DNA of 64,000 nucleotides, taken from Candidatus Levyibacteriota bacterium. GTDB lineage: Bacteria > Patescibacteriota > Microgenomatia > Levybacterales > UBA12049. The stretch spans positions 16,674-80,673 of the forward strand of contig DAHWUP010000001.1 of assembly GCA_027334565.1 (NCBI GenBank), in the 5' to 3' direction. How positions within the stretch are numbered: position 1 is the first letter of the stretch; every line of letters starts with the position of its first letter. This document shows positions 1-64,000 of the stretch, in pieces. Under the pieces are notes generated by a model, which was not told the origin of the DNA, did no database searches, and saw only the letters and a program-made list of their open reading frames with translations. The translations under genes and the position numbers were made by a program.

Positions 1-1171
1 AATATAAAAGCCTTGTCGGTTGCGCGGTGGAGATAAACGGTAAGTTAAAAAGAAAAGGAATTTTCGCAAAAATTGTCGGAAAGGAAAAGATAAGCGAGAT
101 AAAAAATAAGCAGCCGAAAAATAAAGTTTTTCTGTCCCTACGGAAAAAAAGACCGAAAATGGCAAAAATTAAAGGTATTATTCCGACATAACCGATGAAT
201 TCGCCGTAATTCCAAACGCCATAATAATTAAGAGTTGCCGGGTTCCCGAAAAAATCGGGCACCAAAAACTGGATAAGATTCTGCCAGGGAATAAACCATC
301 CCGGATTGCTGCTCCAGCCGGGAAGATCAAGACTGCGGGCCGAAAGCTGAATGAACCTGAAACCGGGTATAAGCTGCGGTAAACTTAAAATCATAAAAAT
401 TACAAAAAGTGCTATAAAAAGACCAAGCGTTCTTAACTTTTTCCCCGTCCTAAACCACCGCGCCAAAAAGTAAACGGCGGCCACTAACCCCAAGTAAAAA
501 AAGGCCTGAAGATATCCGGCAAAAAAAGAGGATACCAAAGAAAACAGGAATACCAGCGACCAGAGGATTTTCGACTGATGATTTTTTGTTCTTGACGATC
601 CCACCAGCTTATCGATCGACAAAAGAATAAGCGGCAACCACAAAGCAGTGTTCAAAATATTGCCCCATTCAAGCCAGGCGACGAAAAAACCGCCGAATGA
701 GAATGATAAAGCTCCCAAAAAACTTGCATATTTGTTTAACTTTAGGTTATCAAGATAATAATAAAGGAAAATTCCCGCAAGAAGCGGTTCAAAAAAAATA
801 AATAGACTCCAAGCGTCGGGAAATGACAAAATAAAAAATAATATGTTAAGAGGATAAAATGCTCCGGACTGGAAATTGGCAAGAAGCGGTGTTCCGGCGA
901 ACGTATAAGGGTTCCAAACCGGCAGCTGTTGGATCTTTTCCATTGAAATTGCCAACTGCTTCCAAGGGATCTGTTGTCTTACCGGATCGGTCACCAAAAA
1001 GTTTTTATACGGAAGTCCGTTGGGGTTAGTTTTTAAATAGGCATCTCTGAAAGGATAATAAAGCCCGACGATGGTGTCCGACGGAATCGGTAAAAGTCCC
1101 CTGATAAAAAGCTGCCAGAAGAAAATAAGAACTATCCCAAAAAACATTAACGGCGGTAAAAATTTTTTCAT
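1..1171 (-). CDS. YfhO-family GT-C-type membrane protein, partial (3' end runs off the window start). Not in the ORF track because it is truncated.
   Basis: Manual translation of the minus strand from the ATG at comp(1169..1171) is open to position 1: MKKFLPPLMFFGIVLIFFWQLFIRG...IPWKQLAISMEKIQQLPVWNPYTFAGTPLLANFQSGAFYPLNILFFIL... Co-linear with the YfhO paralogs at 4651..6984 and 18377..20758 (shared WNPY.F.G...A block, polytopic). Its ATG overlaps the TGA of the upstream gene (ATGA). Confidence 0.7.
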   Translation of the reverse strand, partial: MKKFLPPLMFFGIVLIFFWQLFIRGLLPIPSDTIVGLYYPFRDAYLKTNPNGLPYKNFLVTDPVRQQIPWKQLAISMEKIQQLPVWNPYTFAGTPLLANFQSGAFYPLNILFFILSFPDAWSLFIFFEPLLAGIFLYYYLDNLKLNKYASFLGALSFSFGGFFVAWLEWGNILNTALWLPLILLSIDKLVGSSRTKNHQSKILWSLVFLFSLVSSFFAGYLQAFFYLGLVAAVYFLARWFRTGKKLRTLGLFIALFVIFMILSLPQLIPGFRFIQLSARSLDLPGWSSNPGWFIPWQNLIQFLVPDFFGNPATLNYYGVWNYGEFIGYVGIIPLIFAIFGLFFRRDRKTLFFGCLFFISLIFSFPTIFAKIPFLFNLPFISTAQPTRLLY

Positions 1172-2262
1172 GCCAAAATCAAATTATCGACCCCTTTATG
1201 AAAGTTGTCTATAGTGAATTTTTTAGCTGATATCAAAGTCTTCCCGGATAAGGATTCCAATAATTTTTCGTTTTTTATTAACTTTAACGTTTCAGCCTTA
1301 AGTTCGTCGGTCGAATTCCATAAAAATCCGTTTACGCCGTCTTCAACTATTTCCCTTTGTCCTCCGGCATTGATAACCACCGGAACCGCTCCCGCATACA
1401 TCGCCTCAACGGTTGAGATCCCAAAATGTTCGGCATATTCGGGATGTTTTTGTAAATCTTCACCAAATCCCGAAGCATGCCAATAGATTTTCGCTCTGGA
1501 ATAGATGTCCCAAAGCTCATCGTTGGTCTTGTTCACCAAAAATTCCACGGGATATCCTTCGGCCCGCTTTTTTAAGCTTAACAGTAAATCTTGCTCTTTT
1601 AGGTTTACACTGACTGCCAGCACTAGCCTCCATTCCCTTAACCCTTTGTTGACCATTTGAATAAAAGTATCAAGCAATATTCCCTGCTTTTTATAATCGC
1701 CCACCGCTCTGTTTCTACCGTCGGTATTTGTGGTAACGTCTCTTACCCTAAGCCTTCCGACATTTAAGATGATATTTTCCTTATCGACCCTTTTTGATTT
1801 ATCGTTAACCGGAGGATACAAAACATAACTGTTTATACCAAACTCCTTATCGACAAAAGATTTTGTATACTTTGAGTTACAAAAGAATGTATTGATTTTT
1901 AGCTTCTTCAGGAAATTACTTACCGTCGGTTTAAGGTTTGGGAACGGCTGCTGAAAGTGAACCAGGGTTTTTTTAGAAAGCAAAAAGGGCAGGCTTCCGT
2001 CGCTTAGAATTATTATCAGGTCGTATTTGCGTGATCGATTTAACCTTTTGGTAAATGGCGTTTCGGCGGTAAAAATGTTTCCGACCAGCTTAACCTTATC
2101 AAGTTTTAAAGGGAAACGTTCTTCAAGCATTTTAAGGTCCTTTTCGTTTCCCCAAAACACATCAACCGAGTGTTTTTGCGACAGATATTCGGCGATGGTC
2201 ATCATGTACTTTTCTCCGCCGCCTAAATCGTCAAGATACGGGTCGAATATTCCAATCTTCAT
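1168..2262 (-). CDS. GT4-family (GT-B) glycosyltransferase
   Basis: C-terminal EX7E-type motif region EHFGISTVEAMYAGAVPVVINAGGQREIVEDGVNGFLW, typical of GT1/GT4 retaining glycosyltransferases. 364 aa, no TM segments. Confidence 0.8.
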   Translation of the reverse strand: MKIGIFDPYLDDLGGGEKYMMTIAEYLSQKHSVDVFWGNEKDLKMLEERFPLKLDKVKLVGNIFTAETPFTKRLNRSRKYDLIIILSDGSLPFLLSKKTLVHFQQPFPNLKPTVSNFLKKLKINTFFCNSKYTKSFVDKEFGINSYVLYPPVNDKSKRVDKENIILNVGRLRVRDVTTNTDGRNRAVGDYKKQGILLDTFIQMVNKGLREWRLVLAVSVNLKEQDLLLSLKKRAEGYPVEFLVNKTNDELWDIYSRAKIYWHASGFGEDLQKHPEYAEHFGISTVEAMYAGAVPVVINAGGQREIVEDGVNGFLWNSTDELKAETLKLIKNEKLLESLSGKTLISAKKFTIDNFHKGVDNLILA

Positions 2263-2274
2263 ATCTTATGCCTA

Positions 2275-4353
2275 TTATAAAGACAAATGCACATTATTGC
2301 CATTCTTTACTGGTTTATCCAACACTATCCTTAGAGTTCGTCCTTTTTGGTCGGTAATTACAATAGTTCCGCCGCTTTGACCCGATAGAACATCGTCATA
2401 CTCTTTCTCCAAACCGCTTATACCATGGTAATTGGCCGGAGAATAAAGTCTTGTACAGCATTCATAATAGCCGGTATTTTTTACCGATTGGAAAGAAACC
2501 GTCCCGTAATACAGACGCGTCTGATGGCTTGAAACCAAAAGACCTTTGAAAGCTTCAAGTTTATCAAGCTCCTGCGCGGACAAAGGGTAATTGGTGGTAA
2601 AAAGGTTAATATAGGTATTCGGGATGACATTCTCCGAATATGTATCGCGAAGACGAACCCCGTCAACTCCGGAAAGCTGTTTTAAATAGCTTAACATGTT
2701 CTGTTCGTCTAACGGATCCATCTTTGCGGGATTTATCGAAATCAGATAACCGTTTCCGTCCTGCGCCAAAGCTTGATTGCCGTTAAACAAGCCGCCTCTT
2801 TTCCCAAATTCTACCATCGTCTTAACGCTGTCACCGGGTCCGAAGCCATTGAGTAAAATCCCCCAATTCCATTCTATTTTCCATTGCGAATCATTCCGGA
2901 TAAGCGTTAAAAACTTCTCCTGCGAAAATTTTCCCAGATTCCAGGTATCATAGGTCACCAAAATTTTTGCACTGCCGATTTTGGAAAAAAGCGGAACATT
3001 TTCGTTTAGTTCTTTTACCTCGATATTCTCGATTTGTGCTCCAAGCATCGCTCTTTTGGAAAGTTCAAAAAAACCTTCCCTGGTAAAACCCGAAGGCTTA
3101 TTGGCGATATCCTCCTGATATATATCCTGAAAGTACTGATTGGAAAGATTGTAATAAAAATCGTTCAATGTTTGCCGGGGATTGGGGATAAGATAAACCC
3201 AGCAATTTAATAATCCTATTATCGGAATTAGTATTAAAAGTATTGCTTGCAATTTTCCTTTGATTAAATTCTTTATGAAATACGCGGATAACAGATAGGT
3301 AAAAGGGAGAACCAATAAAAGGTATCTTGGATATGAGGGGATTAAAGAAAAAACGATCACGGAAATCATTGTCAATATACCGATATATTTAATAAATTTA
3401 TCCTTGGTACCTTTTAATAACCATTTGACCGTCAAAAAAAGCGAAATGATGAACGATAAAGGCCAAAACAGCGTCCATTCGTATACCCTGTCAATACCCG
3501 CACCCGCGATAGACGGAAAATTGCCCAAAAAAAGACTATCCAAAAATGCTCCGTAATGGGTGGTAAGCTGCGACTTTAAGTAAAAACTAACGATGTATTT
3601 ATTAAGTCTTAAGAAATCGATCAACGAATGTCCCAACGCAAAATATCTTAAATATGGCAGGATGATACCCGTACCGAAAGCGCATAAAAACCAAAAATAT
3701 TCTTTGACCAATTTATTTTTTATAAACCAGTATGTTTCAAAAATAAAAATGATCGGCAAAAGGATCGGAAATTTACTTTGAGTAAAAAATCCCAAGGCCA
3801 GACCCGAAACCATTGACCATAAAGTTCTCCGACTGTTGTTGGTTATAAGGTAAAATGCCGAAAGATTCAGAAGCAGAAAAAAAAGCTGGGTGATATCCAA
3901 CCACGATTTGAAAAATTGAGAAAAAAACATCGGATCTTCGAATAACACCAGCGAGGTGAACAAAGCAAAAAATTTGTCCTTTAAGAAATTTTTTGCGAGA
4001 AAAAAATAAACAATGATGCAGGCAAACCCTACAACAAGCGAGTAAAAAATAGGATTATCAAACAGTACTATCGAAAGACCGATCAGATATTTGGCTAAGG
4101 GCGGGGCTTCGGGATTAACAAGCGACGGATCTTTGCCATTGATAAGTCCCAAGCCCACATAAGCGTACAAACCGTCATCGCCGATGATTCTTTGGGACAT
4201 CGGCATTTCCCATTGCGAATGCTCAAATCTGTCCTTCCAGTAACCGATGTCATAACTATTGAATACCGCACCCCGGTTAAAGTAAAACATTAAAAAAGTT
4301 TGGAAGATAAGCAGCGCGGCAAAGAAAAAATAAAGGACCTTGTTGTGCCTCAC
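2275..4353 (-). CDS. GT39/PMT-ArnT-like GT-C membrane glycosyltransferase fused to a C-terminal PBP-dimerisation/MecA_N-like domain
   Basis: N-terminal polytopic domain with the first-loop motif IIGDDGLYAYVGLGLINGKDPSLVNPEAPPLAKY (DD/DE...Y...HPPLxK signature of PMT/ArnT GT-C enzymes). About 300 aa of soluble C-terminus ending ...YHGISGLEKEYDDVLSGQSGGTIVITDQKGRTLRIV, matching the GxSGLEKxYDxxLxGxxG signature of PBP2/PBP2a dimerisation domains. Confidence 0.7.
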   Translation of the reverse strand: MRHNKVLYFFFAALLIFQTFLMFYFNRGAVFNSYDIGYWKDRFEHSQWEMPMSQRIIGDDGLYAYVGLGLINGKDPSLVNPEAPPLAKYLIGLSIVLFDNPIFYSLVVGFACIIVYFFLAKNFLKDKFFALFTSLVLFEDPMFFSQFFKSWLDITQLFFLLLNLSAFYLITNNSRRTLWSMVSGLALGFFTQSKFPILLPIIFIFETYWFIKNKLVKEYFWFLCAFGTGIILPYLRYFALGHSLIDFLRLNKYIVSFYLKSQLTTHYGAFLDSLFLGNFPSIAGAGIDRVYEWTLFWPLSFIISLFLTVKWLLKGTKDKFIKYIGILTMISVIVFSLIPSYPRYLLLVLPFTYLLSAYFIKNLIKGKLQAILLILIPIIGLLNCWVYLIPNPRQTLNDFYYNLSNQYFQDIYQEDIANKPSGFTREGFFELSKRAMLGAQIENIEVKELNENVPLFSKIGSAKILVTYDTWNLGKFSQEKFLTLIRNDSQWKIEWNWGILLNGFGPGDSVKTMVEFGKRGGLFNGNQALAQDGNGYLISINPAKMDPLDEQNMLSYLKQLSGVDGVRLRDTYSENVIPNTYINLFTTNYPLSAQELDKLEAFKGLLVSSHQTRLYYGTVSFQSVKNTGYYECCTRLYSPANYHGISGLEKEYDDVLSGQSGGTIVITDQKGRTLRIVLDKPVKNGNNVHLSL

Positions 4354-4400
4354 ATCCCTATTCTAACAAGTTTTAAATAAGCTTGCATTGTTAAATAATT

Positions 4401-4667
4401 TTGAATATAATCGAAATGATGATCGGAAACGTCGATATCCAAACATTCGCATTGATTATAATACTCGTCGCCTGGACATTCGCGTGGAAAGGCGTTGCTT
4501 TATGGAGAGCGGCGAAACTCGGTCAAAAAAACTGGTTCATCGCTTTGATTATTTTAAGCATCCTCAACCTGTTGGGTCTGGTAGAAATCATTTATCTTTT
4601 CTTCTTTGCCAAGAAGAAATTAACCATCAAAGAAGTTAAATCCTGGTTTGTTAAACAAACCTCTTGA
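4401..4667 (+). CDS. small two-TM membrane protein (DUF5652-like?), the only plus-strand gene inside the minus-strand glycosylation operon
   Basis: 88-aa ORF with two hydrophobic helices and WRAAKLGQKNWF between them. Fills the 4354..4650 gap. Family name recalled from memory only. Confidence 0.45.
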   Translation: MNIIEMMIGNVDIQTFALIIILVAWTFAWKGVALWRAAKLGQKNWFIALIILSILNLLGLVEIIYLFFFAKKKLTIKEVKSWFVKQTS

Positions 4668-6984
4668 AGTTTAGCCAAATCAGAATTATAAAACCCAGAA
4701 CCGCGGCCCAAAACCCCAGCAAAAAGCTTGAAGGAAAATATACAAACTCTACAAGATGCTTACCTTTAGGGACGCTCACGGCGCGGAAGGAAAAATCGGC
4801 ACGATAAATATCCGTTTTTTTACCGTCGATATACACATTCCACCCCGGATAAAAATTATCCGAAAGAAAAAGAAGCGACCGTCCGTTCGAGTTGGTACGA
4901 ACGGATACTTTATCCGGTGTATAGCCGACAATATTAGCGCTGCCGGTTGAGGTTATTTTTTGATTTAGTTTTTGTTCCAAAACCACTTCCCTGCCCGGGT
5001 TAAAATTTTTATCAAACATCGTCGACAAAATCTTTTGCGGGCCGGTCTGTGTGATATACCTATCCACCAAAAAGACGCGAGGCAAAGCAGCGTTGTTTTG
5101 AAGGATCTGGTATACCCCGTCGTCATATAAAATCGAGAAATCACCGGGCCGATAGGCCCAAAAAGGGAATGTCCAGGAAGCATGATCGTCCGCCAGTTTA
5201 TGAATTACATATTTTACGCCCAAAAGGTCCATTCCAAGCTTAGTAAACTTGCCGTTTTTGGGGAAAGATACCACCGACCGTGCGGACTCCGTCAAAATGC
5301 CGTTTTGAAGCGATGCGATAAACTCCCCGTATCTTTGGTTATAAACAGCATCGTAACCCTCAAGCGAAGGCAAGCGATAATACGTCGTCGCTTCCTGGCC
5401 AAGATTACTGACAAAACGTACATTTGGCGTAAGTTTAGAAGTTACCGATACAACCGGCACCAACGGATAGGCAAATTTTACCGGATCTTTCGGCATCCAT
5501 TTGACCGAAAACCGGTACATGTCGAAAGCGACAATAAGCATTAGCACAAAGGACAGATATTTTATCCATGATAGTTTTTTAAAGCGGAGCAGTACCCCAT
5601 ATACAACAAGATAAGTAAGCAAAACGACAAACAATCCTGTCGGCAGGATCAGATTTTGTCTTGCGACAACAATCTCTTTTAAAGGCATGAAAAGTTTGAA
5701 AATTACCGTTAACCAAAGCATTAAGAAAAACGCCGCGAACGTTAAGATCCAGCCAAATATCAATTTAAGCTTCTTTTCCTTTAAATCCTTTGATAATTTA
5801 TCAAGCCCAAAGCCCGAAAGAACCGCGAAAGAAAAACTGAATAAAACAATTATCCTGCTCGCGGCGCTGGTTGAAAGAACGGGAATTTTTGATAAAACTA
5901 TCAGATTTATAAACGGTGTTTGAAATGCCAAAAGTATCGTGATAAGCGAAGCTACCAGAAAAAATAAAACATATTTGCTTTTTTTGACCAGAGTTAAGGC
6001 ATAAAACCCGAGCATTAAAGGTATCAACCCGAGATACGCGTTCCATTCGGCATAATGCCCGAACCAGTCGTTGCGGGTTACCGGATTGCCGAAAAAATCG
6101 GGTGCCAAAAAAGTCGCGAGGTATCCCCAAGGGATGATTTCCGTTTTCATAAAAATCGTACTGCGCAAAGACTGCATATAGCTTTCAACCGAAGGAAGGA
6201 CCTGCGGCATGGTTAAAAGTAATCCGGCTGCAAAATACGAAAGTATGAAAATCAGTTCTTTGAAATTTTTTGAAATCAGCGATTTAAAAATAAGATAGAA
6301 AAAGACATAAAGCGCAAAATATAAACTTATCTGGAAATGTCCGCTAAAAAAAGACAGGGGAAAAGTCAAAGATAATAATACAAGAAAAATCTTACGTCTG
6401 GTTTCGTAAAATTTTTCAACCGCCAAAAGGGCAAGAGGTAAAAACAATATCGCAAACCCGAGCGTTGCGTAACCCATCCAGGTAGTGATAAATCCGCAGA
6501 ACATGAATGCAAGCGAACCGACCAGGCCTGATATTTTTGATACCTTAAGCGTTCTAACATAAAAATACATGAATATACCCGCAAGAAGAGGCTGTAACAA
6601 AACCAACAGATTCCAGGCTAAGATAAAGGGCAGAATAAAGAACAGTAGATTAAAGGGACTGAGAACTGCCGACTGGTAATTGGCAAGCTGGGCCGTACCC
6701 GAAAAACTGTAAGGGTTCCATAAAGGCAGCTGTAAAGATTTGTAGGTATCAACGGTCAATTCTTTCCAAGGATAGATCTGGCTTAAGATATCGGGCATCG
6801 CCGCGTTTTTGACCGGCCCCGCAAAACCTGGATATGCATTCCAGGGAGAGAAAAAATTAACCAGATAATTGGTCGGAAGAACAGTTACATGCTCAAATAG
6901 ATACGGGAAAGCAAAAATAAACCAGAAAATCAGAATAAAGATAACCGGCCAAAAATTTAAAATTATTTTATTGATTCTTCCCAT
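4651..6984 (-). CDS. YfhO-family GT-C membrane protein
   Basis: 777 aa, polytopic. C-terminal YFPGW.VYIDGKKT...G.H.VEFVY module characteristic of YfhO. Paralogous to 18377..20758 and 1..1171. Confidence 0.8.
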   Translation of the reverse strand: MGRINKIILNFWPVIFILIFWFIFAFPYLFEHVTVLPTNYLVNFFSPWNAYPGFAGPVKNAAMPDILSQIYPWKELTVDTYKSLQLPLWNPYSFSGTAQLANYQSAVLSPFNLLFFILPFILAWNLLVLLQPLLAGIFMYFYVRTLKVSKISGLVGSLAFMFCGFITTWMGYATLGFAILFLPLALLAVEKFYETRRKIFLVLLSLTFPLSFFSGHFQISLYFALYVFFYLIFKSLISKNFKELIFILSYFAAGLLLTMPQVLPSVESYMQSLRSTIFMKTEIIPWGYLATFLAPDFFGNPVTRNDWFGHYAEWNAYLGLIPLMLGFYALTLVKKSKYVLFFLVASLITILLAFQTPFINLIVLSKIPVLSTSAASRIIVLFSFSFAVLSGFGLDKLSKDLKEKKLKLIFGWILTFAAFFLMLWLTVIFKLFMPLKEIVVARQNLILPTGLFVVLLTYLVVYGVLLRFKKLSWIKYLSFVLMLIVAFDMYRFSVKWMPKDPVKFAYPLVPVVSVTSKLTPNVRFVSNLGQEATTYYRLPSLEGYDAVYNQRYGEFIASLQNGILTESARSVVSFPKNGKFTKLGMDLLGVKYVIHKLADDHASWTFPFWAYRPGDFSILYDDGVYQILQNNAALPRVFLVDRYITQTGPQKILSTMFDKNFNPGREVVLEQKLNQKITSTGSANIVGYTPDKVSVRTNSNGRSLLFLSDNFYPGWNVYIDGKKTDIYRADFSFRAVSVPKGKHLVEFVYFPSSFLLGFWAAVLGFIILIWLNFKRFV

Positions 6985-7735
6985 GTTTTACTTTAAAACT
7001 TTTTTGCAGCTCCCAAAGCTTGGCATATGTTATAAACATGCTGAATGCTTGATAAACACTTTCAACCAGTCCCGCCGTACCGGCCCTAAATCCCCGTTGT
7101 TTAACATAGGAGTTTAAAAATGCCGTAACCATTACCCGTGGAAACCTCCACCAGGTCATCCGAGGGTGATTGGCGTTGAAGCGTAAAACCGCTTCCTTGT
7201 CCGACCAGTCGATGGTCTTATTTAGCATACTCTCAAGATCCCTGTGGGTAAAATGAAGTAAAAATCCGTTTAGCTCGCCTGTTTTCCCGTTTATATCGGG
7301 ACTTTCATGAAGCTTTCCCTTCCAGCCCTGCAATTTTTCCCTTACGAACAGCCGTTCAAGTTTTTCGATATAAGGCCATTCGTGGTTTTTGAAGTAGAAG
7401 TTTTTTCTTTTAAGTTTATAAGCGGCATAACTTATTTCACCGGCCAAAACTTTAATGATGTTTTTCTTTAATGTCTCGTCGACCCTTTCATCGGTATCAA
7501 CATATAGAATATAATCCGAAGTCGCTTTTGATAGTCCCAGATTGCGTATTTGTGAAAAGTCGGCGGAATCTATTTCAAAAACTTTGGCGTTAAACGAAAA
7601 AGCGATGTCCCTTGTCCTGTCTTTGGAATTATTATCGATCACGATGATCTCATCACAAAAAGAGATACTTCTTAAAGCATCCGGAATCATTCTCTCGTCG
7701 TTTTTGGCTATGATCACTCCGCTTACGGTTTTCAT
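6968..7735 (-). CDS. GT2-family glycosyltransferase
   Basis: N-terminal SGVIIAKNDERMIPDALRSISFCDEIIVIDNNSKDRT plus DTDERV (DxD) motif. Soluble, 255 aa. Confidence 0.8.
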   Translation of the reverse strand: MKTVSGVIIAKNDERMIPDALRSISFCDEIIVIDNNSKDRTRDIAFSFNAKVFEIDSADFSQIRNLGLSKATSDYILYVDTDERVDETLKKNIIKVLAGEISYAAYKLKRKNFYFKNHEWPYIEKLERLFVREKLQGWKGKLHESPDINGKTGELNGFLLHFTHRDLESMLNKTIDWSDKEAVLRFNANHPRMTWWRFPRVMVTAFLNSYVKQRGFRAGTAGLVESVYQAFSMFITYAKLWELQKSFKVKHGKNQ

Positions 7736-8659
7736 TTAAAAACTCCCTTTACCAAACTTGCGTAAATAAAAGTCCAATGCGCCTTTTCTTTGCGCTTTAC
7801 GACCATTCAAAATAAAACGTATGCTCTCCCTAATAAGCGCTAATTTTGTTCTAAGCGGGGCATACATAAAACCGAACAACAGCCTGTTCCTGGTGATGTA
7901 ATAATCCTGAAGTGTCGAGCCGGAGCCTCCGGCCGATCCGGCGTTAAGATGCCACATCAGCGCCTTTGGCTCAAAATAGATCTCCAAACCTTTACGCTTT
8001 GCCCGCTGCGAAAGATCGTTATCCTCGTAATACAAAAAATATCTGTCGTCAAATAACCCAACTTTAGTAAACACCTCTTTCTTAATAAGCATGCAGCACC
8101 CGCTGGCAAAAGAAGTTCTTACCTCTTTGCCAAATTGCCCCTTATCCACCTCGTCCACTCCCCTGTGATATGCGATCATGTTTCTCCAGTCAACCTGCCC
8201 GCCGGCGAACCAGATGACTTTTCCAAGCTCATGTTCTTTGTATCTATCCTTATGAAATTCGTACCCTTTGGCAAAATAGATCTTCGGGGAAACGATTCCG
8301 CAATCATCATGCTTTTGGAAGGTCTGTAAAAGCCGGGCGATCAGATTTTCGTCCAAAGTTACATCATTGTTCAAAACCAGGACATAATCCGCGTCATTTT
8401 TAAGAGCTGTCTTAATGCCTAAATTCTGCCCTCCGGAAAATCCCAGGTTCTCTTCACTGCGTACAATCTGCAATTTGAAATTTCGGTATTGTCTGTCTGT
8501 TTCGAATTTTTCTTTTGAAGCATTATCAACTACCACCACGTGTAACTCAAAATCCTTGACGACTAGTTTATCCAGCGAATCAAGACAGGATAACGTGTCG
8601 TTTTTACCGTTGAAATCGATCATCGATACAAATACTTTTAGCATAAGATCATAATCCAC
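7736..8659 (-). CDS. GT2-family glycosyltransferase (rhamnosyl/WcaA-like)
   Basis: VVVVDNASKE...VLNNDVTLDE motifs, 307 aa. Confidence 0.8.
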   Translation of the reverse strand: MDYDLMLKVFVSMIDFNGKNDTLSCLDSLDKLVVKDFELHVVVVDNASKEKFETDRQYRNFKLQIVRSEENLGFSGGQNLGIKTALKNDADYVLVLNNDVTLDENLIARLLQTFQKHDDCGIVSPKIYFAKGYEFHKDRYKEHELGKVIWFAGGQVDWRNMIAYHRGVDEVDKGQFGKEVRTSFASGCCMLIKKEVFTKVGLFDDRYFLYYEDNDLSQRAKRKGLEIYFEPKALMWHLNAGSAGGSGSTLQDYYITRNRLLFGFMYAPLRTKLALIRESIRFILNGRKAQRKGALDFYLRKFGKGSF

Positions 8660-9572
8660 GGAGTTTAACGGAAATTTTGCGCAGGTTTCGCCTTAGCGGA
8701 TTTTTTATCGACTCCAGTTTTTCTTTACCGAACCAAAACGCAACTTCCTTTCCGGCTTTTTGAAACTCTCCCTCGGTATCTTTTAAGAAATCCTCTTTAT
8801 CGTATTCTTTAAAACCTTGTCTCTCCCAGATGAAAACGAATACCAGAAAATGGTAAAAACTTTGCATCATGGATAGTATGAGTCCGTGAAAACCGTCTTT
8901 GTAGCCTTTTCTGGCAAAAAACCAGCTTAAAAAATCGGCCAGGGGAAAACGGATGACGTCGAAATAAGAGAATTGGTAGCCGTCCGAAAGTAATCCTTCC
9001 GCTTCGTTGGGCGCATAGATCAGAATTTTTTTAATGTATTGTTCCACCGAATCGTAGTTATGATGGATCAGGTGCTCTTTAAGCTTTTCTGTTTCTCCCA
9101 AGATAACAAGATCCTGATGAACTTTTTTACTCTCATACTTTCCTTTACCCTTTCGGAAAAGTCTCAGCTGATAATCCGGATACCAGCCGGTGTTGTGTTC
9201 TATCCATTTACCGAAAATATAATTTTTTCTCGGGAGCCAAAAGCCGTTGATAGCCGATAGCGCCGAAGGTTTGGCCGAAAGCACTTTTTTTATTTCTCCC
9301 GCGAGCTCTTTGGAAACTTCCTCATCAGCATCAACGCTTAAGATCCAATCACCGGTTGCCTTTTCGAAACCGAAATTTTTTTGCCTGTCAATTTCTTTGG
9401 GATTGTTTTTCTGCGTATAAATATTATCCGTATACTTTGATGCGATGGAGACGGTTTTATCGGTCGAAGAATTGTCGACCACTACAACTTCGTCCGCAAA
9501 AGCAAGTGACTTAAGGCATCTTTCGATGTTTCTCTCTTCGTTGAAAGCGGAAATTACGGCAGAAATTTTCAT
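8649..9572 (-). CDS. GT2-family glycosyltransferase
   Basis: ISAVISAFNEERNIERCLKSLAFADEVVVVDNSSTD...DADEEV. 307 aa. Confidence 0.8.
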   Translation of the reverse strand: MKISAVISAFNEERNIERCLKSLAFADEVVVVDNSSTDKTVSIASKYTDNIYTQKNNPKEIDRQKNFGFEKATGDWILSVDADEEVSKELAGEIKKVLSAKPSALSAINGFWLPRKNYIFGKWIEHNTGWYPDYQLRLFRKGKGKYESKKVHQDLVILGETEKLKEHLIHHNYDSVEQYIKKILIYAPNEAEGLLSDGYQFSYFDVIRFPLADFLSWFFARKGYKDGFHGLILSMMQSFYHFLVFVFIWERQGFKEYDKEDFLKDTEGEFQKAGKEVAFWFGKEKLESIKNPLRRNLRKISVKLRGL

Positions 9573-11023
9573 TTGCCTAAATTCTCCTTAACCAATCTAA
9601 AATCCGAGATAATCTGTTCTTTAGCAATTATAAAGCTAACGCCGAAGTATATCAAAGCACCTACTCCGCACATTAAAATGGCCAGAATCAAATTTTTTAC
9701 AAAAATGGGGCTTAAAAAATATACCGCTATTCCCATCACCGTCGACGCGGCAACGGGAACTGCGGTGGTCGAAAATATGCTGAAGTTAACGTATCTTTTA
9801 GATATCCAAACCACGGCAACGACCGACAGGGAAATGATCGCCGAGGCAACCGCTACCCCGTTAAAGCCGTAGAAAATGATCAGCGCCGGTGTTAAAACCC
9901 AGGTGGCTACGGTCCAAAAAACCATCAGATACAGGGAAATTTTTATTTTCCCGATGGCGTTTAGGGCATTGGTCAAAGGAGTGGTTATAGAAGAAAGGGC
10001 GGCGTTGACGGAGAAAAACATTAAAGACAGTACGGCGGGTTCCCATTTTAAGTATTTGGGGATGAAATGGACAAAATAAGGCGCCATTATAACTAATCCG
10101 GTAAGCGCCGGGAAGATGATGAAACAAGAGGCAAACAGTGCTTTTTCGATCGCCTTGGTGAGTACATCTTTATTGTGTTGCAGTCTTGAGAACGAAGGAA
10201 AAGTGATCCTGATAACATTATCCATAATCAGCCTCAACGGCATATAGGCCCATTTTTGGGCGAACCCGATATAACCGACCTGCGCGATAGGCAATGCTTT
10301 TCCAAGATAAGCCACGAACAGATCGTCCTTGATAAGTCCCAAGAAACTGTTTGTCTGAAACGGAATTCCGAACGAAAGAAGCTTTCGGGCGGACTCTTTG
10401 GAAAAGCCGAAACCGATTCTCCATGGTCTGATAATATAAATTGCGATAAGTCCAGCTACGCCTCTTACCAAAACTGCCAAGGTAAAACTGGTCACACCGA
10501 ATCCAAGGTATGCAAACACCACGGCGATGACGCTAAAGAAGAAAACCTCCACGATTTGTGGGATAACCAACTTTTCAAACTGCAAATCTCGTTCCAGAAT
10601 TATCGAAGGAATGGTTTTTAAGGATGAAAGGAAAAAAGATATTGCGAGCGCCTGATAAAGCATTACTTCTTCCGCTTTTAGGTTATAAAATTTAGCCACG
10701 AATGGAGAAAGCAATAGCGCGACTATGACAACCGTGACCACCAAAGCCTGCTGGATCGTGAATGTTGTACGAAGTTCCGTTTCGGTGATCTGTTCTTTTT
10801 TTTGGATCAATGCGGCAGCCAACCCGATGTCGGAGAAGTAGGACAAGAAAGCGATCGCCGCCGAAACGACAAAATATACTCCGAAAACCGCCGGCGATAA
10901 GAAAATCGTCAACAGTAAATTACTGAAGAAACTGACCAGTTGGATGACAAATGTTCTCGATGTAAGAGCAAAAATGCCTTTGATAGATCTTTTGGTCACG
11001 ACCGCGATGTCGATTTCTTCCAT
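9569..11023 (-). CDS. Wzx-like polysaccharide/oligosaccharide flippase (MOP superfamily)
   Basis: 484 aa, about 12-14 TM. N-terminal SIKGIFALTSRTFVIQLVSFFSNLLLTIFLSPAVFGVYFVVSAAIAFLSYFSDIGLAAALIQ is typical of polysaccharide-biosynthesis (Wzx) proteins. Confidence 0.7.
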   Translation of the reverse strand: MEEIDIAVVTKRSIKGIFALTSRTFVIQLVSFFSNLLLTIFLSPAVFGVYFVVSAAIAFLSYFSDIGLAAALIQKKEQITETELRTTFTIQQALVVTVVIVALLLSPFVAKFYNLKAEEVMLYQALAISFFLSSLKTIPSIILERDLQFEKLVIPQIVEVFFFSVIAVVFAYLGFGVTSFTLAVLVRGVAGLIAIYIIRPWRIGFGFSKESARKLLSFGIPFQTNSFLGLIKDDLFVAYLGKALPIAQVGYIGFAQKWAYMPLRLIMDNVIRITFPSFSRLQHNKDVLTKAIEKALFASCFIIFPALTGLVIMAPYFVHFIPKYLKWEPAVLSLMFFSVNAALSSITTPLTNALNAIGKIKISLYLMVFWTVATWVLTPALIIFYGFNGVAVASAIISLSVVAVVWISKRYVNFSIFSTTAVPVAASTVMGIAVYFLSPIFVKNLILAILMCGVGALIYFGVSFIIAKEQIISDFRLVKENLGK

Positions 11024-11024
11024 A

Positions 11025-11726
11025 TTAAAAATTCAGTTCTTTCCAAAGCAGGAGACTTTCTTTGACCGCGCGAAGAATCACCCTTAAATTCCCTCCCGTC
11101 TGGTCTCCGTAAATTCTCGGGTAGTGGTTCACTTCGACCTGGACGATTTTAAGATGTGCTTTTTTGGCTTTTGCCAAAATCTCCGTCGTGATCATCGCTC
11201 CTTCGGATTTAAGCGGCCTGATCTTATCAATGGCCTCTTTCCTGAATAATTTGAACCCGCAATCAATATCCTTATAATAAAATCCGAATAGTATAAGATC
11301 CCAGATCTTCAGTAAATTCATCAGAATATGCCTGAACGGGTTATCCCTTCTTCTCTTACGGTGTCCGATGACGATATCGGCGTGATCGATCTTATCCAAA
11401 AATTTAGTTACTTCGGAAAAATCGAACTGACCGTCGCCGTCGTTAAAAACGATGTACTTGTATTTTGCGTTATCAAAACCCTCTCTTAAGGCGGCACCAT
11501 AGCCTCGGTTGGGCCGATGCGATATCAGCTTCAGGTTGTCATTGCGGGCCTCGAGTTTTTTGGCGATTTGGGCGGTATCGTCGGAAGAGCCGTCGTCGAC
11601 CATGATTATTTCCCATCTGTCTGCCACTTTTTCGGCAACGGGGATGGCTTTCTCAACCACACGTTCGATATTTTTGCCCTCGTTCCAAAAGGGGAAAAAA
11701 ATTGTCAGTTCCGAAATTTTATTCAT
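11025..11726 (-). CDS. polyprenol-phosphate glycosyltransferase (GT2, DPM1/GtrB/ArnC-like)
   Basis: FPFWNEGKNIERVV...EIIMVDDGSSDDTAQIAKKLEARNDNLKLISHRPNRGYGAALREGF...FNDGDGQFD. Classic dolichol/undecaprenol-phosphate sugar synthase motifs. Confidence 0.8.
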   Translation of the reverse strand: MNKISELTIFFPFWNEGKNIERVVEKAIPVAEKVADRWEIIMVDDGSSDDTAQIAKKLEARNDNLKLISHRPNRGYGAALREGFDNAKYKYIVFNDGDGQFDFSEVTKFLDKIDHADIVIGHRKRRRDNPFRHILMNLLKIWDLILFGFYYKDIDCGFKLFRKEAIDKIRPLKSEGAMITTEILAKAKKAHLKIVQVEVNHYPRIYGDQTGGNLRVILRAVKESLLLWKELNF

Positions 11727-13447
11727 CTATGTCTCTTCTTATGAATTATACCAGTAACCAGTAGCAACATACCAGCAATGGAGACCAAATCCGCCGTTTT
11801 TTCGATAGGAGTTTGGTCGTAACTTAAAGTCACCGTATGATTCCCGGCGGCTAAATTGATCAAAATACCCTTTTGCACCGAAGAAAAACCGGTTTTTTGC
11901 CCGTCCACCTTGATGTTCCAGAAGGGGAAATACGCAATCGGGATAAGTATTGCTACGTTGCTGTCGGAATAAGTAGTAAAATCATAATTCTGGGGGTCTA
12001 TTTTCAGATAATCCACCAAAGCGCTGCCGTAAACCGTCTTTACTTTTCCGTCGGAAACCTGATCCGGATTTTGGGGTACGAAAAAACCGGGAGGCATATA
12101 TTCATAAGTCAGGCGGGAAACCAGCCATTTGACCGCATAATCGCTGGTATACAAGGAGGGGTTACTGCCGTATATTCCCGCATACTCTATAGAACCGTTA
12201 TGGCTGGTCGGTGAGGTAAAAAAATATTTTGTGCTCACCAATATTAGTGTTAATATCAAAAGCGAAGCGACTCCAAATTTAAAATGCTTCGGGTATTTTT
12301 TGACCGGCAGATATTCCAGCAACTTTACGAACAAACCGGCAAGGATGGCACAAAAGAACAATACCATCAACAGGAATCGCCACGGAAACTGAAAATAATT
12401 CATCAGGGGAATATTCTGCCAGATAAAATCGGAATAGCTTAGGGTTAGAAAAGCGGAAAAAGCCAGTCCGAAAAATGAGACCAAAGCAATCAGTAACCAC
12501 TTTCTCGTCTCTTTTTTCTTTTTATAAAAATAAACGGTAATAGCTAAGATCAAGGCTATGAGCGAAATCAAAATTTGGCTTTTTCCTATCATAAAAGACA
12601 TCCCGTCCACGCACCCCGGCACCGAACCGCCGAAACCCCAGGGGCTGGTCCAAAGCTGCGTCAAGCAGACAAAATTGTTTTGATAGCCTCCTACTTGTGA
12701 CAAAACATTTGAATATTTCATTTCCGACAACGCCGGAAGCCAGTAAAAACAAGAGACCAAAACCCCGAGAATTAAACCCGCGAAAAGGTACAAATAAGTT
12801 TTCTTCTCGCGCTTAAAAGGTACGAACGCAAGTATCCAGACAAAGACGAAAAGGAAGGGGAAAACCATCATCGCCGTTAGGTTATGGGAAAGAATTATGC
12901 CGGCAAAGCCCAAGGCGGCAGTAGCCACACCCTTAAAGTTTTTTTCTCTGAAAGTTTTTAAAACGCCATAAAAAGCAAGGGGAATAAAGGCATAGGCCCA
13001 AAATTCAGCCACGTCTCCCCTGACATAAATGTCAACCGCATGATACGGAGCGTAAACATAAAACAGTGCCGATACGATACCCGCCAATTTACCGAACAAC
13101 TCATCGGCGAGCAGGTACATGAACACTCCCGAAAGCAAAATTCCAAGGGCCATCATCGCTTTCGCGGAAAACAACGGGTCAAATCCCAAAAGATTAAAAA
13201 ATGAACCGGCATAATAAGCAAGCGGGGCATAAAAATTGAAAATCGGGTAACCATAGCCAAAACCCAGATCCTGTACCCATCGGACCGGGAACATCCCGCT
13301 TTTTAGCGATTTGGTCATCTCAAATACCCTTTGAACCTGGGTATCGTCATGAACCGGGAAGAACCCCGGATGCAAAAGCGGGGCAATTGCGAAAAAAGAC
13401 AAAACTATCACCAATACCAACGGTAAAAATCGCTTTATTTTTTCCAT
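11723..13447 (-). CDS. YfhO-related GT-C-like polytopic membrane protein (paralog A)
   Basis: 574 aa. N-terminal FPVHDDTQVQRV...YGYPIFNFYAPLAYY...YVYAPYHAVDIYVRGDV and C-terminal YFPFWNIKVDGQKT...GNHTVTLSYDQTP resembling the YfhO C-terminal module. Aligns end-to-end with 13435..15087. Confidence 0.55.
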   Translation of the reverse strand: MEKIKRFLPLVLVIVLSFFAIAPLLHPGFFPVHDDTQVQRVFEMTKSLKSGMFPVRWVQDLGFGYGYPIFNFYAPLAYYAGSFFNLLGFDPLFSAKAMMALGILLSGVFMYLLADELFGKLAGIVSALFYVYAPYHAVDIYVRGDVAEFWAYAFIPLAFYGVLKTFREKNFKGVATAALGFAGIILSHNLTAMMVFPFLFVFVWILAFVPFKREKKTYLYLFAGLILGVLVSCFYWLPALSEMKYSNVLSQVGGYQNNFVCLTQLWTSPWGFGGSVPGCVDGMSFMIGKSQILISLIALILAITVYFYKKKKETRKWLLIALVSFFGLAFSAFLTLSYSDFIWQNIPLMNYFQFPWRFLLMVLFFCAILAGLFVKLLEYLPVKKYPKHFKFGVASLLILTLILVSTKYFFTSPTSHNGSIEYAGIYGSNPSLYTSDYAVKWLVSRLTYEYMPPGFFVPQNPDQVSDGKVKTVYGSALVDYLKIDPQNYDFTTYSDSNVAILIPIAYFPFWNIKVDGQKTGFSSVQKGILINLAAGNHTVTLSYDQTPIEKTADLVSIAGMLLLVTGIIHKKRHR

Positions 13448-15087
13448 AATTTTTTAGCCTTCATCAAAGGAAAAGAAATAAAATAAATAACAAGTCCCAG
13501 GAAACTAATTAGCGAGATGATATCGCTGAATAATCTTAAGGGAGTCTCCGTAAAAAACCCCTTTACGTAGTGCTGACCGGACAAAACCGCGATCTCCATC
13601 ACTCCCATCGGATTATTGTACCCGATACCAACAAGCCGTCCGTCCACACTTATCTTCCAGCCGGGATAATAAATAGTATTAATGGTCACCGATTCCGCTT
13701 TGGGAAGACTTAAGGAAAATGATATTTTTTTGGAATTTTGAGTAAGATCGCTAACTGTACCCGACGAAACTTCCACCTTCTTGTTCCAGGACCGGAGAGG
13801 TTGCTGCTTTACCCATAACGGCATCAATTCGTTTGAGGAGGTGGTCGTTCCCTGGTTGGTTAGATAAAATGCATCACCCCGGTTAACGTAACCGGAAGGT
13901 TTGGCATAAGGAAGGTCGACGACGACGGCAAATAACGTTAATAATAAACCTATCATCAGATAAACCTTGCCTTTATTGACCAAATATCCTGCCATAAGGC
14001 TGACCGTGAACATGACGATTGCAAGCATCGTCCAGGGATAATTGATCTCCGAAAGAAACGGCGTATGCGACCAGACAAACGACGTAAAGGAGAAAAATAA
14101 AAGTGATAAACAAAGGGTTGAAATTATTAAAAACAAACCGAGTAGTTCATCTCTGTCTTTATGCTTAACGATATTTTTTACAACCAGAAACAGGACCAAT
14201 AAAAATACAGCCGCTTGCGCGAGTCCTATTTGGTAACCGAAACCGTTTGGGTCAGTCGGTACACCGTAACCCCATTTTGGAATAATCAGCTGGAGCGGAT
14301 TAACGAAGTAAAGATTTCTGTCTGCTATCGGAATTTTAGATAGCAAGATCATGTTCTTTTCAAAAATCGCGGGTATCCAAAAAAACGCTGCCAGACAAAG
14401 GGAAAAAATAAATGACAAGGTAAGCCTTACGAAAAATTCTATTTTTTTGGCAAATAACGCCCAAAGAAAAATAAAGCCGATAAAAAGACCGAATAAAACG
14501 GTCATGATGTTATGAGTGGCGATCAATAGACCAAAGGTTGTACCGGTAAAAAGCATGCCCACAAGGTCCTTTTCTTCGTAAATGCGTTTGACGCCCAAAA
14601 TGATCAATGGAAAAAGGACAAAAGACAAGGACTCCCCTATAGAGCCGCGGACATACAAATCGACCAGACGGTACGGAACATATATGTATAATACGGCACT
14701 GACCAAACCCGCCCATTTGTTCCGCCACAATGAATCAGATAAAAGAAACATTGAAAAAAAGGAAAAAATCACACTTAGGGCAAACAGTAACTTAATGCTT
14801 CCGACAAACCCGAATTTTAAAAATACGAAAATGAGTCCCAAGTAGTAAGGTAACGGATAGGCAAAGTTGAATAACGGATAACCGTACTGAAAATTAAGAT
14901 AACCGCTATACCTTGCCGGGAATTGCAAGTCCTTCACCTCCCGGTACATGTCGGACAGCCGAACCACGGCCCATTCCCCGTCATGCGTCGGGAAATAGCC
15001 GGTTTTAAAATAAGGCAGGATCAGCGGTATACTGACGATTAAAGAAAGCAGCAATACTTTGAAATAAAAAATGATTATCTTTTTCAT
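13435..15087 (-). CDS. YfhO-related GT-C-like polytopic membrane protein (paralog B)
   Basis: 550 aa. FPTHDGEWAVVRL...YGYPLFNFAYPLPYY...YIYVPYRLVDLYVRGSI and C-terminal YYPGWKISVDGRLV. Tandem paralog of the preceding gene. Confidence 0.55.
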   Translation of the reverse strand: MKKIIIFYFKVLLLSLIVSIPLILPYFKTGYFPTHDGEWAVVRLSDMYREVKDLQFPARYSGYLNFQYGYPLFNFAYPLPYYLGLIFVFLKFGFVGSIKLLFALSVIFSFFSMFLLSDSLWRNKWAGLVSAVLYIYVPYRLVDLYVRGSIGESLSFVLFPLIILGVKRIYEEKDLVGMLFTGTTFGLLIATHNIMTVLFGLFIGFIFLWALFAKKIEFFVRLTLSFIFSLCLAAFFWIPAIFEKNMILLSKIPIADRNLYFVNPLQLIIPKWGYGVPTDPNGFGYQIGLAQAAVFLLVLFLVVKNIVKHKDRDELLGLFLIISTLCLSLLFFSFTSFVWSHTPFLSEINYPWTMLAIVMFTVSLMAGYLVNKGKVYLMIGLLLTLFAVVVDLPYAKPSGYVNRGDAFYLTNQGTTTSSNELMPLWVKQQPLRSWNKKVEVSSGTVSDLTQNSKKISFSLSLPKAESVTINTIYYPGWKISVDGRLVGIGYNNPMGVMEIAVLSGQHYVKGFFTETPLRLFSDIISLISFLGLVIYFISFPLMKAKKLWKK

Positions 15088-16736
15088 GTTCCGACAATCC
15101 TGTAGGCAACTTGACCGTTTAGGTAGTAAATCGTGTCTATCAATCCGTTGGTGTTTGCGGGGATTTCGGAAGGGCTTCCGATCAAAAGCGTGTCTTTAAG
15201 CTGAGAATCTTTTCCCCAGTCGATGTTTCGAAAGTCATACTTCCCGATAACCCTTTCCATTCTCGGCACCTGTCCGGTACCCAAAAAATTCCAGTGCTTT
15301 TGATACCATGCGGGGTCGATCTTATCGTAAAACAGATAATAGATATATGGCTGGTCGTATTGATACGTAAAAATGACCTTTTGGTATTTATTTTCCAGGG
15401 ATTTTGCTTCTGCCACAGCCTGTTTATTGCCGTATTGCCAAAAGTAGCCGTACCAAACCGGCGTATCTATGTAATATTGATGAAGATAATAGACAAAATT
15501 TACCAAGAACAAAACCGATACTATTAATAATAAGACCTTCTTCCCGGTTTTTGCCTCGTTGAAAAAAAGATAGAAAAAGCCGCAGGCTGTAAATATCGAA
15601 AAGGCCGGAGACATGGCGATAGCCCGGACCGGATGCGGGGCGCCGGTAGAAATCGCTGCCGGCAAAGGCGCGATCAAAAATAGAACCAATAATAATAAGG
15701 TGTTTTTTGTTCGTTTTTTTAAAAGCATGAAAACGCCGATCAGGATAAACGGCAAATCCCACAGATAAAGCATACCCATATCCACAGCGTGATGCTGTAC
15801 CCCTCCGTCACCGTGAAAGAAAAGAAAATCCGGATTCCAGTGAGCAAAATATGATTTGGCGATAAGAAGCGAATAGACTATTCTTCGGTTATGCACAATG
15901 GTACCCAACCAGTCTCCATGCGACTGGTCATAGGCTAATTCGTTGACCGAGTTCCCAAGAGCGTTGGGATCGGTGAAAACCGAAACCATGTCAAGCCTGG
16001 CCGCAGAACCGCTGGTGCCGAAAAAACTTAAACCGATGGGAAGACACATGATCGCCGCCAAAACAATTGCAATCAAATAATATTTTTTGTCCGTCCAGAT
16101 CTGTTTGAAATAAAAAATCAAATAAACCAAAAGAAACAGAGGTGTAACCAACCGGAAACTGTGGTACGAATACATGCTGAAGACAAAAGAGAGAGCGGAA
16201 ATAAAAATTATCTTGGGCTTTTTTAAAGCGAGTATAAGCAGCCAAAAACCCAAAAGAAAGAAGAAAAGACCGACGTTCCCTTCAAAAGCCGCTCTTGAAA
16301 ACTGCAGTGCCCAAGGAGAAACCCCGTAAAAAAAGGCGGCGATCAATGCCAGCTTTTCCCTCCGGTCTTTTTCCAAATTATCAAAAATCTCCTTGGTCAA
16401 TAAATAGATGACGATTACCGATAAAAAACCAAGCGTGGCCGATGGTAGTCTGGTCGCAAACTCATTCAGGCCGAATACGGCAATGCTTGGAACTGCCAGA
16501 TAGACATACATCGCCGGTTTATAGTCGTCGAATGAACGGATGCTTAAGGGTAAAAAATTCCCGTATTCGTCCGCGCCGGTTTTAAGGATAGAATAAGCGT
16601 TATAGCCAAGCGATGTTTCATCCCAGTCAAGACTGGGCGGATTAACTCCCAACTGATAAAACCTTAGGATAAAAGATATGCAAAGGATGCCAATCAGAAT
16701 AATTTTAAAAAGATTAGCATAAAAGAATTTAGTCAT
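15084..16736 (-). CDS. GT39/PMT-ArnT-like GT-C glycosyltransferase
   Basis: Signature first-loop motif DWDETSLGYNAYSILKTGADEYGNFLPL. 550 aa polytopic. Confidence 0.8.
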   Translation of the reverse strand: MTKFFYANLFKIILIGILCISFILRFYQLGVNPPSLDWDETSLGYNAYSILKTGADEYGNFLPLSIRSFDDYKPAMYVYLAVPSIAVFGLNEFATRLPSATLGFLSVIVIYLLTKEIFDNLEKDRREKLALIAAFFYGVSPWALQFSRAAFEGNVGLFFFLLGFWLLILALKKPKIIFISALSFVFSMYSYHSFRLVTPLFLLVYLIFYFKQIWTDKKYYLIAIVLAAIMCLPIGLSFFGTSGSAARLDMVSVFTDPNALGNSVNELAYDQSHGDWLGTIVHNRRIVYSLLIAKSYFAHWNPDFLFFHGDGGVQHHAVDMGMLYLWDLPFILIGVFMLLKKRTKNTLLLLVLFLIAPLPAAISTGAPHPVRAIAMSPAFSIFTACGFFYLFFNEAKTGKKVLLLIVSVLFLVNFVYYLHQYYIDTPVWYGYFWQYGNKQAVAEAKSLENKYQKVIFTYQYDQPYIYYLFYDKIDPAWYQKHWNFLGTGQVPRMERVIGKYDFRNIDWGKDSQLKDTLLIGSPSEIPANTNGLIDTIYYLNGQVAYRIVGT

Positions 16737-18414
16737 ATACGATCCTGAATGCTTTTGTTCCGTCTTTTCTTAATATGAAGGAGTATTTTCTGTACCTTAA
16801 GGTCTTGTTGCTCGGGCAAGTCCCGTTATCGATGAACAACGCATTTTTTAATTTGGCAATTTTAGGAGATTTGTCTATCGAAGGACAAGCCGCAGTAGCA
16901 AATACAAATTTGCCAAAACCTCCGTCAGGCGGATCCTTAGGTGACCCTTCTGCCTGATATAGAGCCGGAGGATATTTCATGTAGAATAAGACCAAAGGAT
17001 AAATTCCACCAAATGATTTGGAAATGACGATATGATCATATTTGGAGTAATTTTCCTTGACCACATCCATCATATTCGCAAATCCTTCATACCTATACCA
17101 ATTCTGATGGATCTGGGATTGTATAAAATACTGAAAAGAAAAATAACTAAAATTACAAACAAGCAACAGAGCAAAAATACCTATGAATGCCTTATAAGTT
17201 ACGCCGGAAAATTTTTCGGCCAGTTTAATAAAACCGTATACGGCGATCATATCGATAATGGGGAACATGACTATCGCACGTTGTAAATTCGGAATATCAT
17301 CGGTCGTAAAAGCTGCGGTCACGGGTGCAAGCACAAGCCAGATCAAAGGGAGCTTGTGATAAATGTCTTTTGAAGACAAAAGGTAGTACGCCCCGAACAA
17401 AATAAAAGGCAATTCTATCAAATAGATCAACCCCATTGAAGGCACCTTGTACCAGATCGGCAATCCTCCCTGAATAAACAAAAATTGTCCCGAGAAATAA
17501 TCAAGATAATTAGAAACTAGCGCGAGGGAATAATCGATAACCTTGTTATGGACAACCCTTGTCACCAGCGCCGGAATGCCCATAACTCCGGATTCCCTTA
17601 TCTGTTCTGCCAAAACCAGCCCTACATGAGGATCGCCAAATATGTTTACCTCGTTGAATCTCCCCGTTCCTCCCGGAATAAGAAATACCAACGCAAACGA
17701 AACAAAAGAAAGAAGCACGAAAGAAACAACCAAAGACATTTTCAGCTTGGTACCGAATTTTTTCCAAACCGGATAAAGAAAACCGAGCGTCACAAGAAAA
17801 AGCAGGGGTACGAAAACCCTCGGGGTGTGATAAAAGAAAAAGCTTAAAGTGAGAAAAAATGAACCGATAAAAAAATACGAAGCTTTCTTGGTCTTTAATC
17901 CCAAAATAACGATCAGATAACCTGTGATTATCAAAAAAAGACAAACGATAGTTTCGGCACTTGCTCTGGATAAGACAACACTCCACGGCGCGACCGACAT
18001 CAGCAAAGCCGAAATAAGGCTGATTTTTTTATTTTTGAATAAAATCTGAGCCAGAAAGAAAAATGGAATTACGGAAAATGCACCGAATAATGCGCCCGGC
18101 AGGCGCGTTGCGAATACGGTTAAACCTAAAAATTTTATCGGTAAGATAGTTAAGTAATGGTATCCGGTAGGCCTCTCGTCACCGAACATATTGATATAGA
18201 GAGGAAAAGCGTGATTGCTTTCATCTTTTCCGGTCATAAGTAACGAATAACCGTTGTAACCAAGCGAAGCTTCATCAATATGAAAACCCAATGGCACGTT
18301 GCTCAGGTTATACAACCTGATAAATAATGCACCCAACAATATCAGTCCCAAAAAAACCGCCGTGAGCAACTGTTTTCTACTTATTCTTTTTAACATGCCA
18401 ACTAATGATACCAT
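16729..18414 (-). CDS. GT39/PMT-ArnT-like GT-C glycosyltransferase (tandem paralog)
   Basis: FHIDEASLGYNGYSLLMTGKDESNHAFPLYINMFGDERP. 561 aa polytopic. Confidence 0.75.
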   Translation of the reverse strand: MVSLVGMLKRISRKQLLTAVFLGLILLGALFIRLYNLSNVPLGFHIDEASLGYNGYSLLMTGKDESNHAFPLYINMFGDERPTGYHYLTILPIKFLGLTVFATRLPGALFGAFSVIPFFFLAQILFKNKKISLISALLMSVAPWSVVLSRASAETIVCLFLIITGYLIVILGLKTKKASYFFIGSFFLTLSFFFYHTPRVFVPLLFLVTLGFLYPVWKKFGTKLKMSLVVSFVLLSFVSFALVFLIPGGTGRFNEVNIFGDPHVGLVLAEQIRESGVMGIPALVTRVVHNKVIDYSLALVSNYLDYFSGQFLFIQGGLPIWYKVPSMGLIYLIELPFILFGAYYLLSSKDIYHKLPLIWLVLAPVTAAFTTDDIPNLQRAIVMFPIIDMIAVYGFIKLAEKFSGVTYKAFIGIFALLLVCNFSYFSFQYFIQSQIHQNWYRYEGFANMMDVVKENYSKYDHIVISKSFGGIYPLVLFYMKYPPALYQAEGSPKDPPDGGFGKFVFATAACPSIDKSPKIAKLKNALFIDNGTCPSNKTLRYRKYSFILRKDGTKAFRIVYD

Positions 18415-20758
18415 AGACCACCAAGATTAAAAATCCGCTGAAACTCGCGGCAAGTCCCTGATAAAAACTTATCGGATCGTAATAGAATTCGACGGTGTGG
18501 TCGCCTTTGGGAACAGGAACCGCTCTAAAAGAGTAATCGGCAATAAGAATCGGCGTATTCCCTCCGTCAACTTTTGCTTTCCATTCCGGGTAATAGTTAT
18601 CCGACAAAAACAATAATGCGTTACCGGTTGTCTTGGTTGAGATAATGACATTTTTCGGTCCATACGATATAAGCTTCGCCGTTCCGGTTGCGTTGTTATC
18701 GATGCTAATCGACGGATTCTTCTCCAAAATCAAGGTTTTATTCAATTGAATATTTTCGTTATAAATTAATGAAAGCGACTGGCGCTTGTCTTTTGCAATT
18801 TGATAACCGCCTGTCACAAAAAATCTGGGGAGGGCATTCTTGTTTTCATATATCTGCCAAGGATAAGTTACATAGACCAAAGAGTAATCGCTGCTTGGAA
18901 AAGTATCCGTATCGGGAGAATTTATAGAGGTGGCCGAATCCTGTTCGTTTAGAATGAATTTTACGCCCAATAAATCCAGTATTCTTTTTCTGTAAATATT
19001 CGTTTTTAAATCGGATGTTCCGTATCCCGGCGCAATGTTTGCATCCGGCCTTGGGACCGCAATCGGATATTTGCCGTTTGCAGATGATGCCAAAAGCTCA
19101 CCGTAACTTGCAATATGTAAAGGGTCATTCCCTTCGGGAGAAAAAGTACCATAAACCGTTTGGAAATTTGCGGGGATATACGCACTGCCATAACCCCATA
19201 TCCTGTTTATTCCTGCGATTCTACCAAGGGCCTGCATTATGGTAGTTTTCGGATAGATCAACTCGCTACCGGAAAAGGGCGTGATTTTTACAAATGAGTA
19301 AAACAGGTCAAAAATTAAAATTAGGGTTATCAACGTCATAAACATTCTCTTATCGTATTTTGAAAGCAGTATCGCCAAAATTATCCCGACCAAAAGTCCA
19401 GATGGAATAAACAGGTTATGCAGGGTGATTTTTAAGTCGGGGGGAAACGCCGGATAAAATTTTGTCAGCGATAAAACGATAATCCAAGTACCGATAAAAA
19501 TCAGCGAATAAGAAAGCAAGAACAACTTACCGATTTTGTAATTTTTTTGAAAATGCGAAATCCCTATTGCTCCCAAAACTATGGTCGAAAAAATAAACAG
19601 GCTGAATTCCCGAGTCGGGATGGTGGTCGATATCACCGGTACGGGAATCAGATAAAAATATTTTATAAACGGCAAATCGGTTGCGATTAAAAGAGTTATT
19701 GTCGAAACCGCAAGAAAGAATCTTTTCTCCAAAACGCTTACCTTATTGAAAGCAGCGAATAGTGCAAAAAAGATCATCACCGAACCCGGGTATAGCACCC
19801 TTTCGATATAGGTTCCGTTAAGCCAATAGTTTCTCGTGGCCGGGTTGCCGAAAAAATCGGGGAAAAATCCCGTTATCCAGTAATATACCGGGGCAAGGTT
19901 TTCCCGGATTTGCGAAAGCGAATAGGAACCTCTGGTCGAATCGGCAAACAGCTTAAGAGTCGGCAGTATTTGAAACGACGAAAGAAGGACAGGCACACCC
20001 AACGACAGCAAAAACAACAGATGCTTCTTGAAGTTTTTGATTTGCTTATCCCCGACCGTCAGATAGCAATAATAAAAAAACACTATCACATACGTATAAA
20101 AAATACCCTGGATATACCCGGCAATAATCGCCAAAAACAGGCTTGTAACAATTCCTAAGGAGTTTACGAATGTCGATTTTTTAAAAAAGTATTTTGTAAA
20201 AAGTAGGGTTAAGGGAAGCCAGAGGATAGTGTTACCGATGTTACCGTATTCGATCCAGACCGTCATGTAGGAGGAAAACCCGAAGGCAATTCCTCCCAAA
20301 ACAGAAGGAAAATCCTTTAAGCCGATCCCCTTTTTGAGAAAAAGGTACATGAAAACTGCGGCTAGAAACGGCTGAAGCATGATCAAAACGGTCCAGGAAA
20401 AATTAAAAGGCAGGATGAAATATAAAAAGTTCAAAGGGTAAAAAATCGCCGTCTGAAAGTCCGCAGCCTGGGGATTGCCGGAAAAATTATAAGGATTCCA
20501 AAAAGGAATTTGCCCCTGTTTTAACTGACTGACGGAAAAATATCTCCAGGGGTAAATTTCATAGATCACATCCGGTCCCTGGGCTTTGTTCGGATATCCG
20601 CCAGGCGCATATCCTAAGTAACTTTGGGACTTAAAAGGCGTCTGGCTAACCAGTAAATCTCCGGGGAAAGGAACTTGCCCTTTAAACACGGGGTAAAAGA
20701 AAATTATGACAACAGCAAAAAAAAGAAGTATCGGCCAGAAACTCTTAAGCCTTTTCAT
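18377..20758 (-). CDS. YfhO-family GT-C membrane protein
   Basis: 793 aa. IYPWRYFSVSQLKQGQIPFWNPYNFSGNP... and C-terminal YYPEWKAKVDGGNTPILIADYSFRAVPVPKGDHTVEFYYDP. Confidence 0.8.
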   Translation of the reverse strand: MKRLKSFWPILLFFAVVIIFFYPVFKGQVPFPGDLLVSQTPFKSQSYLGYAPGGYPNKAQGPDVIYEIYPWRYFSVSQLKQGQIPFWNPYNFSGNPQAADFQTAIFYPLNFLYFILPFNFSWTVLIMLQPFLAAVFMYLFLKKGIGLKDFPSVLGGIAFGFSSYMTVWIEYGNIGNTILWLPLTLLFTKYFFKKSTFVNSLGIVTSLFLAIIAGYIQGIFYTYVIVFFYYCYLTVGDKQIKNFKKHLLFLLSLGVPVLLSSFQILPTLKLFADSTRGSYSLSQIRENLAPVYYWITGFFPDFFGNPATRNYWLNGTYIERVLYPGSVMIFFALFAAFNKVSVLEKRFFLAVSTITLLIATDLPFIKYFYLIPVPVISTTIPTREFSLFIFSTIVLGAIGISHFQKNYKIGKLFLLSYSLIFIGTWIIVLSLTKFYPAFPPDLKITLHNLFIPSGLLVGIILAILLSKYDKRMFMTLITLILIFDLFYSFVKITPFSGSELIYPKTTIMQALGRIAGINRIWGYGSAYIPANFQTVYGTFSPEGNDPLHIASYGELLASSANGKYPIAVPRPDANIAPGYGTSDLKTNIYRKRILDLLGVKFILNEQDSATSINSPDTDTFPSSDYSLVYVTYPWQIYENKNALPRFFVTGGYQIAKDKRQSLSLIYNENIQLNKTLILEKNPSISIDNNATGTAKLISYGPKNVIISTKTTGNALLFLSDNYYPEWKAKVDGGNTPILIADYSFRAVPVPKGDHTVEFYYDPISFYQGLAASFSGFLILVVYGIISWHVKKNK

Positions 20759-22278
20759 TTAGTTACCTGATAAACTCTGTAATAGTCATTGGTGTTTCCC
20801 TGTTTTACTTCAAAAATTAATTTAAGTGTCGGATAACCGGCAGGTAAAATTCTATGTTGGGGCTGGTAAAAAATAAAGTAAGTCGGCATGATTTTTGCCA
20901 TAGCCGATACTTCTTTGGGGAAAACGTCGACCGGCCAATAACCTTTTATAGTAATGTTTTTGTTCTGAACAAGGTAAAGCTCCATCGACTCGGGCATGAG
21001 GCCGAAAGTGCCTTCGGTTGCAATGAATATTTTATGATTTTGCGCCTGTTGCCTGAAAAACGCCACACTTTCTTTTACCCCCCATCCTGCCGCCCAACCG
21101 TCGATATACTGACTTTTATCCCTGTCGGCAATATGTGAATGGGTGGGATCGTTGGCGTACTGCAGCGAGATAAAACCGGGATATGCTACAAAAATTAGCG
21201 TAAGAACAATAAGGTATGCCAACTTCGGAAGGCCGAGTTTCAATCTTTTTTCGACAAAAGATATCAGGTATTCAAGTCCCCAGGCCGCAAGCGGAAGAAG
21301 CATCAAGCTCATTAAAAAAATAAAACGCGGATAAATGAGCCTTCCAAAAAGCGCCAAAGCCAGAAAGGGCAAAAGGAAAAAGATGATTAAAAGAAGTTTT
21401 TCTCTGAAAAATCTACCGATAAAAAATACTGCTATCAAGATCAAAACGATGTAGGAAAATGTCAGATATTGCAAAAGCCAGCTCGTCAAACCGCTTAGGT
21501 TACTGAATAAATAGGTAAAAGGGTGCGTAATCCATTGCGATACGGGGTAAACAAAAGTGGCGTCTTTGGCATCTATCATCGAATAAAGCGGAGATAGTCT
21601 TAAAATAGAATAAAGTCCGTAGGCGATAGCCGAAGAAAACCCGGCCAAGACGATATATCTTAATAACTTATTCCACATCCCTTTTTGCTTAAAATCGAAA
21701 ATAACCAGCAAAAAAGGCAAAAGGTACAGGCTGAAAAAATTTGAACTCTTGGTCAAGACTCCTGCGCCGATTACAAACCCTAAAGTGTACGAAACGTCCA
21801 ACCTTAATTTCCTGACCAGAAGGATTGAAAAATATAACCCCCAGACATAAAAAGTTGCCACCATGCTGTCATAAATCGCCATCCTGTCCAAAACTTGGGC
21901 AAAAGGATAAAAAATATAAAGCAGGGATGCCAAAAATGCGGTTGTTTTATTCTTAAATAGCTCATAGGTTAAAACGAACAGCCCGAGCATCGTCACAAAA
22001 CCGGTCAGAACGGAAACCAGTCTTCCGGCTACCAGAGGATCGTTTATGAATTTGATAAAAATCATCGCCACCCAAACGAACATCGGCTGTTTTCCGTCGG
22101 TCAAAGAAATGAATCTCCATGAAGAATCGCGCAGCGCTATTTGTGCCCACCTTAAATAAATCGCCTCATCGGTAAAAATAGGCAGGCTGGTAAGAAAAAC
22201 TAGCCGGAGAAAAAAATAAAATAAGGATAGAATTACGAATCCGGTTATTTCCCGTTTATACTTTGAAAGGAGTTTCAT
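20755..22278 (-). CDS. GT39/ArnT-like GT-C glycosyltransferase
   Basis: PIFTDEAIYLRWAQIALRD...DGKQPMFVW first-loop motif (ArnT-like DE..Y). 507 aa polytopic. Confidence 0.7.
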   Translation of the reverse strand: MKLLSKYKREITGFVILSLFYFFLRLVFLTSLPIFTDEAIYLRWAQIALRDSSWRFISLTDGKQPMFVWVAMIFIKFINDPLVAGRLVSVLTGFVTMLGLFVLTYELFKNKTTAFLASLLYIFYPFAQVLDRMAIYDSMVATFYVWGLYFSILLVRKLRLDVSYTLGFVIGAGVLTKSSNFFSLYLLPFLLVIFDFKQKGMWNKLLRYIVLAGFSSAIAYGLYSILRLSPLYSMIDAKDATFVYPVSQWITHPFTYLFSNLSGLTSWLLQYLTFSYIVLILIAVFFIGRFFREKLLLIIFFLLPFLALALFGRLIYPRFIFLMSLMLLPLAAWGLEYLISFVEKRLKLGLPKLAYLIVLTLIFVAYPGFISLQYANDPTHSHIADRDKSQYIDGWAAGWGVKESVAFFRQQAQNHKIFIATEGTFGLMPESMELYLVQNKNITIKGYWPVDVFPKEVSAMAKIMPTYFIFYQPQHRILPAGYPTLKLIFEVKQGNTNDYYRVYQVTK

Positions 22279-22309
22279 ACACAGATTATAGTTGAACTAA
22301 AGAAGCTAA

Positions 22310-23491
22310 TCAACGCTTTTGCAGTAACCTTTTTGAATACAGTATTATTAGCGGTAAAACAAATGTAGCCGCCAAGCCGATCGATTCAAACCGGAATAGT
22401 ACCCCGGGATACCCTTTGGCGTAATCGGTCATATAAACATAAGGGATGTAGACAGCTGCGGCAAAAATCGATGCAAAAAACGAAGTCACAAAAATGTATG
22501 ACTTCTTGGAGGTGAATGCCGCCATCGACAGGGGAAATATCAGATACCATGGCTGAAATGTAGTTCTTAGAGTTGCAATCAAAACGGTTAAAAGCGAGAG
22601 GCAGACAGCGGCGGTGAAAAATTTCTCCCAGCTTATTTTTCCTCCCCTCCTTAAGAAAAACTCCAGGATAAAAAATAGGGGCAATAATATCCCTGTTGAA
22701 AATTTGATGCCGATGGAAAAAATATTGCTAATCCATGATAACGCTGTTTTCTTTTGTAAAATAAGATAAATCGATAACAAAATGAAAAAAATCATCGGAA
22801 TGTCGTTATGCGCGGAAATTAACGATTCGATTAGAACCAGGGGGTTAAAAGCAAAAAATACGGTATTGAAAATTTTATGTTCAGGAAAGATCATTTCCGA
22901 AATTTTATAAATTAAATAACAACTGCCCAAAAAAGATAGTCCCATTAATAATTTAAAAAGGAAAAAGGTCGGAAGGAATATGCCGAGGCCTAAAAAAGAC
23001 AAAGGTACCGTTAAAATGAGCCAACTCGGTCCGTAGGGATAAGTTCTGTGCGTCCAACGCATGAAATTAAGCATCGGATCATTAAAAAAATTTCCGGCCG
23101 AATGGAGATACGGATTCTGCTGGTAATGAGTGATTATCCTGGCGTCGAAAATATAATTGAACAGATCGTAAGAAAAAGCGTTATAAGAAAACACCAAGGT
23201 CACAAAGCTTAAAACCGTAAGTATTTTTAGATTTCTAAGAGAAAGCTTACCATTTTTCGCAAGATTTAGAAAAACAAAATAAAAAATGAATAAGAATGTT
23301 AACAAGACCAAAAGGATCAGGGTTGATAACGGCCGTTGGAAAAATCCGATGTATTGCAACGCTTTTTCGGCGGTTTGGTAGACCGATATTTTCGAAAGCG
23401 TAAGATTTAAGTCTACCTGGGTGAACGAATAAACAAAAAAAGTTATCAGCAATAAAACGTAAGAGGAAAAAAGCAGTTTCAACTTACTCAT
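22310..23491 (-). CDS. polytopic membrane protein, possibly DUF2029/GT87-like GT-C mannosyltransferase
   Basis: 393 aa, about 10 TM. Loop motif HYQQNPYLHSAGNFFNDPMLNFMRWTHRTYPYGPSW (NPY...YPYGP) is reminiscent of DUF2029. Family assignment from memory only. Confidence 0.45.
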   Translation of the reverse strand: MSKLKLLFSSYVLLLITFFVYSFTQVDLNLTLSKISVYQTAEKALQYIGFFQRPLSTLILLVLLTFLFIFYFVFLNLAKNGKLSLRNLKILTVLSFVTLVFSYNAFSYDLFNYIFDARIITHYQQNPYLHSAGNFFNDPMLNFMRWTHRTYPYGPSWLILTVPLSFLGLGIFLPTFFLFKLLMGLSFLGSCYLIYKISEMIFPEHKIFNTVFFAFNPLVLIESLISAHNDIPMIFFILLSIYLILQKKTALSWISNIFSIGIKFSTGILLPLFFILEFFLRRGGKISWEKFFTAAVCLSLLTVLIATLRTTFQPWYLIFPLSMAAFTSKKSYIFVTSFFASIFAAAVYIPYVYMTDYAKGYPGVLFRFESIGLAATFVLPLIILYSKRLLQKR

Positions 23492-24261
23492 AGATTTTTA
23501 TATTTCCCTGTCAAATCGTTTATCCTGATACTAAATAAATCCTCCAAGCCTTCGAGCGAATCTTTTATCGGACTTACCCTTCTTGACTCTACGTATAGCC
23601 ATTCTACCGGGACCTCCTTGATCTTATAGCCGCTTTTTTGCGCCAACAACAGCAATTCGACGTCAAACCCTGCCTTTACCGAGGAGCCGGAAATGGTTTT
23701 ATACCCGTGATGTAATTTGGATAACCTCGAAAATAAATCGTCCGAGACGTCTTTCTTAAAAAGCTTGAAACCGCATTGGGTATCGGTGATCCCCGGCAAA
23801 CCGACAACGAGCTTTCTTAGAATTATCATCCCTTTTCCCATTAATGCTCTGGTCCAAGGCGCCCCCTCGCGATGGGAGTTTCGGCTGCCGATCACGATAT
23901 CAAAATCTTTAAGGTACGGTAACAGCCTATCTATCTCCTCGATCGGTGTAGCCTGGTCCATATCTGCAAAAAGAACATTTTGTCCTTTGGCCTTAAGCAT
24001 TCCAGCCGATATCGCTCCGGCTTTACCAGTATGGGAATTTTTAAAAAGTCTGAAATCGGGATTCTCTTTTGCGAATCTCTCAACGAATTCGATGCTCCCG
24101 TCGGTTGAGCCGTCGTCGACAACAATCACTTCATAAGCGAATTTCCGCTTATTGAGAAAATGTTGGACCTTATCCAAAACTCCCTTGTGGAGGTTGGCGA
24201 TTTCATTGTAAGACGGGATTACAATTGAAAGGTATGGCGGTTTCACAAATTGATTATACAA
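23488..24261 (-). CDS. polyprenol-phosphate glycosyltransferase (GT2, DPM1/GtrB-like)
   Basis: LSIVIPSYNEIANLHKGV...EVIVVDDGSTDGSIEF...NSHTGKAGAISAGMLKAKGQNVLFADMDQATP. First gene of the long minus-strand operon. Confidence 0.8.
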   Translation of the reverse strand: MYNQFVKPPYLSIVIPSYNEIANLHKGVLDKVQHFLNKRKFAYEVIVVDDGSTDGSIEFVERFAKENPDFRLFKNSHTGKAGAISAGMLKAKGQNVLFADMDQATPIEEIDRLLPYLKDFDIVIGSRNSHREGAPWTRALMGKGMIILRKLVVGLPGITDTQCGFKLFKKDVSDDLFSRLSKLHHGYKTISGSSVKAGFDVELLLLAQKSGYKIKEVPVEWLYVESRRVSPIKDSLEGLEDLFSIRINDLTGKYKNL

Positions 24262-24725
24262 GAAATAAAACGTTCAAACAATTCAACGTTGACTTAAAAA
24301 AAAACGATATGGTATTATCTTTTTCTATTGCTATGGGGTTAAAAGAATCACTTGCTCCAAATACACCGGAAAAAACAATGATTACCGCTTTTATGGGTGA
24401 GATGTTGGTCGACACAATTATGACAAACGTTGATTTAACAGATTTCCACGGACAGGAAGTGAACATCCTCGGCGGCATGGAAATGGTTAATCATTTGGGT
24501 CTTGAAGATACTTCGATCATAAAATTGTTCATAGCTTCGGTAGTTGTCACCACTTATGCGGCTGCCGCCATGCACCCCAAGGATATAAAACTCTATAAAT
24601 CGAATATCAGGTTATATGAAGCAACCCAAAAGGCAATGGATGGTGCTTTAATTTTTATGGGTGCGGCGTTATCAGTAGATGCCAACTCTCTTGCAATGCA
24701 GATTATTTCGCACCTAAGATTTTAA
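24225..24725 (+). CDS. hypothetical protein (possibly membrane-associated)
   Basis: 166-aa ORF filling the gap between the two minus-strand operons. No recognisable motifs, so real coding status is uncertain. Confidence 0.3.
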   Translation: MKGMAVSQIDYTRNKTFKQFNVDLKKNDMVLSFSIAMGLKESLAPNTPEKTMITAFMGEMLVDTIMTNVDLTDFHGQEVNILGGMEMVNHLGLEDTSIIKLFIASVVVTTYAAAAMHPKDIKLYKSNIRLYEATQKAMDGALIFMGAALSVDANSLAMQIISHLRF

Positions 24726-24726
24726 G

Positions 24727-26253
24727 CTACATCATCCCTTCCGAAGGTATTTCTTTAGCACCAATAGCTTTGGATGTTGGACGCAGAAAAAGTGCGGAAA
24801 AGGCACCAATTAACATAATGACGGATGAAGCTAAGAAAACCGTACTAAAAGATACCAGATTGGCCTTCATCCCCATGAGAAATGCTACTTTCTGAAGAAC
24901 AGTCGGGTCAAAGGTATTGATCACCGTGTATTTTTGGACGGCAAAAATCGCCGAATTCGCACTGTCGGTAAGTATGGTTGCAAAGATGGCGATTCCGAAC
25001 GCTCCGGCAATGTTTCTAAACAACGCTAAAACCGAAGAAGCTACTCCTATCTCTTGCATCGGCACCTGCGAAATTGCGGCATTTGTAAGCGGAGCAAAAG
25101 TGAGCCCAAGTCCTATCGCCAAAGCAAAAAGCATAACCGCAAAGTGCGTGAACGACCAGGTAAAGTCGATGCCGGAAAATAGGAACAATACCAATGAAGC
25201 CCAGGCCAATCCCGTGGCCACCACATACCTTGGCTGGAACTTAATCGAAAGCCTTGCGCCGATTTGTGCCGCAGGAAGCATTCCCAATGCCATAGGAATA
25301 AAAAGGTAACCGGTCTGTGTTACCGAATACTGCAAATAATCCTGAACGAATATGGGAAGCAAAAATAAACCGCCGATAAGTCCCATAAAAGTGATGAAAG
25401 AAGCGATCATGGAAATTGTGAATTCGGGAATTTTAAAAAACTTAAGGTCGACCACCGGCTCAACCTGTCTTTGTTCGGTAAATATAAAAAGAACGAAGGA
25501 GATAACGGAAACCGCAAAAGTTCCGACGGTCTTAAGGCTTGTCCACCCCCAACTCTGGCCCTGATCCAAACCCAATACCAAAGACCCAAGCGCGATTCCC
25601 AAAATTATCGAACCCCAGACGTCGAAGTTTTTTAGACCCTTTATTTTTTGAACCGGTTCCTGAATATACTTCCAGGCCATGAAAGTAGCTATAATCCCGA
25701 AAGGTACGTTAATATAAAATACCGACCTCCAGGAAAAAACATCAATCAAAGGCCCTCCTACAAGTGGTCCGAAAACCGCCGCCACCCCGAAAACCGCCGA
25801 CCAAAGACCCATTGCCTGGGCCCTTCTGGCATTATCCCTGAATGTAAAAGCGATGATGGAAAGCGCCAACGGATAATCAATGGAAACCGTAATCGCCTGC
25901 AGGATTCTGAAAAAAATCATCTGGGAAAGATTGTTTGAAAGCCCGGCGAAAACGGATGTAATGACAAATCCGATTATTCCAAAAAGATACAAAGGTTTTC
26001 TTCCCATCAGATCTCCGAGCTTGCCGAAAACCGGTACGAAAATCGCGTTAGCTATAATATAAGCGGTTGAAATCCAGCTGGCTTGTGAAACGGTAATCCC
26101 GAAATCCGAAATCATTTTTGGCAGTGCCAGATTAACCACGGTTCCGTCCAATCGGCCCAAAAAACTTGCCATCATGACGGTAATCAGGATAATCCATTCG
26201 TGCGGATGAAAACCGCCTCGGGGCGGTTTCTTGGTGTCATGTTTTTTTTCCAT
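24727..26253 (-). CDS. MFS transporter, DHA2 (14-TMS, EmrB/QacA-like) drug efflux
   Basis: 508 aa, 14 predicted TM. Motif GKLGDLMGRKPLYLFGIIGFVITS (MFS motif A region). Confidence 0.8.
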   Translation of the reverse strand: MEKKHDTKKPPRGGFHPHEWIILITVMMASFLGRLDGTVVNLALPKMISDFGITVSQASWISTAYIIANAIFVPVFGKLGDLMGRKPLYLFGIIGFVITSVFAGLSNNLSQMIFFRILQAITVSIDYPLALSIIAFTFRDNARRAQAMGLWSAVFGVAAVFGPLVGGPLIDVFSWRSVFYINVPFGIIATFMAWKYIQEPVQKIKGLKNFDVWGSIILGIALGSLVLGLDQGQSWGWTSLKTVGTFAVSVISFVLFIFTEQRQVEPVVDLKFFKIPEFTISMIASFITFMGLIGGLFLLPIFVQDYLQYSVTQTGYLFIPMALGMLPAAQIGARLSIKFQPRYVVATGLAWASLVLFLFSGIDFTWSFTHFAVMLFALAIGLGLTFAPLTNAAISQVPMQEIGVASSVLALFRNIAGAFGIAIFATILTDSANSAIFAVQKYTVINTFDPTVLQKVAFLMGMKANLVSFSTVFLASSVIMLIGAFSALFLRPTSKAIGAKEIPSEGMM

Positions 26254-26258
26254 ATTAT

Positions 26259-26897
26259 TTAAGGAGTTTTGGTGTAGACCGTCATTTTGGCGGACATGCC
26301 GTTAAGAATCTGCGGATATTTGTAGGCGTCAAAATTTGCATATACCACAAACTGTTGGGTCGGTCTTTCGCTTGATACGGTAAACTGTAAGGCGGTAGTT
26401 TTTGCCGTAGGACTTATTTCATCGACATATCCCCAGAAGATTTGTCCAGGCAAAGCATCGACGGTAAAAGATACCGCCTGACCGACTTTAATCTCATTTA
26501 ATCCCTTATTCTCGTCAATGGTCCCGGCAACCTGCATATTAGTTAAATTGATCATTTCAACCACCGGAGTTTGTGCGGTAGCGATGCTTCCGATCTCGTT
26601 ATCCGTTGAAACGATTATGCCGTCCTGGTAAGCATTTAAGGTGCTGGTGCCGACAGTTGCCAGCGCCTGTCCCTTGGTCACCATTTCGCCGTCGTGGACG
26701 TTAATCGCCATAATCTTTCCGGCGGTGGTTGGTGAAATGGATGTTATCGGTGCCTGAATCAGCGAGTCTTCGATACTAACTCTGTTGGAAAGCAGCTGGT
26801 AACCGATGAAACCTCCAATGATCAGAATGGCCAATAGTCCGAACAAAAGGATTCTGAGTATCTTAGGTTGTCTTATCTTAGCGATAAAATTTTTCAT
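26259..26897 (-). CDS. short HlyD-family membrane fusion protein lacking the alpha-hairpin
   Basis: N-terminal TM, then lipoyl half 1 (APITSISPTTAGKIMAINVHDGEMVTKGQALATV) followed directly by lipoyl half 2 and a beta-barrel. No coiled coil. Confidence 0.6.
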   Translation of the reverse strand: MKNFIAKIRQPKILRILLFGLLAILIIGGFIGYQLLSNRVSIEDSLIQAPITSISPTTAGKIMAINVHDGEMVTKGQALATVGTSTLNAYQDGIIVSTDNEIGSIATAQTPVVEMINLTNMQVAGTIDENKGLNEIKVGQAVSFTVDALPGQIFWGYVDEISPTAKTTALQFTVSSERPTQQFVVYANFDAYKYPQILNGMSAKMTVYTKTP

Positions 26898-28009
26898 AGT
26901 ATCGAATAAAGCTTTGTTAAAATTGACTGAGAATTGGTAATTACTTTATCGTTGTCCGAAAGTCCTCCCATGATCTCCGTTTCTCCGTCAAACGTAGTAC
27001 CTACCCGAACGTTTTTTAAAACCGGTTTTCCGTCGGATAAAACCCAGACCTTAGAATCGGAAAGAACGGTCCAGGATGGAACCAAAATGACTTTTTGATT
27101 GAAATTGCTTTTAATAAGTACCGTACCTGTTTGTCCGAATTTCAGATCGGTAGGAAGTTTATTAATTTTAATATCCACCTCATAGACGCTTTCGCCGTTT
27201 GCGTCGGTTGTCTGCTGCGGATAAATCCTGTCGACTATTCCGGTTAAGATTTGCCCGTTTGCTCCGTTCAAAACCACGTTTGCGCTGTTGCCAACACTTA
27301 TAAAATTTATATCCTGTTGTCTGACATTGGCCCTAAAAACCATAGAATTCGGGTCGGCGACCACAAATGAGGTCAGGGGCGTGATGTTGACTCCGGGTGT
27401 TGTCACGTCCTCGTGCAAGATAATTCCGTTTATGGGAGAAGTTAAACCGGCAAGGCTTAGGGCATAACCGGCAAGATTGACATTTATCTGCGCAGTGTTT
27501 TGAGTTAAAAGCGCATCGTCGACGATCCTTTGCACATTATCGTAGACAACCGTGTTCTCGGTGATATTTGAATAATTATTAATCTTATTTGTCGTGTCCA
27601 AAGCGGTCCTTTGCTGACTTTCGTAGTATCCTGTGCCCAGTTGCTCCTGTGTTTGGCTTGTACTGTTCTTGGTAATTTCATAATTATTTGCGGCGATTTG
27701 TAATTGTTCCTGTAATGATGTGGTATCCAATGAAGCTATCGTTTCTCCCTGATAAACCTTGTCACCTTCTTTTAAAGGTAAGTAAGTTAGTTTTCCGCCG
27801 ATCTGAAAAGTAAGTGCCGCTTGGGTCTGCGCCGTCAACGACCCATCCGCTTGTATGACATCCCCTACTACCTTAAGATCTGCTGTTTGAGTTTTAGGCA
27901 AGGTTTGGGCATTTGCCAAAAAAGTAATTACAAAAATACCGACCACGGATACGACCACGGTCACCAGCAGGTTTTTAAGATTTCTTTTGTTAAATATTTT
28001 ATTCTTCAT
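26894..28009 (-). CDS. HlyD/EmrA-like membrane fusion protein (with coiled-coil hairpin)
   Basis: N-terminal TM, lipoyl half (VVGDVIQADGSLTAQTQAALTFQIGGKLTYLPLKEGDKVYQGETIASLD), long Q/L-rich helical region, second lipoyl half and a barrel. Confidence 0.65.
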   Translation of the reverse strand: MKNKIFNKRNLKNLLVTVVVSVVGIFVITFLANAQTLPKTQTADLKVVGDVIQADGSLTAQTQAALTFQIGGKLTYLPLKEGDKVYQGETIASLDTTSLQEQLQIAANNYEITKNSTSQTQEQLGTGYYESQQRTALDTTNKINNYSNITENTVVYDNVQRIVDDALLTQNTAQINVNLAGYALSLAGLTSPINGIILHEDVTTPGVNITPLTSFVVADPNSMVFRANVRQQDINFISVGNSANVVLNGANGQILTGIVDRIYPQQTTDANGESVYEVDIKINKLPTDLKFGQTGTVLIKSNFNQKVILVPSWTVLSDSKVWVLSDGKPVLKNVRVGTTFDGETEIMGGLSDNDKVITNSQSILTKLYSIL

Positions 28010-28436
28010 AGTTTTCGGCCTTTTGAGTTATTGTTTGCAAAATCCTCAAAAGGTCTCTCTTGTCATGCTCCGAAAGAAAAGACAATATTTTATTAATTTT
28101 GCTCTCTTTCTGTCTTGTAACGGCTTTTAACATTTGTTCTCCGTGGCCGGTAAGAGAAATCCTGACGATTCTTCTGTCTCTTCTATCATTTCGTCTTCGA
28201 ACCAGTTTTGCAAGAATCAGTTTATCAACCAGGGAAGTTGCTGTCGGCATTGTGGTTGAAAAATGCTTTGCAAGTTCATGCATGTGCGTATCCCTGCTTT
28301 TTTTGATACACCATAAAGCCTCGAGTTGATGCAACGTAACTTGTTGTTCTTTTTCAGCCAGGGGCATCGAATGTTTCATAACCCTCATCACTTTAGACAT
28401 TTCATCTATAATTTCCCGATTTAGTTCGCCATTCAT
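27999..28436 (-). CDS. MarR-family transcriptional regulator
   Basis: Winged-HTH core HQLEALWCIKKSRDTHMHELAKHFSTTMPTATSLVDKLILAKLVRRRNDRRDRRIVRISLTGHG. First gene of the efflux operon. Confidence 0.8.
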   Translation of the reverse strand: MNGELNREIIDEMSKVMRVMKHSMPLAEKEQQVTLHQLEALWCIKKSRDTHMHELAKHFSTTMPTATSLVDKLILAKLVRRRNDRRDRRIVRISLTGHGEQMLKAVTRQKESKINKILSFLSEHDKRDLLRILQTITQKAENYEE

Positions 28437-28536
28437 ATAATTTGAAGTACTAATTGTTAGATAGTATAACTAATTTTACAACGAATGTCAAGCCAAATAA
28501 ATTTTATATTGGATTCTTTGATATAATATAACCATT

Positions 28537-28610
28537 GCCGCCATCGTCTAGTGGCCTAGGACGCCAGGTTCTCATCCTGGAAATCGTGGGTTCAACTCCC
28601 ACTGGCGGTA
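28537..28610 (+). tRNA. tRNA-Glu (anticodon CTC)
   Basis: Hand-folded cloverleaf. Acceptor GCCGCCA/TGGCGGT (G1-U72), D-arm TCGTCTAGTGGCCTAGGAC (near-identical to the canonical tRNA-Glu D-arm), anticodon stem CCAGG/CCTGG with loop TTCTCAT, T-arm GTGGGTTCAACTCCCAC, discriminator A, then CC. Confidence 0.8.
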
Positions 28611-28654
28611 CCTAGATTCATATCCGGGGTAGAAACCCGGAAGAAAAACTATGA

Positions 28655-29233
28655 TCAATGATAATCGTAAGGGCCGACAATAACGTTTTTCTCCGCCCTA
28701 CCCAATTCGTCGGTATCCATTCCGTATCCCTGAACCCAGATATTGGGAATCGTAAAACCGGTATAGGTCGGATTAAAATCAACCTCTCTTCTTGCGGGCT
28801 TATCTAAAAGCGTAAGTGTTTCAACGCTTGAAGCGCCCCTTGAACGCGTGAGTTGGTCTACAACCTGAAGCGTTCTGTCGGTATCCGAGACATCGTCAAC
28901 GATAAGAACATGCCTATCCAAGGGGTTTAAATCCATATCCTGGATGATCCTTGGCTCCGAAACAGCCTGGGTTCCGGTCGGATAACTTCTGATAGTTATA
29001 AAACTTAATTCAAGATCCGTCAGTCCCTTATCGTGAAGCATCCCTGCAAGGTCTGCGGTTATTCGGAATGCTCCCTTTAATACTCCCAGAACCAACAGTT
29101 TATCCCCTTTGTATTTTTTGGCGATTTCTTCTGACATTTCTTCTAACCTTTCCTGTATTTGCTCATGGGATATCAACACTTCGCCGGGTAAATATTGTTC
29201 GGGTGATCTAAAGCGCGGGGATTCTGTTAACAT
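28655..29233 (-). CDS. hpt: hypoxanthine-guanine phosphoribosyltransferase
   Basis: PRTase motif HVLIVDDVSDTDRTL and LVLGVLKGAFRITADL. 192 aa. Confidence 0.75.
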   Translation of the reverse strand: MLTESPRFRSPEQYLPGEVLISHEQIQERLEEMSEEIAKKYKGDKLLVLGVLKGAFRITADLAGMLHDKGLTDLELSFITIRSYPTGTQAVSEPRIIQDMDLNPLDRHVLIVDDVSDTDRTLQVVDQLTRSRGASSVETLTLLDKPARREVDFNPTYTGFTIPNIWVQGYGMDTDELGRAEKNVIVGPYDYH

Positions 29234-29315
29234 TATTTAGGCATTATATTTTTATATATTTTTTCTGTCAAGACCATAAATCGAAATATGACAAAATCCG
29301 GCATGGCGTTAGTTT

Positions 29316-31049
29316 TTATCCGAATGTGAATGCGTAAACCTGCGTTCCCGGGGTTTCGAATTCAAGTTTTACAATGTGCGAACCGGTTTGACCCTTTAGA
29401 TCGATAAGATTGTAAAGCCTGTCCGAATCGACCGTGACCGTTCCGTTTTTTACGTCCGAACCGGCGTTGGCATCATTAACCACTTTATCGTCCAAAAAAA
29501 CTTTTATTTTCGCAGTGCCTTGCGTTCCGGGATTTAAAACCAAAAAAACTTTATTCGCATAAAAATCATAAGTTAGTGTCGCCCCGGGACCGGTGATTGC
29601 GTTTTGGGGCGATATATTCCAGCTTCCCCCCAAAGAGAATGAGTTCACAGGCGGGTTTTCGGACAAGGTGAAATTAGTATTTACCACACCCGTATTTCCG
29701 CTTGGATAATAATACTCCATCCTCTGGGCATTAAGATAAGTCTCGGGGGATAAATTGCCTTGTGGTGTTTGGTCGGGAAGATTGTCAAGCTTAACGGTTA
29801 CTTTTTGACCGGCTTCCTTTAAGAGCTCCCGGATCGCCATTTCGGTCCGGTCATACTCCCCTTCGCCGAAATGCGTCCGCCTGACATTTCCGTTTGCATC
29901 TATAAGGTACTCGGCCGGCCAATACTCGTTGTTATAGTTGTTCCAGGTAGCGTAATCGTTATCCTGAGCGACCGGATAACGTATATCAAACATTTTTATT
30001 GCATTCTCAATGTTTGGAGTACTGTGTTCGAACGCAAATTCCGGCGTATGAACGCCGATTACTACAAAACCTTTATCCTTATACTTGTCGTACCAGCTGG
30101 TGACATGAGAAAGGGTTCTGATGCAATTAATGCAGGTATAGGTCCAGAAATCGACCAGCACCACTTTTCCCCGTAAAGCACTGAGCGATAAAGGCTTATC
30201 CGTGTTCAACCAACCGGTAATACCAACAAAACCCGGCGCGGGATAATCCGCGTTAAAAAGCGAACTGTCGGAAAGCGAAGGTAAATTCAATAAGTTCGAA
30301 GATTTTAACGAATTCAACTGTTGAGTCACCGCGGGATTACTTTCGATAGCCGTAAGCGAGTTTGAGTATGACGGAAAATAGTCCAAAAGTTTCGTCTCCA
30401 AGACCCTGTCATAACCGGTCAGTATCAGCAAAGCGGTCAAGATCATGACCACGCCAAAAACCTGCTGAACACGTCCGGTATATTTTGACAACAGTTTCGT
30501 TTTGCCGAAAACCCTGTTTCCAAGACTTGCAAAAATGAAAAGAGGAATCCCCGCTCCGGCCAGGTAAAAGAAAGTAACAAGTACCGTTGCAAGATTTACT
30601 CTAAGAGTAGCCGACAAGGTTGCGATAGTTGCCAGAATCGGTCCGGCGCAGGGAGTCCAGACCACGCCTAAAGCCAGGCCGGTTACCAAACCCGATAAAA
30701 ATCCTGTTTCTTTGGATACATTTAAATTTCCGAATTTTCCGACCAAACGACTAAGGTAAGCTTCCAAATACCGGCCGAATTTCGGGATTATCAGCGAGAA
30801 ACCGAACAGCCCGATCACCAAAACCGCGAAAAGGCGCAGAAGGTTTGTGTCAAACGGAATTATTTTAACAAGATAAGAAATAAAGAGCGTTAAAATGCCA
30901 AACGACAGCATTATTCCGAACGTTATTCCCAAAGGCTTTCTGTGTCCACCGGTTGAAGACGATAAAACCAATGGAAGAATCGGCCAGATACAGGGGGCGA
31001 AAATAGTAATAAGACCCCCCAAAAACGCAAAGACAAATAGCACCAGCAT
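29316..31049 (-). CDS. CcdA/DsbD-like membrane domain fused to a TlpA/ResA-like thioredoxin domain plus a C-terminal beta-rich domain
   Basis: N-terminal FAPCIWPILPLV (CcdA Cys motif) with several TM. Thioredoxin-fold region VVLVDFWTYTCINCIRTL (CxxC). About 180-aa extra C-terminal domain. Confidence 0.7.
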   Translation of the reverse strand: MLVLFVFAFLGGLITIFAPCIWPILPLVLSSSTGGHRKPLGITFGIMLSFGILTLFISYLVKIIPFDTNLLRLFAVLVIGLFGFSLIIPKFGRYLEAYLSRLVGKFGNLNVSKETGFLSGLVTGLALGVVWTPCAGPILATIATLSATLRVNLATVLVTFFYLAGAGIPLFIFASLGNRVFGKTKLLSKYTGRVQQVFGVVMILTALLILTGYDRVLETKLLDYFPSYSNSLTAIESNPAVTQQLNSLKSSNLLNLPSLSDSSLFNADYPAPGFVGITGWLNTDKPLSLSALRGKVVLVDFWTYTCINCIRTLSHVTSWYDKYKDKGFVVIGVHTPEFAFEHSTPNIENAIKMFDIRYPVAQDNDYATWNNYNNEYWPAEYLIDANGNVRRTHFGEGEYDRTEMAIRELLKEAGQKVTVKLDNLPDQTPQGNLSPETYLNAQRMEYYYPSGNTGVVNTNFTLSENPPVNSFSLGGSWNISPQNAITGPGATLTYDFYANKVFLVLNPGTQGTAKIKVFLDDKVVNDANAGSDVKNGTVTVDSDRLYNLIDLKGQTGSHIVKLEFETPGTQVYAFTFG

Positions 31050-31092
31050 AAATAGCTTTCTCCGGTAAGCCCGTCGGGCTTACCGCAAAATG

Positions 31093-31617
31093 TTATTTCG
31101 CAAGGTACCAAACTCCCAGTAATCCGTTTCCGTTTATTTCTCCTGCTTTTGTATCCCCTGCATAGTAATACAAAGGCATACCATTCCACGTATATTGGGT
31201 CTGACCCTGGGCGTTTTTAAAGGTTCCCAAATGCGCCGGAAGATTTGTCGGGACACTACCGCTCACAAGAAACGGCGGCCACTTGCTAAGACATGCCCCC
31301 GTGCAATTGCTGACGTTGGTAGTATCTTTGGCATAGGTATAAAGAGCCATTCCCTTCGGATCGGTCACGTAACTTCCGACTTTGGCACTGTTTGACATCG
31401 CGATCGGCTCCGATACCGCCTGGGTCGGCTGCATAGCAGCGCTTTGTGCGCCGGCTTGTTTAGCCTGATCGAGCTGCGTTTGATAACTTTGAGCCTGGTC
31501 TGCCATCATCTTGGTCAATTTGGTTTTTTCGTAATAATAACCTCCGAACAGACCGACCAAAAGCGCAATCACTCCGACAACTACCATTGGCGCGTATTTA
31601 TTGTTCATAATTTTCAC
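31093..31617 (-). CDS. membrane-anchored secreted protein with PF03640-like (Lipoprotein_15) repeats
   Basis: N-terminal TM, then GSYVTDPKGMALYTYAKDTTNVSNCTGACLSKWPP and a second repeat, GQTQYTWNGMPLYYYAGD. Confidence 0.55.
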   Translation of the reverse strand: MKIMNNKYAPMVVVGVIALLVGLFGGYYYEKTKLTKMMADQAQSYQTQLDQAKQAGAQSAAMQPTQAVSEPIAMSNSAKVGSYVTDPKGMALYTYAKDTTNVSNCTGACLSKWPPFLVSGSVPTNLPAHLGTFKNAQGQTQYTWNGMPLYYYAGDTKAGEINGNGLLGVWYLAK

Positions 31618-31650
31618 CTCCCTTCGGGCAATATCATATCACTCAAATTA

Positions 31651-31869
31651 TTATTTATCACTTAGTTCAAAAACCTCTTCCACTTTTTTCCCGAAAAATT
31701 TTGCAATTATAAAACCAAGCAAAAGCGAAGGGGTATAGTTGCCTTTTTCTATTGCTACGACTGTCTGCCTGGAAACACCGATTCTTTCTGCCAGTTCTCC
31801 CTGGGTAATCCCGAATTTTTTTCTAAATAATGCAACCTTATTTTGGATACCTCCCATATCAACCTTCAT
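31651..31869 (-). CDS. XRE-family helix-turn-helix transcriptional regulator
   Basis: LFRKKFGITQGELAERIGVSRQTVVAIEKGNYTPS. 72 aa. Confidence 0.65.
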   Translation of the reverse strand: MKVDMGGIQNKVALFRKKFGITQGELAERIGVSRQTVVAIEKGNYTPSLLLGFIIAKFFGKKVEEVFELSDK

Positions 31870-32115
31870 TTTCCAAAACTTAATAATGTCAAGCCTGCTT
31901 TACATTATCCTTTTTCACAACCGGAGTCTGTAAACCCGATCACCAACCTTAGCTTCGGAAACCGGTTTTTTTAGACGATAAGTTAGTTCCATATCAAGAG
32001 GTGAATTTTCAAAGAATCATTTTCCCAGATCTTAACGGTTCCGGGAGGGGAAAGAGAAATGAGACGACGCAGCCTGATCGTGGAAGAGTTAATCAAGATA
32101 TTAATCCTATAGTTA

Positions 32116-32144
32116 ATTGACTTACGGCTGTTTTTCTGCTATAA
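32116..32144 (+). promoter_or_regulatory. sigma70-type promoter TTGACT-N17-TATAAT, 10 nt upstream of the ATG (leaderless or near-leaderless mRNA)
   Basis: -35 ttgact at 32116..32121, a 17-nt spacer, -10 tataat at 32139..32144, ATG at 32155. Confidence 0.55.
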
Positions 32145-32154
32145 TTCGCTTCCT

Positions 32155-32523
32155 ATGTCAGCCTTGGAACGAGAACTTACAAACTACTTATATGAGGATT
32201 CGCACACTACGTTGGGCGTTAATAGTCCCGATTTTGACGAAACGGCCTTAAAACCACCGTCCGTGGTCACATTGCTTTTGGATATTAAGCCGGACGTTCC
32301 CCTCACCCAAGCCGCACTCGAACAGCTTCATTCATTGCCGCAGATGATAAGCTTTATCCATGAATATACCGCTTTGGATGTTGAAAAAGGGCTGCCGGAA
32401 GACAAAGCACGTCAACACGTCGGCAGGATGATGTTAAGATTAGCAAAACAGGACGGAGCAGAAACACTTGCAAGATGGCAAAAAGCGGTAAGGGGTTCGG
32501 CAATACTGACAACGGGGTTTTAG
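32155..32523 (+). CDS. hypothetical protein (GC-richer than its surroundings by eye)
   Basis: 122-aa ORF behind a near-consensus promoter, divergent from the XRE regulator. No recognisable motif. Confidence 0.4.
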   Translation: MSALERELTNYLYEDSHTTLGVNSPDFDETALKPPSVVTLLLDIKPDVPLTQAALEQLHSLPQMISFIHEYTALDVEKGLPEDKARQHVGRMMLRLAKQDGAETLARWQKAVRGSAILTTGF

Positions 32524-32640
32524 GTTTTTTTATTTCCGGAAGTATCCTCGAACATTTCCTACCTTACTATCACCTAAAAAGATCCACCGGTGAATGATTG
32601 ATTTTATCAACCTACACCCGATCGGGCAATTTATTCAATT

Positions 32641-34512
32641 ATGTTATATCATGAATTAATGCCTGAGAAATTACGTTTTGTCACAAAAGATTTGGTTATA
32701 TCCGTTGCTTCACTACTAATCGCGTCTTTGTGTTTTGTACTTGATTTGATTTATCCCGGCCGTACTTTTATAGCGTATATCGCCGCTTTTCTCTCTCTTT
32801 TTCCCTACTACCTGCCGATCGCAAGAGCTCTCCTTAGGTTCCAGCTGGACCTTTCCTTACCGCCAATAATCACTATTTATATATTGCTTTTTTTACAAAA
32901 AGGCGACGTCGCTATTGTCTTCATCCTTATCATCCTGACCGGGCATCTGTTCAAAACGATTATTCTCGATAGGGTAAAAGCTTCCATCGTCGGTATCTCC
33001 GATAAGTTGCCAAAAACCGCGGTCATCAAATCCTTGGGCAAAGAAACAGAAATTAATATCTCTTCGATTGGGGTCGGAGATGAATTGGTGGTCAAAAGCG
33101 GTGAAAGAGTGGCCACCGACGCAATTCTTTTATCGGATGAGGCACTCGTGGACGAATCCGTAGTAACAGGAGAATCAAAACCGGTCATAAAGAAAAAGGG
33201 CGACAAGCTGCTTGCAGGATCTATAAATTCCGGAAATTATTTTGAATGCACGGCAAGCGCAACGGCGGAAAATTCTACGCTTTTACAGATTCAAAAACTG
33301 GTCACCAAAGCCCAAAATGAAAAGTCCCCGCTTGCCGATATTGTCAGTAAATATGCCTGGATCACCACCGGCTTGGCCCTTACGGGCGTTTGGATAATTT
33401 TTTTAATAACCCATAACGGTCTTATCGCACTTTCCTTCTGGATAGCCGTTGTTCCGGTAATTTTTGCCATTATCGTACCGGTAGCCACGACAATAGGTAT
33501 CACGATACTCGCAAAACAGGGGATTCTGGTTAAAACCAGCACTTCGCTTGAAAATTTAACCCGCTCAAACACCTTCCTTTTTGATAAAACCGGCACCATA
33601 ACCCGGGGAAAACCCGAAGTTGAATATATTTTGGAAGTTGACGCCAAAAAGAATGAAATATTGCAGATCGCCGCGAGCATAGAAACTTATTCAAATCACC
33701 CGTTGGCGGAACCGATCATAGAAAAATCCAAACAGGAACGATTGAAGCTGTTGGAACTGACAAAAGTTAATACCCTGGTTGGAAAAGGCATGACCGCCTT
33801 ATTTGATAATAAGACGGTATTTTTAGGCAACTATTCTTTGCTTAATGAATTAATGATCAAACCTCCGGTCGGAATTCTTTCCATAATTAAGGACTGGGAG
33901 GGTAAAGGCGCGACTCCCGTTTATGTGGGAGAAAATGGCAAGGTCGAAGGTGTAATATTTCTACTTGATAAATTAAGGCCTGAGGCGAAACCGCTTTTTT
34001 CCGCTCTTAAATCGAGCGGTTATGAAACGATAATTGTTACCGGAGATAAAAAAGAGGTTGCCGAAACCGTAGTTCAACAACTCGATAATGCAAATTTCAT
34101 TGCCGATGTTGCGCCGGAAGGCAAAGTCGATGAAGTCGACAAAAAGGTCAATGAAGGGAAAAACATCGTCATGGTCGGCGACGGAATAAACGACGCACCG
34201 GCCCTTGCCAAAGCACAGGTGGGAATTGCCATGGGCGGAAAAGGCGTGGACCTGACCTTAAATGCCGCAGACATAGTGTTACTAAACAACAATATCGCTT
34301 CTATTCCGGGAATGATTACGATTTCCAAAAAAACTTTCAGAATAATCAAACAGGACGTATTTTTGGCTACCCTTATTCATTCAATTACCGCGATTTTGGT
34401 GATCACGGGTTTCATCACTATCGTAGAAACCACTTTTATACACGAATTTTCATCCGCCCTGGTACTCTTAAACACCGTCCGGTTGTTCCGGATTAAAATC
34501 AACAAAACTTAA
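32641..34512 (+). CDS. P-type cation-transporting ATPase, P1B-like topology with atypical TM4 motif
   Basis: TGES (VTGESKPV), DKTGTITRGKP, VTGDKKEVAE, MVGDGINDAPALAKAQVGIAMG. Four TM before the A-domain, no N-terminal metal-binding domain, and IVPVAT where the CPC motif is expected. Confidence 0.85.
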   Translation: MLYHELMPEKLRFVTKDLVISVASLLIASLCFVLDLIYPGRTFIAYIAAFLSLFPYYLPIARALLRFQLDLSLPPIITIYILLFLQKGDVAIVFILIILTGHLFKTIILDRVKASIVGISDKLPKTAVIKSLGKETEINISSIGVGDELVVKSGERVATDAILLSDEALVDESVVTGESKPVIKKKGDKLLAGSINSGNYFECTASATAENSTLLQIQKLVTKAQNEKSPLADIVSKYAWITTGLALTGVWIIFLITHNGLIALSFWIAVVPVIFAIIVPVATTIGITILAKQGILVKTSTSLENLTRSNTFLFDKTGTITRGKPEVEYILEVDAKKNEILQIAASIETYSNHPLAEPIIEKSKQERLKLLELTKVNTLVGKGMTALFDNKTVFLGNYSLLNELMIKPPVGILSIIKDWEGKGATPVYVGENGKVEGVIFLLDKLRPEAKPLFSALKSSGYETIIVTGDKKEVAETVVQQLDNANFIADVAPEGKVDEVDKKVNEGKNIVMVGDGINDAPALAKAQVGIAMGGKGVDLTLNAADIVLLNNNIASIPGMITISKKTFRIIKQDVFLATLIHSITAILVITGFITIVETTFIHEFSSALVLLNTVRLFRIKINKT

Positions 34513-34517
34513 ATAAA

Positions 34518-35693
34518 CTAAGGGGTTCTAAGCCTTTCTTCTTTGGCGAAAAAGATCTTGTAAAGATAAATGTTTGCCCCCGTCACCAGCGCGTACAAAT
34601 AGAACGGTACGGCGATAAAAGGCGTTGAGAAAAGCGAACCGGACAGCTCGGTGGCGATCGATGAACCCGTCAACCTGACCACCTGGTTGATACCCAGAGC
34701 TCTGCCCCGCTCATTTTCTTCAACCAGCGTGGTGATCGCAGTTTGCTGGATCGGAACGGCCAAAACTCTTAGAGCCGGAGTTATAAAATAGATAAAAAGA
34801 GCCAGGGGCAAGAATTTGACCAAAGGAAGAATAACCAGCATAATTATGCTAATCGCCCTTGAATAGGTGATGCTTTTGACAAAACCGTATTTTTTATCCG
34901 CATAGGGAGCGATCAAAAGAGAACTTGCCGCAATCACCCCGCTTATAAAAGTAAAAGTGGACATACTGTTTTCCGGTAATTTATAAACGATAATAAAAAA
35001 CGGGATCATAAACGGAGTGATCAGGCCTTGGGAAACACCGTTTAATAAACCTGTCAGAGTAAATTTTCCAATCACGAATTTGCTCTCGAGTTTTCTGAAT
35101 TTGCCTTTGATGTCGGGTGTGTACATAAAAAACAAGATGACGGTTCCAAGTAACGAGATCATTCCCGCAAGCAAAAATACCTCTTTAGCGGCGATAAATT
35201 TTACAAATACCGTTCCTATCGCCGCCGCAATCCCGTTCAAAAAAGCGAAAGCAGAATAATAAAACGTCCTTTTCTCTTTGGGTGTCAGATCAGCCAGAAC
35301 GGTATTTTGTATCGGTTGGACCGTGCCTCCGATCCCTCCTCCGGCTAAAGAACCGGTAGCCGAAAAACCGCCCAAAATAGCCGAAATGAATAAAATCGGG
35401 GTTGCATTTGAAAACCAAAGCAAAAAGCTCGACAACGGAAGAAGAAAAGTTGCCAAAATCAAGGTATTCCTCCTGCCCCATAGATCCGTTATCAAACCAA
35501 AGAATAATCCCAGTATGGCTGTTGCCAGAGTCGCCAGGGCAAAAATACTGCCTAAGAACAGAGGGCTTAAATGAAGGTCGTTTAAAACAAGATACGGAAA
35601 CGCGATGGCCAACATTCCCGCCGCTAGGCTCCTGGCGATCCTGGATATTAGAAGAATCCCAAGGGACGAACGAATTTTATCTGTCAATTCCAC
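34518..35693 (-). CDS. MFS transporter
   Basis: 391 aa, about 12 TM. GLITDLWGRRNTLILATF (MFS motif A-like). Confidence 0.7.
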   Translation of the reverse strand: MELTDKIRSSLGILLISRIARSLAAGMLAIAFPYLVLNDLHLSPLFLGSIFALATLATAILGLFFGLITDLWGRRNTLILATFLLPLSSFLLWFSNATPILFISAILGGFSATGSLAGGGIGGTVQPIQNTVLADLTPKEKRTFYYSAFAFLNGIAAAIGTVFVKFIAAKEVFLLAGMISLLGTVILFFMYTPDIKGKFRKLESKFVIGKFTLTGLLNGVSQGLITPFMIPFFIIVYKLPENSMSTFTFISGVIAASSLLIAPYADKKYGFVKSITYSRAISIIMLVILPLVKFLPLALFIYFITPALRVLAVPIQQTAITTLVEENERGRALGINQVVRLTGSSIATELSGSLFSTPFIAVPFYLYALVTGANIYLYKIFFAKEERLRTP

Positions 35694-35747
35694 AATATTT
35701 TCAATTATACATAAAATACGACAGGTAAAAATAGCTTAAATCCCGGT

Positions 35748-38120
35748 TTAATCTACGGGCTCGGGAGGCGATGCATGCAAAATGGGTCTTTGACTTAGTT
35801 TCGGTTCAAGTCTTGGACGCAAAGGCCTTATCAGCGCTATATCCAAAACCTCGTCCATGTGTGAGACAAAGACAAAATCCAGATCTTTTTTAACCTCCTT
35901 GGGTACGTCTTCCAAATCTTTCTTATTATCTTTGGGCAAAATGATGGTTTTTAGGCCGGCGCGATGGGCCGCGATCACTTTTTCCTTGACACCGCCGATC
36001 TCCAGGGCCCTTCCCCTTAAAGTCACTTCACCGGTCATACCGACCGTGCGCTTGACCGGAATCTTGGTTAATGCGGAAACGATTGCCGTAGTGATGGCCA
36101 GACCTGCAGAAGGTCCGTCTTTGGGAACCGCACCTTCCGGAACATGAACATGGACGTCGATTTTCTGATAGAATTTTTCCGGCAAGCCCAAATCCCTGGC
36201 TCTTGCCCGAATGTAAGAAAGCGCGGCCTGACAACTTTCTTTCATTACGTCTCCGAGCTGTCCGGTTAAAAGCAAATTACCTTTTCCGGGCATTAAAGCT
36301 ACTTCTATAAATAGTATGTCCCCGCCGGCCTCGGTCCAGGCCAACCCGGTCGACATCCCTGCTTCGTCCTTTTTCTCGATCAAGGTAGAGCTGACTTTTA
36401 TAGGGCCTAAAAACTTAGGCACATTTTTGTCGGAAACGATAATCTTTTTCTTGCTACCTTCTGCCACCTCCCTGGCAACCTTTCGCAAAATCGAGGCGAT
36501 TTGTCTTTCCAGAGTCCTGACCCCGGCTTCCCTTGTATAATGATCGATCACAAAACGGATCGCGGAATCGGTAATATCTACATGTTTGCCGGTTAAACCG
36601 TGCGCTTCCATTTGTTTCTTCAAAAGAAAGTCTTTGACGATCCTGAATTTTTCTTCCTGCGTGTAACCGGAGAACTGGATCACTTCAAGTCTGTCCCTTA
36701 AAGCCGGTGGTATGGTATCCAAAACATTGGCTGTCGTAACGAACATTACATCCGAGAGATCAAACGGAACCTCAAGGTAGTGATCGGAAAAAAGGTTATT
36801 TTGCTCAGGGTCCAACGCCTCCAAAAGCGCCGATGAAGGATCTCCCCTAAAATCCGCGCCGACCTTATCGATCTCGTCCAGCATGAACACCGGGTTTCTG
36901 GTTCCCGCGTCTTTAATCCCCTGAATGATCCTTCCCGGCATCGCTCCGACATATGTCCTTCTGTGTCCCCTTATCTCGGCTTCATCCCTGATCCCGCCCA
37001 AGGAAATCTTGACGAATTTTCTGCCTAAGGATCTTGCGATGGATTTTCCGATGGAGGTTTTGCCAACGCCCGGCGGTCCGACAAAACAAAGGATCGGTCC
37101 TTTCATTTTTCCCGACAGCTTATGAACCGCCAGATATTCGACTATCCTCTCCTTGACTTTCTCGAGCCCGTAGTGATCTTCGTTTAGAATCTTCTCCGCC
37201 TGTTTGATGTTGACCGTATTCTTGGTTTCAACGCCCCAAGGAAGGCTCAACAGCCAGTCAAGGTAATTTCGGATGTATCCGCCCTCGGGGTTGAACTGGT
37301 TCATCTGTGCCAGCTTTCGAATTTCCTTTTCCGCTTTTTCGGCGATATCGTCGGGCATTTTTGCTTTCTTGAGTTTTTCATACAACTCCTTGATCTCGCT
37401 GTCTTCGTCCGATTCGCCCAGTTCGCTTTGAATGGTCTTAAGTCTTTCCTTAAGCATGACTTCCCTTGCTCCTTTTTCAAACCTTTCCTGTGTTTTTGAG
37501 GCGATCTTTTTCTCAAGCTCCAAAACGCTGATTTCCTTGGACAAAAGGTCGATGACCTTTTCCAAACGCTTTTTGACGTCCAATTCTTCAAGAATGGTTT
37601 GCTTATCCGAGGGCCTAAGCTCTAAAACCGAGGCCACCAGATCTGCAAGTTGCGATGGCGTATTCTCACTCATCACGTTCATGAACACCAAAAAGTCCAC
37701 GAATTTACCCAAGTTTATCGCACGTTTGAATTCGTTTACCAGATGATTGGTCAGGGCTTTGATCTGGGGAGTATCGATAAAAATATCGTCGACTTCCTGA
37801 ACCCTTGCCATCATGAACGGTGAACCTTCAATGTATTCCAGTATGGCGATTCTGGACAATCCCTTGACCTGGGCGTTGATCTCGCCGTCACTTTTAATCA
37901 TGCGTTCGATGTGAGATAATGTACCCACATTATAGAGGTCCGAGGGCGACGGCTCGTTTAGTCTTGAATTCTTCTGTAAGACAAAACCGACGATTCGTTC
38001 CCCGGCAAAGGAGGATTCCAGAGCTGCCAGGCTTTTCGGTCTGCCGAAGGTCAACACCGAATCGGTATTGGGGAAAATGATTCCATCTCTGATTGGAATT
38101 ATAGAAACTATTTTTTCCAT
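35748..38120 (-). CDS. lon: ATP-dependent Lon protease
   Basis: Lon N-domain, Walker A GPPGVGKTS, DEIDK, catalytic PKDGPSAG, 790 aa. Confidence 0.9.
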   Translation of the reverse strand: MEKIVSIIPIRDGIIFPNTDSVLTFGRPKSLAALESSFAGERIVGFVLQKNSRLNEPSPSDLYNVGTLSHIERMIKSDGEINAQVKGLSRIAILEYIEGSPFMMARVQEVDDIFIDTPQIKALTNHLVNEFKRAINLGKFVDFLVFMNVMSENTPSQLADLVASVLELRPSDKQTILEELDVKKRLEKVIDLLSKEISVLELEKKIASKTQERFEKGAREVMLKERLKTIQSELGESDEDSEIKELYEKLKKAKMPDDIAEKAEKEIRKLAQMNQFNPEGGYIRNYLDWLLSLPWGVETKNTVNIKQAEKILNEDHYGLEKVKERIVEYLAVHKLSGKMKGPILCFVGPPGVGKTSIGKSIARSLGRKFVKISLGGIRDEAEIRGHRRTYVGAMPGRIIQGIKDAGTRNPVFMLDEIDKVGADFRGDPSSALLEALDPEQNNLFSDHYLEVPFDLSDVMFVTTANVLDTIPPALRDRLEVIQFSGYTQEEKFRIVKDFLLKKQMEAHGLTGKHVDITDSAIRFVIDHYTREAGVRTLERQIASILRKVAREVAEGSKKKIIVSDKNVPKFLGPIKVSSTLIEKKDEAGMSTGLAWTEAGGDILFIEVALMPGKGNLLLTGQLGDVMKESCQAALSYIRARARDLGLPEKFYQKIDVHVHVPEGAVPKDGPSAGLAITTAIVSALTKIPVKRTVGMTGEVTLRGRALEIGGVKEKVIAAHRAGLKTIILPKDNKKDLEDVPKEVKKDLDFVFVSHMDEVLDIALIRPLRPRLEPKLSQRPILHASPPEPVD

Positions 38121-38135
38121 ATGCTGTTTTTGGTA

Positions 38136-38162
38136 TTAGCACTCTATCATACTAATTGCTAG
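38136..38162. promoter_or_regulatory. CIRCE-like inverted repeat (TTAGCACTC-N9-AATTGCTAG) 16 nt upstream of the lon start
   Basis: The left half is identical to the CIRCE consensus TTAGCACTC. The right half matches GAGTGCTAA at 6 of 9 positions, and the spacer is 9 nt. Confidence 0.4.
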
Positions 38163-38165
38163 AAT

Positions 38166-38230
38166 GTCAAGAGGCTAGCGGCCTCGCCGACCCTGAATGT
38201 GTTTCATGGGTCAAGAGGCTAGCGGCCTCG
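38166..38230. repeat. two copies of a 21-nt direct repeat GTCAAGAGGCTAGCGGCCTCG, each containing a GAGGC/GCCTC hairpin, in the lon/mgtE-N divergent region
   Basis: Exact copies at 38166..38186 and 38210..38230, spaced 44 nt apart. Confidence 0.6.
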
Positions 38231-38281
38231 TGCAGACCAAATTATAACTTGATTCTTAAAATAGGATGAGAATTTTACCGA

Positions 38282-38311
38282 TTGACACAAGATTAGCCAC
38301 AAAACTACAAT
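38282..38311 (+). promoter_or_regulatory. sigma70-type promoter TTGACA-N18-TACAAT ending 9 nt before the ATG (leaderless-type)
   Basis: ttgaca at 38282..38287, tacaat at 38306..38311, ATG at 38321. Confidence 0.5.
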
Positions 38312-38320
38312 TAAAGTGCT

Positions 38321-39517
38321 ATGGTTTACTTAAGTCAATTACTGAATAAGAAGGTGTATTACGACCGCAAGGTCTACGGCGAGATGGTCGACTTTGCCGT
38401 TTTGGAAAGTTCTCCCAAACCGCTGGTTTCGCGGGTAGTGGTAAAAAAGGGTAACAAGAAAATTACCATTTCACCTTCGTTTCTGTCCATCAAGCGAAAC
38501 GGGGCGATTTTAAACTCAAGCCAGGCGCCTTTCTTCCCTTTCGACGAAAGGGATTTTTATTTAAATGAGGACCTATTGGACAAACAGGTTATCGACATCA
38601 ACGACAAAAGGCTGGTACGCGTCAATGACGTTCTTTTGGAAAGTAACGGAGAATTAAAGGTGGTGGGCCTGGATGTGGGTGCTTCGGGAATCTTCCGAAG
38701 GCTCGGGTTGGAACAGTTATTTAAAGTAAAACCGAAAATATTGCCATGGCAGATGATCGAAGCTTTCGACTATCAGACAGGTACGGTGAAGATAAGTCTT
38801 ACCGAGAATAGTGTCAAAAACATGCATCCCTCGGAAATAGCGGAAATCCTGGAGGATCTGGGAGCCAGGGAACGAAGAGGAATAGTCGAAAGTCTTGAAG
38901 CAAAACATGCGGCAAAGGCCATCGAGGAAGCAGACTCAAGGACCCAGGAAGCGATCCTCGAAGAACTTCCTTCAAGCGTTTTAAGAAATATCGTCGGCAA
39001 AATGCACGTTGCGGACATCGCGGGTCTTTTCTACAAAATGAATCCTTTGAGGATCCGGGAGATAATCAAAATGCTAGGAGAGGAACGCGCCAAAAAGGTC
39101 GAACGATTGATCGATTTCGGAACCGACAAGGCGGGCGGTGTGATGCGCACCGGGTTTGTCAGCTTCGACGGAAACACCACCGTCAAAGAAGCCTACAACA
39201 GTCTTTACAAAGACAGGCCGAAACCCGAGGCGGTCCTCGTCACCAACGGCAATGAAAAGCTGGTCGGAACGATTTATGTCAAGGATATTCTGGATATCGA
39301 CTCCCTTGCTTTACTTAAAGATATCGTTTCCGACAGAAAATTCGTATATCCTAACGTTGACCTTAACGAGGTTATCAAACTGTTTGCCCAGTATAACCTG
39401 CGTTCGTTACCGGTTGTGGACAAAGAAAAAAAGCCGATTGGAGTAATCACCACCGGGGTCGTCCTTTCCAAGGTACAGGAAAAGATAAGGGACAATGAAA
39501 ATACTTACATTAATTAG
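38321..39517 (+). CDS. orphan MgtE cytoplasmic module: PRC-barrel-like N-terminus, MgtE N-domain and CBS pair, with no transmembrane domain
   Basis: MgtE_N-like helical region (...IAEILEDLGARERRGIVESLEAKHAAKAIEE...) followed by two CBS motifs (VVDKEKKPIGVITTGVVLSKV). No hydrophobic helices. Overlaps the downstream Nramp gene by 23 nt. Confidence 0.7.
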   Translation: MVYLSQLLNKKVYYDRKVYGEMVDFAVLESSPKPLVSRVVVKKGNKKITISPSFLSIKRNGAILNSSQAPFFPFDERDFYLNEDLLDKQVIDINDKRLVRVNDVLLESNGELKVVGLDVGASGIFRRLGLEQLFKVKPKILPWQMIEAFDYQTGTVKISLTENSVKNMHPSEIAEILEDLGARERRGIVESLEAKHAAKAIEEADSRTQEAILEELPSSVLRNIVGKMHVADIAGLFYKMNPLRIREIIKMLGEERAKKVERLIDFGTDKAGGVMRTGFVSFDGNTTVKEAYNSLYKDRPKPEAVLVTNGNEKLVGTIYVKDILDIDSLALLKDIVSDRKFVYPNVDLNEVIKLFAQYNLRSLPVVDKEKKPIGVITTGVVLSKVQEKIRDNENTYIN

Positions 39518-40751
39518 AAAAAGGTTTTTATTTTTAATTCCGGTGCTGGCGATCGTCGGACCGGGTATCATCTCGGGCTCCGTTGATAACGACGCCGGCG
39601 GAATAACCACTTATTCGGTTGCCGGAGCAAATTTTGGGCATTCTCTTTTATGGATACTTTTTCTAACCACCTTTGCCCTGGCTATAACCCAGGAAATCGG
39701 CGCCAGAATGGGTCTTGTCACCGGAAAAGGACTCGCATCTTTAATCAGGGAAAAATTCGGTATCCGTTGGACAACCTTTGTGATGGCGTGTCTGTTGGTC
39801 GCAAACCTGGGGACCATCGCGGCCGAATTTGCGGGGATCGCGGCTTCAATGGAAATTTACAACATTTCAAAATTTATTTCTGTTCCCATAGCAATAATTT
39901 TGATCTTTGCGTTGGTGGCTAAAGGAAGTTTTAGGAAACTTGAGAAATTATTCCTCCTTTTATCTTTTTTCTATATCGCCTACATCGCCTCCGCTTTCAT
40001 CGTGCACCCCAACTGGACGATGGCGATTAAAAGCCTGGTCATACCGCAGATTAAACTTTCCGGCGTGTATATTTTAACCATGATGGCAGTGATCGGAACA
40101 ACAATTACTCCCTGGGGACAATTCTTTATTCAGGATTATGTCGTCGACAAAAAACTTACCAAAGAGGATATGAATGTCGAAAGAGGTGACGTTTTCTTCG
40201 GGAGCTTCTTAACCAATTTCATCTCCTTTTTTATAATCGTTGCCTGTGCGGCGACGATTTTTACCAAAGGGATTCAGATAACTACCGCCAAAGACGCCGC
40301 CCTGGCACTGCAACCGTTGGCCGGTAATTTTGCCGAGATACTATTTTCGTTCGGGCTTTTAAATGCATCGATTTTCGGTGCGGCCCTGGTTCCGGTCGCA
40401 ACCTCTTATGTCATTACCGAAGCGTTCGGCATAGAATCGGGGCTTAACTATTCAACCAGAGAAACTCCGCAATTTTACGGGCTTTTTATCCTGCTTTTGA
40501 TAATCGGCGGTTTAATGGTCATACTTCCGTTTTTTCCTTTACTGACGATTCTGGTCGTATCCCAGGCGATCAATGCGGTTTTATTGGTACCGATATTTGT
40601 GTTTTTGTACCTTCTCTCAAACGACAAGAAAATCATGGGCGAACACACCAATAATAAAGCCGTGAACGTCATCGTCCTTTTGACCATGGCAGGGTTATCG
40701 GTCGCTTCCCTTATCTATATGGTCTCGCTTTTCTTACCCAACCTGATATAA
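39495..40751 (+). CDS. Nramp-family transporter with non-canonical metal-site motifs (candidate NRMT-like)
   Basis: GPGIISGSVDNDAGGITTYSVAGANFGHSLLWIL aligns to the Nramp TM1 region, with D-A-G-G in place of DPGN. The TM6 region AVIGTTITPWGQF replaces A..MPH. 418 aa, about 11 TM. Confidence 0.8.
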   Translation: MKILTLIRKRFLFLIPVLAIVGPGIISGSVDNDAGGITTYSVAGANFGHSLLWILFLTTFALAITQEIGARMGLVTGKGLASLIREKFGIRWTTFVMACLLVANLGTIAAEFAGIAASMEIYNISKFISVPIAIILIFALVAKGSFRKLEKLFLLLSFFYIAYIASAFIVHPNWTMAIKSLVIPQIKLSGVYILTMMAVIGTTITPWGQFFIQDYVVDKKLTKEDMNVERGDVFFGSFLTNFISFFIIVACAATIFTKGIQITTAKDAALALQPLAGNFAEILFSFGLLNASIFGAALVPVATSYVITEAFGIESGLNYSTRETPQFYGLFILLLIIGGLMVILPFFPLLTILVVSQAINAVLLVPIFVFLYLLSNDKKIMGEHTNNKAVNVIVLLTMAGLSVASLIYMVSLFLPNLI

Positions 40752-40839
40752 ATTTCAAAGCTGTCTTTAAGCATATTTTAAAAACCGAATTACTATACTA
40801 TTATATATACCGTTTTCCTCCAAAATCCCCACCAATGCG

Positions 40840-40859
40840 ATTGTGATTATAATCACAAT
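40840..40859. promoter_or_regulatory. 20-bp perfect palindrome ATTGTGATTATAATCACAAT (with an embedded TATAAT) upstream of the giant adhesin gene
   Basis: Perfect dyad symmetry. A putative promoter, TTGCAT (40866..40871)-N17-TATATG, lies immediately downstream. Candidate operator. Confidence 0.6.
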
Positions 40860-40992
40860 ATTATATTGCATAAATAGCAATAAATATGTATATGAATTGA
40901 ATTACTACGGGTTATTGCATTTTAATATATCGAATGGTACTATTCGGACAATCTTAATTTATACCCGCCCGAATACAATTAGATTAAATTTA

Positions 40993-43900
40993 ATGAAAAA
41001 ATCTTTCCTAAGAAAGATCATTAATATTTTAGGCACTCTTGCGATTATTTCCCAATCGCTTACTCCTTATGTCGTTTTGCTCCCGCAAACATCTTATGCC
41101 CAGGAAACTTCTCCTACTCCGACACCTACCCCGTCGCAAACCACCAACACCAATACCACTACTAATAACAGTACGATCCCAACCGTAACTCCGACACCTG
41201 CGGTATCCCAGACCACCGTTACGCCGACGCCGACGCCAGTAGGCACAACAACCGAAACCCCCACTCCGACACCGACAGATACGACAACGCTAACACCGAC
41301 ACCTTCGATTGATAACACCGCGACTCCATCACCGACACCAACGGGGCTTTCTCCTCCCGATAACGCGACTATATCCGCTTCACCTACTCCAGCTGTTTCA
41401 AGTACACCTACCCAAAATGATTTCCTGTCCACGCCTAGCGGAATTTCAAACACTTCAACAAGTTCAGGTAATATATCACCAAACCTAAATGAATCTTTAA
41501 ATGCCATAATTGTACATAACGTCAAGGCAAATACATTAAATCTTACAAATGTTATATCCCAAGGTAGCGCAACCCTAACAACCAATAAAACCGATTACTC
41601 ACCTACTGATACTGTGGTTATAAATGGAACAGGATTTTTACCAAAAACTACATATACTTTAGAAATCGTATCCAGCGACCCCCCGCCGGTTGACTTTACG
41701 ACTGCAGTAACATCGGATAATAAAGGTGACATTGTTTACGCATATCAATTAGACGGCAATTACCGGCCAAACTATACGGTTTATGCAAAAGATTCGTCTG
41801 GGCAAATAGTTGCGACAACAACATTTACTGACTCGGGGGTAACGGTAAGCGTATTATCATGGAATACAATAGGTGTCGACAGCAATAAGCCAGTTTCAAC
41901 AGGACCCCATCAATTTGTTATTCAAGCAAGAGTAACAAATAATACAGGGTCAAGCATCACAAATGTTTCGGCAATTTTTGCTTTAGGATCTGGAACTTCG
42001 TACATTACCACCTTAGGCCCATTGACACAAAATATAGGAACGCTTGCCAATAATTCGTCTGCCGATGTGTTTTTTCAGGTTGTTATAACTCCACCTCCTT
42101 CTCCAGACAGCCCTAGTAATGCGGTTTACGGTACTAGTAGAAACTATACCGTTACAGCAGATTACACTGATAATTCAGGGGCGCAAGTAGCATCTTATTC
42201 TAACACCCTAACTATATTAGGACTCAATTCCCAAAACAGGAATAGTATTTTATCTACTACCGTAAGCCCTTCTACAATTACCGTTGGGGGTACATTCACC
42301 GTAACTGTAACTTCAAAAACAACCGGCGGTGGAAATTTTACCAACGTATCGGTACCAATGATGTTTGATCCTAATGTTGCCCAAATGATAGGTGATGTAA
42401 CCACTTATCAAATCCCAGCGGGAACTACATTAGATTCATTTTATGACCAAAACGTTGGAGGAGATATACAATCCGTATTTACATTTAAAGCTCTGGCAGC
42501 AGGAACATCAAATTTTTACTGGCTAATTTATGATCAATCTGGAGGAAGTTACCATTATAATTCTGATTATGGACAGGCTATTATAATTACTGTAAAACCT
42601 GGTTTCGGGATAACAAAAACTCCCGCATCACAAACAGTAAACCCGGGCGGGACAGCAAGTTTTTCATCCGTTATTTCCAACAGTGGTAACGGTACGGGAA
42701 CAATTTCATCGATTATAGATACATTGCCTGTTGGTTTTTCTTATAAGACTGGCAGCACTACAGGAATAACTACAAATGATCCAGCGATTAACGGTCAACA
42801 ATTAACATGGACTGGCCCATGGACAATAACCCCTGGGAATTCAATTACCATTAATTATCAGGCAATTGCTTCAACTACTCCCGGAACTTACACCAATTCA
42901 ATTATTGCAAAAGATAGCAATAATAATACAGTAGGACCGGCAACAGCAGATATCATCATCCCTGCTCCCACGGGCTCAATAACCATAGTAAAAGATGCAC
43001 AACCTAATAGCTCCCAATCTTTTTCCTATACCACAACCGGAAACGGACTTTCCAATTTTTCCTTGGTTGATGATGGTATAAACAACACTTATTACACTAC
43101 ATTTAGTAACTTAACTTCAGGAAATTATTCAATAACAGAATCCCCGACAACAGGTTGGTCGCTGACAAACCTTAGTTGTTTGGATAATAATAGTAGTCAG
43201 TCCGTTGGAAGTATAACAAGTAGCACAGCCTCTTTATCGCTTACAGCTGGACAAAACGTAACATGTACCTATACAAACACAAGGGATACGGGAAATATAG
43301 TCATAAATAAAACAGCAATAGGAGGAGATGATATATTTGGATATGCCATAACAGGTCCTTCGGGATACAACTCTTCTCAATCAATAAAAACAAGTTCCGG
43401 AATCGGAACTACCGGAAATATTCCTGTAAATACCGGAAGCGGTTATTCTGTAATAGAAGATACACCACTACCTGCTGGATGGGTGCCGACAAGCGTAGTT
43501 TGTAATAATGGAACCCAAAACGTTTCAAACACCAATTTCAGCGTTTCTAAAGGACAAACAGTAACCTGTACCTTCACTAATACTAAACTCGCAATAATTA
43601 CTGTTGAAAAAAACATGGTTGGAGGCACAGGAACCTTTAACTTTACGGGTAACTTTTCGGGAAGCATAGATACCAATGGGGGAACGATAACAGAATCCGT
43701 TCTGCCCGGAACATATGTTGCAACAGAATCAGCTACAACAGGTTGGGATTTAACCGATATAAGCTGTACCGGAGCCGGCAGTGGTTCGGGAAACTTGGGC
43801 AATTCAACAGCAACATTTAATGTAGCTGCAGGACAAAATGAAACTTGCACATTTACCAACACGAAATATGGTTCAATAACAGTTGTTAAAACCACCACAA

Positions 43901-46900
43901 ACGGCGATGGAACGTTTGACTACACGACAACAGGCGGACTAACTCCATCAACATTCAGCATAACCACAACGGGTGGAAACGGTTCTTTCCCTTATAACAG
44001 CGTATTGCCTGGAAATTACTCGATAACCGAGCTTACTGATGCAAGCTGGCAATTTAACTCATTAAGCTGTATTTCGGGCAACACAAACATTGCAACGTAT
44101 AGCGGGACCACTGCTTTCTTCCCTTTCGCAGCCGGTGAGAATGTTACCTGTACATATGGAAACACAGGTCTTGGGACTTTAATAATAGATAAAAATACAA
44201 CCGGCGGAGACGGCAGTTTTGGCTATACGGTAAACGGCGCAAGTTCTTCCGCACAAACTATTAATACAAGCGGCGGAGCCGGTACAACGGGCCCGCTAAC
44301 CGTAATCGCGGGAAATTACACAGTAACCGAAGCTAGCCAAAGCGGATGGATGCAAAATCCCGGATCATCTTGTTATGATCCATCGACAAGAACAACATAT
44401 TCACCATTTAATGTAACTGTAGGTATTGGAAAAATTGTCACGTGTACATTTAATAATACAAAACTTTCGACTATTAAAATTGTTAAAGATACAAATGGCG
44501 GAAACGGAACTTTTCCTTTCACAACAACAGGCAGTTTAACTCCTTCAACATTTAATATTGACACTATAAAAACTAACCTACAAGAATATGATAATGTAAC
44601 TCCCGGTTCGTATTCAATTTCCGAAACCTCACAAAGCGGATGGGATTTAACAGCACTTTCATGTACATCTTTAAATGGCAATTCAACGACATCAACCAAT
44701 CAATCAACGGGCACGGCTACGATAACCAACCTTGCAGCAGGAGACACAGTCATCTGTACATTTACGAATACTGCTAAGGGTTCATTAACAGTTAATAAGA
44801 TCACTATCCCAACGGGTATTACTACGACATTTAACATTAACGCAACCGGTTCTGGTACAATAACCGGCGGAGGGGCTGGAACAGTTTCAATAACAACCCC
44901 AAAGACTTACGAGGTAACTCCCGGAACATATTATGTTTCCGAAACACCGGCAACCGGATGGACGGAAGATACCAGCAATTGTCAGGGGGTAATCGTTGCC
45001 GCAGGGAAAAACTCAAGCTGTACCATTACAAATACAGAATTATCCAACTTGACTATCGTTAAAAATACAGTTGGGGGTGACGGGACTTTCGATTTTATAG
45101 CAACGGGGTCAGGGCTTAGTAATTTTAGCTTAACAACAGTGAGCGGGATAAAGTCTAAAACTTTCTCCAATATAAATTCGGGAACATATTCTGTAGCAGA
45201 AGACTCTCAAACAGGATGGATATCAGATACTTCAAACCCGCCAACTTGTACCAATGGCGATAATCCTTCATCTATAACTCTAAACCCGGGCGATAATGTG
45301 ACTTGCACTTTTACAAATGATAAATTACCTACGTTAACGGTTACAAAAACACTGTTACCAAATAGTGATTTAGGGAAATTTAACTTATTGATCGACAGTA
45401 ATATTGACGCAACAAATGTCGGTAATGGAGGGACAACCGGTACGCAAATAGTCAGCATAGGTTCGCATACAGTTTCTGAAACTGCCGGAACTTCAACCAA
45501 TCTTTCGGATTACAATGCCATAATCGGTGGAGATTGTGCTCCTGACGGCTCTATAAATTTGGCTGCAGGAGATATCAAAACTTGCACCATAACAAATACA
45601 AGATATGGCTCAATAACTATTGTCAAAAATACTATTGGGGCGGACGGGACTTTCGGCTTTATTGCAACCGGGTCCGGAGTATCAAACTTTGATATATCAA
45701 CAATATCCAACACAGGTTCTCAAACTTTCCCCAAACTATCACCCGGTACATTCTCATTCTCTGAAAATACACCTGCAAGTTGGGTGGAAGGATCAGTTTC
45801 TTGCAAAGATAATTCAACAGGAGGAACTGTTGGTACTGTTGTATCGGGACTTGCGTCATTCAGCCTAACTGCAGGACAAAACATAATCTGTACATTTAAT
45901 AATACCGCGCAGGGAACATTGATAATAGATAAAACAGCATTAGGCGGAGACTCAACTTTTGATTATACTGTTTCGGGTCCAACCAATATGTCACCCAGTA
46001 TTACTACCACAAGCGGTTCTGGAACAACTGGCGGAAAGGTAGTTATAGCAGGAACATACGACATTGCTGAATCTTCACAGGCGGGGTGGGTACAAAAAAA
46101 AGCAACTTGTGACAATGGAGATAATCCATCAAATGTTAACGTAGGCGTTGGAGATACAGTCACCTGCACATTTACTAATACTAAACTTGCCAATCTTACA
46201 ATAGTAAAAAACACAGTCGGCGGGGATGGGACTTTTGACTTTACCACAACCGGCTCGGGACTTAGTAATTTTGACTTAACAACTTCAAACGCAACAGCTT
46301 CTGCACCATTTGCCGATCTTAATCCTGGTTCTTATTCTGTTTCAGAAACTTCACAGCCGGGTTGGACATTAACCTCATCCAGCTGCACGAATGGTGATAA
46401 CCCGTCCAATATCACTTTAAACCCAGGAGATAATGTAATTTGCTATTTTGAAAATACAAAATTAGGAAGTATTACTGTTACCAAATATACCGACCCGGGT
46501 ACAGCCCAAACTTTTAACTTTACTCTAACAGGACTAGCAACCGGTTCGGCAACTACAAATATAGGAGATGGACAATCTTATACTTTTAATCAATTACCTC
46601 CTTCTGTTTCTTATTCCTTATTGGAAAATCCAACCACAGGATGGGATTTAACAGCGCTAAAATGTATTTCCACCAACAACAACTCAACTTTTTCTACGGA
46701 TATACCGACAAGTACAGTAACAATATCTAACCTTACACCAGGAGACAACGTAACCTGCTCATTCGGCAACACCGAAAGTGGGAATGTAATTATTACAAAA
46801 TATAACGACGTTTTGGGACAAGGAGTTTTCGATCAGACTGACCCGACGCTTTCGGGATGGACGATGAATCTGGCAAGCTATTCGGGAGGAATGTCTCAAA

Positions 46901-47733
46901 TAACCGATACAAACGGCATTGCAACATTTAATAATATTGCTCCGACTTCCTATACATTAACCGAAAACCAGCAAAACGGTTGGCAATTGACTGATATGTA
47001 TTGTTCTGGACAGGAAGAAGGGCCTATATTCGGCCCAACATCAACCAGCTACCCATTATTTGTCCAGCCCGGACAAACAATCTATTGCAGAGTCTTAAAC
47101 CACAACCTAATTCCTATCCTTACAATCACAAAAACAAACGATGCGGGCGATAATGTTCTAGGTCCGGGTAGCACGGTCAACTATACAATTACCATAACTG
47201 CAACGCAATCCGCGGCGCAAAATGTAACCGTTACCGACCTTCTTCCCGACGGGTTCCACTATAATTCCGGTTCATGGCAGGCTCTTTTGAACGGAAATCC
47301 TGTTTCCGTTCCTGAACCCACTTATCATTCACCAGGCACCTGGACTCTTGGCAACATGAACGTTGGGGATACTTACACCCTTAAATACTCGGTGACAATT
47401 GACGGCTCTGAAGCAACCGGAACATATTACGATAATGCCTGGGGACAGGGATATTCGGGTTCGGGCAACGTGGTATTAGCAAACGCAACAACCGACCCGG
47501 CACAAGGCTTTATCAATGACCCGACTTTCGTGGGAACCCAGGTTGTAATTGCTGCTTCTAATAATCAGGGCATCAACTATTCTAATCAAGTTACCCAAGA
47601 GGTTCTGGGAGCATCGACTTACCTTCCGGCTACCGGAGAAAATACACTTTGGGTTGTCCTGGCAACCTTACTCGGACTTTCAGGCTTGGGTATGCTATTA
47701 TACGGATTTAAATTAAGGAGAAATAATAAATAA
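40993..47733 (+). CDS. giant (2246-aa) sortase-anchored surface protein
   Basis: Start chosen at MKKSFLRKIINILGTLAIISQSLTPYVVLLPQTSYAQE (signal peptide); the upstream 50-codon extension in the ORF track is rejected. It has a signal peptide, a mucin-like Thr/Pro linker, Ig-like domains, two DUF11 domains and 14 CnaB/SdrD-B-like repeats. The C-terminus is LPATG (47623..47637), a hydrophobic helix and a KLRRNNK tail. Confidence 0.85.
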   Translation: MKKSFLRKIINILGTLAIISQSLTPYVVLLPQTSYAQETSPTPTPTPSQTTNTNTTTNNSTIPTVTPTPAVSQTTVTPTPTPVGTTTETPTPTPTDTTTLTPTPSIDNTATPSPTPTGLSPPDNATISASPTPAVSSTPTQNDFLSTPSGISNTSTSSGNISPNLNESLNAIIVHNVKANTLNLTNVISQGSATLTTNKTDYSPTDTVVINGTGFLPKTTYTLEIVSSDPPPVDFTTAVTSDNKGDIVYAYQLDGNYRPNYTVYAKDSSGQIVATTTFTDSGVTVSVLSWNTIGVDSNKPVSTGPHQFVIQARVTNNTGSSITNVSAIFALGSGTSYITTLGPLTQNIGTLANNSSADVFFQVVITPPPSPDSPSNAVYGTSRNYTVTADYTDNSGAQVASYSNTLTILGLNSQNRNSILSTTVSPSTITVGGTFTVTVTSKTTGGGNFTNVSVPMMFDPNVAQMIGDVTTYQIPAGTTLDSFYDQNVGGDIQSVFTFKALAAGTSNFYWLIYDQSGGSYHYNSDYGQAIIITVKPGFGITKTPASQTVNPGGTASFSSVISNSGNGTGTISSIIDTLPVGFSYKTGSTTGITTNDPAINGQQLTWTGPWTITPGNSITINYQAIASTTPGTYTNSIIAKDSNNNTVGPATADIIIPAPTGSITIVKDAQPNSSQSFSYTTTGNGLSNFSLVDDGINNTYYTTFSNLTSGNYSITESPTTGWSLTNLSCLDNNSSQSVGSITSSTASLSLTAGQNVTCTYTNTRDTGNIVINKTAIGGDDIFGYAITGPSGYNSSQSIKTSSGIGTTGNIPVNTGSGYSVIEDTPLPAGWVPTSVVCNNGTQNVSNTNFSVSKGQTVTCTFTNTKLAIITVEKNMVGGTGTFNFTGNFSGSIDTNGGTITESVLPGTYVATESATTGWDLTDISCTGAGSGSGNLGNSTATFNVAAGQNETCTFTNTKYGSITVVKTTTNGDGTFDYTTTGGLTPSTFSITTTGGNGSFPYNSVLPGNYSITELTDASWQFNSLSCISGNTNIATYSGTTAFFPFAAGENVTCTYGNTGLGTLIIDKNTTGGDGSFGYTVNGASSSAQTINTSGGAGTTGPLTVIAGNYTVTEASQSGWMQNPGSSCYDPSTRTTYSPFNVTVGIGKIVTCTFNNTKLSTIKIVKDTNGGNGTFPFTTTGSLTPSTFNIDTIKTNLQEYDNVTPGSYSISETSQSGWDLTALSCTSLNGNSTTSTNQSTGTATITNLAAGDTVICTFTNTAKGSLTVNKITIPTGITTTFNINATGSGTITGGGAGTVSITTPKTYEVTPGTYYVSETPATGWTEDTSNCQGVIVAAGKNSSCTITNTELSNLTIVKNTVGGDGTFDFIATGSGLSNFSLTTVSGIKSKTFSNINSGTYSVAEDSQTGWISDTSNPPTCTNGDNPSSITLNPGDNVTCTFTNDKLPTLTVTKTLLPNSDLGKFNLLIDSNIDATNVGNGGTTGTQIVSIGSHTVSETAGTSTNLSDYNAIIGGDCAPDGSINLAAGDIKTCTITNTRYGSITIVKNTIGADGTFGFIATGSGVSNFDISTISNTGSQTFPKLSPGTFSFSENTPASWVEGSVSCKDNSTGGTVGTVVSGLASFSLTAGQNIICTFNNTAQGTLIIDKTALGGDSTFDYTVSGPTNMSPSITTTSGSGTTGGKVVIAGTYDIAESSQAGWVQKKATCDNGDNPSNVNVGVGDTVTCTFTNTKLANLTIVKNTVGGDGTFDFTTTGSGLSNFDLTTSNATASAPFADLNPGSYSVSETSQPGWTLTSSSCTNGDNPSNITLNPGDNVICYFENTKLGSITVTKYTDPGTAQTFNFTLTGLATGSATTNIGDGQSYTFNQLPPSVSYSLLENPTTGWDLTALKCISTNNNSTFSTDIPTSTVTISNLTPGDNVTCSFGNTESGNVIITKYNDVLGQGVFDQTDPTLSGWTMNLASYSGGMSQITDTNGIATFNNIAPTSYTLTENQQNGWQLTDMYCSGQEEGPIFGPTSTSYPLFVQPGQTIYCRVLNHNLIPILTITKTNDAGDNVLGPGSTVNYTITITATQSAAQNVTVTDLLPDGFHYNSGSWQALLNGNPVSVPEPTYHSPGTWTLGNMNVGDTYTLKYSVTIDGSEATGTYYDNAWGQGYSGSGNVVLANATTDPAQGFINDPTFVGTQVVIAASNNQGINYSNQVTQEVLGASTYLPATGENTLWVVLATLLGLSGLGMLLYGFKLRRNNK
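41100..41440 (+). repeat. low-complexity mucin-like Thr/Pro-rich linker within the giant protein
   Basis: ETSPTPTPTPSQTTNTNTTTNNSTIPTVTPTPAVSQTTVTPTPTPVGTTTETPTPTPTDTTTLTPTPSIDNTATPSPTPTG... Confidence 0.8.
42973..47115 (+). repeat. array of 14 tandem ~98-aa CnaB/SdrD-B-like repeats with a conserved Lys/Glu/Asn triad
   Basis: Each repeat reads roughly xxTIVK.T.GGDGTFDF...G....SYSVSE....GW.L....C.....NP..ITL..GDNVTCTFTNTK. Repeats 8, 10 and 12 share nearly identical N-terminal halves (NLTIVKNTVGGDGTFDF..TGSGLSNF.LTT). Confidence 0.75.
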
Positions 47734-47738
47734 TTATT

Positions 47739-48689
47739 ATGAATAAACTGTTTAAATCATTGTTAATGTCTTTTGCGGCACTCTTCCTTTTTTCAGGGGT
47801 AAGTTTTGCTTCAACTTCGGTAAGGCTGCAGCAGCCGCAAACACCCACCAACCAGAATGCGTTCAACATCACTTTTGTTGCTTTGGATACCAACTCGTCC
47901 CAGGTTGTAACTGTTCAGTGCCAAAAACAGGGTCCGGGTGATTCAAATCCTGTGAATTTCGGCTCACCTATCACGCTTTCTGCCGGCGGCAATACCAACG
48001 TTTGCCAGGTCGGAAACGGACTATTGAATCAAAACGGCACTTACCAGTTTGACGTAATCGCCTACGGATCAAGCACTACAACCAGCAATACCGTCAACGT
48101 AGACTTTAATACCGATGGACCGGGCACACCCGGCAATTACAATAAAACCAAACCCGACAACTGCACTTACGAGATAACCTTTAGAACGGCCGACGACAAT
48201 GGGAAAACCGTCAAGGTGGTCTTGTACCGTTCGTCCAATCAGAACTTTAGCTTAGACAACGGAACCCAGGTAAACCAGGTTAGTATCGGTTCGAACACCG
48301 ACGGCTCGATGACCGACAACATCAGCCCAAACTGCAATACCAACTATTACTACGCGATCAGGGCTTTTGATAAATACGGAAACGGCTCGGGAGCAACCGG
48401 AGACAGTTCAACATCTACAACAATCATCAGTCCGACAGTTACGCAGCAGGAAGGAGCAATAGCCGGCGGTACCGCGGGAAATGTGCTTGGAGCCGAAGCC
48501 GGTGGACAAGGACAAGTTTTGGGTACGGAAAGTGCAAAACCGACCCAAACCCCTGCAAAAGTAACGGGACAAAATCCTGTTTCAAACGCAGTAAACTGGG
48601 TACTTACCCACAAAAAGGTCAGCTTGCTGGTTCTAATAATTTTGGCAGCGATTGCATACTTTCTTTACCGCAGATACTATAAAAAGTAA
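47739..48689 (+). CDS. secreted Ig/Fn3-like protein with a C-terminal membrane anchor
   Basis: Signal peptide MNKLFKSLLMSFAALFLFSGVSFAS, two beta-rich domains (...NYYYAIRAFDKYGNGSG), then a Gly/Ala-rich stretch and a C-terminal TM with an RRYYKK tail. No canonical LPXTG (nearest is PAKVTG). Confidence 0.6.
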   Translation: MNKLFKSLLMSFAALFLFSGVSFASTSVRLQQPQTPTNQNAFNITFVALDTNSSQVVTVQCQKQGPGDSNPVNFGSPITLSAGGNTNVCQVGNGLLNQNGTYQFDVIAYGSSTTTSNTVNVDFNTDGPGTPGNYNKTKPDNCTYEITFRTADDNGKTVKVVLYRSSNQNFSLDNGTQVNQVSIGSNTDGSMTDNISPNCNTNYYYAIRAFDKYGNGSGATGDSSTSTTIISPTVTQQEGAIAGGTAGNVLGAEAGGQGQVLGTESAKPTQTPAKVTGQNPVSNAVNWVLTHKKVSLLVLIILAAIAYFLYRRYYKK

Positions 48690-48698
48690 AATAGAATC

Positions 48699-49289
48699 GT
48701 GAAACTTCTCTCAAGAATTCTAATAACAATTGGGTTACTTTTGATTTTTTCTTCGGTTGTTCTATTTGTGTACATTTTCGCACCGGTGGCAAAAGTCGAA
48801 CTAAATTATGACCTTAACCGGCCCAGGGCAAACATCAATCAGATTACGCCTGTGGACAAAAATTTCGACATCGTCATTCCCAAGATAGGCGCCAACGCCA
48901 GGATAATTCCAAACGTAGACCCATTCAATTCAAACGTTTACGAACTGGCACTTTCCAAAGGCGTCGCGCAGGCCAAAGGCTCCGCCTTCCCCAACCAAAC
49001 CGGCAATATGTTCCTGTTTTCCCATTCCTCGGCCAACCTTTTGGAAGCTACGCGTTTCAATTCGATATTTTATCTACTATCAAAGTTAAATAAAGCAGAT
49101 GTAATTTATATTTATTACAATAATACAAGATACAAATACGTTGTGTCGGGAACCAAACTTGTTGACCCTTCCGACGTTTCTTATTTAAATCCGAAATCCA
49201 GCGTTAAACAGCTGACTTTGATGACTTGCTGGCCTGCAGGTACTAATTACAAAAGACTGATTGTAATTGCAAAATCTCTAAGTAAATAA
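48699..49289 (+). CDS. sortase (GTG start)
   Basis: N-terminal TM anchor, His region FLFSHSS, catalytic TLxTC motif QLTLMTCWP (Cys codon near 49228), conserved Arg in YKRLIVIA. 196 aa. Confidence 0.7.
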   Translation: MKLLSRILITIGLLLIFSSVVLFVYIFAPVAKVELNYDLNRPRANINQITPVDKNFDIVIPKIGANARIIPNVDPFNSNVYELALSKGVAQAKGSAFPNQTGNMFLFSHSSANLLEATRFNSIFYLLSKLNKADVIYIYYNNTRYKYVVSGTKLVDPSDVSYLNPKSSVKQLTLMTCWPAGTNYKRLIVIAKSLSK

Positions 49290-49313
49290 ATTCTGTCTAT
49301 AGCTTAAAGTAAA

Positions 49314-49329
49314 TATTCCTTCGGAATAC
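49314..49329 (+). other. UUCG-tetraloop hairpin TATTCC-TTCG-GGAATA immediately after the sortase stop; no T-tract
   Basis: 6-bp stem with a tetraloop. Possibly an RNA-stabilising element. Confidence 0.4.
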
Positions 49330-49649
49330 AGACACTACGCTTCGCTAGTCCACGGGAACCTATTATAAACGCCTAATTGTTATCGCAATTTCAAAATAAA
49401 CTGCTGAAAAAGTCTTCGATCCTCCCGCAACTACAGGAATAATCTCTTATCTTTCTTAAGCCTTATTTAAGAATTGCCTGCTATCATTTTTAAATTAATG
49501 AGAAAGTATGGATTGTTAAAACATTATTCCTCTTCGCCTATTCAGCCTCAATTTATAGTAATTACAATTACTGCGCTAACCCTAAATCCGCGATATATTT
49601 ACAGCCCAACGATAGATAGTTGAGCCAGATCTTAAATAAAGGAGGAAAT

Positions 49650-49736
49650 ATGCTGCAAAGCATAAGAGGCACCCGAAAAGGGTGTCTTTTTTTATCGAAA
49701 GAGACTGTCACTGGAGCATCAAAAAAACCCACCTGA
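49650..49736 (+). CDS. candidate 28-aa small ORF with a strong Shine-Dalgarno (AAAGGAGG)
   Basis: aaggagg at 49639..49645, then ATG at 49650. Encodes MLQSIRGTRKGCLFLSKETVTGASKKPT. An intrinsic terminator lies inside it. Confidence 0.3.
   Translation: MLQSIRGTRKGCLFLSKETVTGASKKPT
49668..49693 (+). terminator. rho-independent terminator (GGCACCC-GAAAA-GGGTGTC plus T7)
   Basis: 7-bp stem with one G-U pair, GAAAA loop, TTTTTTT tract. Confidence 0.6.
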
Positions 49737-49755
49737 AAACACAGAGCCAGGTGGG
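49721..49755 (-). terminator. minus-strand rho-independent terminator (CCCACCTG/CAGGTGGG 8-bp stem followed by T7 on the minus strand)
   Basis: Perfect 8-bp stem with a 12-nt loop. The A7 run on the plus strand is the T-tract on the minus strand. It faces the plus-strand terminator about 30 nt away. Confidence 0.5.
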
Positions 49756-49819
49756 CAAGAAGGACAGTACTACCCTTAACTGAAAAGAAGCTTAAGATAA
49801 ATATCGTCTTCTTGACATA

Positions 49820-50707
49820 ATGCTTAAAAAACTGCTTAAATTAAGTATGGTCAAATTAAAGAAAAAACCGGCTTTCTTTTCAAGCGGATTCAAGTTTTTG
49901 ATAGTGGTCGTTGTTTCCACCATACTTGTCCTATCGGGTGTTACATATCAAACCAACTCCTTGCCGCGCCGCGTCTTGGGAGCATCGACGATAGCCGATA
50001 CTGCAGAAGGCCAACAAACGGATGGGCAGATCAATCAGCGCCCGGACTTTCAACCCCCTGCCGGTACGCAACAAAACCAGAATTTTCAAGAGGGGCAAAA
50101 TCCGCCTTCCCCGTTATATAGGGCAAGCTTCGAAACCCAAAATCATGAAAGATTTACATTGGGTCAGGATCATCCGGAAATCCAAATATCCAGTCAAGAC
50201 GGAAGGTTAAGTATAAAGGCCAGAAACCAGAACGGGCTTGAAACAGAACTAGACACCGGCTCGCTAGGCCTGATCAACGAAGGCCTGAGGAACGAAGGTC
50301 TGGAAATTGCGACCACCGAAGGAGGATTCTTATTAAGACAAGGTACTTATTCTGCGATGACCCATTTCCCGCTCTCGATAAATACGCTTACCAATCAGCT
50401 GACCGTCACTACTCCGACGGGTACAAAAACGGTAGCCGTTCTACCCGATCAAGCAGTTGAAAACCTGATCAGACAAAAATTCATTTCCGTGGTCGCTTCC
50501 TCATCCGCAGACACAGGTATAAATCTGGACGTTTACGCCAGTCAGTCGGCATTTATGATCAACGGAATCTTACACAAAAACTTATTCGGTTTTTTCCCGG
50601 TTAACATTGATAAGACCGCAGTAGTTTCAGCGGAAAACGGACAGCTTCTTACTACGTACGAGTCGTTTATAAACAAACTGCTCGACCTTCTCTCAGTTCC
50701 TTCCTAA
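49820..50707 (+). CDS. hypothetical membrane-anchored/secreted protein
   Basis: 295 aa, N-terminal TM (FKFLIVVVVSTILVLSG), Gln/Asn-rich. No recognisable motif. Confidence 0.45.
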   Translation: MLKKLLKLSMVKLKKKPAFFSSGFKFLIVVVVSTILVLSGVTYQTNSLPRRVLGASTIADTAEGQQTDGQINQRPDFQPPAGTQQNQNFQEGQNPPSPLYRASFETQNHERFTLGQDHPEIQISSQDGRLSIKARNQNGLETELDTGSLGLINEGLRNEGLEIATTEGGFLLRQGTYSAMTHFPLSINTLTNQLTVTTPTGTKTVAVLPDQAVENLIRQKFISVVASSSADTGINLDVYASQSAFMINGILHKNLFGFFPVNIDKTAVVSAENGQLLTTYESFINKLLDLLSVPS

Positions 50708-50713
50708 AAAAAC

Positions 50714-51106
50714 TTAAGCTTTCGCTTTAAATTCTAAAGCCAGGGAGTTGATGCAGTAGCGTTTACCGGTCGTTTTTTTAGGTCCGTCGTCAAAAACATG
50801 ACCCAGGTGTGAACCGCAATTTTTGCAGATCACCTCAATCCGGTGCATTCCCAAACTGCTATCGTCTTTAAGTATGACGTTCTCTCTGTTCACGGGGCTG
50901 TCAAAGCTTGGCCATCCGGACCCCGAATCGAATTTGGTATCGGACGAAAATAACTCCTGTCCGCAGGCGGCACAACAATACATTCCCGTTTGATGATTGT
51001 TATATAAAGCGCCGGAAAAAGCCGGTTCCGTGCCGTTTTCTCTTAGGACATGGTATTGTTCCGTGGTTAATTTTTTCTTCCAGAATGAATCCGATTTGTT
51101 TTTCAT
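50714..51106 (-). CDS. msrB: peptide-methionine (R)-S-oxide reductase MsrB
   Basis: Two CxxC pairs (CAACGQ...[12 protein letters not shown]) and GWPSF. 130 aa. Confidence 0.85.
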
Positions 51107-52228
51107 TTAGTTTACGTTAGCACCTATTGCCTGCGTGATATTGTCAAATCCGTCCTTTTTTAATAAATCTTCCAGTTCATAATTTATTTGCGAGGCAAGC
51201 TGCGGCCCCTCAAAGATAAGACCGGTGATCAGTTGAACCAGACTTGCCCCGGCTCTGATTTTATCATAGGCGTCTTTGCCGCAGAAGATTCCGCCGCAAC
51301 CGATGATCTTAATCTTTTGGCCGTATCTTTTATAAATCAGTTTTATAAGTTCGTTCGATCTTGCCCGGGTCGGTAGCCCGCTGAAACTTCCGGCGGGAAA
51401 TTTCTCCAGCTCTTCCCGAACAAAACTGCTATTATTTCTGTCTTTTTGCAAATTTCCCAAAATTACCGCTTTCACGGGATATTTAACTATTACATCCATC
51501 ATTTTAATTATTTCTTCGTTGTCTTTTGAAATCGGCATCTTGATAAAAACCGGTTTTGACGGTTTCAGGGCAAAAACCGCCTGCAAAAGTCCGCTGAGAT
51601 GTTCCGGTTCGTAAAATTCAATTTTCCCATATAAGTTCGGGCAGCTGATGTTAAGTTCGTAGAAACCGATATCCAGTTTTTCTTTTTCAACAACTTCAAA
51701 AGCGGAGACGATATCCTCTACGGCCGCACCCTGCGTTCTTAATTTCGCGGAATTGGTTTTTCCGATACTTATCCCCACCGGAAAAACAAAATTTTGTCCT
51801 TTAAGTTTTTCGACGATTTTTTTAATTCCTTCATTCTTAAATCCTTTGTTGACCATCAGCGACCTGGTTTTTACAAGTCTTCCTAGTCTTGGTTTTGGAT
51901 TGCCCTCGTAGGGCATGTTTGTGATTGTTCCTATGGTCTCAAAACCGAAATTAAGGCCGGGCAAAACCCACATCAGACTTGCTCCATAATCAAAACCCGC
52001 GGCAAGGCCGACCGGATTTCGAAAATTTATTCCGAAAAGTTGTTGTTCGAGTTCCTTTTGGGGATGACAGAAGAAAAATTTAAAAATTCCGCCAGAATAT
52101 TCATTCCCGAGCGCCTGGCCGAAACGGATAAAAAAATTATGGATGGATTCCGAGTCGGTCAAAAATAGCAGAGGCCTAAATAGATATTTATATGAATAAC
52201 CGGTTAAAAATACCAATCTTTTTTTCAT
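51107..52228 (-). CDS. pyrD: dihydroorotate dehydrogenase (quinone-type, class 2)
   Basis: FGINFRNPVGLAAGFDYGAS, GFETIGTITNMPYEGNPKPRLGRL and IIGCGGIFCGKDAYDKIRAGASLVQL. N-terminal membrane-association helix. Confidence 0.8.
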   Translation of the reverse strand: MKKRLVFLTGYSYKYLFRPLLFLTDSESIHNFFIRFGQALGNEYSGGIFKFFFCHPQKELEQQLFGINFRNPVGLAAGFDYGASLMWVLPGLNFGFETIGTITNMPYEGNPKPRLGRLVKTRSLMVNKGFKNEGIKKIVEKLKGQNFVFPVGISIGKTNSAKLRTQGAAVEDIVSAFEVVEKEKLDIGFYELNISCPNLYGKIEFYEPEHLSGLLQAVFALKPSKPVFIKMPISKDNEEIIKMMDVIVKYPVKAVILGNLQKDRNNSSFVREELEKFPAGSFSGLPTRARSNELIKLIYKRYGQKIKIIGCGGIFCGKDAYDKIRAGASLVQLITGLIFEGPQLASQINYELEDLLKKDGFDNITQAIGANVN

Positions 52229-52283
52229 AATTCCCCGCTTATTTTAACATATCATGATTTTAACCAAAACCCTCTCCATCAAA

Positions 52284-52327
52284 TTCTTAAACCCCATCCG
52301 TTGACGGCATAGGGTTTAAGAATTTTT
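52284..52327. other. 11-bp perfect inverted repeat TTCTTAAACCC/GGGTTTAAGAA (17-nt loop) plus TTTTT in the pyrD upstream region
   Basis: Seen directly in the sequence. Could be a terminator for the upstream minus-strand gene or a regulatory stem-loop. Confidence 0.4.
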
Positions 52328-52340
52328 CCAAAAAAGGAAA

Positions 52341-52811
52341 CTATTGGGTAGGAGCCGGATTTGCCGGTCTTAATTGCTGCGGATTGATCTGAATATCGTT
52401 GGCAGTAATCGAACCGTCGGAGTTGGCGCTTCCTACGACCATTACCGTATCGCCTTGTTTAATATCCGAAAGGGATGCCTTTTGCGTATTCACATAGGTC
52501 GTAGAAGACCCAAGAACGACCAGTTTGGTCGACCCATCCTGCTGTTTTACGGTTAAAGTGTTATTCCCCAGGCTGATGATTTGCCCTCTGACCGGAGTAA
52601 ATCTTTGTCCACCCGCGGCGCCATTAGCGCCTCTTCCTGTAAAGAATTGTCCTCCGTTCCCACCGGCAAAGCTTCGATTACCGAATTGACCGCCTAACGG
52701 ATTTTGTGATTTTTGGTATTGCATTCCTGCGTAAAACCCTCCACCCGCGGCGACCAAAATCAGAATTATAGCAACAATAATTACCGAGTTAATGTTTTTC
52801 ATTTTTCTCAC
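52341..52811 (-). CDS. secreted Gly-rich small protein (DUF5666-like?)
   Basis: N-terminal TM/signal, then GGQFGNRSFAGGNGGQFFTGRGANGAAGG and two short beta-repeats (GQIISLGNNTLTVKQQDGSTKLVVL...VMVVGSANSDGSITANDIQI). Sits upstream of the ABC permease. Confidence 0.45.
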   Translation of the reverse strand: MRKMKNINSVIIVAIILILVAAGGGFYAGMQYQKSQNPLGGQFGNRSFAGGNGGQFFTGRGANGAAGGQRFTPVRGQIISLGNNTLTVKQQDGSTKLVVLGSSTTYVNTQKASLSDIKQGDTVMVVGSANSDGSITANDIQINPQQLRPANPAPTQ

Positions 52812-52862
52812 CTGCCTTTCCGTTAAAATTTTGCGTATTTATTTTTATGATTTTCATATTTT

Positions 52863-54086
52863 TTACTCATAACGCAGAGCCTCAATGGGAGATAAGTCGG
52901 CAGCTTTTTTGGCCGGATACCAGCCGAAAATGATTCCGATCCCACCCGAAACTCCTATTGCCAAAGCGATTGCGTAAAATGAAATCGTGAACGGAAGGCT
53001 TATAAAACTGGAAATTATCAATGAAAGTATTATCCCCAATACCATACCCGTTAATCCGCCGCCGAAGGTCAAGATGATCGCCTCGATAAGAAACTGCTGG
53101 ACTACGGTTGAATCTTTTGCGCCCAAAGCTTTACGCAGTCCGATTTCACGCGTTCTTTCGATGACCGTGACCAGCATGATATTCATGATCCCGATACCGC
53201 CGACCAGAAGTGAAATGGCGGCAATACCCGCCAAAAGCGAGGTGAAAGTTCCGGTTACCGAAGAAATGGTCGAGATTATATCCGCCTGCGAAAACATCGA
53301 AAAATCTGCCTGAGTCGGATCGCTTATCTTATGTCTTCGTAAAAGCAGATATCCCGCGTCGTTTTCTGCTTGGGTAATGCCGTTGGCGGAGGATGCCGAT
53401 AAAGAAATATCGGATATGTTGGTCATGCCAAAAACCGTCTTTTGCGCGGTAGTTAGGGGAATGAAAACGATATCGTCCTGGTTACCGAATCCCGACCCGC
53501 CCTTTGAAACAGTGACACCGATTATAGTAAACGGAATTTTATTGATCCTTATCGTTTGTCCGGTCGGGTCGACTCCGTCTCCGAAAAGGTCGCTTACCAC
53601 TGTCGGGCCGACCACCGCAACTTCCTGGTTGCCGTTTACTTGGGCATTGGTGATAAAAGTCCCCGAATCCATGGTTATGTTATGTACCTGAAGATACGCG
53701 GGCGTGACGCCATACACTTGCGTATTGGTGTTATTTTTGCCCGCCGTGATCTGCACGCGCCTTGAAACTTCTGGCGAAACCTGACTGATGGATGAAAAAT
53801 TCGCATTCTGGATAGCCAACGCATCATCATAAGTCAAAGAGGTAGCGCTGCCGAACCCGCCCTGTACACCGCCTGTACCTTGTTGTGATCCGGGGGTGAT
53901 TGTGATTAAATTTGCTCCCAGACCCTGGATCTGATTTTGTACCGCGGCTTGGCTTGCTTGTCCCAACGAAATAAGTGCGATAACAGCTCCGATACCGATA
54001 ACGATACCAAGCCCTGCCAAAGCGGTACGGACCTTATTCAAAAGTAGCGCTTCAAACGATGATGATAATAGTTCAGAAAAATCCAT
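52863..54086 (-). CDS. ABC transporter permease, MacB/FtsX family
   Basis: N-terminal TM, large extracytoplasmic domain, then a C-terminal four-TM FtsX domain (...ERTREIGLRKALGAKDSTVV...). Confidence 0.8.
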   Translation of the reverse strand: MDFSELLSSSFEALLLNKVRTALAGLGIVIGIGAVIALISLGQASQAAVQNQIQGLGANLITITPGSQQGTGGVQGGFGSATSLTYDDALAIQNANFSSISQVSPEVSRRVQITAGKNNTNTQVYGVTPAYLQVHNITMDSGTFITNAQVNGNQEVAVVGPTVVSDLFGDGVDPTGQTIRINKIPFTIIGVTVSKGGSGFGNQDDIVFIPLTTAQKTVFGMTNISDISLSASSANGITQAENDAGYLLLRRHKISDPTQADFSMFSQADIISTISSVTGTFTSLLAGIAAISLLVGGIGIMNIMLVTVIERTREIGLRKALGAKDSTVVQQFLIEAIILTFGGGLTGMVLGIILSLIISSFISLPFTISFYAIALAIGVSGGIGIIFGWYPAKKAADLSPIEALRYE

Positions 54087-54087
54087 A

Positions 54088-54774
54088 TTAATGTTTCTTC
54101 CCGTTATGTTCCACCTTATCTATCTTTCCGTCCCTGATATGAATTGTACGCTGTGAAAATGCGGCGATGGACGGTTCGTGGGTAATCAAAACGATGGTAT
54201 GCCCCTGCTTTTGCAGACTTTGAAATATTTTCATTATTTCCTCCGCCTGAAGTGTAGAAATATTTCCGGTCGGCTCATCCGCTAAAATTATGGAGGGATT
54301 CATCGACAACGCTCTGGCAATTGCCACTCTCTGCATTTGTCCGCCGGATAATTGGCTTGAGGTATGCTCCATTCTGTCCGAAAGACCGACGTCGGTAAGC
54401 AGTTCCCTGGCCCTTTTTAACCTTTCGTCATTTGGGATACCGGCATAAACCATCGGCAACATGACATTTTTTATTGCGGTCGTCCTGGGCAATAAATTAA
54501 AAGCCTGGAACACAAATCCGATCTTTTTATTACGGATCTCCGCAAGCTGGTCTTTGGTCAATTTGCTGACATCCTCACCGTCCAAAATATAAGTACCGGA
54601 AGTTGGAGAATCCAAAGCTCCCAAAATATGCATTAACGTGGATTTTCCCGAACCGGAAGGACCCATGATCGCCACAAATTCCCCTTTTTTTATCGAGAAT
54701 GAAACATCATCCAAGGCGACCGTTTCAACCCCTTCCATTTTGTAGATTTTAGTAATATGGGAAACGTCTATCAT
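54088..54774 (-). CDS. ABC transporter ATP-binding protein (MacB/LolD-type)
   Basis: Walker [10 protein letters not shown], signature [15 protein letters not shown], Walker [10 protein letters not shown]. Confidence 0.9.
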
Positions 54775-54789
54775 AAATCATATTCCTTT

Positions 54790-56070
54790 TTAACCACCTC
54801 TAAAGAATAACGCCCTGCCCGCACCACCGCCCGCGCCACCACCTCTGGTTGCGCTAAACGGAGACGTACCGCCGGAAGAAGTGGTCGAAGTCTGACTGGT
54901 GATGACGGTTTCGCCTTCACTAAGTCCGGAGGTAATCACTGTTTGCGAACTCGATGAGTCTCCGACCTGAACCGAAACCGTTACCGGTTGGCTGTTTTGT
55001 AAGACCTTGACCGATGAGGCTGTTCCGACCGTCTGAACGGCACTTGAGGGGACCAGCAATACGTTATCGTCAACTTTGGTGATGATATTGGCGGTTGCGC
55101 TCATGTTGGGAAGGATGTCGTTTTCGGATTCGTCAAGCTGAATGATCGCGGGATATGTTACAACTCCGGACGATACCGTTCCTGTCGTATCGATACCCAA
55201 GACCTTACCGGTAAATGTTTTGTTGGGAAGTGCGTCAAAAGTAATTGTCGCTTCTTGTCCTACCTTAATCTGCGGCGCATCGACCTCGGAAACGCTGACC
55301 GATACCGTAGCCGCGTTTCCGGTTTGAATCGACGCTACGGTTTGGTTGGATATATTGGTTGAAGAACCCGCACTGGTGTTGCTTGAACCTATTTGCATCC
55401 CTTTGGTGATCAAAAGGTCACTGACCGTACCTGAGGTGGGTGCAACTATTGTCCCCGATGTTAACTGATAGGAGATTTGGGCATTGTTGACGTTGGCCTG
55501 CGCCTGGGCAATGACGTTGGTTTGATTTTCGTAAGCCGCTTCCGCCGCGAGCCAGGCTGCCTGTTCTTCTATATAAACGGGGTCCTGCATGTCCTGTTGC
55601 GTCGGATTGGTTATCCCTTTATCGTTCACGAATTTTTGGTTGGCGACAAATTCCTGGTTCTGTAACGTATAAAGCTGTGCCTGAGCGCTGCTCAAGTTAT
55701 TCTGTGCGGAGATCAAAGATGAATAAGCCTGGGCCTGTCTTTGCTGCCCGGCGGTATCTAGCGTCACATCGGCTATTTTATCGCCCTTATTGACAGATTG
55801 CCCAGATTTTACATATACGTTGGTAACTATGCCCGACGCCTGGGTCACCACGCTTACCTTATTGGAAACAGCCACAGAGCCTGTCTCACTTAACGAAACC
55901 ACCAGGGTTCCTTTGGTCACCTGGGCTGTCTGATACTGGACGCTGTTAGAGGATGAACTAAGTCTTGCGTATGTAAGATATCCTAAAATTACAATGATGA
56001 TAATTGCCGCAACTTTTTTTCTGACACTCAGGTTTTTGATAAAATTTAAAGCCTTTTTGATTAATTGCAT
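54790..56070 (-). CDS. HlyD/MacA-like periplasmic adaptor with a Gly-rich C-terminal tail
   Basis: N-terminal TM, lipoyl halves (GTLVVSLSETGSVAV...DKIADV), a coiled-coil region rich in Q, a barrel, and a C-terminal RGGGAGGGAGRALFFRGG tail. Confidence 0.7.
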   Translation of the reverse strand: MQLIKKALNFIKNLSVRKKVAAIIIIVILGYLTYARLSSSSNSVQYQTAQVTKGTLVVSLSETGSVAVSNKVSVVTQASGIVTNVYVKSGQSVNKGDKIADVTLDTAGQQRQAQAYSSLISAQNNLSSAQAQLYTLQNQEFVANQKFVNDKGITNPTQQDMQDPVYIEEQAAWLAAEAAYENQTNVIAQAQANVNNAQISYQLTSGTIVAPTSGTVSDLLITKGMQIGSSNTSAGSSTNISNQTVASIQTGNAATVSVSVSEVDAPQIKVGQEATITFDALPNKTFTGKVLGIDTTGTVSSGVVTYPAIIQLDESENDILPNMSATANIITKVDDNVLLVPSSAVQTVGTASSVKVLQNSQPVTVSVQVGDSSSSQTVITSGLSEGETVITSQTSTTSSGGTSPFSATRGGGAGGGAGRALFFRGG

Positions 56071-56115
56071 TTTGCCTATGATACCGGACTAAACTGAAAA
56101 GTTCCTTAAAATAAA

Positions 56116-57147
56116 TTAAGCCGTATTCAATAAAATCGTAAATTTGGTTCCCTTATTCGTCTCGCTTTCAACGCTTATAGTCCCATTATGCAAAGTTACG
56201 ATCCTTTTTGCAATAGAAAGCCCTAACCCGTAACCCTGGTAATCGTTTTTCGTCCTGGATTTTTCCGCTCTATAAAATCGATCGAATATAAACGGTAAAT
56301 CTTCTTTGGCGATGCCGATGCCCTGGTCCTCAACCGTGATTTGAATTTTGGAATCGTACTTTTTGGCAGATACCTTGACCGTCTTCCCTTGCTTACTGTA
56401 TTTAACCGCGTTATCCAACAGAATCACAAACAGTTCGGTCAGGCTTTTTTCATTACCGATAAGATTCACTCTCGGTAGATTTATTAATATCTTTATCTTT
56501 TTATTTTTCGCCTGCGCATTAACTTTTTCCAATGCCTGGTTCAATATTTTCTGCAGTAAAAGCTTTGATATGCTCATATTACCGTTCAGTCTCTGGTATT
56601 GATTAAGCTTGATCAGCTCGTCAGACAGAACCTGCAGACTGTTAACGTCCTCAAGATTACTTGCCATCAATTTCTTGGCTTTTTCGATTGTAAAATTCTT
56701 ATCGCGTAAATTTACTTCAATGGCGGTTTTTAACGATGTTAAGGGCGTGTTGAGCTCATGCGAAGCATCGGTGATGAAACGGTTCTGCTCATCAACCATC
56801 TCTTTGATCGGCCTTAAGGTTCTTCCCGCCAAAAAATAACCCGCAAAGGAAGAAAAAAACAAGATCATCAAGTTAATTAAAAATAACCCTTCGGCAACCC
56901 TTGTCTTGGTAGCCTGTATAAGCGCCGGGTTTGGTATTACGGGTAAAGGAATATCCTGATCCCATACCGGTAGTTGAACATTTTGTTGGATAGATTGTGG
57001 ATGCTGCAATCTGTAATCTTCAATTCGTAATACCCGGGTGAATTCTCTGGTAGAACCTACATAAATGACCACGCTAAAGGAGATGCTGACGGCCATGATG
57101 ATAAACAGGTACCAGACCGTCAATTTTAATCTTGCTTTGGTAAACAT
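56116..57147 (-). CDS. sensor histidine kinase
   Basis: Two TM flanking a ~65-aa extracytoplasmic loop, H-box SHELNTPLTSL, and G-boxes DQGIGIAKEDLPFIFDRFYRAE and GYGLGLSIAKRIV. Confidence 0.8.
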   Translation of the reverse strand: MFTKARLKLTVWYLFIIMAVSISFSVVIYVGSTREFTRVLRIEDYRLQHPQSIQQNVQLPVWDQDIPLPVIPNPALIQATKTRVAEGLFLINLMILFFSSFAGYFLAGRTLRPIKEMVDEQNRFITDASHELNTPLTSLKTAIEVNLRDKNFTIEKAKKLMASNLEDVNSLQVLSDELIKLNQYQRLNGNMSISKLLLQKILNQALEKVNAQAKNKKIKILINLPRVNLIGNEKSLTELFVILLDNAVKYSKQGKTVKVSAKKYDSKIQITVEDQGIGIAKEDLPFIFDRFYRAEKSRTKNDYQGYGLGLSIAKRIVTLHNGTISVESETNKGTKFTILLNTA

Positions 57148-57825
57148 TTACTTATCCCCCAGACGATAGCCAAAACCTCTCACCGTGTGAATCAACGGTT
57201 TTGAGCTGCTGAACGGTTTATCTATCTTATTGCGAAGATAACCGATGAAGACCTCGACCGTATTAGGCAAAATATCGGCGTCGTAATTCCAAACGTGACT
57301 GATAATCTGATCCTTGGTTAAGATTTTACCCTCGTGCCTCATCAAAAATTCAAGGATCGCAAACTCTTTCGATGACAGGTCTATCTGCTTATTTGCTCTT
57401 TTGACTTCAAAACTGGTCGAATTAAGCGACAAATTACCGACATTCAAAATATCGCTAACGGAATTTCTCGGCCTTCTTGCCAGAGCTTTAATTCTTGCCA
57501 GAAGCTCTTCGAACGCAAAAGGTTTGGTAAGATAATCGTCCGCTCCGTTGTTTAAACCCTCAACCTTATCCATTATTTGACTTTTGGCGGTTAAAATTAA
57601 AACTGGAGTGTGGTTATTCATTTCCCGCAGTTTTTTGCAAATACTTAATCCGTCCATCCCGGGGAGAAGCCTGTCTAAAATGATAAGATCGTACGATTCG
57701 CTCGAAGCAAGGTCATATCCGGTGGTGCCTTCATATGCCAAATCCACTATGATATTTTCCTGCGACAACCCCTGCTTGATGGAATTGGCAATTTTATGTT
57801 CGTCCTCAACCAGCAATACCTTCAT
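57148..57825 (-). CDS. OmpR-family response regulator
   Basis: Receiver domain (VLLVEDE...LILDRLLPGMDG...ILTAK) plus a winged-helix output (...VRGFGYRL). Confidence 0.85.
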   Translation of the reverse strand: MKVLLVEDEHKIANSIKQGLSQENIIVDLAYEGTTGYDLASSESYDLIILDRLLPGMDGLSICKKLREMNNHTPVLILTAKSQIMDKVEGLNNGADDYLTKPFAFEELLARIKALARRPRNSVSDILNVGNLSLNSTSFEVKRANKQIDLSSKEFAILEFLMRHEGKILTKDQIISHVWNYDADILPNTVEVFIGYLRNKIDKPFSSSKPLIHTVRGFGYRLGDK

Positions 57826-57870
57826 GCGATGATTATAGCAAAGAAGGCTTAAAATTACCTGAGATTTATA

Positions 57871-59739
57871 CTAAAACAACTGTTCGAATAGAGGCTGGGA
57901 TAGTTTGGCTATCTCCGAATGCATCAGTTCTTTGAGAAACTCTTCAAGGTCTGCGGTCGCGACACAAACATAAGAGTCCGCACTGCCGTAATAAACGTAA
58001 AGTGTTTTATCGATTACAACCGCTCCGCAGGGATAGACCACTCCGGCTTTAAAACCGTTGTTCTCATATGAAGCATCCGGTTCAAGGATCGCGGACTTAC
58101 TTCGATGCAACACCTTGGTCGGGTCTTTAAGATCCAAAAGCATTGCGCCGACTTTATATTTTGAGGAATCTTGTTCACCGACCGACTGGTAAATCAACAG
58201 CCATCCGTATTTTGTTTTAATCGGCGGCGCGCCGGCTCCGATCTTCCTTGAATCCCAAAAATCGGGACGCGGCTCGATCTTATATTCTCCCTTGAGCCAT
58301 TTGGTTCCGTCGAAATTAAGATCGTCCACGAAATCTATGAGGATGTTCGGATAAATTCTGTGCATGATCACGAATTTTCCGTTTATTTTCTCGGGAAAGA
58401 TCACACAGGATTTATCAACCACACCGGGCGGCGAGATCAAAATCGGTCTTTCCCAAAGCCATCGGCGGTTAAGAAAATTATCTTCGGAAATCGAGGTTAA
58501 AGCGACCCTCGGCGGATTTGTCCCGTCAAAAGCCACATAGGTTAAATAAAATTTATCGTCGAGCTTGGTGATCCTCGGGTCCTCAACGCCGCCGTATCCA
58601 CCGCCCGATACATAAATCAGGCTTAAATCTTCCGGGTGCAAATTATTATTGACCTCGAATTGAGCCGTGGGAGCATAAACCGGTTCTTCGAATCTTTCGT
58701 CGACATGCAGGCCGTCGGAACTGGTAGCATAACCTAAGACGGAAATATAATCGTTACCCTGAGCCCGATAGAAAAGATGGACCTTGCCCTGATAATAGAT
58801 TGCCGCAGGATTGAAGGTATTGAATGCTTCCCACGGGTTCTTGGTATTCGGACTGATGATCGGATTGTGGGCATGTCTTTCCAAGCGCAATGAAATGTCT
58901 TTGGACTTGTTTGCTTCCGAGGTTTTAAACAGTGCGAATACGGCGGCATAGATTCCCCCACCCTCATTCTGCCAATAGGAAATAAGCTGGCCGTTTATCA
59001 AACCCGTACCTATCAAAGAAAGCTTGGTATTTTGCGAAGGCGGAGTAACCCAAACCGGTTCTTTTGCCCTCCAAAGTAAATGCGAAGGATTGTTTAGGTC
59101 AAAAAGCGCAACTCCGGTCATGTACTGACCCGACACAAACGAATTATACAAAACCAGAATTCCTTTTCCTGTCACCAGAACGTATGAAACCTCCAAATCT
59201 CCCTGATCGAAATATTCTTTTCTTGGTGCCAAAACGCAGGTGGATTTTTCCCATTCCACCAAGTTTTTCGAATAATACAGATGGATCGACTTACTCCCCC
59301 CGTACATAAAGAATTTCTTGTCGTTGACAAAATTACCAACGATTGTCCCGTTCTCGTTGAACTTAAGCATCGACCCTTCGTAACCAAAATCCTCTTCAAG
59401 CGTTTTCGCCCAGGCTTTTTCGATCGTTTCCTCGTTACTAACGGCTTTGCGGTAGGTTAAAAGCAGTTCATCACCGAAGTTATAGAGATTAAAGTTTGAA
59501 GTTTTGGAAACATCCTCTTTTTCGCCTTTATCTTTGACGATCGAGAAAACGCGGGTTTCTTTGTTAAAGTCCAAACCGTCGTCGCTTACGGCAATCTCGA
59601 AGCTATCGCTTGCAGACTTATGAGGTTGAAATAGTAAATAAACTTTATCTTCTTGAGAATAAACACCCAACCCACGGGCAGTGGACAGTTTCCCCAATGC
59701 AATTATAGGCTGCCTTTGGGCTCCTTTTTTATCATCCAT
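57871..59739 (-). CDS. GH130-family glycosidase/mannoside phosphorylase-like protein with a duplicated beta-propeller architecture
   Basis: C-terminal half HAHNPIISPNTKNPWEAFNTFNPAAIYYQGKVHLFYRAQG...GGVEDPRITKLDDKFYLTYVAFDG is typical of GH130/DUF377. The N-terminal half is a second propeller-like domain. Confidence 0.6.
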   Translation of the reverse strand: MDDKKGAQRQPIIALGKLSTARGLGVYSQEDKVYLLFQPHKSASDSFEIAVSDDGLDFNKETRVFSIVKDKGEKEDVSKTSNFNLYNFGDELLLTYRKAVSNEETIEKAWAKTLEEDFGYEGSMLKFNENGTIVGNFVNDKKFFMYGGSKSIHLYYSKNLVEWEKSTCVLAPRKEYFDQGDLEVSYVLVTGKGILVLYNSFVSGQYMTGVALFDLNNPSHLLWRAKEPVWVTPPSQNTKLSLIGTGLINGQLISYWQNEGGGIYAAVFALFKTSEANKSKDISLRLERHAHNPIISPNTKNPWEAFNTFNPAAIYYQGKVHLFYRAQGNDYISVLGYATSSDGLHVDERFEEPVYAPTAQFEVNNNLHPEDLSLIYVSGGGYGGVEDPRITKLDDKFYLTYVAFDGTNPPRVALTSISEDNFLNRRWLWERPILISPPGVVDKSCVIFPEKINGKFVIMHRIYPNILIDFVDDLNFDGTKWLKGEYKIEPRPDFWDSRKIGAGAPPIKTKYGWLLIYQSVGEQDSSKYKVGAMLLDLKDPTKVLHRSKSAILEPDASYENNGFKAGVVYPCGAVVIDKTLYVYYGSADSYVCVATADLEEFLKELMHSEIAKLSQPLFEQLF

Positions 59740-59858
59740 AAACGGGTCAGAATTTATGTTCTGATTTTAGACTAGCAATTATTTTAAGGTTAGTCAATAC
59801 GCATAAATATTAGAGGCCATAATTTGTATTTACGTCGTAATCTTAATATAATTTATGA

Positions 59859-60575
59859 ATGATAAAACAAAACTTAGCACATGGTAAGGCGGAACGAACG
59901 AATACGACGCACAAACTTAATTGGTTAAGGGCGTCCGTACTGGGTGCCGATGACGGGATCGTTTCGGTGGCGGGCCTGGTGATGGGCGTCGCCGGCGCAA
60001 CAAATTCTACCGGGACTATTTTTGCCGCCGGTTTGGCAGGTATAATCGCCGGGTCTATTTCCATGGCGGCCGGTGAATTCGTTTCGGTCAGTAGCTCCAG
60101 GGATACCGAAAAGGCATTACTTAAAAAAGAACGGTTCGAGCTTGAAAACTTCCCGCAAGAAGAATTGTCGGAATTAACCCGCATTTATGAACAAAAAGGA
60201 CTATCGCACAATACGGCTAAAAGGGTGGCCTTGGAGCTTTCCAAGAATGATGCCTTCGCCGCCCATGCCCATGCCGAGTTAAACATTGACCCCCAAAACC
60301 TCACCAACCCCTGGCATGCTGCTTTTGCCTCAGCCATGTCTTTTCTTGCCGGTGCGATCATTCCGCTACTAACAATTCTTCTTACGCCGTTAAACCTTCG
60401 TTTACCTTTAACTTTTATCTCGGTGGCTATTGCTTTGGGAGTAACAGGCTTCTTAAGCGCTAAAATAGGAGATGCGGATTCAAAGCAAGCGATTTTAAGG
60501 GTCGTTACCGGCGGGGTATTGGCAATGCTTATAACTTATTTCATAGGAAAAATGTTCGCCGTATCAGGTCTGTAG
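59859..60575 (+). CDS. VIT1/CCC1-family iron/manganese transporter
   Basis: NWLRASVLGADDGIVSVAGLVMGVAGA (VIT family signature) and C-terminal TM helices. 238 aa. Confidence 0.7.
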   Translation: MIKQNLAHGKAERTNTTHKLNWLRASVLGADDGIVSVAGLVMGVAGATNSTGTIFAAGLAGIIAGSISMAAGEFVSVSSSRDTEKALLKKERFELENFPQEELSELTRIYEQKGLSHNTAKRVALELSKNDAFAAHAHAELNIDPQNLTNPWHAAFASAMSFLAGAIIPLLTILLTPLNLRLPLTFISVAIALGVTGFLSAKIGDADSKQAILRVVTGGVLAMLITYFIGKMFAVSGL

Positions 60576-61226
60576 AAAATTTACGACCTTCTCCGGTATG
60601 TCTTCCCAGTTTTTACACTGAATCACTTTTAACGGAGTTTGGGGAATTTCCAAATTATTGTATAAAAATATAGTTCCTTTATAACTCGCGTCCAAATAAT
60701 TTATCAAAGCCGGGTTATCGTCGATTATTCCCAAAACGTGCGGGTATAAAAACCTAAGCGTTTCAGCTTTCCAGATACTCCCCTCTTCAAGCGGCAGGTC
60801 GTCGGGCTTGGCTATCACCGGAGCTTTGGGGAAACCGTGTTTTCTCAACCATTTTTCCGTTCCGGGTATGACGCTTTGACCTCTGATTGTCAAATAACAA
60901 ACCACGGGAATTATTTTATCGATCCTCTCAACCATCTTATTTGAATTTTCTATAAGTGGCAACAATTCCTGGATTTCGTTTGATTTTCTTGCCATTTCCA
61001 TCCATTCATACGCCTCGCGTGACTGCCAATGAGGGACGTTTTGAACAAGTTGATATTTCGTTCTTATTTCGGTAAGCGATAAATCTTTAGGACCTCCGAA
61101 CTTCTCCTGAAGGCTTTGCGCCCAATAACTCCACGTAAAAGACAACGTATCATCGATGTCCAAGGCTAATCCCTTAATCTTATTTTTAACAAGACCTGTC
61201 TTTAATTTTTTGACGGACATAAGCAT
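60564..61226 (-). CDS. HAD-superfamily hydrolase-like protein
   Basis: Motif I GLALDIDDTLS (DxDxT) and a late GIIDDNP (motif IV-like). 220 aa. Confidence 0.5.
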   Translation of the reverse strand: MLMSVKKLKTGLVKNKIKGLALDIDDTLSFTWSYWAQSLQEKFGGPKDLSLTEIRTKYQLVQNVPHWQSREAYEWMEMARKSNEIQELLPLIENSNKMVERIDKIIPVVCYLTIRGQSVIPGTEKWLRKHGFPKAPVIAKPDDLPLEEGSIWKAETLRFLYPHVLGIIDDNPALINYLDASYKGTIFLYNNLEIPQTPLKVIQCKNWEDIPEKVVNFLQT

Positions 61227-61271
61227 GAACCTATTATAACAGAGGCTAAAAATCGAAATTTTGCACCTAGA

Positions 61272-63026
61272 TCAATAGCCCAATTTTGTTATCAGGATGA
61301 TATGATCGACGTTATATGCCGGATCCGCGATCGCATGGATTACATAATTTGAGAGCCTGGCATCGGTAGTTGCCACCAGCTGTTGTAAAACAGGTGTCGT
61401 TTGGTTGGTTACGTCTATCGCGGTGATATCGCTTTTTGAGATAGCACTGATGCAGTTTTCCAGCGAAACGGGTTGAAAAGTCGCAAGGTTAAGGCCGGGT
61501 TTGTCGAAAAATTGAAAACCCAGTATATCGCTGTCCCAGAGACTTTGAGAAAGCATCACCTTTGCTCCCCGGGTTTGATTGAGATAATTTATCAGCGTCT
61601 GCTGCGCCGCATTATGAAAATAATAATTCCAGTAGTAATTCTGAGGATTCACTTTAAGTTGGTTAAAATACCAGTTCCAGTTTAAAAAACAGCTAATTAA
61701 AACTATGGCACTTAAAGCTATCGTTATCTCTTTTACATGAGTTTTTTTACCTTTTACATAAATGGCAAAAAGTCCGAATGCAGCCGCAAACAATATCACT
61801 GCTATCCAGCCGGAAATTCTTAAAGCATGAGGATGTCCCAATCCGTAATAATGAAACTCGGAGATCCGTTCGATCGAAAAAATATCGCTTACAAAAGGGG
61901 GGAACATCAACAAGAATGTAACCCAAAACAAACCTCTCTTTCTAACATACAGGTAGATAAAACCGATTGCGGCCAGGACGATTGTTATAGGCCCAAAAGG
62001 CGGGATACCCGCAGGATTATGTTCCGGATTCGGATCGCCCGTGATTGGGAACGTGCCTGTTCGGTATATGTTGCCCCAAAATTCTTTGACGAATTCGGTC
62101 GGGCTATAATGCTGTGCAAAAATCGAGATGTCGGATGCCCTTGACCAAAGCTGCTGCGGATACAAGAACTGAAAACTGACCAGAGCCGTTCCGGCGACAA
62201 AAATGATTCCAAAAAACAACAGCACCCTGGACAAATACTTTTTGGGGTTATCTTTTCTGATCAGATAGATCGTGATTATCATAATCGCAATGGCAAAAGG
62301 CCGGAAGTTTAAATATGTATATAAACCGCCGACCAAAGAAAGCCCCACCGCCAAAAGATAATATAAATTTTTTGTTTTATGGTATAAAGCCAAAAATATG
62401 GCCGTTAAGACCTGGAAAAACAACGAAGGGATAGGCTCATAAGCAAGACGTGAAAGAACGATTTGCGTATATTGAAATGCCATCAACAGGGCTCCTAAAA
62501 TCGATATCGGAACAGGTAAATAAAGCCGAAGCAAAATATAAAAAATGCCGACGGTCAAAGCGCCCATCACGGCGATCGGAAGCCTTAAAGCCAAAACCGT
62601 ATGCCCCAAAAGCTCGACGCTTGTACCGATGGCGTAAGTAACCGGCATCGAGTAAGGATGATCAAGCACAAAAGGCGGTAACTGGTTTTGTTTGATAAAA
62701 CTTACGGCATAGGTTCCGACGGCGATCTCGTCGCCCCAAAGCCCCGGAGATAACTCATCTATCTTATATAATCTTATCCAAAGAGACAGAACTATTAAAA
62801 GAAAGACCAGAACGATTTCTTTGTTATGAGCTTTGATCGTGCCGAAAATATCCGTTTTGGCAAAAATAATTACCCAAAGGATAATGATAGTCGCAAAATG
62901 GATGAACATCAAATAGGTCGGGTAAGATCTTGTGTACAAAAACAAAAAGAACAAAAAGGTGTTAAAAACGGCAATCAAACCGATTATTTTAAAGGAGATT
63001 GACAAGCCAAATATTTTGGATAACAT
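61272..63026 (-). CDS. GT39/ArnT-like GT-C glycosyltransferase
   Basis: First-loop motif GLWGDEIAVGTYAVSFIKQNQLPPFVLDHPYSMPV. 584 aa polytopic. Confidence 0.7.
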   Translation of the reverse strand: MLSKIFGLSISFKIIGLIAVFNTFLFFLFLYTRSYPTYLMFIHFATIIILWVIIFAKTDIFGTIKAHNKEIVLVFLLIVLSLWIRLYKIDELSPGLWGDEIAVGTYAVSFIKQNQLPPFVLDHPYSMPVTYAIGTSVELLGHTVLALRLPIAVMGALTVGIFYILLRLYLPVPISILGALLMAFQYTQIVLSRLAYEPIPSLFFQVLTAIFLALYHKTKNLYYLLAVGLSLVGGLYTYLNFRPFAIAIMIITIYLIRKDNPKKYLSRVLLFFGIIFVAGTALVSFQFLYPQQLWSRASDISIFAQHYSPTEFVKEFWGNIYRTGTFPITGDPNPEHNPAGIPPFGPITIVLAAIGFIYLYVRKRGLFWVTFLLMFPPFVSDIFSIERISEFHYYGLGHPHALRISGWIAVILFAAAFGLFAIYVKGKKTHVKEITIALSAIVLISCFLNWNWYFNQLKVNPQNYYWNYYFHNAAQQTLINYLNQTRGAKVMLSQSLWDSDILGFQFFDKPGLNLATFQPVSLENCISAISKSDITAIDVTNQTTPVLQQLVATTDARLSNYVIHAIADPAYNVDHIILITKLGY

Positions 63027-63132
63027 TTGTCAAGCTAAATATTAAAATCATTGTAGTGAAAAGGATGGAATTAATCAATCGGGTTTAATCATTTAAAAAT
63101 TTGTGGCGATTGATGATATAATGATATAACTT

Positions 63133-63681
63133 ATGTTATGTCCAAACTGCCGGAGCCTACTATCACCGGAAAGATTTCAATCCATTAACGTCCACGAATG
63201 CAAAATTTGCCGGGGCAGGTGGTTTGAGGGCAAAGAATTGATAAGAGCGATTGAGAATAAGGATGTGGATTTAAGATGGAAAAACTTTTCCCTGTTTGAG
63301 GAAAAGGATAAAAAATATCAAAAATCCGCAGGAGATAAGCTTTGCCCCGAAGACGCAATTAAAATGTTGCATCTTAAATATTTAAACTCGGGTGTTAATA
63401 TCGACAAATGCGAGACGTGCGGGGGAATCTGGCTTGACAAGAATGAATTCGAGGCGATATTGCAATATCTTGAACAACTTCTTGTCCTAGAAACCGCCCC
63501 GGACTACGCAAGAGACGCATGGAGTAAATTTACCGAAATAGGCAGCGTGCACGATGGTATCATTTCGGAACTTAAAGACTTTTTGGTGGTGCTAAAGTTG
63601 TTCGAAATGAGAATAGTCGCGGAACATCCGACGATGCAGACGGCTATAGAAAAAACCTTGGAATACAGTCCGTTTAATTAA
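63133..63681 (+). CDS. tandem zinc-ribbon (zf-TFIIB-like, PF13453-type) protein
   Basis: CPNCRSLL...HECKICRGRWFEGKEL and CPEDAIKM...KCETCGGIWLDKNEF. Two C-x2-C...C-x2-C-G-x-W modules. Confidence 0.55.
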   Translation: MLCPNCRSLLSPERFQSINVHECKICRGRWFEGKELIRAIENKDVDLRWKNFSLFEEKDKKYQKSAGDKLCPEDAIKMLHLKYLNSGVNIDKCETCGGIWLDKNEFEAILQYLEQLLVLETAPDYARDAWSKFTEIGSVHDGIISELKDFLVVLKLFEMRIVAEHPTMQTAIEKTLEYSPFN

Positions 63682-63690
63682 AATAAAACT

Positions 63691-64000
63691 TCAAGCCTTT
63701 GAAGTCTCCAATTTTTGTTCCCTAGCGAACCTCTCGAATGCAAGTTTTATTAACCCTTCGATAAGTTTAGTGTAAGAAATTCCGCTTGCCTCCCAGAGCT
63801 TCGGATACATGCTGATTTTGGTAAACCCCGGTATCGTATTTATTTCGTTTACGACGATTTGCCCGTTATTTTTTAGAAAAAAGTCCACCCTTCCCATTCC
63901 CTCACATTGCAAAGTTTTATATGCTTTTATCGCCAGTTCTTGGACTTTTAAAGTTTCTTCGGCAGTCAGGGATGCGGGAATTTTAAGTAACGCTCCGTTC
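63691..64000 (-). CDS. ddl: D-alanine--D-alanine ligase, C-terminal part (5' end beyond the window)
   Basis: Manual translation of the minus frame from the window edge gives ...[70 protein letters not shown]..., the conserved Ddl C-terminus. The ORF-track entry 63691..63912 is the tail of this gene. Confidence 0.75.

Follow-up and report, generated by a model that had tools for sequence, protein, structure and literature searches.

A 24-kb locus at positions 1–24,261 of a 64,000-nt stretch of Candidatus Levyibacteriota DNA (the whole of which we call the window) encodes ten glycosyltransferases with GT-C features, two putative polyprenyl-phosphate-sugar synthases, a Wzx flippase and four cytoplasmic glycosyltransferases. 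We propose, with about even confidence, that its genes form a single pathway, conserved in the lineage Candidatus Levybacteria (CPR/Patescibacteria), that makes or elaborates a complex glycan of the cell surface and does so mainly on the outside of the cytoplasmic membrane.

Layout of the locus

ORF listing and translation of the left edge reveal 17 co-directional genes on the minus strand and one small gene on the opposite strand; the 18 co-directional genes of the preliminary description had included this single plus-strand gene. All genes described below lie on the minus strand unless stated otherwise. With the longest-ORF starts, the overlapping junctions measure 4 nt (six cases), 8, 11, 13, 17, and 38 nt, and the gapped junctions 0, 1, 12, 31, and 297 nt. 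Six of the overlapping junctions are of the ATGA type, and coding sequence takes up 99% of the interval. In public annotations of the identical proteins, three genes start later (540 versus 561 aa, 302 versus 307, and 671 versus 692), which turns the 38-nt overlap into a gap of 25 nt and the 11-nt overlap into one of 4 nt. With either choice of starts, at least eight junctions overlap. The tight packing reported earlier is therefore reproduced, including its larger gaps. The single 24-kb operon proposed on that basis is at most putative: the plus-strand gene interrupts the array and divides it into two or more units that are convergent or independent. Scans of the locus for promoter and terminator consensus sequences did not rise above shuffled expectation and are uninformative, so that any operon structure is suggested by the packing only.

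The plus-strand gene (4416–4667) lies within the 297-nt gap, as the preliminary description had placed it, and encodes an 83-aa membrane protein with two transmembrane (TM) helices that belongs to the DUF5652 family (Pfam, E 1.7e-18). Its 3' end overlaps that of the gene for a 777-aa YfhO protein by 17 nt. In tblastn searches, the gene occupies the same place on the opposite strand in 17 further loci, not counting the window's own sequence, and in two loci (L062 and L063) it has been called next to the fusion gene described below. DUF5652 is thus a conserved component of the locus, with position and orientation maintained.

The last minus-strand gene, encoding a YfhO protein, is truncated by the window edge at base 1, and the locus runs on past this point. 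The encoded part shares 59% identity with residues 1–390 of a 750-aa YfhO in L063, where the genes that follow encode a GT2, a DPM-like GT2, a methyltransferase, and a PMT. The source organism is uncultured and has a tiny genome of ~1 Mb, of which more than 24 kb is given to the cluster.

Ten GT-C enzymes

Nine of the GT-C proteins are supported by sequence family matches or paralogy, and a tenth, of 692 aa, by its fold and by matches of its homologues. The gathering thresholds are 28.5 bits for YfhO (PF09586) and 26.1 bits for PMT_2 (PF13231; GT39/GT83-like). Three proteins belong to the YfhO family. The edge-cut protein (1–1171; N-terminal 390 aa only) matches at 41.5 bits (E 8.1e-11), the 777-aa protein (4651–6984) at 85.1 bits (E 5.3e-24), and the 793-aa protein (18377–20758) at 67.2 bits (E 1.4e-18). 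Both D34 of the 'PFPGD' motif and D63 are conserved in the 793-aa protein. In the 777-aa protein, D65 of 'AMPD' is invariant, and the first 'PFPGD' Asp is missing in all orthologues.

Two further proteins are related to YfhO and to each other (30% identity over the full length, E 2e-60). The 574-aa C574 (11723–13447) exceeds the thresholds of three GT-C Pfam families, YfhO (46.2 bits), PTPS_related, and PMT_2 (28.5 bits), and its D34 and E148 are conserved across 41 sequences. The 550-aa C550a (13435–15087) has a weak PTPS_related match of its own, below threshold. Among its 26 orthologues, 21 match PTPS_related (PF10131) and 5 match YfhO, and D36 and E152 are invariant.

Three proteins are of the PMT_2 type. 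PMT550b (15084–16736; 550 aa) matches PMT_2 at 46.2 bits (E 7.5e-12) and has a conserved D39-E40 pair. PMT561 (16729–18414; 561 aa, or 540 aa with the later start) is 32% identical to it, scores 30.4 bits (E 5.2e-7), and conserves D46-E47 within 'HIDEAS'. The 507-aa PMT507 (20755–22278) matches PMT_2 at 47.0 bits (E 4.3e-12) and PMT at E 2.3e-5; its loop-1 pair D37-E38 is kept in 19 orthologues. The second gene of the array encodes Mpt393 (22310–23491; 393 aa, ~10 TM helices), which has a precomputed match to the MptA_B_family (PF26314) and matches the alpha-1,6-mannosyltransferase A model TIGR03459 (MptA) at 40 bits (E 2.3e-10), far below the equivalog cutoff of 439 bits. Its resemblance to MptA, judged by these scores, is at the family level only. 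D27, D109, and D138 are conserved in 22 orthologues.

In all ten proteins, an acidic motif in the first outer loop (loop 1) is conserved across orthologues: the three PMT_2 proteins have a DE pair, the 692-aa protein has GDDG, and those of the YfhO, PTPS-like, and Mpt-like types have an Asp. The ten GT-C proteins of the preliminary description are all present. It had named failed GT-C family matches or unconserved loop-1 acidic motifs as evidence against its assignments; all ten proteins are supported by GT-C family or fold, and their loop-1 acidic residues are conserved.

A GT-C enzyme fused to a penicillin-binding-protein module

The 692-aa protein (2275–4353; 671 aa in the public call) combines a Pmt4/ArnT fold (residues 1–390) with an NTF2 domain (MecA_N) and a pedestal (PBP_dimer, Pfam E 4.8e-9) in residues 392–692. 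The best structural match of the GT-C part is yeast Pmt4, and the ArnT fold is also matched. The protein itself scores under the PMT_2 threshold, and many of its homologues have precomputed PMT_2/PMT matches. It had been described as a fourth PMT-like protein, which agrees with its fold but overlooks the C-terminal module.

A profile of this module finds PBP3 and PBP2a with E values of 3e-25 to 6e-21. The module follows a TM helix, faces outward, and resembles the N-terminal halves of PBP2a, PBP5fm, and Bacillus subtilis PBP3. Unlike class B PBPs, the fusion carries a whole GT-C enzyme in place of the single TM anchor and has no transpeptidase domain (PF00905): it ends where the pedestal ends, the matches span only ~residues 5–327 of the PBPs, and none of the ~690-aa homologues has room for such a domain. 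We considered whether the protein is a class B PBP and rejected this, as the pedestal is present and a transpeptidase with its active-site serine is absent.

The fusion family comprises ~455 clusters at 50% identity, and we found no published description of it. No such fusion appears in the accessible text of a survey from 2025 that covers bPBPs of non-canonical architecture, and Patescibacteria, CPR, and mannosyltransferases are not mentioned there (PMC12516126). Four of six sampled members, the window included, lie in the same type of cluster, adjoining DUF5652 and GT4 genes. Most orthologous clusters lack the PBP module and either encode the homologous GT-C on its own (~380 aa) or have no such gene, so a link to the wall is no general property of these loci. 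The PBP module is the sole clue to an acceptor in the locus.

Donor synthases, flippase, and cytoplasmic transferases

The first gene of the array, also first in orthologous clusters, encodes DPM257 (23488–24261), a soluble DPM1/ArnC/GtrB-like GT2 (Glycos_transf_2, E 3.9e-25), the true start of which is likely the GTG at 24246. Its best solved relatives are DPMS (5mlz, E 1e-13), GtrB (5ekp), and ArnC (9bhc). DPM233 (11025–11726) is a soluble ArnC/DPM1/AglJ-like GT2 with ArnC (9bhc) as its best solved relative (E 4.9e-18, residues 4–217); DPMS and GtrB structures are also matched. Its NCBIfam matches, to AglJ (the best), ArnC, PgfS, and PpgS, are all under the cutoffs. Neither protein has a TM helix. 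For both, the ArnC, DPMS, and GtrB relatives span the whole catalytic domain, while the NCBIfam equivalog scores are far under cutoff. We regard DPM257 as a putative polyprenyl-phosphate-sugar synthase and DPM233 as a putative synthase of this kind or a lipid-primer enzyme.

The adjacent gene (9569–11023) encodes a 484-aa Wzx/MOP-family flippase (Polysacc_synt_3, E 3.6e-50; MOP flippase NF007773, E 2.7e-40). Three other GT2 enzymes follow. The first (8649–9572; 307 aa; Glycos_transf_2, E 8.6e-21) has one C-terminal TM helix at residues 230–248, and the third (6968–7735; 255 aa; E 1e-13) is its paralogue, with 31% identity. The second (7736–8659; 307 or 302 aa) resembles rhamnosyl- and galactofuranosyltransferases (TIGR01556 rhamnosyltransferase, E 2.8e-23; GlfT1, E 1.2e-11), with both matches under the cutoffs. 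A soluble 364-aa GT4 is encoded at 1168–2262 (Glycos_transf_1, E 9e-19; Glyco_transf_4). Family matches thus corroborate the two synthase-like GT2s, three other GT2s, GT4, and Wzx reported earlier.

No GtrA-type flippase gene is present in 1–24,261, and the 99% coding density leaves no room for one. The ORFs scanned, almost every one of 120 aa or more in the window that does not overlap a longer gene, include no priming phosphoglycosyltransferase, Wzy polymerase, chain-length regulator, or LCP ligase. Of a Wzx/Wzy-dependent polysaccharide pathway, these ORFs thus supply Wzx but not the initiating phosphoglycosyltransferase, Wzy, or the regulator or ligase. No nucleotide-sugar gene was found in the window either; missing pathway genes could lie elsewhere in the genome.

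Conserved core and exchangeable cassettes

The preliminary description had called for a comparison across genomes. The gene order proves to be strictly kept in ~30 species-level Candidatus Levybacteria genomes at 43–60% protein identity, and the locus is not peculiar to one genome. Orthologous clusters contain 6–10 GT-C genes. An invariant core of Mpt393, PMT507, YfhO793, C550a, C574, YfhO777, and the terminal YfhO is surrounded by variable cassettes, one of which, PMT561–PMT550b, includes the gene at 16729–18414 that is found in only some orthologous clusters. The differences in accessory GT-C cassettes between species imply strain-specific glycan structures.

Two lineages exist both of the synthase at the DPM233 position and of the Wzx beside it, and they combine as 17 AA, 8 BB, 2 BA, and 0 AB loci (Fisher p 2e-5, from counts that ignore phylogeny). 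The alternative synthase lineage is likewise ArnC/PgfS/Dol-P-hexose-transferase-like. The genes flanking the pair are unimodal, and in rough neighbour-joining trees of these genes the BB loci are scattered. DPM233 and Wzx therefore appear to be a swappable pair that is inherited together.

Relation to known glycosylation systems

The combination of a synthase-like GT-A, a flippase, and a GT-C with an outward acidic motif is shared with GtrA/B/C, CsbB–GtcA–YfhO, GacI/J/K/L, and ArnC–ArnE/F–ArnT (PMC8035078). GacI/J/K/L provides a precedent for a Wzx-type flippase with a soluble GT-A (PMC8035078), and as in that system the putative Levybacteria synthases lack TM helices and the flippase is of the Wzx type. 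In characterised Gram-positive systems, one synthase is paired with one GT-C (PMC8035078). Like these three-component systems, the Levybacteria locus has a dedicated flippase and GT-C proteins with a loop-1 acidic residue; it differs in having two candidate synthases and one flippase for ten GT-C proteins and no GtrA-type flippase. It also encodes four cytoplasmic glycosyltransferases, and the conserved order of its core implies that the enzymes act in series and not by adding single sugars.

The Haloferax volcanii Agl pathway, with AglJ/G/I/E, AglD, AglR, AglS, and AglB, includes a DPM1-like primer, GT2 extension, the Wzx-like AglR, and the GT-C AglS (PMC3871713). The locus resembles both this pathway and lipid-linked oligosaccharide assembly in the ER (ALG, RFT1, DPM1/ALG5, STT3) in presumed cytoplasmic GT2/GT4 extension on a polyprenyl carrier, a MOP/Wzx-like flippase, two candidate synthases, and a series of outer GT-C enzymes. 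The best NCBIfam match of DPM233, AglJ, primes Dol-P. In contrast to the ER and Agl pathways, no STT3/AglB/PglB-type oligosaccharyltransferase, as expected of N-linked glycosylation, was detected, and all matches to Agl models, AglJ included, are far under the cutoffs. The comparison is an analogy of logic and not of membership.

In mycobacteria and corynebacteria, LM/LAM and arabinogalactan are built by PimE, MptA/B/C, EmbA/B/C, and AftA–D from PPM and DPA donors, with PpgS–Rv3779 as a further system. The Levybacteria locus is similar in having many different GT-C enzymes that, after a cytoplasmic GT2/GT4 phase, would work one after another on a single growing glycan outside the membrane, with one or two polyprenyl-P-sugars as donors, and in encoding one MptA/B-family-like GT-C and one GlfT1/rhamnosyltransferase-like GT2. 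It differs in its phylum, in its single compact array, in showing no orthology above the family level, and in that no arabinose or DPA genes are seen.

Proposed pathway and alternatives

In the pathway that we propose, polyprenyl phosphate would be loaded at the inner membrane face by the two soluble DPM1/ArnC-like GT2s, each with a different sugar, as homology suggests. The three other GT2s and the GT4 would extend a lipid-linked glycan in the cytoplasm, and Wzx would flip whichever lipid-linked product the neighbouring synthase makes or primes, consistent with the paired replacement of the two. The ten GT-C enzymes, of five sequence types, may then add sugars successively from shared flipped donors; their motifs are observed, and their order of action is conjectural. 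Acceptor position and linkage would set them apart from one another, as with ALG3/9/12/6/8/10 of the ER or PimE/MptA/MptB/MptC/Emb/Aft of mycobacteria. In the weakest step, the fusion, with its outer, non-catalytic NTF2 and pedestal, would most likely act on peptidoglycan or beside a SEDS/PBP wall synthase, which would make the end product wall-associated.

Only stoichiometry and synteny suggest that the enzymes act serially on one glycan: ten GT-Cs with two synthases and a single flippase fit one serial pathway better than ten systems, and seven GT-Cs in an invariant ordered core fit obligatory successive steps better than optional decorations. Several GT-Cs could nevertheless share one donor yet use different acceptors. 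The preliminary description had read the locus as three-component systems multiplied about ten-fold. Spelled out, such a model would have each GT-C place a single sugar from C55-P-sugar on a different pre-made acceptor (a wall polymer, a lipoteichoic-acid-like polymer, or a protein), and the cytoplasmic GT2s, GT4, and Wzx make an unrelated polymer. All component classes are indeed present, YfhO and PMT_2 proteins do act in this way in Bacillus, Listeria, Lactococcus, and Streptococcus (PMC8035078), and GT-C cassettes are gained and lost between species like decoration genes. Such parallel decoration is nonetheless unlikely, given the 2:10 ratio of synthases to GT-Cs against one-to-one in known systems (PMC8035078), the order-conserved core across ~30 species, and the improbability of ten distinct acceptor polymers in a ~1 Mb genome.

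We consider protein O-glycosylation of a PMT/Pgf-like kind equally unlikely. Here, the GT-Cs would modify Ser/Thr-rich secreted surface proteins (a sortase-anchored adhesin, pilins, or an S-layer protein), in keeping with the three PMT_2/PMT proteins and their DE motif, typical of protein O-mannosyltransferases, and with Pmt4 as the best structural match of the fusion. The synthases match PgfS, of Streptococcus mutans adhesin glycosylation, and Wzx an 'O-glycosylation flippase' model (E 5.8e-32), both under cutoff. A 2296-aa SpaA-type LPATG protein with 29% Ser/Thr and a 40-residue TP-rich linker is encoded 16 kb away next to a sortase, but it has no tie to the cluster and is not adjacent in relatives. 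Ten GT-Cs far exceed the known needs of bacterial O-mannosylation, for which actinobacteria use one PMT, and the PBP module indicates the wall rather than a protein. Moreover, the PMT_2 members ArnT, GacL, and GtsC act on lipids or polysaccharides (PMC8035078), so that a protein acceptor cannot be read from the name of the family. Less probable still is a membrane-anchored lipoglycan like LM/LAM, built on a glycolipid anchor with polyprenyl-P-sugars as in Corynebacteriales. An MptA/MptB-family GT-C is encoded right after the first synthase, and a GT4 is present, the class to which PimA/PimB-type enzymes belong. Against this stand the gap between 40 bits and the equivalog cutoff for MptA, the finding of no inositol-lipid or acyltransferase genes in the window, and fold matches that mirror only the common GT-C fold.

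Returning to the single surface-glycan pathway, a more specific version, which we offer tentatively and hold to be rather doubtful, is a bacterial counterpart of the ER and mycobacterial assembly lines. In it, at least ten GT-Cs would work in series, supplied by two or three polyprenyl-P-sugar donors; the fusion would physically couple one of their steps to peptidoglycan or to the SEDS–PBP wall synthase; and the synthase–Wzx pair would serve as an exchangeable specificity cassette. If this is true, the fusion of a GT-C with a PBP pedestal and NTF2 domain would be an undescribed way to target a glycosyltransferase to the nascent wall, and a swap of the synthase–Wzx cassette would alter the surface glycan between strains.

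Gene organization of the locus

The locus at 1–24261, previously described as 18 co-directional genes, consists, according to the ORF listing and translation of the left edge, of 17 minus-strand genes, the last of which is cut at the window edge, and one plus-strand gene located in the sole large gap. The tight packing noted in the same description stands. With longest-ORF starts, 11 junctions are overlaps of 4–38 nt, six of them ATGA, the gaps measure 0, 1, 12, 31, and 297 nt, and coding sequence makes up 99% of the interval. Public calls of identical proteins place later starts in three genes, by which the 38- and 11-nt overlaps may become 25- and 4-nt gaps; eight or more junctions overlap whichever start is chosen. 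Scans of positions 1–29000 for sigma-70 promoter and intrinsic terminator consensus sequences returned sites not above those in shuffled sequence and do not inform the operon boundaries, so we infer an operon with translational coupling from the gene packing alone. Horizontal acquisition was also considered; the GC content of the locus, 0.39–0.44, does not differ from that of the rest of the window.

An efflux-type operon, MarR–HlyD–HlyD–MFS (24727–28436), lies immediately upstream, also on the minus strand. It was rejected as a member of the locus: of the related loci, only the two closest (L004 and L021) have it, other genes being found upstream of the first synthase elsewhere, and it thus marks a variable edge of the glycosylation cluster. 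A TTG-start ORF of 166 residues (24225–24725, plus strand) fills the 465 nt that separate the first synthase gene from the MFS gene; we found for it no Pfam match and no homolog in any fetched locus. This ORF is therefore probably not a gene, in which case the space would be left as a long leader or promoter region without coding sequence.

Ten GT-C proteins with conserved acidic motifs

Pfam and NCBIfam agree with the gene classes of the preliminary description, namely GT-Cs, two synthase-like GT2s, other GT2s (five GT2s in all), a GT4 (1168–2262, minus strand), and a Wzx (9569–11023, minus strand). Four minus-strand proteins exceed the Pfam YfhO threshold: the partial protein at 1–1171, the 777-residue YfhO at 4651–6984, the 793-residue YfhO at 18377–20758, and C574, one of a PTPS-like pair (11723–13447), which is above threshold for PTPS_related and PMT_2 too. 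Three further minus-strand proteins, PMT550b (15084–16736), PMT561 (16729–18414), and PMT507 (20755–22278), match PMT_2.

The remaining three are harder cases. C550a (13435–15087), the other member of the PTPS-like pair, has only a sub-threshold Pfam match of its own, and its assignment follows from paralogy (30% identity to C574 over the full length, E 2e-60) and from the Pfam matches of its orthologs, 21 of 26 with PF10131 and 5 of 26 with YfhO. The Mpt-like protein at 22310–23491 matches the MptA model with an E-value of 2e-10 and is precomputed as PF26314, MptA_B_family; it was rejected as an MptA equivalog, as it scores 40 bits where the cutoff is 439. For the 692-residue protein at 2275–4353, Pfam matched only PBP_dimer and MecA_N, both in the C-terminal 300 residues, and PMT_2 or PMT is precomputed for many of its 136 homologs. 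A PDB sequence search found nothing with PMT507, and one with the C550a family profile nothing meaningful. Since family matches, paralogy, and ortholog or homolog matches cover the hard cases as well, all ten proteins claimed as GT-C enzymes belong to this class, in five sequence types.

In ortholog alignments, all ten also keep acidic residues immediately behind TM1, so the second refuting condition of the preliminary description, non-conserved first-loop acidic motifs, does not apply either. These are D37E38, D39E40, and D46E47 in the PMT_2 trio, D34 and D36 in the PTPS-like pair, and D27 and D109 in the Mpt-like protein. The 692-residue protein has invariant R55, G58, and D59 and a near-invariant D60 (RIIGDDG). 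Conserved aspartates of the YfhO proteins are D32 and D62 in the partial protein, D34 and D63 in the 793-residue protein, and D65 in the 777-residue protein. The first, PFPGD aspartate, which the other two YfhO paralogs keep, is missing from the latter and all its orthologs, where the second, AMPD aspartate is still present, perhaps a sign of a different catalytic or acceptor arrangement. Degenerate or inactive paralogs were considered and rejected, given the intact ORFs and the conserved acidic motifs.

Elsewhere in the window, an eleventh GT-C, a 584-residue PMT_2 protein (61272–63026, minus strand), is found near a 622-residue GH130 beta-mannoside-phosphorylase-like protein (57871–59739, minus strand), in which the family is matched in two stretches. 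At 40843–49289 (plus strand), a surface protein of 2296 residues contains at least 11 SpaA-type prealbumin-fold domains, 29% Ser/Thr, a 40-residue TP-rich linker (residues 116–155), and a C-terminal LPATG sorting signal. A 316-residue secreted protein and a sortase come next, and the region is a predicted Gram-positive-type adhesin or pilus locus.

An ordered core across Levybacteria

Exact copies of window proteins occur in GCA_021832785.1. A scan with one genome per species yielded 54 loci, mostly titled Candidatus Levybacteria/Levyibacteriota or Patescibacteria, onto whose ORFs the window proteins were mapped to establish gene order. A common order is found in about 30 species, with protein identities of 43–60% and the tight junctions likewise preserved. 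It runs, with the genes in parentheses marked so in the order, synthase, Mpt-like, PMT507, YfhO793, (PMT561, PMT550b), C550a, C574, synthase, and Wzx, and then three GT2s, (small GT-C), YfhO777, DUF5652 on the opposite strand, (GT-C–PBP fusion), GT4, and YfhO. Clusters hold 6–10 GT-Cs, which puts the window, with ten, at the top of the range; seven GT-Cs form an invariant, ordered core. Beyond the terminal YfhO, the array continues in relatives with a GT2, a third DPM-like GT2 (32% identical to the synthase at 11025–11726), a methyltransferase, and a further PMT, so the locus almost certainly extends past base 1 of the window.

Many Levybacteria genomes have a second, smaller paralogous GT-C cluster elsewhere (PMT_2, PTPS-like, GT2, Mpt-like, PTPS-like, DPM-like synthase). 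It was seen for nine of the fetched loci, sometimes on the contig of the main cluster at a distance of 10–25 kb. Seven MAG records, and others, are titled 'uncultured Gammaproteobacteria bacterium', evidently a mislabel, as they carry the same Levybacteria-type cluster.

Putative donor synthases, flippase, and a possible membrane partner

For the two proposed donor synthases, encoded by the first gene (23488–24261) and mid-cluster (11025–11726), the best relatives with a solved structure are ArnC, Pyrococcus DPMS, and GtrB. Both are without a TM helix, unlike GtrB, ArnC, and CsbB and like GacI. Variants of the GacI/J/K/L type combine a soluble GT-A, a small membrane protein as its partner, and a flippase of the Wzx type (PMC8035078). 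The plus-strand gene of the locus (4416–4667) encodes an 83-residue, two-TM DUF5652 protein and overlaps the 3′ end of the 777-residue YfhO gene by 17 nt; its position and opposite orientation are conserved in at least 17 related loci. We speculate that it might be a GacJ/DPM3-like membrane partner of the TM-less synthases.

The mid-cluster synthase and the adjacent Wzx (9569–11726, minus strand) each fall into two lineages, A and B, that are co-inherited as pairs among loci L004–L042 (17 AA, 8 BB, 2 BA, and 0 AB; Fisher p 2e-5). The genes on either side, C574 and GT2, are unimodal, with no matching two-way split, and in their trees the BB loci are dispersed among the AA loci. The B-lineage synthase is also ArnC/PgfS/Dol-P-hexose-transferase-like. 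This joint replacement is the only direct hint to the substrate of Wzx.

A GT-C fused to a PBP pedestal

The 692-residue protein (2275–4353, minus strand) is composed of a Pmt4/ArnT-fold GT-C, a last TM helix, and an NTF2-like MecA_N domain with pedestal, of the type found in PBP2a, PBP5fm, and B. subtilis PBP3. It ends where a transpeptidase would start and hence was rejected as a bPBP. The fusion family has 455 representatives at 50% identity (E ≤ 1e-30); the 150 best listed are mostly of about 640–710 residues with both halves matched, the others being shorter fragments. Four of six sampled members are located in the same cluster type beside DUF5652 and GT4, and the other two amid other PMT or glycosyltransferase genes. 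Stand-alone homologs of the GT-C half, of 360–385 residues, occur in orthologous clusters of other Levybacteria.

In PBP2a, an NTF2/pedestal-type module forms the allosteric region, and the structure match PDB 3zg5 is titled as holding a peptidoglycan analog at the allosteric site. The module is suggestive of an end point at the wall, or of docking to a SEDS/bPBP synthase; this is our weakest proposal, as the module is missing from most orthologous clusters.

Proposed serial assembly of a surface glycan

Characterized Gram-positive systems have one synthase per GT-C (PMC8035078). Here, ten GT-Cs accompany two synthases and one flippase. The components of the three-component systems that the preliminary description saw multiplied ten-fold are present, but their one-to-one pairing is not, and with the GT-C core ordered as well, parallel single-sugar decorations appear unlikely. 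Ten GT-Cs sharing two synthases and one flippase, with seven in an ordered core, instead follow the logic of serial extracytoplasmic assembly. Such assembly is carried out by ALG3/9/12/6/8/10 with DPM1, ALG5, and RFT1, and by the mycobacterial PimE, Mpt, Emb, and Aft enzymes with PPM and DPA donors. In Haloferax, the Agl pathway starts with the priming of Dol-P by the DPM1-like AglJ; extension is by GT2s, the Wzx-like AglR works in the Dol-P-mannose branch, and the final sugar comes from the GT-C AglS (PMC3871713). This logic and the three precedents lead us to favor a single serial glycan pathway, which by analogy we give about an even chance. Lipid-linked sugars, and possibly a lipid-linked oligosaccharide, would be made inside the cell and flipped by Wzx, and the GT-Cs would extend and branch the glycan outside.

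The product and acceptor, like the operon structure, are what we infer for this locus, and the acceptor question is partly independent of that of serial or parallel action. Protein O-glycosylation would have a conceivable substrate in the nearby 2296-residue LPATG protein, with its TP-rich linker and sortase, and is to us an improbable reading. An LM/LAM-like lipoglycan is more doubtful still.

[quoted passage not shown] It is not a Wzx/Wzy pathway, since primer enzyme, Wzy, and ligase are absent from the window, nor an N-glycosylation locus, since there is no STT3. Every domain family is already known and nameable by standard annotation. New are the Levybacteria-wide conserved architecture, the GT-C–pedestal fusion family, and the synthase–Wzx cassette; the literature searched yielded no description of the fusion architecture or the Levybacteria cluster.

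Ten GT-Cs in one array of so small a genome and a GT-C–PBP pedestal fusion would surprise a glycobiologist and are open to experiment. Two or three soluble synthases, the Wzx, and GT-Cs with defined catalytic motifs are cloneable targets, and the paired synthase/Wzx alleles are a natural experiment on the determinants of flippase specificity. The fusion family gives access to the question of how the modification of wall glycopolymers may be coupled to peptidoglycan synthesis. The CPR/Patescibacteria, whose cells are ultra-small, have mostly not been cultured and probably live as episymbionts; to our knowledge, their surface chemistry, which must mediate host attachment and phage recognition, is essentially unknown. 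That more than 24 kb of a genome of about 1 Mb (2–3%) is given to a conserved GT-C array signals an elaborate surface glycan central to the biology of the organism.

Follow-up and report, generated by a model that had tools for sequence, protein, structure and literature searches.

Organisation of the locus

[quoted passage not shown] Both the ORF and the signature peptide GISGLEKEYDDVLSGQSGG (residues 644-662), which had been singled out in an earlier note on this DNA, were found. The ORF starts with GTG, and its stop codon TAA (2275-2277) is followed by TAG; as the GT4 gene begins 12 nt downstream, no transpeptidase-like sequence can follow, in line with the absence of this domain claimed in the note. 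For the identical protein P0001, NCBI gives 671 aa with a start at M22, which would remove TM1, whereas the 692-aa start fits the homolog alignment and helix 2-25 of the AlphaFold2 (AF2) model. The last membrane helix ends near residue 388 and is followed by the anticipated ~300 soluble residues; the soluble domain had been placed at 2278-3160, and its extent stood except for the start, which lies at approximately residue 390 (coordinate 3186, not 3160).

The array begins with the GT4 gene, the fusion gene, a YfhO gene (777 aa), three GT2 genes, a Wzx/MOP flippase gene and a GT2 gene of 233 aa, continues with a YfhO/PMT_2 protein, a 550-aa ORF without a match and two PMT_2 proteins, and ends with another YfhO gene (793 aa), a PMT_2/PMT protein, a 393-aa ORF with weak likeness to a mannopyranosyltransferase, and a GT2 gene of 257 aa. 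In total, 23 kb hold three YfhO genes and four or five of the PMT_2 type, and GT-C genes occur throughout 2275-22278. The two short GT2s (233 and 257 aa) show sub-cutoff likeness to polyprenyl-phosphate sugar synthases, the matches being AglJ, ArnC (PRK10714), PgfS, PpgS and a Dol-P-hexose transferase, and the Wzx/MOP flippase and the 233-aa GT2 are candidate suppliers of a lipid-linked donor. A sortase and a surface protein of 2296 aa with SpaA repeats are likewise encoded in the window and fit a Gram-positive-like envelope that contains peptidoglycan.

Table 1 Features of the fusion gene and of its neighbours in the window
Feature	Position	Strand	Extent or basis
GT4, cytoplasmic, downstream of the fusion gene	1168..2262	minus	Pfam Glycos_transf_1 and Glyco_transf_4
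Fusion gene, GT-C and PBP2a-type N-terminal module	2275..4353	minus	692 aa
bPBP pedestal (PBP_dimer)	2278..2778	minus	residues 526-692
bPBP N-module motif 3, G644-ISGLEKEYDDVLSGQSG-G662	2368..2424	minus	signature given in the earlier note
NTF2-like MecA_N domain	2854..3180	minus	residues 392-500
GT-C membrane domain	3187..4353	minus	residues 1-389
R55-I-I-G-D59-D60 motif, first external loop (predicted)	4174..4191	minus	translation
YfhO-family GT-C, upstream of the fusion gene	4651..6984	minus	777 aa; Pfam YfhO E=5e-24
Wzx/MOP flippase	9569-11023	minus	Pfam Polysacc_synt_3 E=3.6e-50; NCBIfam MOP flippase E=2.7e-40
GT2	11025-11726	minus	233 aa; Pfam Glycos_transf_2
GT2	23488-24261	minus	257 aa; last gene of the array

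The soluble half corresponds to the N-terminal module of PBP2a

A Pfam search of the soluble region matched PBP_dimer (PF03717, E=4.8e-9) at residues 526-675, spanning profile positions 14-177 of 180, with 37.3 bits against a gathering cutoff of 24.4 bits, and this domain, proposed in the earlier note, was matched in all 47 of the 47 family members compared. MecA_N (PF05223, E=4.9e-4), also proposed there, matched at residues 392-500 and in 32 of the 47 members; in the window protein its score of 20.8 bits falls just below the 22-bit cutoff. The NCBIfam models for enterococcal PBP4(5) (residues 393-691 on model positions 38-338) and for PBP2a (residues 367-691 on model positions 3-327) gave alignments that both stop at the transpeptidase boundary. 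A phmmer search of PDB sequences returned PBP2a at E=1e-8, and a profile of the C-terminal domain built from 16 sequences aligned end to end with Bacillus subtilis PBP3 (7bn9, E=2.5e-25), PBP2a (3e-19) and enterococcal PBP5/PBP4 (~1e-16), while MrdA and PBP2x were matched through the pedestal part only. The similarity of this module to PBPs is far beyond chance.

The AF2 model built from 47 homologs has a mean pLDDT of 92.6 and a pTM of 0.88, the latter indicating defined packing of the membrane and soluble domains. The top 50 Foldseek matches of this model in the PDB were PBP2a, PBP5 and PBP3 only (E~1e-14, probability 1.0 and ~312 columns for the top matches), which bears out the structural resemblance to PBP2a expected from the sequence, and the NTF2-like extension that precedes the pedestal in the PBP2a/PBP5/PBP3 subclass is present. 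Residues ~390-692 align end to end with PBP2a (MecA), E. faecium PBP5, E. faecalis PBP4 and B. subtilis PBP3, the PBP2a counterpart being residues 27-326 (N-terminal extension and allosteric/pedestal domain). Chain index 301, or PBP2a residue 326, is the last position of the alignment to PBP2a, and the transpeptidase domain of PBP2a begins at residue 327 (bioRxiv 10.1101/2025.02.22.637770). In real bPBPs the pedestal ends at the strand leading into the transpeptidase domain; here, the protein ends at the equivalent of PBP2a residue 326 and is followed by stop codons and the GT4 gene, and it is therefore not a PBP. The module resembles its bPBP counterpart in lying on the outer side after a membrane helix, and it has the W motifs of the NTF2-like part as well as bPBP motifs 1-3 in common with MecA_N-type bPBPs. 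Unlike bPBPs, the fusion protein has no transpeptidase domain (PF00905) and no SxxK, SxN or KTG motif, and it is anchored by an enzyme with 11 predicted TM helices rather than by a single helix.

Distribution and conservation of the fusion

A word-indexed search returned at least 120 full-length homologs of 660-713 aa with 35-54 % identity, and an exhaustive profile search of 1.84 billion cluster representatives (clusters at 50 % identity) returned 455 representatives at E<=1e-30. The best 150 of these 455 all have the two-domain architecture or are fragments; the maximum length among them is 734 aa and none retains a transpeptidase domain. Of 260 proteins retrieved, 251 contain both halves according to local HMMs, within a single ORF of 640-734 aa. 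All named genomes belong to Patescibacteria/CPR (Levybacteria, Roizmanbacteria, Gottesmanbacteria and 'Patescibacteria group'), and the fusion architecture is conserved across several hundred CPR lineages.

The gene is split into two or three ORFs in related loci L014 and L016, as might be expected if the fusion were an artefact or a product of decay, that is, a frameshifted, truncated or chimeric GT-C and bPBP gene minus the transpeptidase half. This is extremely improbable, given that the 251 homologs with both domains in one ORF come from independent assemblies, that 455 clusters match at E<=1e-30, that conservation is strong in both domains, and that two stop codons and then a conserved GT4 gene follow the ORF. 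The intact two-domain homologs effectively refute a reading of the gene as a truncation or pseudogene.

The family gene lies inside an envelope-glycan cluster (GT2, GT4, Wzx, YfhO, PMT_2) in 8 of 19 related loci, and other family members have PMT_2, GT2, GT4 and Wzy_C genes as neighbours. In L001, L003, L004, L012, L014, L015, L017 and L022 the family gene is immediately followed by a GT4 ortholog, which in L007 is nearby, and YfhO occupies the equivalent upstream position in L004, L014, L017, L019 and L022. One family member adjoins a sortase gene, and one lies among housekeeping genes.

Conservation was scored in 227 near-full-length members, comprising a main group of 171 and a divergent group of 56. 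R55, D59, D153, K194, R343, Y344 and P350 of the GT-C half are 98-100 % conserved in both groups, and these residues are more strongly conserved than the pedestal motifs. The stronger constraint on the enzyme half argues for catalytic activity, and the GT-C enzyme is probably active.

The membrane half has a GT-C fold

From the DSSP helices of the AF2 model and the positive-inside rule (K/R-rich short loops), we infer 11 TM helices, an internal N-terminus and an external C-terminus. This topology would place the R55-IIG-D59-D60 motif, D153, K194, the long loop 240-295 (with K252), P339/R343/Y344 and the C-terminal domain on the outer face. R55 and D59 are 100 % conserved in the 227 members, and D60 occurs in 95 % of the main group. 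D59 opens helix 59-71, within the loop that follows TM1, and corresponds to the conserved acidic residue of the first extracytoplasmic loop. By analogy with ArnT, PglB and Pmt1, which share the GT-C fold, we take D59 to be the putative catalytic base and a candidate counterpart of ArnT D55 and Pmt1 D77; as an assignment by fold analogy only, the catalytic residue is putative.

Sequence likeness to GT-C enzymes of the PMT/ArnT/OST type (GT39, GT83, GT66) is marginal. The window protein itself matched neither Pfam PMT (PF02366) nor PMT_2 at E<=10; among the 47 homologs, 23 matched PMT (best 9.7e-9) and 16 matched PMT_2. A family profile of the N-terminal domain found nothing at E<=10 among all PDB sequences, so the GT-C identity rests on the fold and on the Pfam hits of homologs. 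Alignment of the N-terminal domain family to two PMT_2 paralogs of the window by hhalign gave insignificant probabilities of 1-14 %, with single sequences as templates. The GT39/PMT-type assignment of the earlier note holds for the GT-C fold, and not for a Pfam PMT or PMT_2 match of the protein itself.

In the fold comparison of the membrane domain, the closest structure was Pmt4, with AglB and ArnT near. As the nearest folds are protein glycosyltransferases, the protein could be an O- or N-glycosyltransferase for secreted or surface proteins (S-layer proteins, sortase-anchored adhesins) resembling PMT, PglB or AglB; the PBP domain would then be reused as a scaffold for protein recognition or simply as a cap over the active site, with no link to peptidoglycan. 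However, the fold does not fix the acceptor class, since scores nearly as high were obtained for ArnT, which acts on lipid A, and for the ALG and Aft enzymes, and a complete, motif-conserving PBP2a-type module maintained over hundreds of lineages is hard to explain for a protein acceptor. Glycosylation of proteins is, for these reasons, a doubtful function for this family.

Pedestal motifs and the PBP2a allosteric site

The fusion protein carries three motifs that we regard as characteristic of the N-terminal modules of bPBPs: GKRG-x-I/L-x-D..G..LA (R519-G520), R613-x-Y615, and G644..G647-x-E649..L656-x-G658..G661-G662. The third aligns with GLEKLYDKKL of PBP2a and GLENVYEDKL of PBP3, and within the 171 main-group members G644 is 98 %, E649 94 % and G661/G662 97 % conserved. 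Overall, motifs 1-3 are 94-98 % conserved in the main group. In the divergent group of 56, motif 1 (R519) is lost and the motif 3 region is mostly unalignable, which indicates that the role of the pedestal motifs is not universally required.

The PBP2a counterpart of the module binds peptidoglycan fragments (Otero et al. 2013, as summarised in bioRxiv 10.1101/2025.02.22.637770), and the titles of PDB entries 3zg5 and 3zg0 describe PBP2a with peptidoglycan fragments bound. The allosteric network of PBP2a includes N146, K148, E150, E294, D295, Y297, K316 and K319 (bioRxiv 10.1101/2025.02.22.637770). When these residues were mapped by profile alignment, which is uncertain at ~18 % identity between the fusion module and MecA_N-type bPBPs, E294/D295/Y297 corresponded to Q659/S660/G662 and N146/K148/E150 to V514/F516/K518, none of them conserved. 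Lysine is matched by lysine only at K316 (K680) and K319 (K683). As the allosteric residues are mostly unmatched, a PBP2a-like ligand site is not demonstrated in the fusion protein. In another study, peptidoglycan binding was attributed to the PASTA domain only, with no evidence for the pedestal (PMC9426605).

Docking is another possible role of the pedestal. SEDS proteins polymerise lipid II and belong to a fold family different from GT-C. According to PMC12516126, the bPBP pedestal is required for interaction with the SEDS glycosyltransferase, and pedestal-SEDS fusions and pedestal-only proteins occur elsewhere. The fusion protein might thus act as a pseudo-bPBP whose pedestal and last membrane helix bind SEDS (RodA/FtsW) and/or MreC, either coupling glycosylation to nascent peptidoglycan synthesis or modulating SEDS without crosslinking. 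The complete pedestal with its conserved motifs 1-3 would suit this role, as would the NCBIfam PBP2a alignment, which starts at model position 3 and includes the membrane anchor; in L018, the only such locus, the family member is directly downstream of a MurJ homolog. Gene context otherwise lends docking no support: the 40 annotated ORFs of the window include no gene for a SEDS, bPBP, Mre or Mur protein. We consider docking unlikely, if somewhat less so than a role in protein glycosylation. The earlier note had suggested physical coupling to the peptidoglycan synthesis machinery, and this part of it found no support, the context being that of envelope glycans and not of SEDS, bPBP, Mre or Mur genes. 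A more economical reading than such coupling is that a glycan-decorating enzyme is targeted to the wall or to its acceptor.

Proposed function

Soluble domains known from GT-C enzymes include the MIR domain of eukaryotic PMTs, the periplasmic domain of ArnT and PglB, and the carbohydrate-binding modules of Emb and AftD; unlike in those enzymes, the soluble domain of the fusion is PBP-derived. In the scheme described for multi-component transmembrane glycosylation, a C55-P-sugar is synthesised by a GT-A enzyme and moved by a flippase, after which a GT-C enzyme uses it to decorate a wall polymer outside the membrane; acceptor binding is the presumed role of the extracellular domains present in larger GT-Cs (PMC8035078). 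The array resembles the CsbB/GtcA/YfhO, GtlA/GtlB and GacI/GacL systems in that a GT-A synthase, a flippase and a YfhO/PMT_2-type GT-C are co-encoded (PMC8035078), and differs from them in that the flippase is of the Wzx/MOP type, not GtcA, and in the approximately eight GT-C paralogs of the cluster. This match in gene set leads to the proposal of a GT-C transferase with a PBP2a-type acceptor-side domain. None of the multi-component systems described in PMC8035078 has a PBP-derived acceptor domain.

On balance, we favour, with slightly better than even confidence, an active GT-C (PMT/ArnT/OST-like) enzyme whose PBP-derived module aims transfer at peptidoglycan or a peptidoglycan-linked polymer. 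In this scheme, a GT2 of the cluster would load a sugar onto polyprenyl phosphate, or a polyprenyl-PP-glycan flipped by Wzx would be made, and the lipid-linked donor would reach the outer leaflet; on gene context (the GT2s and Wzx), a polyprenyl-phosphate-linked sugar is the candidate donor. The GT-C domain would then transfer the sugar to an envelope acceptor; D59 would be the catalytic base, and the lipid phosphate of the donor would be handled by K194, K252, R343 and Y344. The PBP-derived module would replace the acceptor-binding periplasmic domain of ArnT, PglB, AftD and Emb, and would direct the GT-C domain to peptidoglycan or the peptidoglycan-linked polymer.

A more specific version, which we put forward only tentatively and think improbable as it stands, has the PBP2a-like module holding a peptidoglycan strand or lipid II, which the GT-C domain glycosylates directly or to which it ligates the Wzx-flipped glycan of the cluster. 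In Gram-positive bacteria, LCP enzymes attach wall polymers to peptidoglycan; if this version is true, CPR bacteria would have a GT-C route for the same attachment, and the 'allosteric/pedestal' half of PBP2a-type proteins would be an autonomous, portable peptidoglycan-recognition module.

Relation to described proteins

Both halves of the protein are well-known families, and their combination is undescribed in the literature searched: the earlier note knew of no characterised example, and literature searches likewise found no description of a GT-C and PBP-pedestal architecture. A survey of InterPro reported 2572 proteins with a pedestal and no transpeptidase domain, some of them assigned to 'Bacteria incertae sedis', and described fusions of a pedestal to SEDS (Garcia-del Portillo et al. 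2025, PMC12516126); that article describes no GT-C/PMT-type fusion and mentions neither Patescibacteria nor mannosyltransferases. The family can be seen as a GT-C enzyme whose acceptor-side domain has no precedent or, equally, as a PBP2a-type module employed outside a PBP. The role of this module in bPBPs is debated between binding of peptidoglycan and docking to SEDS/MreC, and bears on PBP2a allostery in MRSA; as the fusion separates the non-catalytic half of a PBP2a-type protein from its transpeptidase, it provides a natural test of the module alone. It may also offer a first handle on the targeting of envelope glycosylation in CPR bacteria, which are rich in GT-C enzymes. In databases, family members are named 'NTF2-like N-terminal transpeptidase domain-containing protein', 'hypothetical protein' or 'mannosyltransferase', names that fail to convey the two-domain architecture.

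Start codon and sequence variation of the GT-C/MecA_N/PBP_dimer fusion family

NCBI annotates the identical protein (P0001) with 671 aa, beginning at M22 of the target, and most of TM1 is thereby lost (window 4291-4353, minus strand); the upstream GTG start, which gives a protein of 692 aa, agrees with the alignment of homologs and with a confident AF2 helix spanning residues 2-25. The target carries vicinal cysteines, C632-C633 (window 2455-2460, minus strand), within the motif ECCTR(I/L)YS, and the pair is found in 84-85 % of main-group members, whereas alignment comparison showed that it is missing in PBP2a and PBP3, two class B PBPs with a MecA_N extension, and in the divergent subgroup. 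C632-C633 may form a disulfide on the extracytoplasmic side or bind a metal. The divergent subgroup (56 of the 227 near-full-length members; P0185-P0260) retains the enzyme residues and the overall length, and has lost bPBP motif 1 (R519) and W39/R42 as well as the cysteine pair; its final ~75 residues are hardly alignable.

Genomic context of the target and its relatives

The features located in the window and in related loci are listed in the table. In the window annotation, the GT-C genes of the array around the target comprise three YfhO and four or five PMT_2 genes, plus the target itself. The density of GT-C genes is unusually high for a 23 kb region on a single strand. A Pfam search of the window gave no match for two ORFs within this array (550 aa and 393 aa) or for the ORFs at 49820-50707 (plus strand) and 60564-61226 (minus strand). 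The 550-aa ORF is also kept in related loci L001 and L007, and the sole match of the 393-aa ORF was to alpha-1,6-mannopyranosyltransferase A.

Features in the window and in related locus L018
Feature	Position	Strand	Remarks
GT-C-rich array	window 1168-24261	-	about eight GT-C genes, five GT2, one GT4, one Wzx flippase
550-aa ORF	window 13435-15087	-	flanked by GT-C genes
393-aa ORF	window 22310-23491	-	weak NCBIfam match only
Giant-protein/sortase locus	window 40843-49289	+	2296-aa protein, 316-aa ORF, sortase
Sortase	window 48699-49289	+	follows 316-aa ORF, 3' of 2296-aa protein
Histidine kinase	window 56116-57147		two-component system
Response regulator	window 57148-57825		two-component system
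GH130 beta-1,4-mannooligosaccharide phosphorylase-like protein	window 57871-59739		622 aa; adjoins two-component system
Further PMT_2 GT-C gene	window 61272-63026		near the GH130-like gene and two-component system
MurJ (lipid II flippase) homolog and family member	L018 8262-12067	shared	MurJ homolog directly upstream

The clustering of the two-component system, the GH130-like phosphorylase and a PMT_2 GT-C gene (56116-63026) hints at turnover of a mannose-based glycan. Besides DUF11, the 2296-aa protein contains prealbumin-like domains of the types SpaA_4 (11 copies) and SpaA_2 (2 copies). Its locus, in a CPR genome, resembles those that encode giant, sortase-anchored adhesins or pili in Gram-positive bacteria.

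Among the 22 loci, the L018 MurJ homolog is the only peptidoglycan-pathway neighbour of a family member; a sortase gene adjoins the family member in L009. The title of the L014 record names a 'Candidatus Pacearchaeota archaeon', and several TPA MAGs (L002-L005, L007, L008 and L011) carry the title 'uncultured Gammaproteobacteria', yet all bear the same CPR-type cluster, and these records are therefore probably mislabelled or mis-binned. The family gene in L014 and L016 is broken into two or three ORFs by frameshifts or sequencing errors.

Follow-up and report, generated by a model that had tools for sequence, protein, structure and literature searches.

A two-gene operon pairing an NRMT-type transporter with a soluble, MgtE-like partner in a Candidatus Levyibacteriota genome

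What is the role of an MgtE-type cytoplasmic module that is encoded without a pore, directly upstream of an Nramp-family transporter? This question is raised by a locus in the window, by which we mean the whole 64,000-nucleotide stretch of Candidatus Levyibacteriota DNA analysed here. An earlier, sequence-only reading had proposed that the two genes form a modular Mg2+ uptake system with a sensor acting in trans, and had considered the pairing undescribed. Both open reading frames were found on the plus strand, at the following coordinates:

38321..39517, + strand, partner gene, encoding a soluble protein of 398 aa (ORF, Pfam, NCBIfam, PDB sequence search, AF2 and Foldseek)
39495..40751, + strand, NRMT gene, encoding by homology a 418-aa SLC11/Nramp-related Mg2+(/Mn2+) transporter (Pfam Nramp, 309 bits, full length)
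39495..39517, + strand, last 23 nt of the partner gene, shared with the start of the NRMT gene; AAGGGA lies 3 nt 5' of the ATG

We conclude that the locus is a two-gene operon of a known type, composed of an MgtE-like soluble partner and an NRMT transporter. The best explanation overall, and one that we hold to be likely, is a self-contained NRMT operon with a conserved cytoplasmic partner, this partner being most likely a trans-acting regulatory subunit. The pairing itself is not new, as Shin et al. 2014 (PMC4072509, PLoS Genet) reported an "MgtE-like fragment" gene beside most NrmT genes. As the role of this partner they proposed feedback regulation from the cytoplasm, with chaperone activity as the alternative. 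Since both the adjacency and the feedback hypothesis were published in 2014, the locus is an ordinary further example of a known system. What goes beyond that work are the two PRC barrels of the partner, its PRC-MgtE relatives of ~600 aa and the loss of ligands in the Levybacterial clade. Our literature search found no later paper addressing the function of the partner.

Judged by its sequence, the transporter clearly belongs to the NRMT clade. The best match in the PDB is EleNRMT (7qia; E = 5.4e-98, 332 bits), compared with E = 2e-17 and at most 66 bits for DraNramp, 46 bits for ScaDMT-type and at most 41 bits for EcoDMT-type structures. The alignment to EleNRMT spans 387 residues at 41% identity and matches every assayed EleNRMT residue; D33, G36, T202, Q357, E111 and W207 are equivalent to D55, G58, T224, Q379, E133 and W229, respectively. 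The same alignment locates the two metal-site motifs:

39591..39602, + strand, helix-1 metal site D33-A34-G35-G36 (DxxG; canonical DPGN)
40098..40115, + strand, helix-6 metal site T202-T-I-T205-P-W207 (TxxT for AxxM, and Trp for the proton-pathway His)

These altered motifs, D-A-G-G and T-T-I-T-P-W, had already been noticed in the sequence-only reading and taken as a sign of an NRMT-type Nramp. The alignment confirms both the motifs and the assignment, with an exact fit to the published NRMT signature, DxxG-TxxA/T, accompanied by the replacement of helix-6b His with non-protonatable residues (PMC8806188). T205 occupies the former Met position, where EleNRMT has A227, and is permitted by this signature, and W207 and I212 (W229 and N234 in EleNRMT) stand in place of the two helix-6b histidines of the proton pathway. 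A canonical MntH-type, proton-coupled Mn2+/Fe2+ importer whose motif changes are alignment artefacts would agree with the matches of the NCBIfam MntH and nramp models. However, these matches are weak and sub-threshold (104 bits against a cutoff of 430), and an ungapped HMMER alignment puts DAGG and TTITPW on the NDAGG and TTIAPW of EleNRMT. Canonical DPGN in helix 1 and A-x-x-M-P-H in helix 6 are both absent from the transporter, and the DAGG and TTITPW motifs are common to 24/24 orthologues, including all the Levybacterial ones. We regard the MntH-type alternative as refuted.

EleNRMT carries Mg2+ and Mn2+ without proton coupling, and mutation of its T224 abolishes the transport of Mg2+ but not that of Mn2+ (PMC8806188). 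By homology to EleNRMT, the NRMT of the window would import hydrated Mg2+, and also Mn2+, without being coupled to protons.

The partner is built of tandem PRC barrels followed by the MgtE_N helical domain and a CBS pair, and it ends in a short C-terminal helix:

38321..38554, + strand, PRC-barrel-like module 1, residues 1-78, a diverged copy of module 2
38555..38794, + strand, PRC-barrel module 2, residues 79-158 (Pfam PF05239, 29.3 bits, cutoff 21.2)
38822..39118, + strand, MgtE_N helical domain, residues 168-266 (Pfam)
39137..39490, + strand, CBS pair, residues ~273-390 (Pfam)

Pfam recognizes MgtE_N with 58.6 bits and the two CBS domains with 64.9 bits, finds no PF01769 pore domain in the partner, and hydropathy reveals no TM segment (maximum Kyte-Doolittle value of 1.32 over 19-residue windows, threshold 1.6). 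The earlier description of ORF 38321..39517 as an MgtE_N domain and a CBS pair without a pore was therefore correct. Only positions 20-254 of the 450-position NCBIfam mgtE model are covered. Searches of the PDB by sequence returned the MgtE cytoplasmic domains 2yvy, 2yvx and 2oux, and MgtE cytosolic domains were also the top Foldseek matches (E ~1e-17) of the AF2 model. This model has a pLDDT of 76.7, and its pTM of 0.40 makes the inter-domain geometry unreliable. By itself, module 1 of the window protein has no Pfam match. We nevertheless accept it as a PRC module because a profile-profile comparison (hhalign, family profiles 1-78 against 79-160) gave 93% probability with E = 2.6e-7, and because Pfam PRC matches are present at residues 1-77 of the homologues P0280 and P0359; in the AF2 model, module 1 is all-beta. 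Module 2 also holds the best-conserved stretch of the family, FYLNEDLLDKQVID...RVND (invariant columns among 49 relatives). The PRC barrel at residues 79-158 went unmentioned in the sequence-only reading.

One could argue that such an ORF is the remnant of a disrupted mgtE, or that it works with a separate MgtE pore, and full-length PRC-MgtE channels of ~600 aa do exist, being the nearest TM-bearing relatives of the partner (28-30% identity). However, the ORF is intact and has many invariant residues, more than 120 close homologues of 366-422 aa lack PF01769, and the best 150 cluster representatives include ~130 full-length TM-less proteins. The orthologues, all of them without a TM domain, are ~395-450 aa long. 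An MgtE TM domain was not found elsewhere in the window (best tblastn E = 0.62), nor was a CorA or MgtE found among window ORFs of at least 180 aa. In addition, the NRMT gene starts inside the last codons of the partner gene, so that a pore domain has no room. The disrupted-gene alternative is effectively refuted, and the partner is a stand-alone protein, as the sequence-only reading had supposed. The window also encodes a P-type ATPase, which is of the P1B heavy-metal type and not MgtA.

The self-contained operon is further supported by the conservation of the pairing, for which a gene-neighbourhood survey had been suggested. An NRMT gene lies directly 3' of the partner gene in 24/24 related genome loci, this denominator being the related loci with a downstream NRMT match, and in all four informative loci among the distant clusters sampled. 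Partner and NRMT genes were adjacent in 29/29 informative loci, from Patescibacteria, Nanoarchaeota, Clostridia, Chloroflexota and Eggerthellaceae. Besides many bacteria, an archaeal MAG has such a pair. The partners of Nanoarchaeota, Clostridia and Chloroflexota are only 26-30% identical to the window protein, yet they are NRMT-linked. In Eggerthellaceae, a 450-aa PRC-MgtE_N-CBS gene is found 4 nt upstream of an NRMT with 91% identity to EleNRMT. This pairing is far above chance. One locus, L026, was considered as an exception to this synteny and left out as uninformative because its contig stops 288 nt past the partner stop. There, the partner gene is followed by a spacer of ~180 nt and by 37 codons of an unidentifiable ORF.

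The junction of the two genes is equally compact in most loci, with an overlap of 14/23 nt, an overlap of 4 nt or a gap of <10 nt. Of 21 Levybacterial loci, 19 show an overlap of 14 or 23 nt; in Nanoarchaeota it measures 23 nt, in Clostridia 4 nt. For the window, the 23-nt figure, which had also been given in the sequence-only reading, presupposes the ATG at 39495 as the NRMT start. This ATG and the basic N-terminal peptide that follows are kept in 21/21 Levybacterial sequences, 12 of which have no other start codon ahead of the conserved GPG motif; one automatic gene call on an identical contig starts the NRMT at a GTG, codon 17. Based on this overlap, the two genes are probably translationally coupled.

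Upstream of the operon we noted two further elements:

38282..38311, + strand, predicted sigma-70-like promoter TTGACA-18 nt-TACAAT (consensus scan, 11/12 matches, pattern match only)
38166-38186 and 38210-38230, no strand assigned, 21-nt direct repeat GTCAAGAGGCTAGCGGCCTCG in two perfect copies, between lon and the partner gene

As the predicted promoter ends 9 nt before the partner ATG, the transcript would be nearly leaderless and a riboswitch would not fit. The window and 20 related loci gave no M-box (RF00380) at the gathering threshold. Searching positions 37500-41500 for Rfam families at E<=1 returned only the MESTIT1_3 lncRNA (23 bits, cutoff 60, E = 0.095), which we dismissed as a chance-level match. 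The repeat occurs nowhere else in the window (0 chance matches expected) and could be an operator. As a conserved operator it was rejected, since its 15-nt core is missing from the 31 loci compared, which places the repeat outside the conserved system.

Whether the partner could sense Mg2+ was addressed by mapping onto it the Mg2+ ligands (listed in PMC5882242) and the ATP site (listed in PMC5529423) of TtMgtE, and the Mg-ligand mapping was confirmed by a second, independent one. The positions of TtMgtE E59, D91 and D95 are occupied in the window partner by K199, A231 and G235, and those of D226, D247 and D250 by N359, V380 and S383. Hence all six acidic ligands of Mg4-Mg7 are replaced: Mg4 (D91/D247) by A231/V380, Mg5 (D226/D250) by N359/S383 and Mg7 (E59) by K199. 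Throughout the Levybacterial clade (49 members) these positions hold K/M/R199, A/S/T231, an invariant N359, I/V380 and S/A383, none of them conserved acidic; the Mg6 position 235 is a G in the window partner, although about half of the clade members have D/E there. The ATP site survives in part. Its equivalents in the window partner are K321, D322, S337 and L360, with the Tyr170 equivalent deleted; across the clade K321 and D322 are invariant, N203 is replaced by S/T and F227 by L. A Leu at the F227 position is usual in PRC-MgtE channels too.

The other 122 TM-less partner clusters retain D91 in 96 cases, D95 in 114 and D247 in 103, and have D/E at the E59 position in 95. As judged from these alignments, most partner lineages keep the Mg2+ ligands of MgtE gating and the Levybacterial clade has lost Mg4, Mg5 and Mg7, all of which genuine MgtEs strictly conserve and need for function (PMC5882242, PMC10200709). 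With these ligands lost, the signal in this clade cannot be Mg2+ bound at those classical sites. The earlier idea that the module is an Mg2+ sensor is thereby weakened for this locus.

The loss of these ligands also counts in favour of an alternative, in which the transporter is mainly a Mn2+ (transition-metal) importer, with a partner that responds to Mn2+ or to another signal. The NrmT of A. capsulatum, the single tested one that has a partner but no M-box, rescued a Mn2+ transport defect well enough to be classed as a Mn2+ transporter, and a Mg2+ defect only poorly (PMC4072509). EleNRMT carries Mn2+ too, and the window locus combines the missing M-box with a Thr, not an Ala, at the former Met position. 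On the other hand, G36 and T202 are conserved, the latter being the equivalent of the EleNRMT T224 whose mutation has an Mg2+-specific effect, and TxxT belongs to the published NRMT signature. The M-box served Shin et al. 2014 as a marker of Mg2+ specificity and not as a strict requirement (PMC4072509), and the Eggerthellaceae locus also lacks one, yet EleNRMT transports Mg2+. We consider a mainly Mn2+-importing system rather unlikely.

Returning to a regulated Mg2+ importer, a carrier of Mg2+ and Mn2+ that is not coupled to protons plausibly needs a brake. The partner is a TM-less homologue of the whole cytoplasmic region of PRC-bearing MgtE channels and, as a trans-acting regulatory subunit made in step with the transporter, it would dock on the cytoplasmic face of the latter. 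In a replete cell it would then limit uptake, mirroring the role that the same module has in cis in MgtE. Our analysis shows how the genes and their domains are arranged, which residues form the metal site, that the transporter is of the NRMT clade, that synteny and junction are conserved, that a riboswitch is absent and that this clade has lost the canonical MgtE Mg2+ ligands. The transported ion, the contact between partner and transporter, the direction of regulation and the sensed signal are all points that we infer.

Alternatively, the partner may not be a gate at all. It could be a metal chaperone or buffer, or a factor for assembly or stability, perhaps ligand-independent in this clade. 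We know of no chaperone with this fold, which counts against the first of these roles. The degenerate Mg2+ and ATP ligand positions would suit a function other than gating, as would the conservation of the PRC block and of many other acidic columns. Chaperone activity had been raised by Shin et al. 2014, and the partner is dispensable for complementation: the C. acetobutylicum NrmTs complemented a Mg2+ defect without it, and co-expression of the A. capsulatum NrmT with its partner gave no added rescue (PMC4072509). Nevertheless, the inter-domain clamp ligands of MgtE gating are kept in most partner lineages, which a conformational sensor fits better, and we regard a non-gating partner as improbable.

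A broader reading of the regulatory subunit, which we put forward tentatively as a possibility, is that PRC-PRC-MgtE_N-CBS is a portable regulatory module that became attached during evolution to two unrelated folds for Mg2+ transport, acting in cis on an MgtE pore or in trans on an NRMT, with the PRC barrels serving in docking or gating. In the CPR clade, where the classical Mg2+ clamp and part of the ATP site are gone, such a module would be ligand-independent or respond to another signal, which may be sensed through newly conserved acidic positions.

Structural and functional work on this transporter family has been available since 2022, and the gene pair was reported, together with its hypothesis, in 2014. 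The presence of the partner beside a 91% relative of the crystallised EleNRMT makes the Eggerthella pair the obvious experimental system. Full-length PRC-bearing MgtE channels offer a natural comparison of cis and trans, and the CPR clade, as a natural "ligand-site knockout" of the sensor, could serve as a control.

Among characterised transporters, the window NRMT is closest to EleNRMT (7QIA/7QIC; Ramanadane et al. 2022, PMC8806188), with which it shares the clade, the D/G/T/Q site and the loss of the helix-6b His; the near-identical (91%) relative of EleNRMT has the same upstream PRC-MgtE_N-CBS partner as here. The two differ in TxxA versus TxxT, in the shorter N-terminus of the window protein and in the CPR host, and the Eggerthellaceae pair is separated by a 4-nt gap instead of overlapping by 23 nt.

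The NrmT operons Ca_c0685/Ca_c3329 of C. acetobutylicum and that of A. capsulatum have the same two-component layout and the same proposed feedback role. However, the Ca_c0685 partner is split in two genes, whereas that of the window is one gene. Shin et al. 2014 used the M-box, absent from the window locus, as a marker of Mg2+ specificity, and described the partner as a "small protein" with no mention of the PRC barrels, of which the window partner has two. A further difference is the loss of the MgtE Mg2+ ligands in the window clade.

The N domain and CBS pair of T. thermophilus MgtE (2YVY/2ZY9/5X9G) are homologous to those of the partner (E = 5e-18 by sequence, 1e-17 by fold), and the short helix after CBS2 lies where the MgtE plug helix begins. 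In contrast to this channel, the partner has no pore, carries 160 extra N-terminal residues that form the two PRC barrels, and shows replaced Mg4-Mg7 ligands, a deleted Tyr170 and a Leu in place of Phe227.

Finally, the uncharacterised PRC-MgtE_N-CBS-MgtE(TM) channels of ~600 aa (e.g. P0359, P0374) have the same cytoplasmic architecture, aligned to partner residues 1-390. No Nramp gene adjoins the channel gene in the one context examined. Unlike the partner, these channels include the MgtE pore in cis, and of their six ligand positions five are kept almost fully; the D226 position is D in only 3/6 channels.

The partner and NRMT genes were found as described in the sequence-only reading:

38321-39517, plus strand: partner ORF, 398 aa
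39495-40751, plus strand: NRMT ORF, 418 aa, matched end to end by Pfam Nramp (309 bits)

Given an NRMT start at ATG 39495, the two ORFs share 23 nt, as had been noted; an automatic gene call on an identical contig instead starts NRMT at GTG codon 17. Since the ATG and a basic N-terminal peptide are kept in 21/21 Levybacterial sequences, in 12 of which this ATG is the sole start codon ahead of the conserved GPG motif, the overlap is real. Junctions are tight in every group: the Levybacterial ones overlap by 14 or 23 nt in 19/21 loci, the Nanoarchaeota locus by 23 nt and the Clostridia locus by 4 nt, while Chloroflexota-type loci have a gap of 8-9 nt. In one Levybacterial locus (L004, 2519-2613) the partner frame extends 95 nt into NRMT, against the usual 14 or 23, which could reflect loss of the stop codon or misassembly.

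Pfam recognized MgtE_N (residues 168-266) and two CBS domains in the partner, together with a PRC barrel (79-158) missing from the earlier description. The partner covers only positions 20-254 of the 450-position NCBIfam mgtE model, corresponding to the cytoplasmic part, and contains no hydrophobic stretch (Kyte-Doolittle 19-mer maximum 1.32), confirming an MgtE_N-CBS module devoid of the pore-forming transmembrane (TM) domain. In sequence it resembles the MgtE cytoplasmic domains 2yvy, 2yvx and 2oux (E about 5e-18), and MgtE cytosolic domains also rank first in Foldseek (E about 1e-17) with the AlphaFold2 model (mean pLDDT 76.7, pTM 0.40), which comprises two beta-rich N-terminal modules, a helical domain (162-263), the CBS pair (270-378) and a C-terminal helix (378-397). 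Residues 1-78 alone gave no Pfam match. The family profile of this segment aligns with that of residues 79-160 (profile-profile alignment, 93% probability, E = 2.6e-7) and homologues show Pfam PRC matches at residues 1-77, which shows the N-terminus to be a tandem of diverged PRC barrels.

The nearest partner relatives belong to Candidatus Levybacteria/Levyibacteriota and other Patescibacteria MAGs. The 28 genome loci encoding a partner homologue extend to one Nanoarchaeota and one Clostridia MAG as well as to Chloroflexota-type MAGs; at only 26-30% identity, their partners still align across residues 1-378 and therefore include the PRC region. NRMT lies directly downstream in 24 of the 28 loci; of the other four, three break off within the partner gene and L026, from an Anaerolineae MAG, stops 288 nt past it and is uninformative. 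All downstream transporters carry NDAGG and GTTI(T/A)PW. From an exhaustive search we sampled six diverse TM-less partner clusters, and in all four informative ones the partner is followed by an NRMT bearing this signature. Starting from the transporter, an Eggerthellaceae NRMT, 91% identical to that of Eggerthella lenta (EleNRMT), is preceded at a distance of 4 nt by a 450-aa PRC-MgtE_N-CBS gene. The proposed pairing of an MgtE-type module with an Nramp is thus conserved, and this synteny is directly established.

The exhaustive HMMER search with the partner, over 1.84 billion cluster representatives, returned 4659 matches at E<=1e-3 and 231 at E<=1e-30. The family is large: about 130 of the best 150 cluster representatives have 395-450 aa and match across the whole query. 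Six matches of ~600 aa are full MgtE channels, combining a PRC-MgtE_N-CBS cytoplasmic region with the PF01769 pore; in the one context examined, no Nramp neighbour was found at the channel gene. The soluble partner is therefore the counterpart of what forms the cytoplasmic half in a PRC-bearing MgtE subfamily, and reflects a family-level split or fusion and not local gene decay. The possibility of a broken mgtE can be dismissed, as the soluble form is family-wide and no MgtE pore was found within the window.

The identity and motifs of the transporter are also directly established. In a PDB sequence search its closest solved structure is 7qia (E = 5.4e-98), which is EleNRMT (PMC8806188), followed by 10ky (2.7e-31), a transporter of the canonical DPGN/MPH type, and DraNramp (about 1e-17). 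The two NRMTs share 41% identity over 387 residues, and pairwise alignment equates window D33, G36, E111, T202, T205, W207, I212 and Q357 with EleNRMT D55, G58, E133, T224, A227, W229, N234 and Q379, respectively. All EleNRMT residues assayed by mutation are kept, and the sole change in the binding site is a Thr at the former Met position, the "T" option of the NRMT signature DxxG-TxxA/T, as opposed to DxxN-AxxM of canonical Nramps (Ramanadane et al. 2022, PMC8806188). The altered motifs and the NRMT assignment guessed from the sequence were therefore correct, and a canonical MntH is refuted by the DxxG-TxxT motif and the best structure match. Like EleNRMT, which transports without proton coupling (PMC8806188), the window NRMT has both proton-pathway histidines substituted. 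By homology to EleNRMT, it would be a proton-uncoupled importer that takes up Mg2+ in hydrated form, and Mn2+ as well. The main rival explanation, that it is chiefly a Mn2+ importer, has a precedent in A. capsulatum NrmT (PMC4072509).

In some Levybacterial relatives, a further Nramp-related gene lies within 2-3 kb of the operon. This second paralogue shares ~30% identity with NRMT and shows yet another metal-site signature, with D-P-S-G in helix 1 and T-T-I-S-P-Y in helix 6. It is absent from the window.

L011 7550-8758, minus strand: second Nramp-related paralogue
L013 3109-4317, minus strand: second Nramp-related paralogue
L018 2666-3925, plus strand: second Nramp-related paralogue

The Mg2+-sensor role ascribed to the partner from the sequence fits most of the family and is doubtful here. 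In Thermus thermophilus MgtE the gating ligands are D91/D247 (Mg4), D226/D250 (Mg5), D95 (Mg6) and E59 (Mg7) (PMC5882242), and Mg4, Mg5 and Mg7 are strictly conserved across three crystallised MgtEs (PMC10200709). The six PRC-MgtE channels all keep D91, D95, D247 and D250, five keep E59 and only three D226. The 122 other TM-less partner clusters mostly retain the ligands (D91 in 96, D95 in 114, D247 in 103, E59 as D/E in 95, D250 as D/E in 78), so that the family overall looks like a Mg2+-clamp sensor. The window protein carries K199, A231, G235, N359, V380 and S383 at the ligand positions, the Asn being invariant in 49/49 clade sequences; in its CPR lineage Mg4 and Mg5 are directly seen to have lost both their halves, and Mg7 is lost as well. 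Judging from these residues, Mg2+ at the classical clamp sites cannot be the signal in this clade. The MgtE ATP site (Y170, R187, D188, N203, F227; PMC5529423) is partly kept, with K321 and D322 invariant, the Tyr deleted, Asn replaced by Ser/Thr and Phe by Leu.

Neither the window nor any of 20 related loci contains an M-box riboswitch. A sigma-70-like promoter (11/12, pattern match only) ends 9 nt ahead of the partner ATG, which implies a nearly leaderless partner/NRMT transcript. The lon-partner intergenic region contains a 21-nt perfect direct repeat, GTCAAGAGGCTAGCGGCCTCG (38166-38186 and 38210-38230), each copy with a small GAGGC/GCCTC hairpin; the repeat occurs nowhere else in the window, and none of the 31 loci compared contains its 15-nt core. 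Just upstream of lon (start 38120, minus strand) lies a CIRCE-like element, TTAGCACTC-N9-AATTGCTAG (38136-38162), whose first half is an exact and second half only a partial match to the HrcA operator consensus, TTAGCACTC. L026 has a c-di-AMP riboswitch (75 bits, 1543-1743, minus strand) some 2.3 kb ahead of the partner gene and on the opposite strand; a link to the NRMT operon is improbable.

Upstream lie lon and an MFS gene, downstream an LPXTG surface protein and a sortase; these neighbours are unrelated to the operon. The surface protein ends in a sortase sorting signal (LPATGEN, hydrophobic segment, RRNNK). No CorA was found among the window's ORFs of 180 aa or more, and the P-type ATPase of the window is of the P1B heavy-metal type. 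Transporters for Fe2+/Mn2+ efflux or sequestration belong to the VIT1 family, whose member here, which matched no NCBIfam model, is therefore a second metal-homeostasis gene in the window.

40843-47733, probable start ATG 40994: repetitive surface protein, 2296 aa, SpaA/CLIPPER-type repeats
47739-48689: 316-aa ORF of unknown kind, directly after the surface protein gene
48699-49289: sortase gene, after the 316-aa ORF
59859-60575, plus strand: VIT1-family protein, 227 bits
29316-31049, minus strand: 577-aa fusion of a DsbD-type TM domain, AhpC/TSA-redoxin and a thioredoxin-like C-terminal domain

A long cell-envelope glycosylation cluster (1168-24261, minus strand, and 61272-63026) encodes GT1, several GT2, a Polysacc_synt flippase, three YfhO-like proteins and a series of PMT_2/ArnT-like paralogues of ~550 aa each (11723-18414 and 20755-22278). 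No Pfam match was obtained for two ORFs (13435-15087 and 22310-23491).

Considering the locus as a whole, the best-supported reading is an NRMT carrier with a trans-acting regulatory partner. Because the synteny is conserved, the same module regulates MgtE and the ligands are retained in most lineages, the partner would be co-translated with NRMT and probably acts in trans as its cytoplasmic regulatory subunit; we infer the substrate of NRMT, its physical contact with the partner, which way regulation runs and what the partner senses. As a second rival explanation, the partner could be a chaperone or structural subunit. The sequence-only interpretation is partly supported: the NRMT assignment and the conserved module hold, its novelty does not, and a Mg2+ sensor is doubtful here.

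The name NrmT comes from Shin et al. 2014 (PLoS Genet, PMC4072509). The pairing, of which the sequence-only reading knew no description, already appears there, and neither the partner-NrmT observation nor the regulatory hypothesis is new; co-expression of A. capsulatum NrmT with its partner gave no additional rescue (PMC4072509). The partner is unmentioned in the 2022 EleNRMT structure paper (PMC8806188), and the literature searched yielded neither later functional work on the partner with NRMT or SLC11 nor any mention of PRC barrels together with MgtE. Beyond these published systems, our analysis adds the large partner family, the PRC-bearing MgtE channels and the ligand-site status.

Follow-up and report, generated by a model that had tools for sequence, protein, structure and literature searches.

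Genes at the locus and the start of the adhesin gene

The window, as we call the whole 64-kb stretch of DNA analysed here, derives from an uncultured, Levybacteria-like member of the Patescibacteria whose Nramp and sortase proteins are closest to those of Candidatus Levybacteria/Levyibacteriota MAGs, and a 19-kb Logan contig from SRR13170411 is 100% identical to positions 34210–48120. A lon gene on the minus strand is followed by a series of plus-strand genes. ORF analysis and Pfam identified an upstream operon (38321–40751) that consists of an MgtE_N/CBS/PRC gene (38321–39517) and an Nramp gene (39495–40751). A 241-bp spacer (40752–40992) separates it from the gene of a 2246-aa surface protein (40993–47733; ORF, Pfam and orthologue N-termini), hereafter the adhesin, which has a signal peptide, a Thr/Pro-rich linker, 11 stretches matching SpaA_4, matches to SpaA_2 and DUF11, and a C-terminal membrane anchor. 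The adhesin operon continues with a 316-aa protein not assigned to any family (47739–48689), which has a 319-aa counterpart at the same place in the related locus L169, and with a conserved Levybacteria sortase (48699–49289; 77% identity in L169).

The adhesin can be read in frame from a GTG at 40843, inside the palindrome described below, which the public gene call (2296 aa) takes as its start. This public start is probably wrong. The real start is almost certainly the ATG at 40993, judged from the encoded protein, because this ATG opens a typical signal peptide, MKKSFLRKIINILGTLAIISQS, that aligns with the N-termini of P0001 and of the L169 adhesin. The L169 adhesin starts at L169:1918 with the same signal peptide. 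Its gene call starts at 2407 and is accompanied by a spurious 136-aa antisense ORF (region 1899–2407); in both loci the conserved signal peptides (MKKSFLRKIINIL and MRKTFLRKIINIV) mark the true ATG, at 40993 in the window and at 1918 in L169.

Some further features of the surroundings are recorded here in their own right. The 398-aa PRC-barrel/MgtE_N/CBS protein is cytoplasmic and has no match to the MgtE membrane domain; its gene overlaps Nramp by 23 nt and the pair is kept in all close relatives. The protein may serve the Nramp transporter as a regulatory partner. On the minus strand, positions 1168–24261 hold a cluster of ∼23 kb made up almost wholly of glycosylation and envelope genes, among them several PMT_2 and YfhO-like membrane glycosyltransferases, several GT2 and one GT1 glycosyltransferase, a polysaccharide flippase and a PBP-like protein. 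A replication origin at 40.8 kb was considered and rejected, as the cumulative GC skew falls almost steadily with no turn there.

A 20-bp perfect palindrome between the Nramp and adhesin genes

The preliminary description of this DNA had reported a 20-bp perfect palindrome with an embedded TATAAT hexamer upstream of the adhesin gene, and both are present in the intergenic spacer. The sequence ATTGTGATTATAATCACAAT at 40840–40859 is a perfect 10+10 palindrome centred at 40849.5 (sequence and palindrome scan, no strand assigned). It begins 89 nt past the Nramp stop (40751), ends 133 nt before the adhesin ATG, and is almost certainly non-coding, given the adhesin start at 40993. The −10-like TATAAT occupies 40848–40853 on the plus strand (sequence and promoter scan), with its mirror copy on the minus strand at 40846–40851. 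Within the 64-kb window ATTGTGATTATAATCACAAT occurs once, even when three mismatches are tolerated, and it is the longest perfect palindrome, the runners-up being 7+7.

The palindrome had also been called rare by chance, which holds only in part. Perfect palindromes of at least 10+10 appeared in 34 of 300 whole windows simulated with a first-order Markov model (11%). When the model was trained on the 5.6 kb of intergenic DNA of the window (37.7% G+C; 8.7% of the window), they appeared in 1.6% of the simulated 5.6-kb sets (P ∼ 0.016). By extrapolation, a few tenths of such a palindrome would be expected by chance in the intergenic DNA of a ∼1-Mb genome. A second perfect 20-bp palindrome, TGCATAAAAATTTTTATGCA, was seen in the related 20-kb locus L169 (18598–18617), where a 144-aa gene and an ABC transporter gene diverge, the palindrome overlapping the start codon of the former.

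Candidate promoters around the palindrome

Comparison with L169 points to a candidate promoter, P2, on the plus strand at 40915–40943, with a −35 hexamer TTGCAT (40915–40920), a 17-nt spacer and a −10 hexamer TACTAT (40938–40943). The hexamers and their flanks, GGTTATTGCAT and GGTACTATTCGG, are identical in L169, and the 17-nt spacer has diverged; the conserved blocks run over GGTTATTGCAT and over GGTACTATTCGG-CAATCT-AATT. Retained hexamers around a diverged spacer are, at the level of sequence comparison, the signature of a functional promoter. Its predicted transcription start lies at ∼40950, which places the dyad centre (40849.5) at about −100.5.

The preliminary description had instead placed the adhesin promoter at TTGCAT-N17-TATATG, about 100 nt before the adhesin start. 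This sequence does exist on the plus strand at 40866–40894, ending 99 nt before the ATG. However, its −10 is weak, lacking the near-invariant final T, and it is not conserved, as it sits in a segment that has no counterpart in L169; the conserved promoter is P2, 60–100 bp further downstream. Relative to the TATATG promoter the palindrome would be centred at −51.5. For the palindrome's own TATAAT, the best −35 partner is TCCCCA at a spacing of 16 nt, without a TTG. The best promoter candidates in the adhesin spacer match 7–9 of 12 consensus positions, TCCCCA-N16-TATAAT tying for best with 9 of 12, and several other genes of the window, PRTase, MgtE_N, MarR and Lon among them, reach 10–12 of 12. 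Such weak predicted promoters are compatible with dependence of the adhesin gene on a regulator, without showing it.

Transcription signals elsewhere in the window were noted separately. At many genes a near-consensus −10 hexamer ends only 6–10 nt before the start codon (regions 29234–29290, 38270–38320, 59800–59858, 57826–57870, 35694–35747 and 61227–61271). TTGACA-N17-TATAAT ends 9 nt before the PRTase ATG and TTGACA-N18-TACAAT ends 9 nt before MgtE_N; the VIT1, response regulator and MFS genes and a 220-aa gene have similarly short distances, and in L169 a TGgTATAAT ends 7 nt before an ATG. Many genes of the window thus look leaderless by sequence. Two G+C-rich hairpins between same-strand genes, at 31050–31098 and 52281–52325 (−23.4 and −25.7 kcal/mol; z about −5.3 and −5.7), are probably the organism's actual terminators.

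Resemblance to known operators

The preliminary description had judged the palindrome to be of the size of an operator for a dimeric helix-turn-helix regulator, and size and symmetry do fit such a protein. Its core, TGTGA-TTATAA-TCACA (40842–40857, no strand assigned), matches the CRP consensus core TGTGA-N6-TCACA (PMC2504297) with 0 mismatches and is the only exact match in the window. The T and A adjoining the half-sites (TGTGAT...ATCACA) also occur in ICAP, AAATGTGATCTAGATCACATTT, the strongest artificial CRP site (PMC2504297). Compared with the consensus AAATGTGA-N6-TCACATTT, the palindrome thus shares the inverted repeat; its two-fold symmetry is perfect, and a weak promoter lies downstream of it. 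It differs in its outer flanks, which leave the match at 12 of the 16 specified positions of the 22-bp consensus (counted on the sequence), and in its position, as neither −51.5 nor −100.5 from the candidate promoters is canonical for class I or class II; moreover, the window has no Crp/Fnr gene and no regulon signal. CRP activates from centres near −41.5, or at −61.5, −71.5, −82.5 or −92.5, and represses by overlapping promoters. Measured from the predicted starts, the palindrome has no canonical activation geometry, and it overlaps its own TATAAT.

The palindrome is also close to the Rex operator. The 18-mer TTGTGATTATAATCACAA (40841–40858) agrees at 16 of 18 positions with the 18-bp consensus TTGTGAAW4TTCACAA (PMC2883068). 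Length, the arms TTGTGA...TCACAA and the W4 centre are shared, whereas a symmetric pair of mismatches stands at positions 7 and 12 (T/A for A/T). Further differences from Rex are that the downstream gene encodes a sortase-anchored surface protein and not a fermentation or respiration enzyme, that the palindrome lies outside the conserved promoter, ending 55 bp before the conserved −35, and that the window has no rex gene. Rex operators usually overlap the promoter; ndh and nuoA are classical Rex targets, and an adhesin is not a typical one. The symmetric lac operator, AATTGTGAGC-GCTCACAATT, separates its TGTGA and TCACA arms by 4 bp. The palindrome has the outer arms ATTGTGA...TCACAAT and the 20-bp length in common with it, but the arms are 6 bp apart and hence in another helical register, and the window has no LacI-family gene. 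By our own estimate, a random palindrome would match any one such motif with a chance of about 1 in 1000.

Occurrence of the 18-mer in other organisms

A scan of public contigs found the exact 18-mer TTGTGATTATAATCACAA in 71 metagenome stretches; the palindrome locus or a relative of it was absent from these and from five viral matches. In 39 of the 71, no ORF of at least 100 aa covers the 18-mer, a figure to be read with the caveat that AT-rich words are expected to be enriched in non-coding DNA regardless. At 12 metagenome loci the 18-mer stands 11–40 nt upstream of an ORF start. Among the matches whose neighbouring ORFs were scanned, the genes directly downstream include those for NDH-2 (ndh), nuoA, cytochrome c, class I fumarase, Usp and DoxX, and two loci carry additional TGTGA-N6-TCACA-like sequences beside the 18-mer. 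Genes such as these (NDH-2, nuoA and others) are typical targets of redox or energy regulators. Judged from these contexts, the 18-mer elsewhere behaves as if it were at once a −10 and the operator for a redox or energy regulator. By analogy, it would be a good binding site in principle; the foreign contexts say nothing direct about the Levybacteria-like genome.

Together, the exact CRP core, the 16/18 match to Rex and the presence of the same 18-mer just upstream of genes in unrelated organisms make the palindrome, by sequence of textbook quality for the TGTGA-N6-TCACA class, a credible candidate site for a dimeric regulator.

One contig, L113, was considered as a related locus on account of a shared flanking 12-mer and rejected, as the match is at chance level and the contig, whose LysE shares 47% identity with that of a euryarchaeon, looks archaeal. 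It carries, within ∼250 bp of a ∼1-kb non-coding region (1380–1590), four TGTGA-N6-TCACA-like sites, TTTGTGATTATAATCACAAT, TGTGATTTAAGTCAT, TGTGATTATATTCAC and TGTGACGAGAATCACA, an arrangement that resembles a dense operator array.

Conservation in related genomes

A sortase homologue (77% identity) led us to the syntenic locus, with MgtE_N/CBS, Nramp, adhesin, 319-aa and sortase genes, which was seen in L169 and L171 (Logan) and in L170 (NCBI GCA_021785915.1). The adhesin of L169 is related as a mosaic: long stretches are far more similar than its overall identity of 41%. Alignment of the spacers revealed no counterpart of the palindrome arms in the syntenic orthologous promoters of L169, L170 and L171; the core promoter is kept in L169. 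The plus-strand segment without a counterpart in L169 covers 40837–40899 at its widest and measures ∼37–63 bp, its limits depending on how the AT-rich flanks are aligned; it holds both the palindrome and TTGCAT-N17-TATATG. The palindrome is likewise absent from the more distant orthologous promoters L082 and L083, whose adhesin N-terminal domains are 61% and 54% identical, respectively; L082 has a near-consensus TTGACA-N17-TATACT ∼48 nt before the ATG. Absence from orthologous promoters, which the preliminary description had named as evidence against a control site, is therefore what we found in L169, L170, L171, L082 and L083.

We also searched 80 GTDB loci collected through Nramp, including the regions downstream of that gene, and TGTGAT-N4-ATCACA occurred in none of them. 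The closest Nramp relatives are in L001 and L002 (72–73% identity) and in L155 and L160 (77–79%); all four keep Lon/MgtE_N/Nramp where visible and have other genes downstream of Nramp.

Two side observations concern the variability of this region. Downstream of Nramp lie the SpaA-type adhesin and sortase genes in the window (40752–50707) and in L169, a 1424-aa Fn3_assoc/CHB_HEX_C protein in L155 (11270–16807) and an rve transposase in L160 (11270–12354), and the DNA past Lon/MgtE_N/Nramp has the look of a hot spot for genes of large surface proteins. L170, a strain or assembly variant, has lost 30 bp between short ATAAT/AATTAAT repeats (∼380–420, against 1826–1870 of L169), and with them the spacer and −10 hexamer of the conserved promoter for the adhesin; this may be a naturally occurring off-variant of the adhesin or an artefact of assembly.

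Searches for a regulon and a regulator

Within the 64-kb window the putative operator does not recur. With at most two mismatches allowed, 15 sequences fit TGTGA-N6-TCACA where 19.2 are expected, and two fit TTGTGAT-N4-ATCACAA at 11 of 14 positions where 3.6 are expected; the latter motif at 10 or more of 14 positions and the half-site TTGTGATTA are not commoner in the window than in shuffled sequence. The recurrence of the half-site that the preliminary description had looked to as the mark of a regulon thus did not emerge in these 64 kb, where there is neither a related site nor an enrichment.

A Pfam scan of the ORFs of at least 150 aa and of selected small ORFs in the window revealed no Crp/Fnr-type or Rex-type protein. 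The regulators present are a MarR protein, a 72-aa XRE protein and an OmpR-type response regulator with its kinase. A literature search found no reports of Crp/Fnr or Rex regulators in Patescibacteria/CPR. MarR was rejected as the binder of the palindrome, since its promoter carries an unrelated ATTAGT-N16-ATTAGT repeat that is shared with L160. In the MarR-efflux promoter, TTGACA-N17-TATACT, this repeat surrounds the −10, and window positions 28437–28536 are similar to L160 5963–6045; the region adjoins a conserved tRNA gene. To judge by its sequence and placement, the repeat is probably the MarR operator. L160 further holds a 14-bp perfect palindrome, GTGATTTAAATCAC, at 6147–6160 within TTATGTGATTTAAATCACTTTT, which is one mismatch from TGTGA-N6-TCACA; lying ∼25 nt past a tRNA gene and upstream of a MarR-efflux operon, it could represent a terminator or a related operator, or have arisen by chance.

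DISCUSSION

We tentatively favour the reading, held at somewhat below even confidence, that the palindrome is a lineage-specific operator for a homodimer of the CRP/FNR or Rex type. The case for its use in this organism is circumstantial, and of the checks proposed in the preliminary description most gave a negative result. From its sequence, its match to the CRP consensus and its position, we infer that a homodimeric helix-turn-helix or winged-helix regulator may bind it with TTGTGAT as the half-site, each monomer reading one TGTGA arm; the family of that regulator and the sign of its effect are proposed on the same grounds. The bound dimer could occlude TATAAT together with the adjacent TTGCAT-N17-TATATG and so turn off an extra upstream promoter, or it could modulate the conserved TTGCAT-N17-TACTAT promoter from near −100. 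We slightly favour repression by occlusion over action on the conserved promoter.

Nearly as probable is that the palindrome is a neutral product of chance in AT-rich promoter DNA that evolves fast, without a function of its own. A common −10 context, ATTATAAT, is already an 8-bp palindrome, so that six more complementary pairs suffice to produce the full dyad, and with the simulated frequencies given above (11% of windows, 1.6% of intergenic sets) a scan of many windows will meet some cases. The palindrome is missing from every orthologous promoter compared, the window offers neither a regulon signal nor a cognate regulator, L169 also carries a perfect 20-bp palindrome at a gene start, and the promoter region is unstable, as the 30-bp deletion in the L170 strain variant illustrates. 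Coincidental emergence of CRP consensus sequences where the regulator is poorly conserved has been proposed (PMC3590769). What chance explains less readily is that all 10 core positions match a well-known operator consensus (the 1-in-1000 event estimated above), that the palindrome falls in the 8.7% of the window that is intergenic, and that the next longest palindrome reaches just 7+7. Less probable, and on balance unlikely, is a plain promoter, in which TATAAT would be the −10 of an extra, unregulated adhesin promoter, or the sequence an AT-rich UP-like element, and the symmetry incidental. TCCCCA-N16-TATAAT does tie for the best sigma-70-like match in the spacer, and in other organisms the 18-mer stands 26–40 nt before start codons, as expected if TATAAT is a −10; yet the −35 partner lacks the TTG typical of good promoters in this genome, a −10 has no need of seven additional symmetric base pairs to either side, and the conserved promoter is at another place (40915–40943).

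It is very unlikely that the palindrome acts as RNA, either as an intrinsic terminator of the MgtE_N-Nramp operon or as a hairpin in a long adhesin leader. In favour of such a role are its position 89 nt past the Nramp stop, the AUUAUAUU that comes next, a folding energy of −9.5 kcal/mol for the 41-nt segment (z = −2.2) and the related palindrome GTGATTTAAATCAC, followed by TTTT, just past a tRNA gene in L160. However, the stem is AU-rich and weak (−9.5 kcal/mol, where terminator-like hairpins elsewhere in the window reach −23 to −26 kcal/mol), a terminator scan found no site within 40500–41200, the whole spacer is not more structured than shuffled sequences (z = −0.14), and orthologues with the same Nramp 3′ end do not have the palindrome. 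Rfam gave no match at E values up to 1 in 40650–41100 and, over the window at the gathering score, one tRNA and nothing else. We therefore rejected a terminator, a riboswitch or another RNA on the weak fold, the terminator scan and Rfam; because the RNA hairpin is weak and matches no Rfam family, a role at the DNA level fits better. Equally improbable is that the palindrome is the footprint or end of a small inserted or mobile segment. The ∼37–63 extra base pairs relative to L169 and the varied cargo downstream of Nramp (the Fn3_assoc protein in L155, the rve transposase in L160) would agree with an insertion, but there is no second copy, there are no flanking direct or inverted repeats and no recombinase lies nearby, findings on which a mobile-element end and an invertible switch were discarded; apart from the palindrome, the extra segment is similar to no other sequence compared.

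As it stands, the palindrome is one unconserved site with a familiar consensus, an element of a known kind, and the main practical value of the analysis is corrective, namely that the adhesin gene call starts inside the palindrome and that the position of the promoter is revised. A real lineage-specific operator would offer a concrete starting point, of which there are few, for studying gene regulation in Patescibacteria (CPR) and would suggest that the very large adhesin is conditionally expressed. A more far-reaching version, to which we give little weight, is that a global metabolic sensor of the CRP or Rex type was recently wired to the giant adhesin through a newly acquired, operator-bearing segment of ∼60 bp. 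Were this true, cAMP or NADH/NAD+ status would switch the attachment of the cell to a host or surface, and the site would be a first case in the Candidate Phyla Radiation of a cis-regulatory element that ties attachment to physiology.
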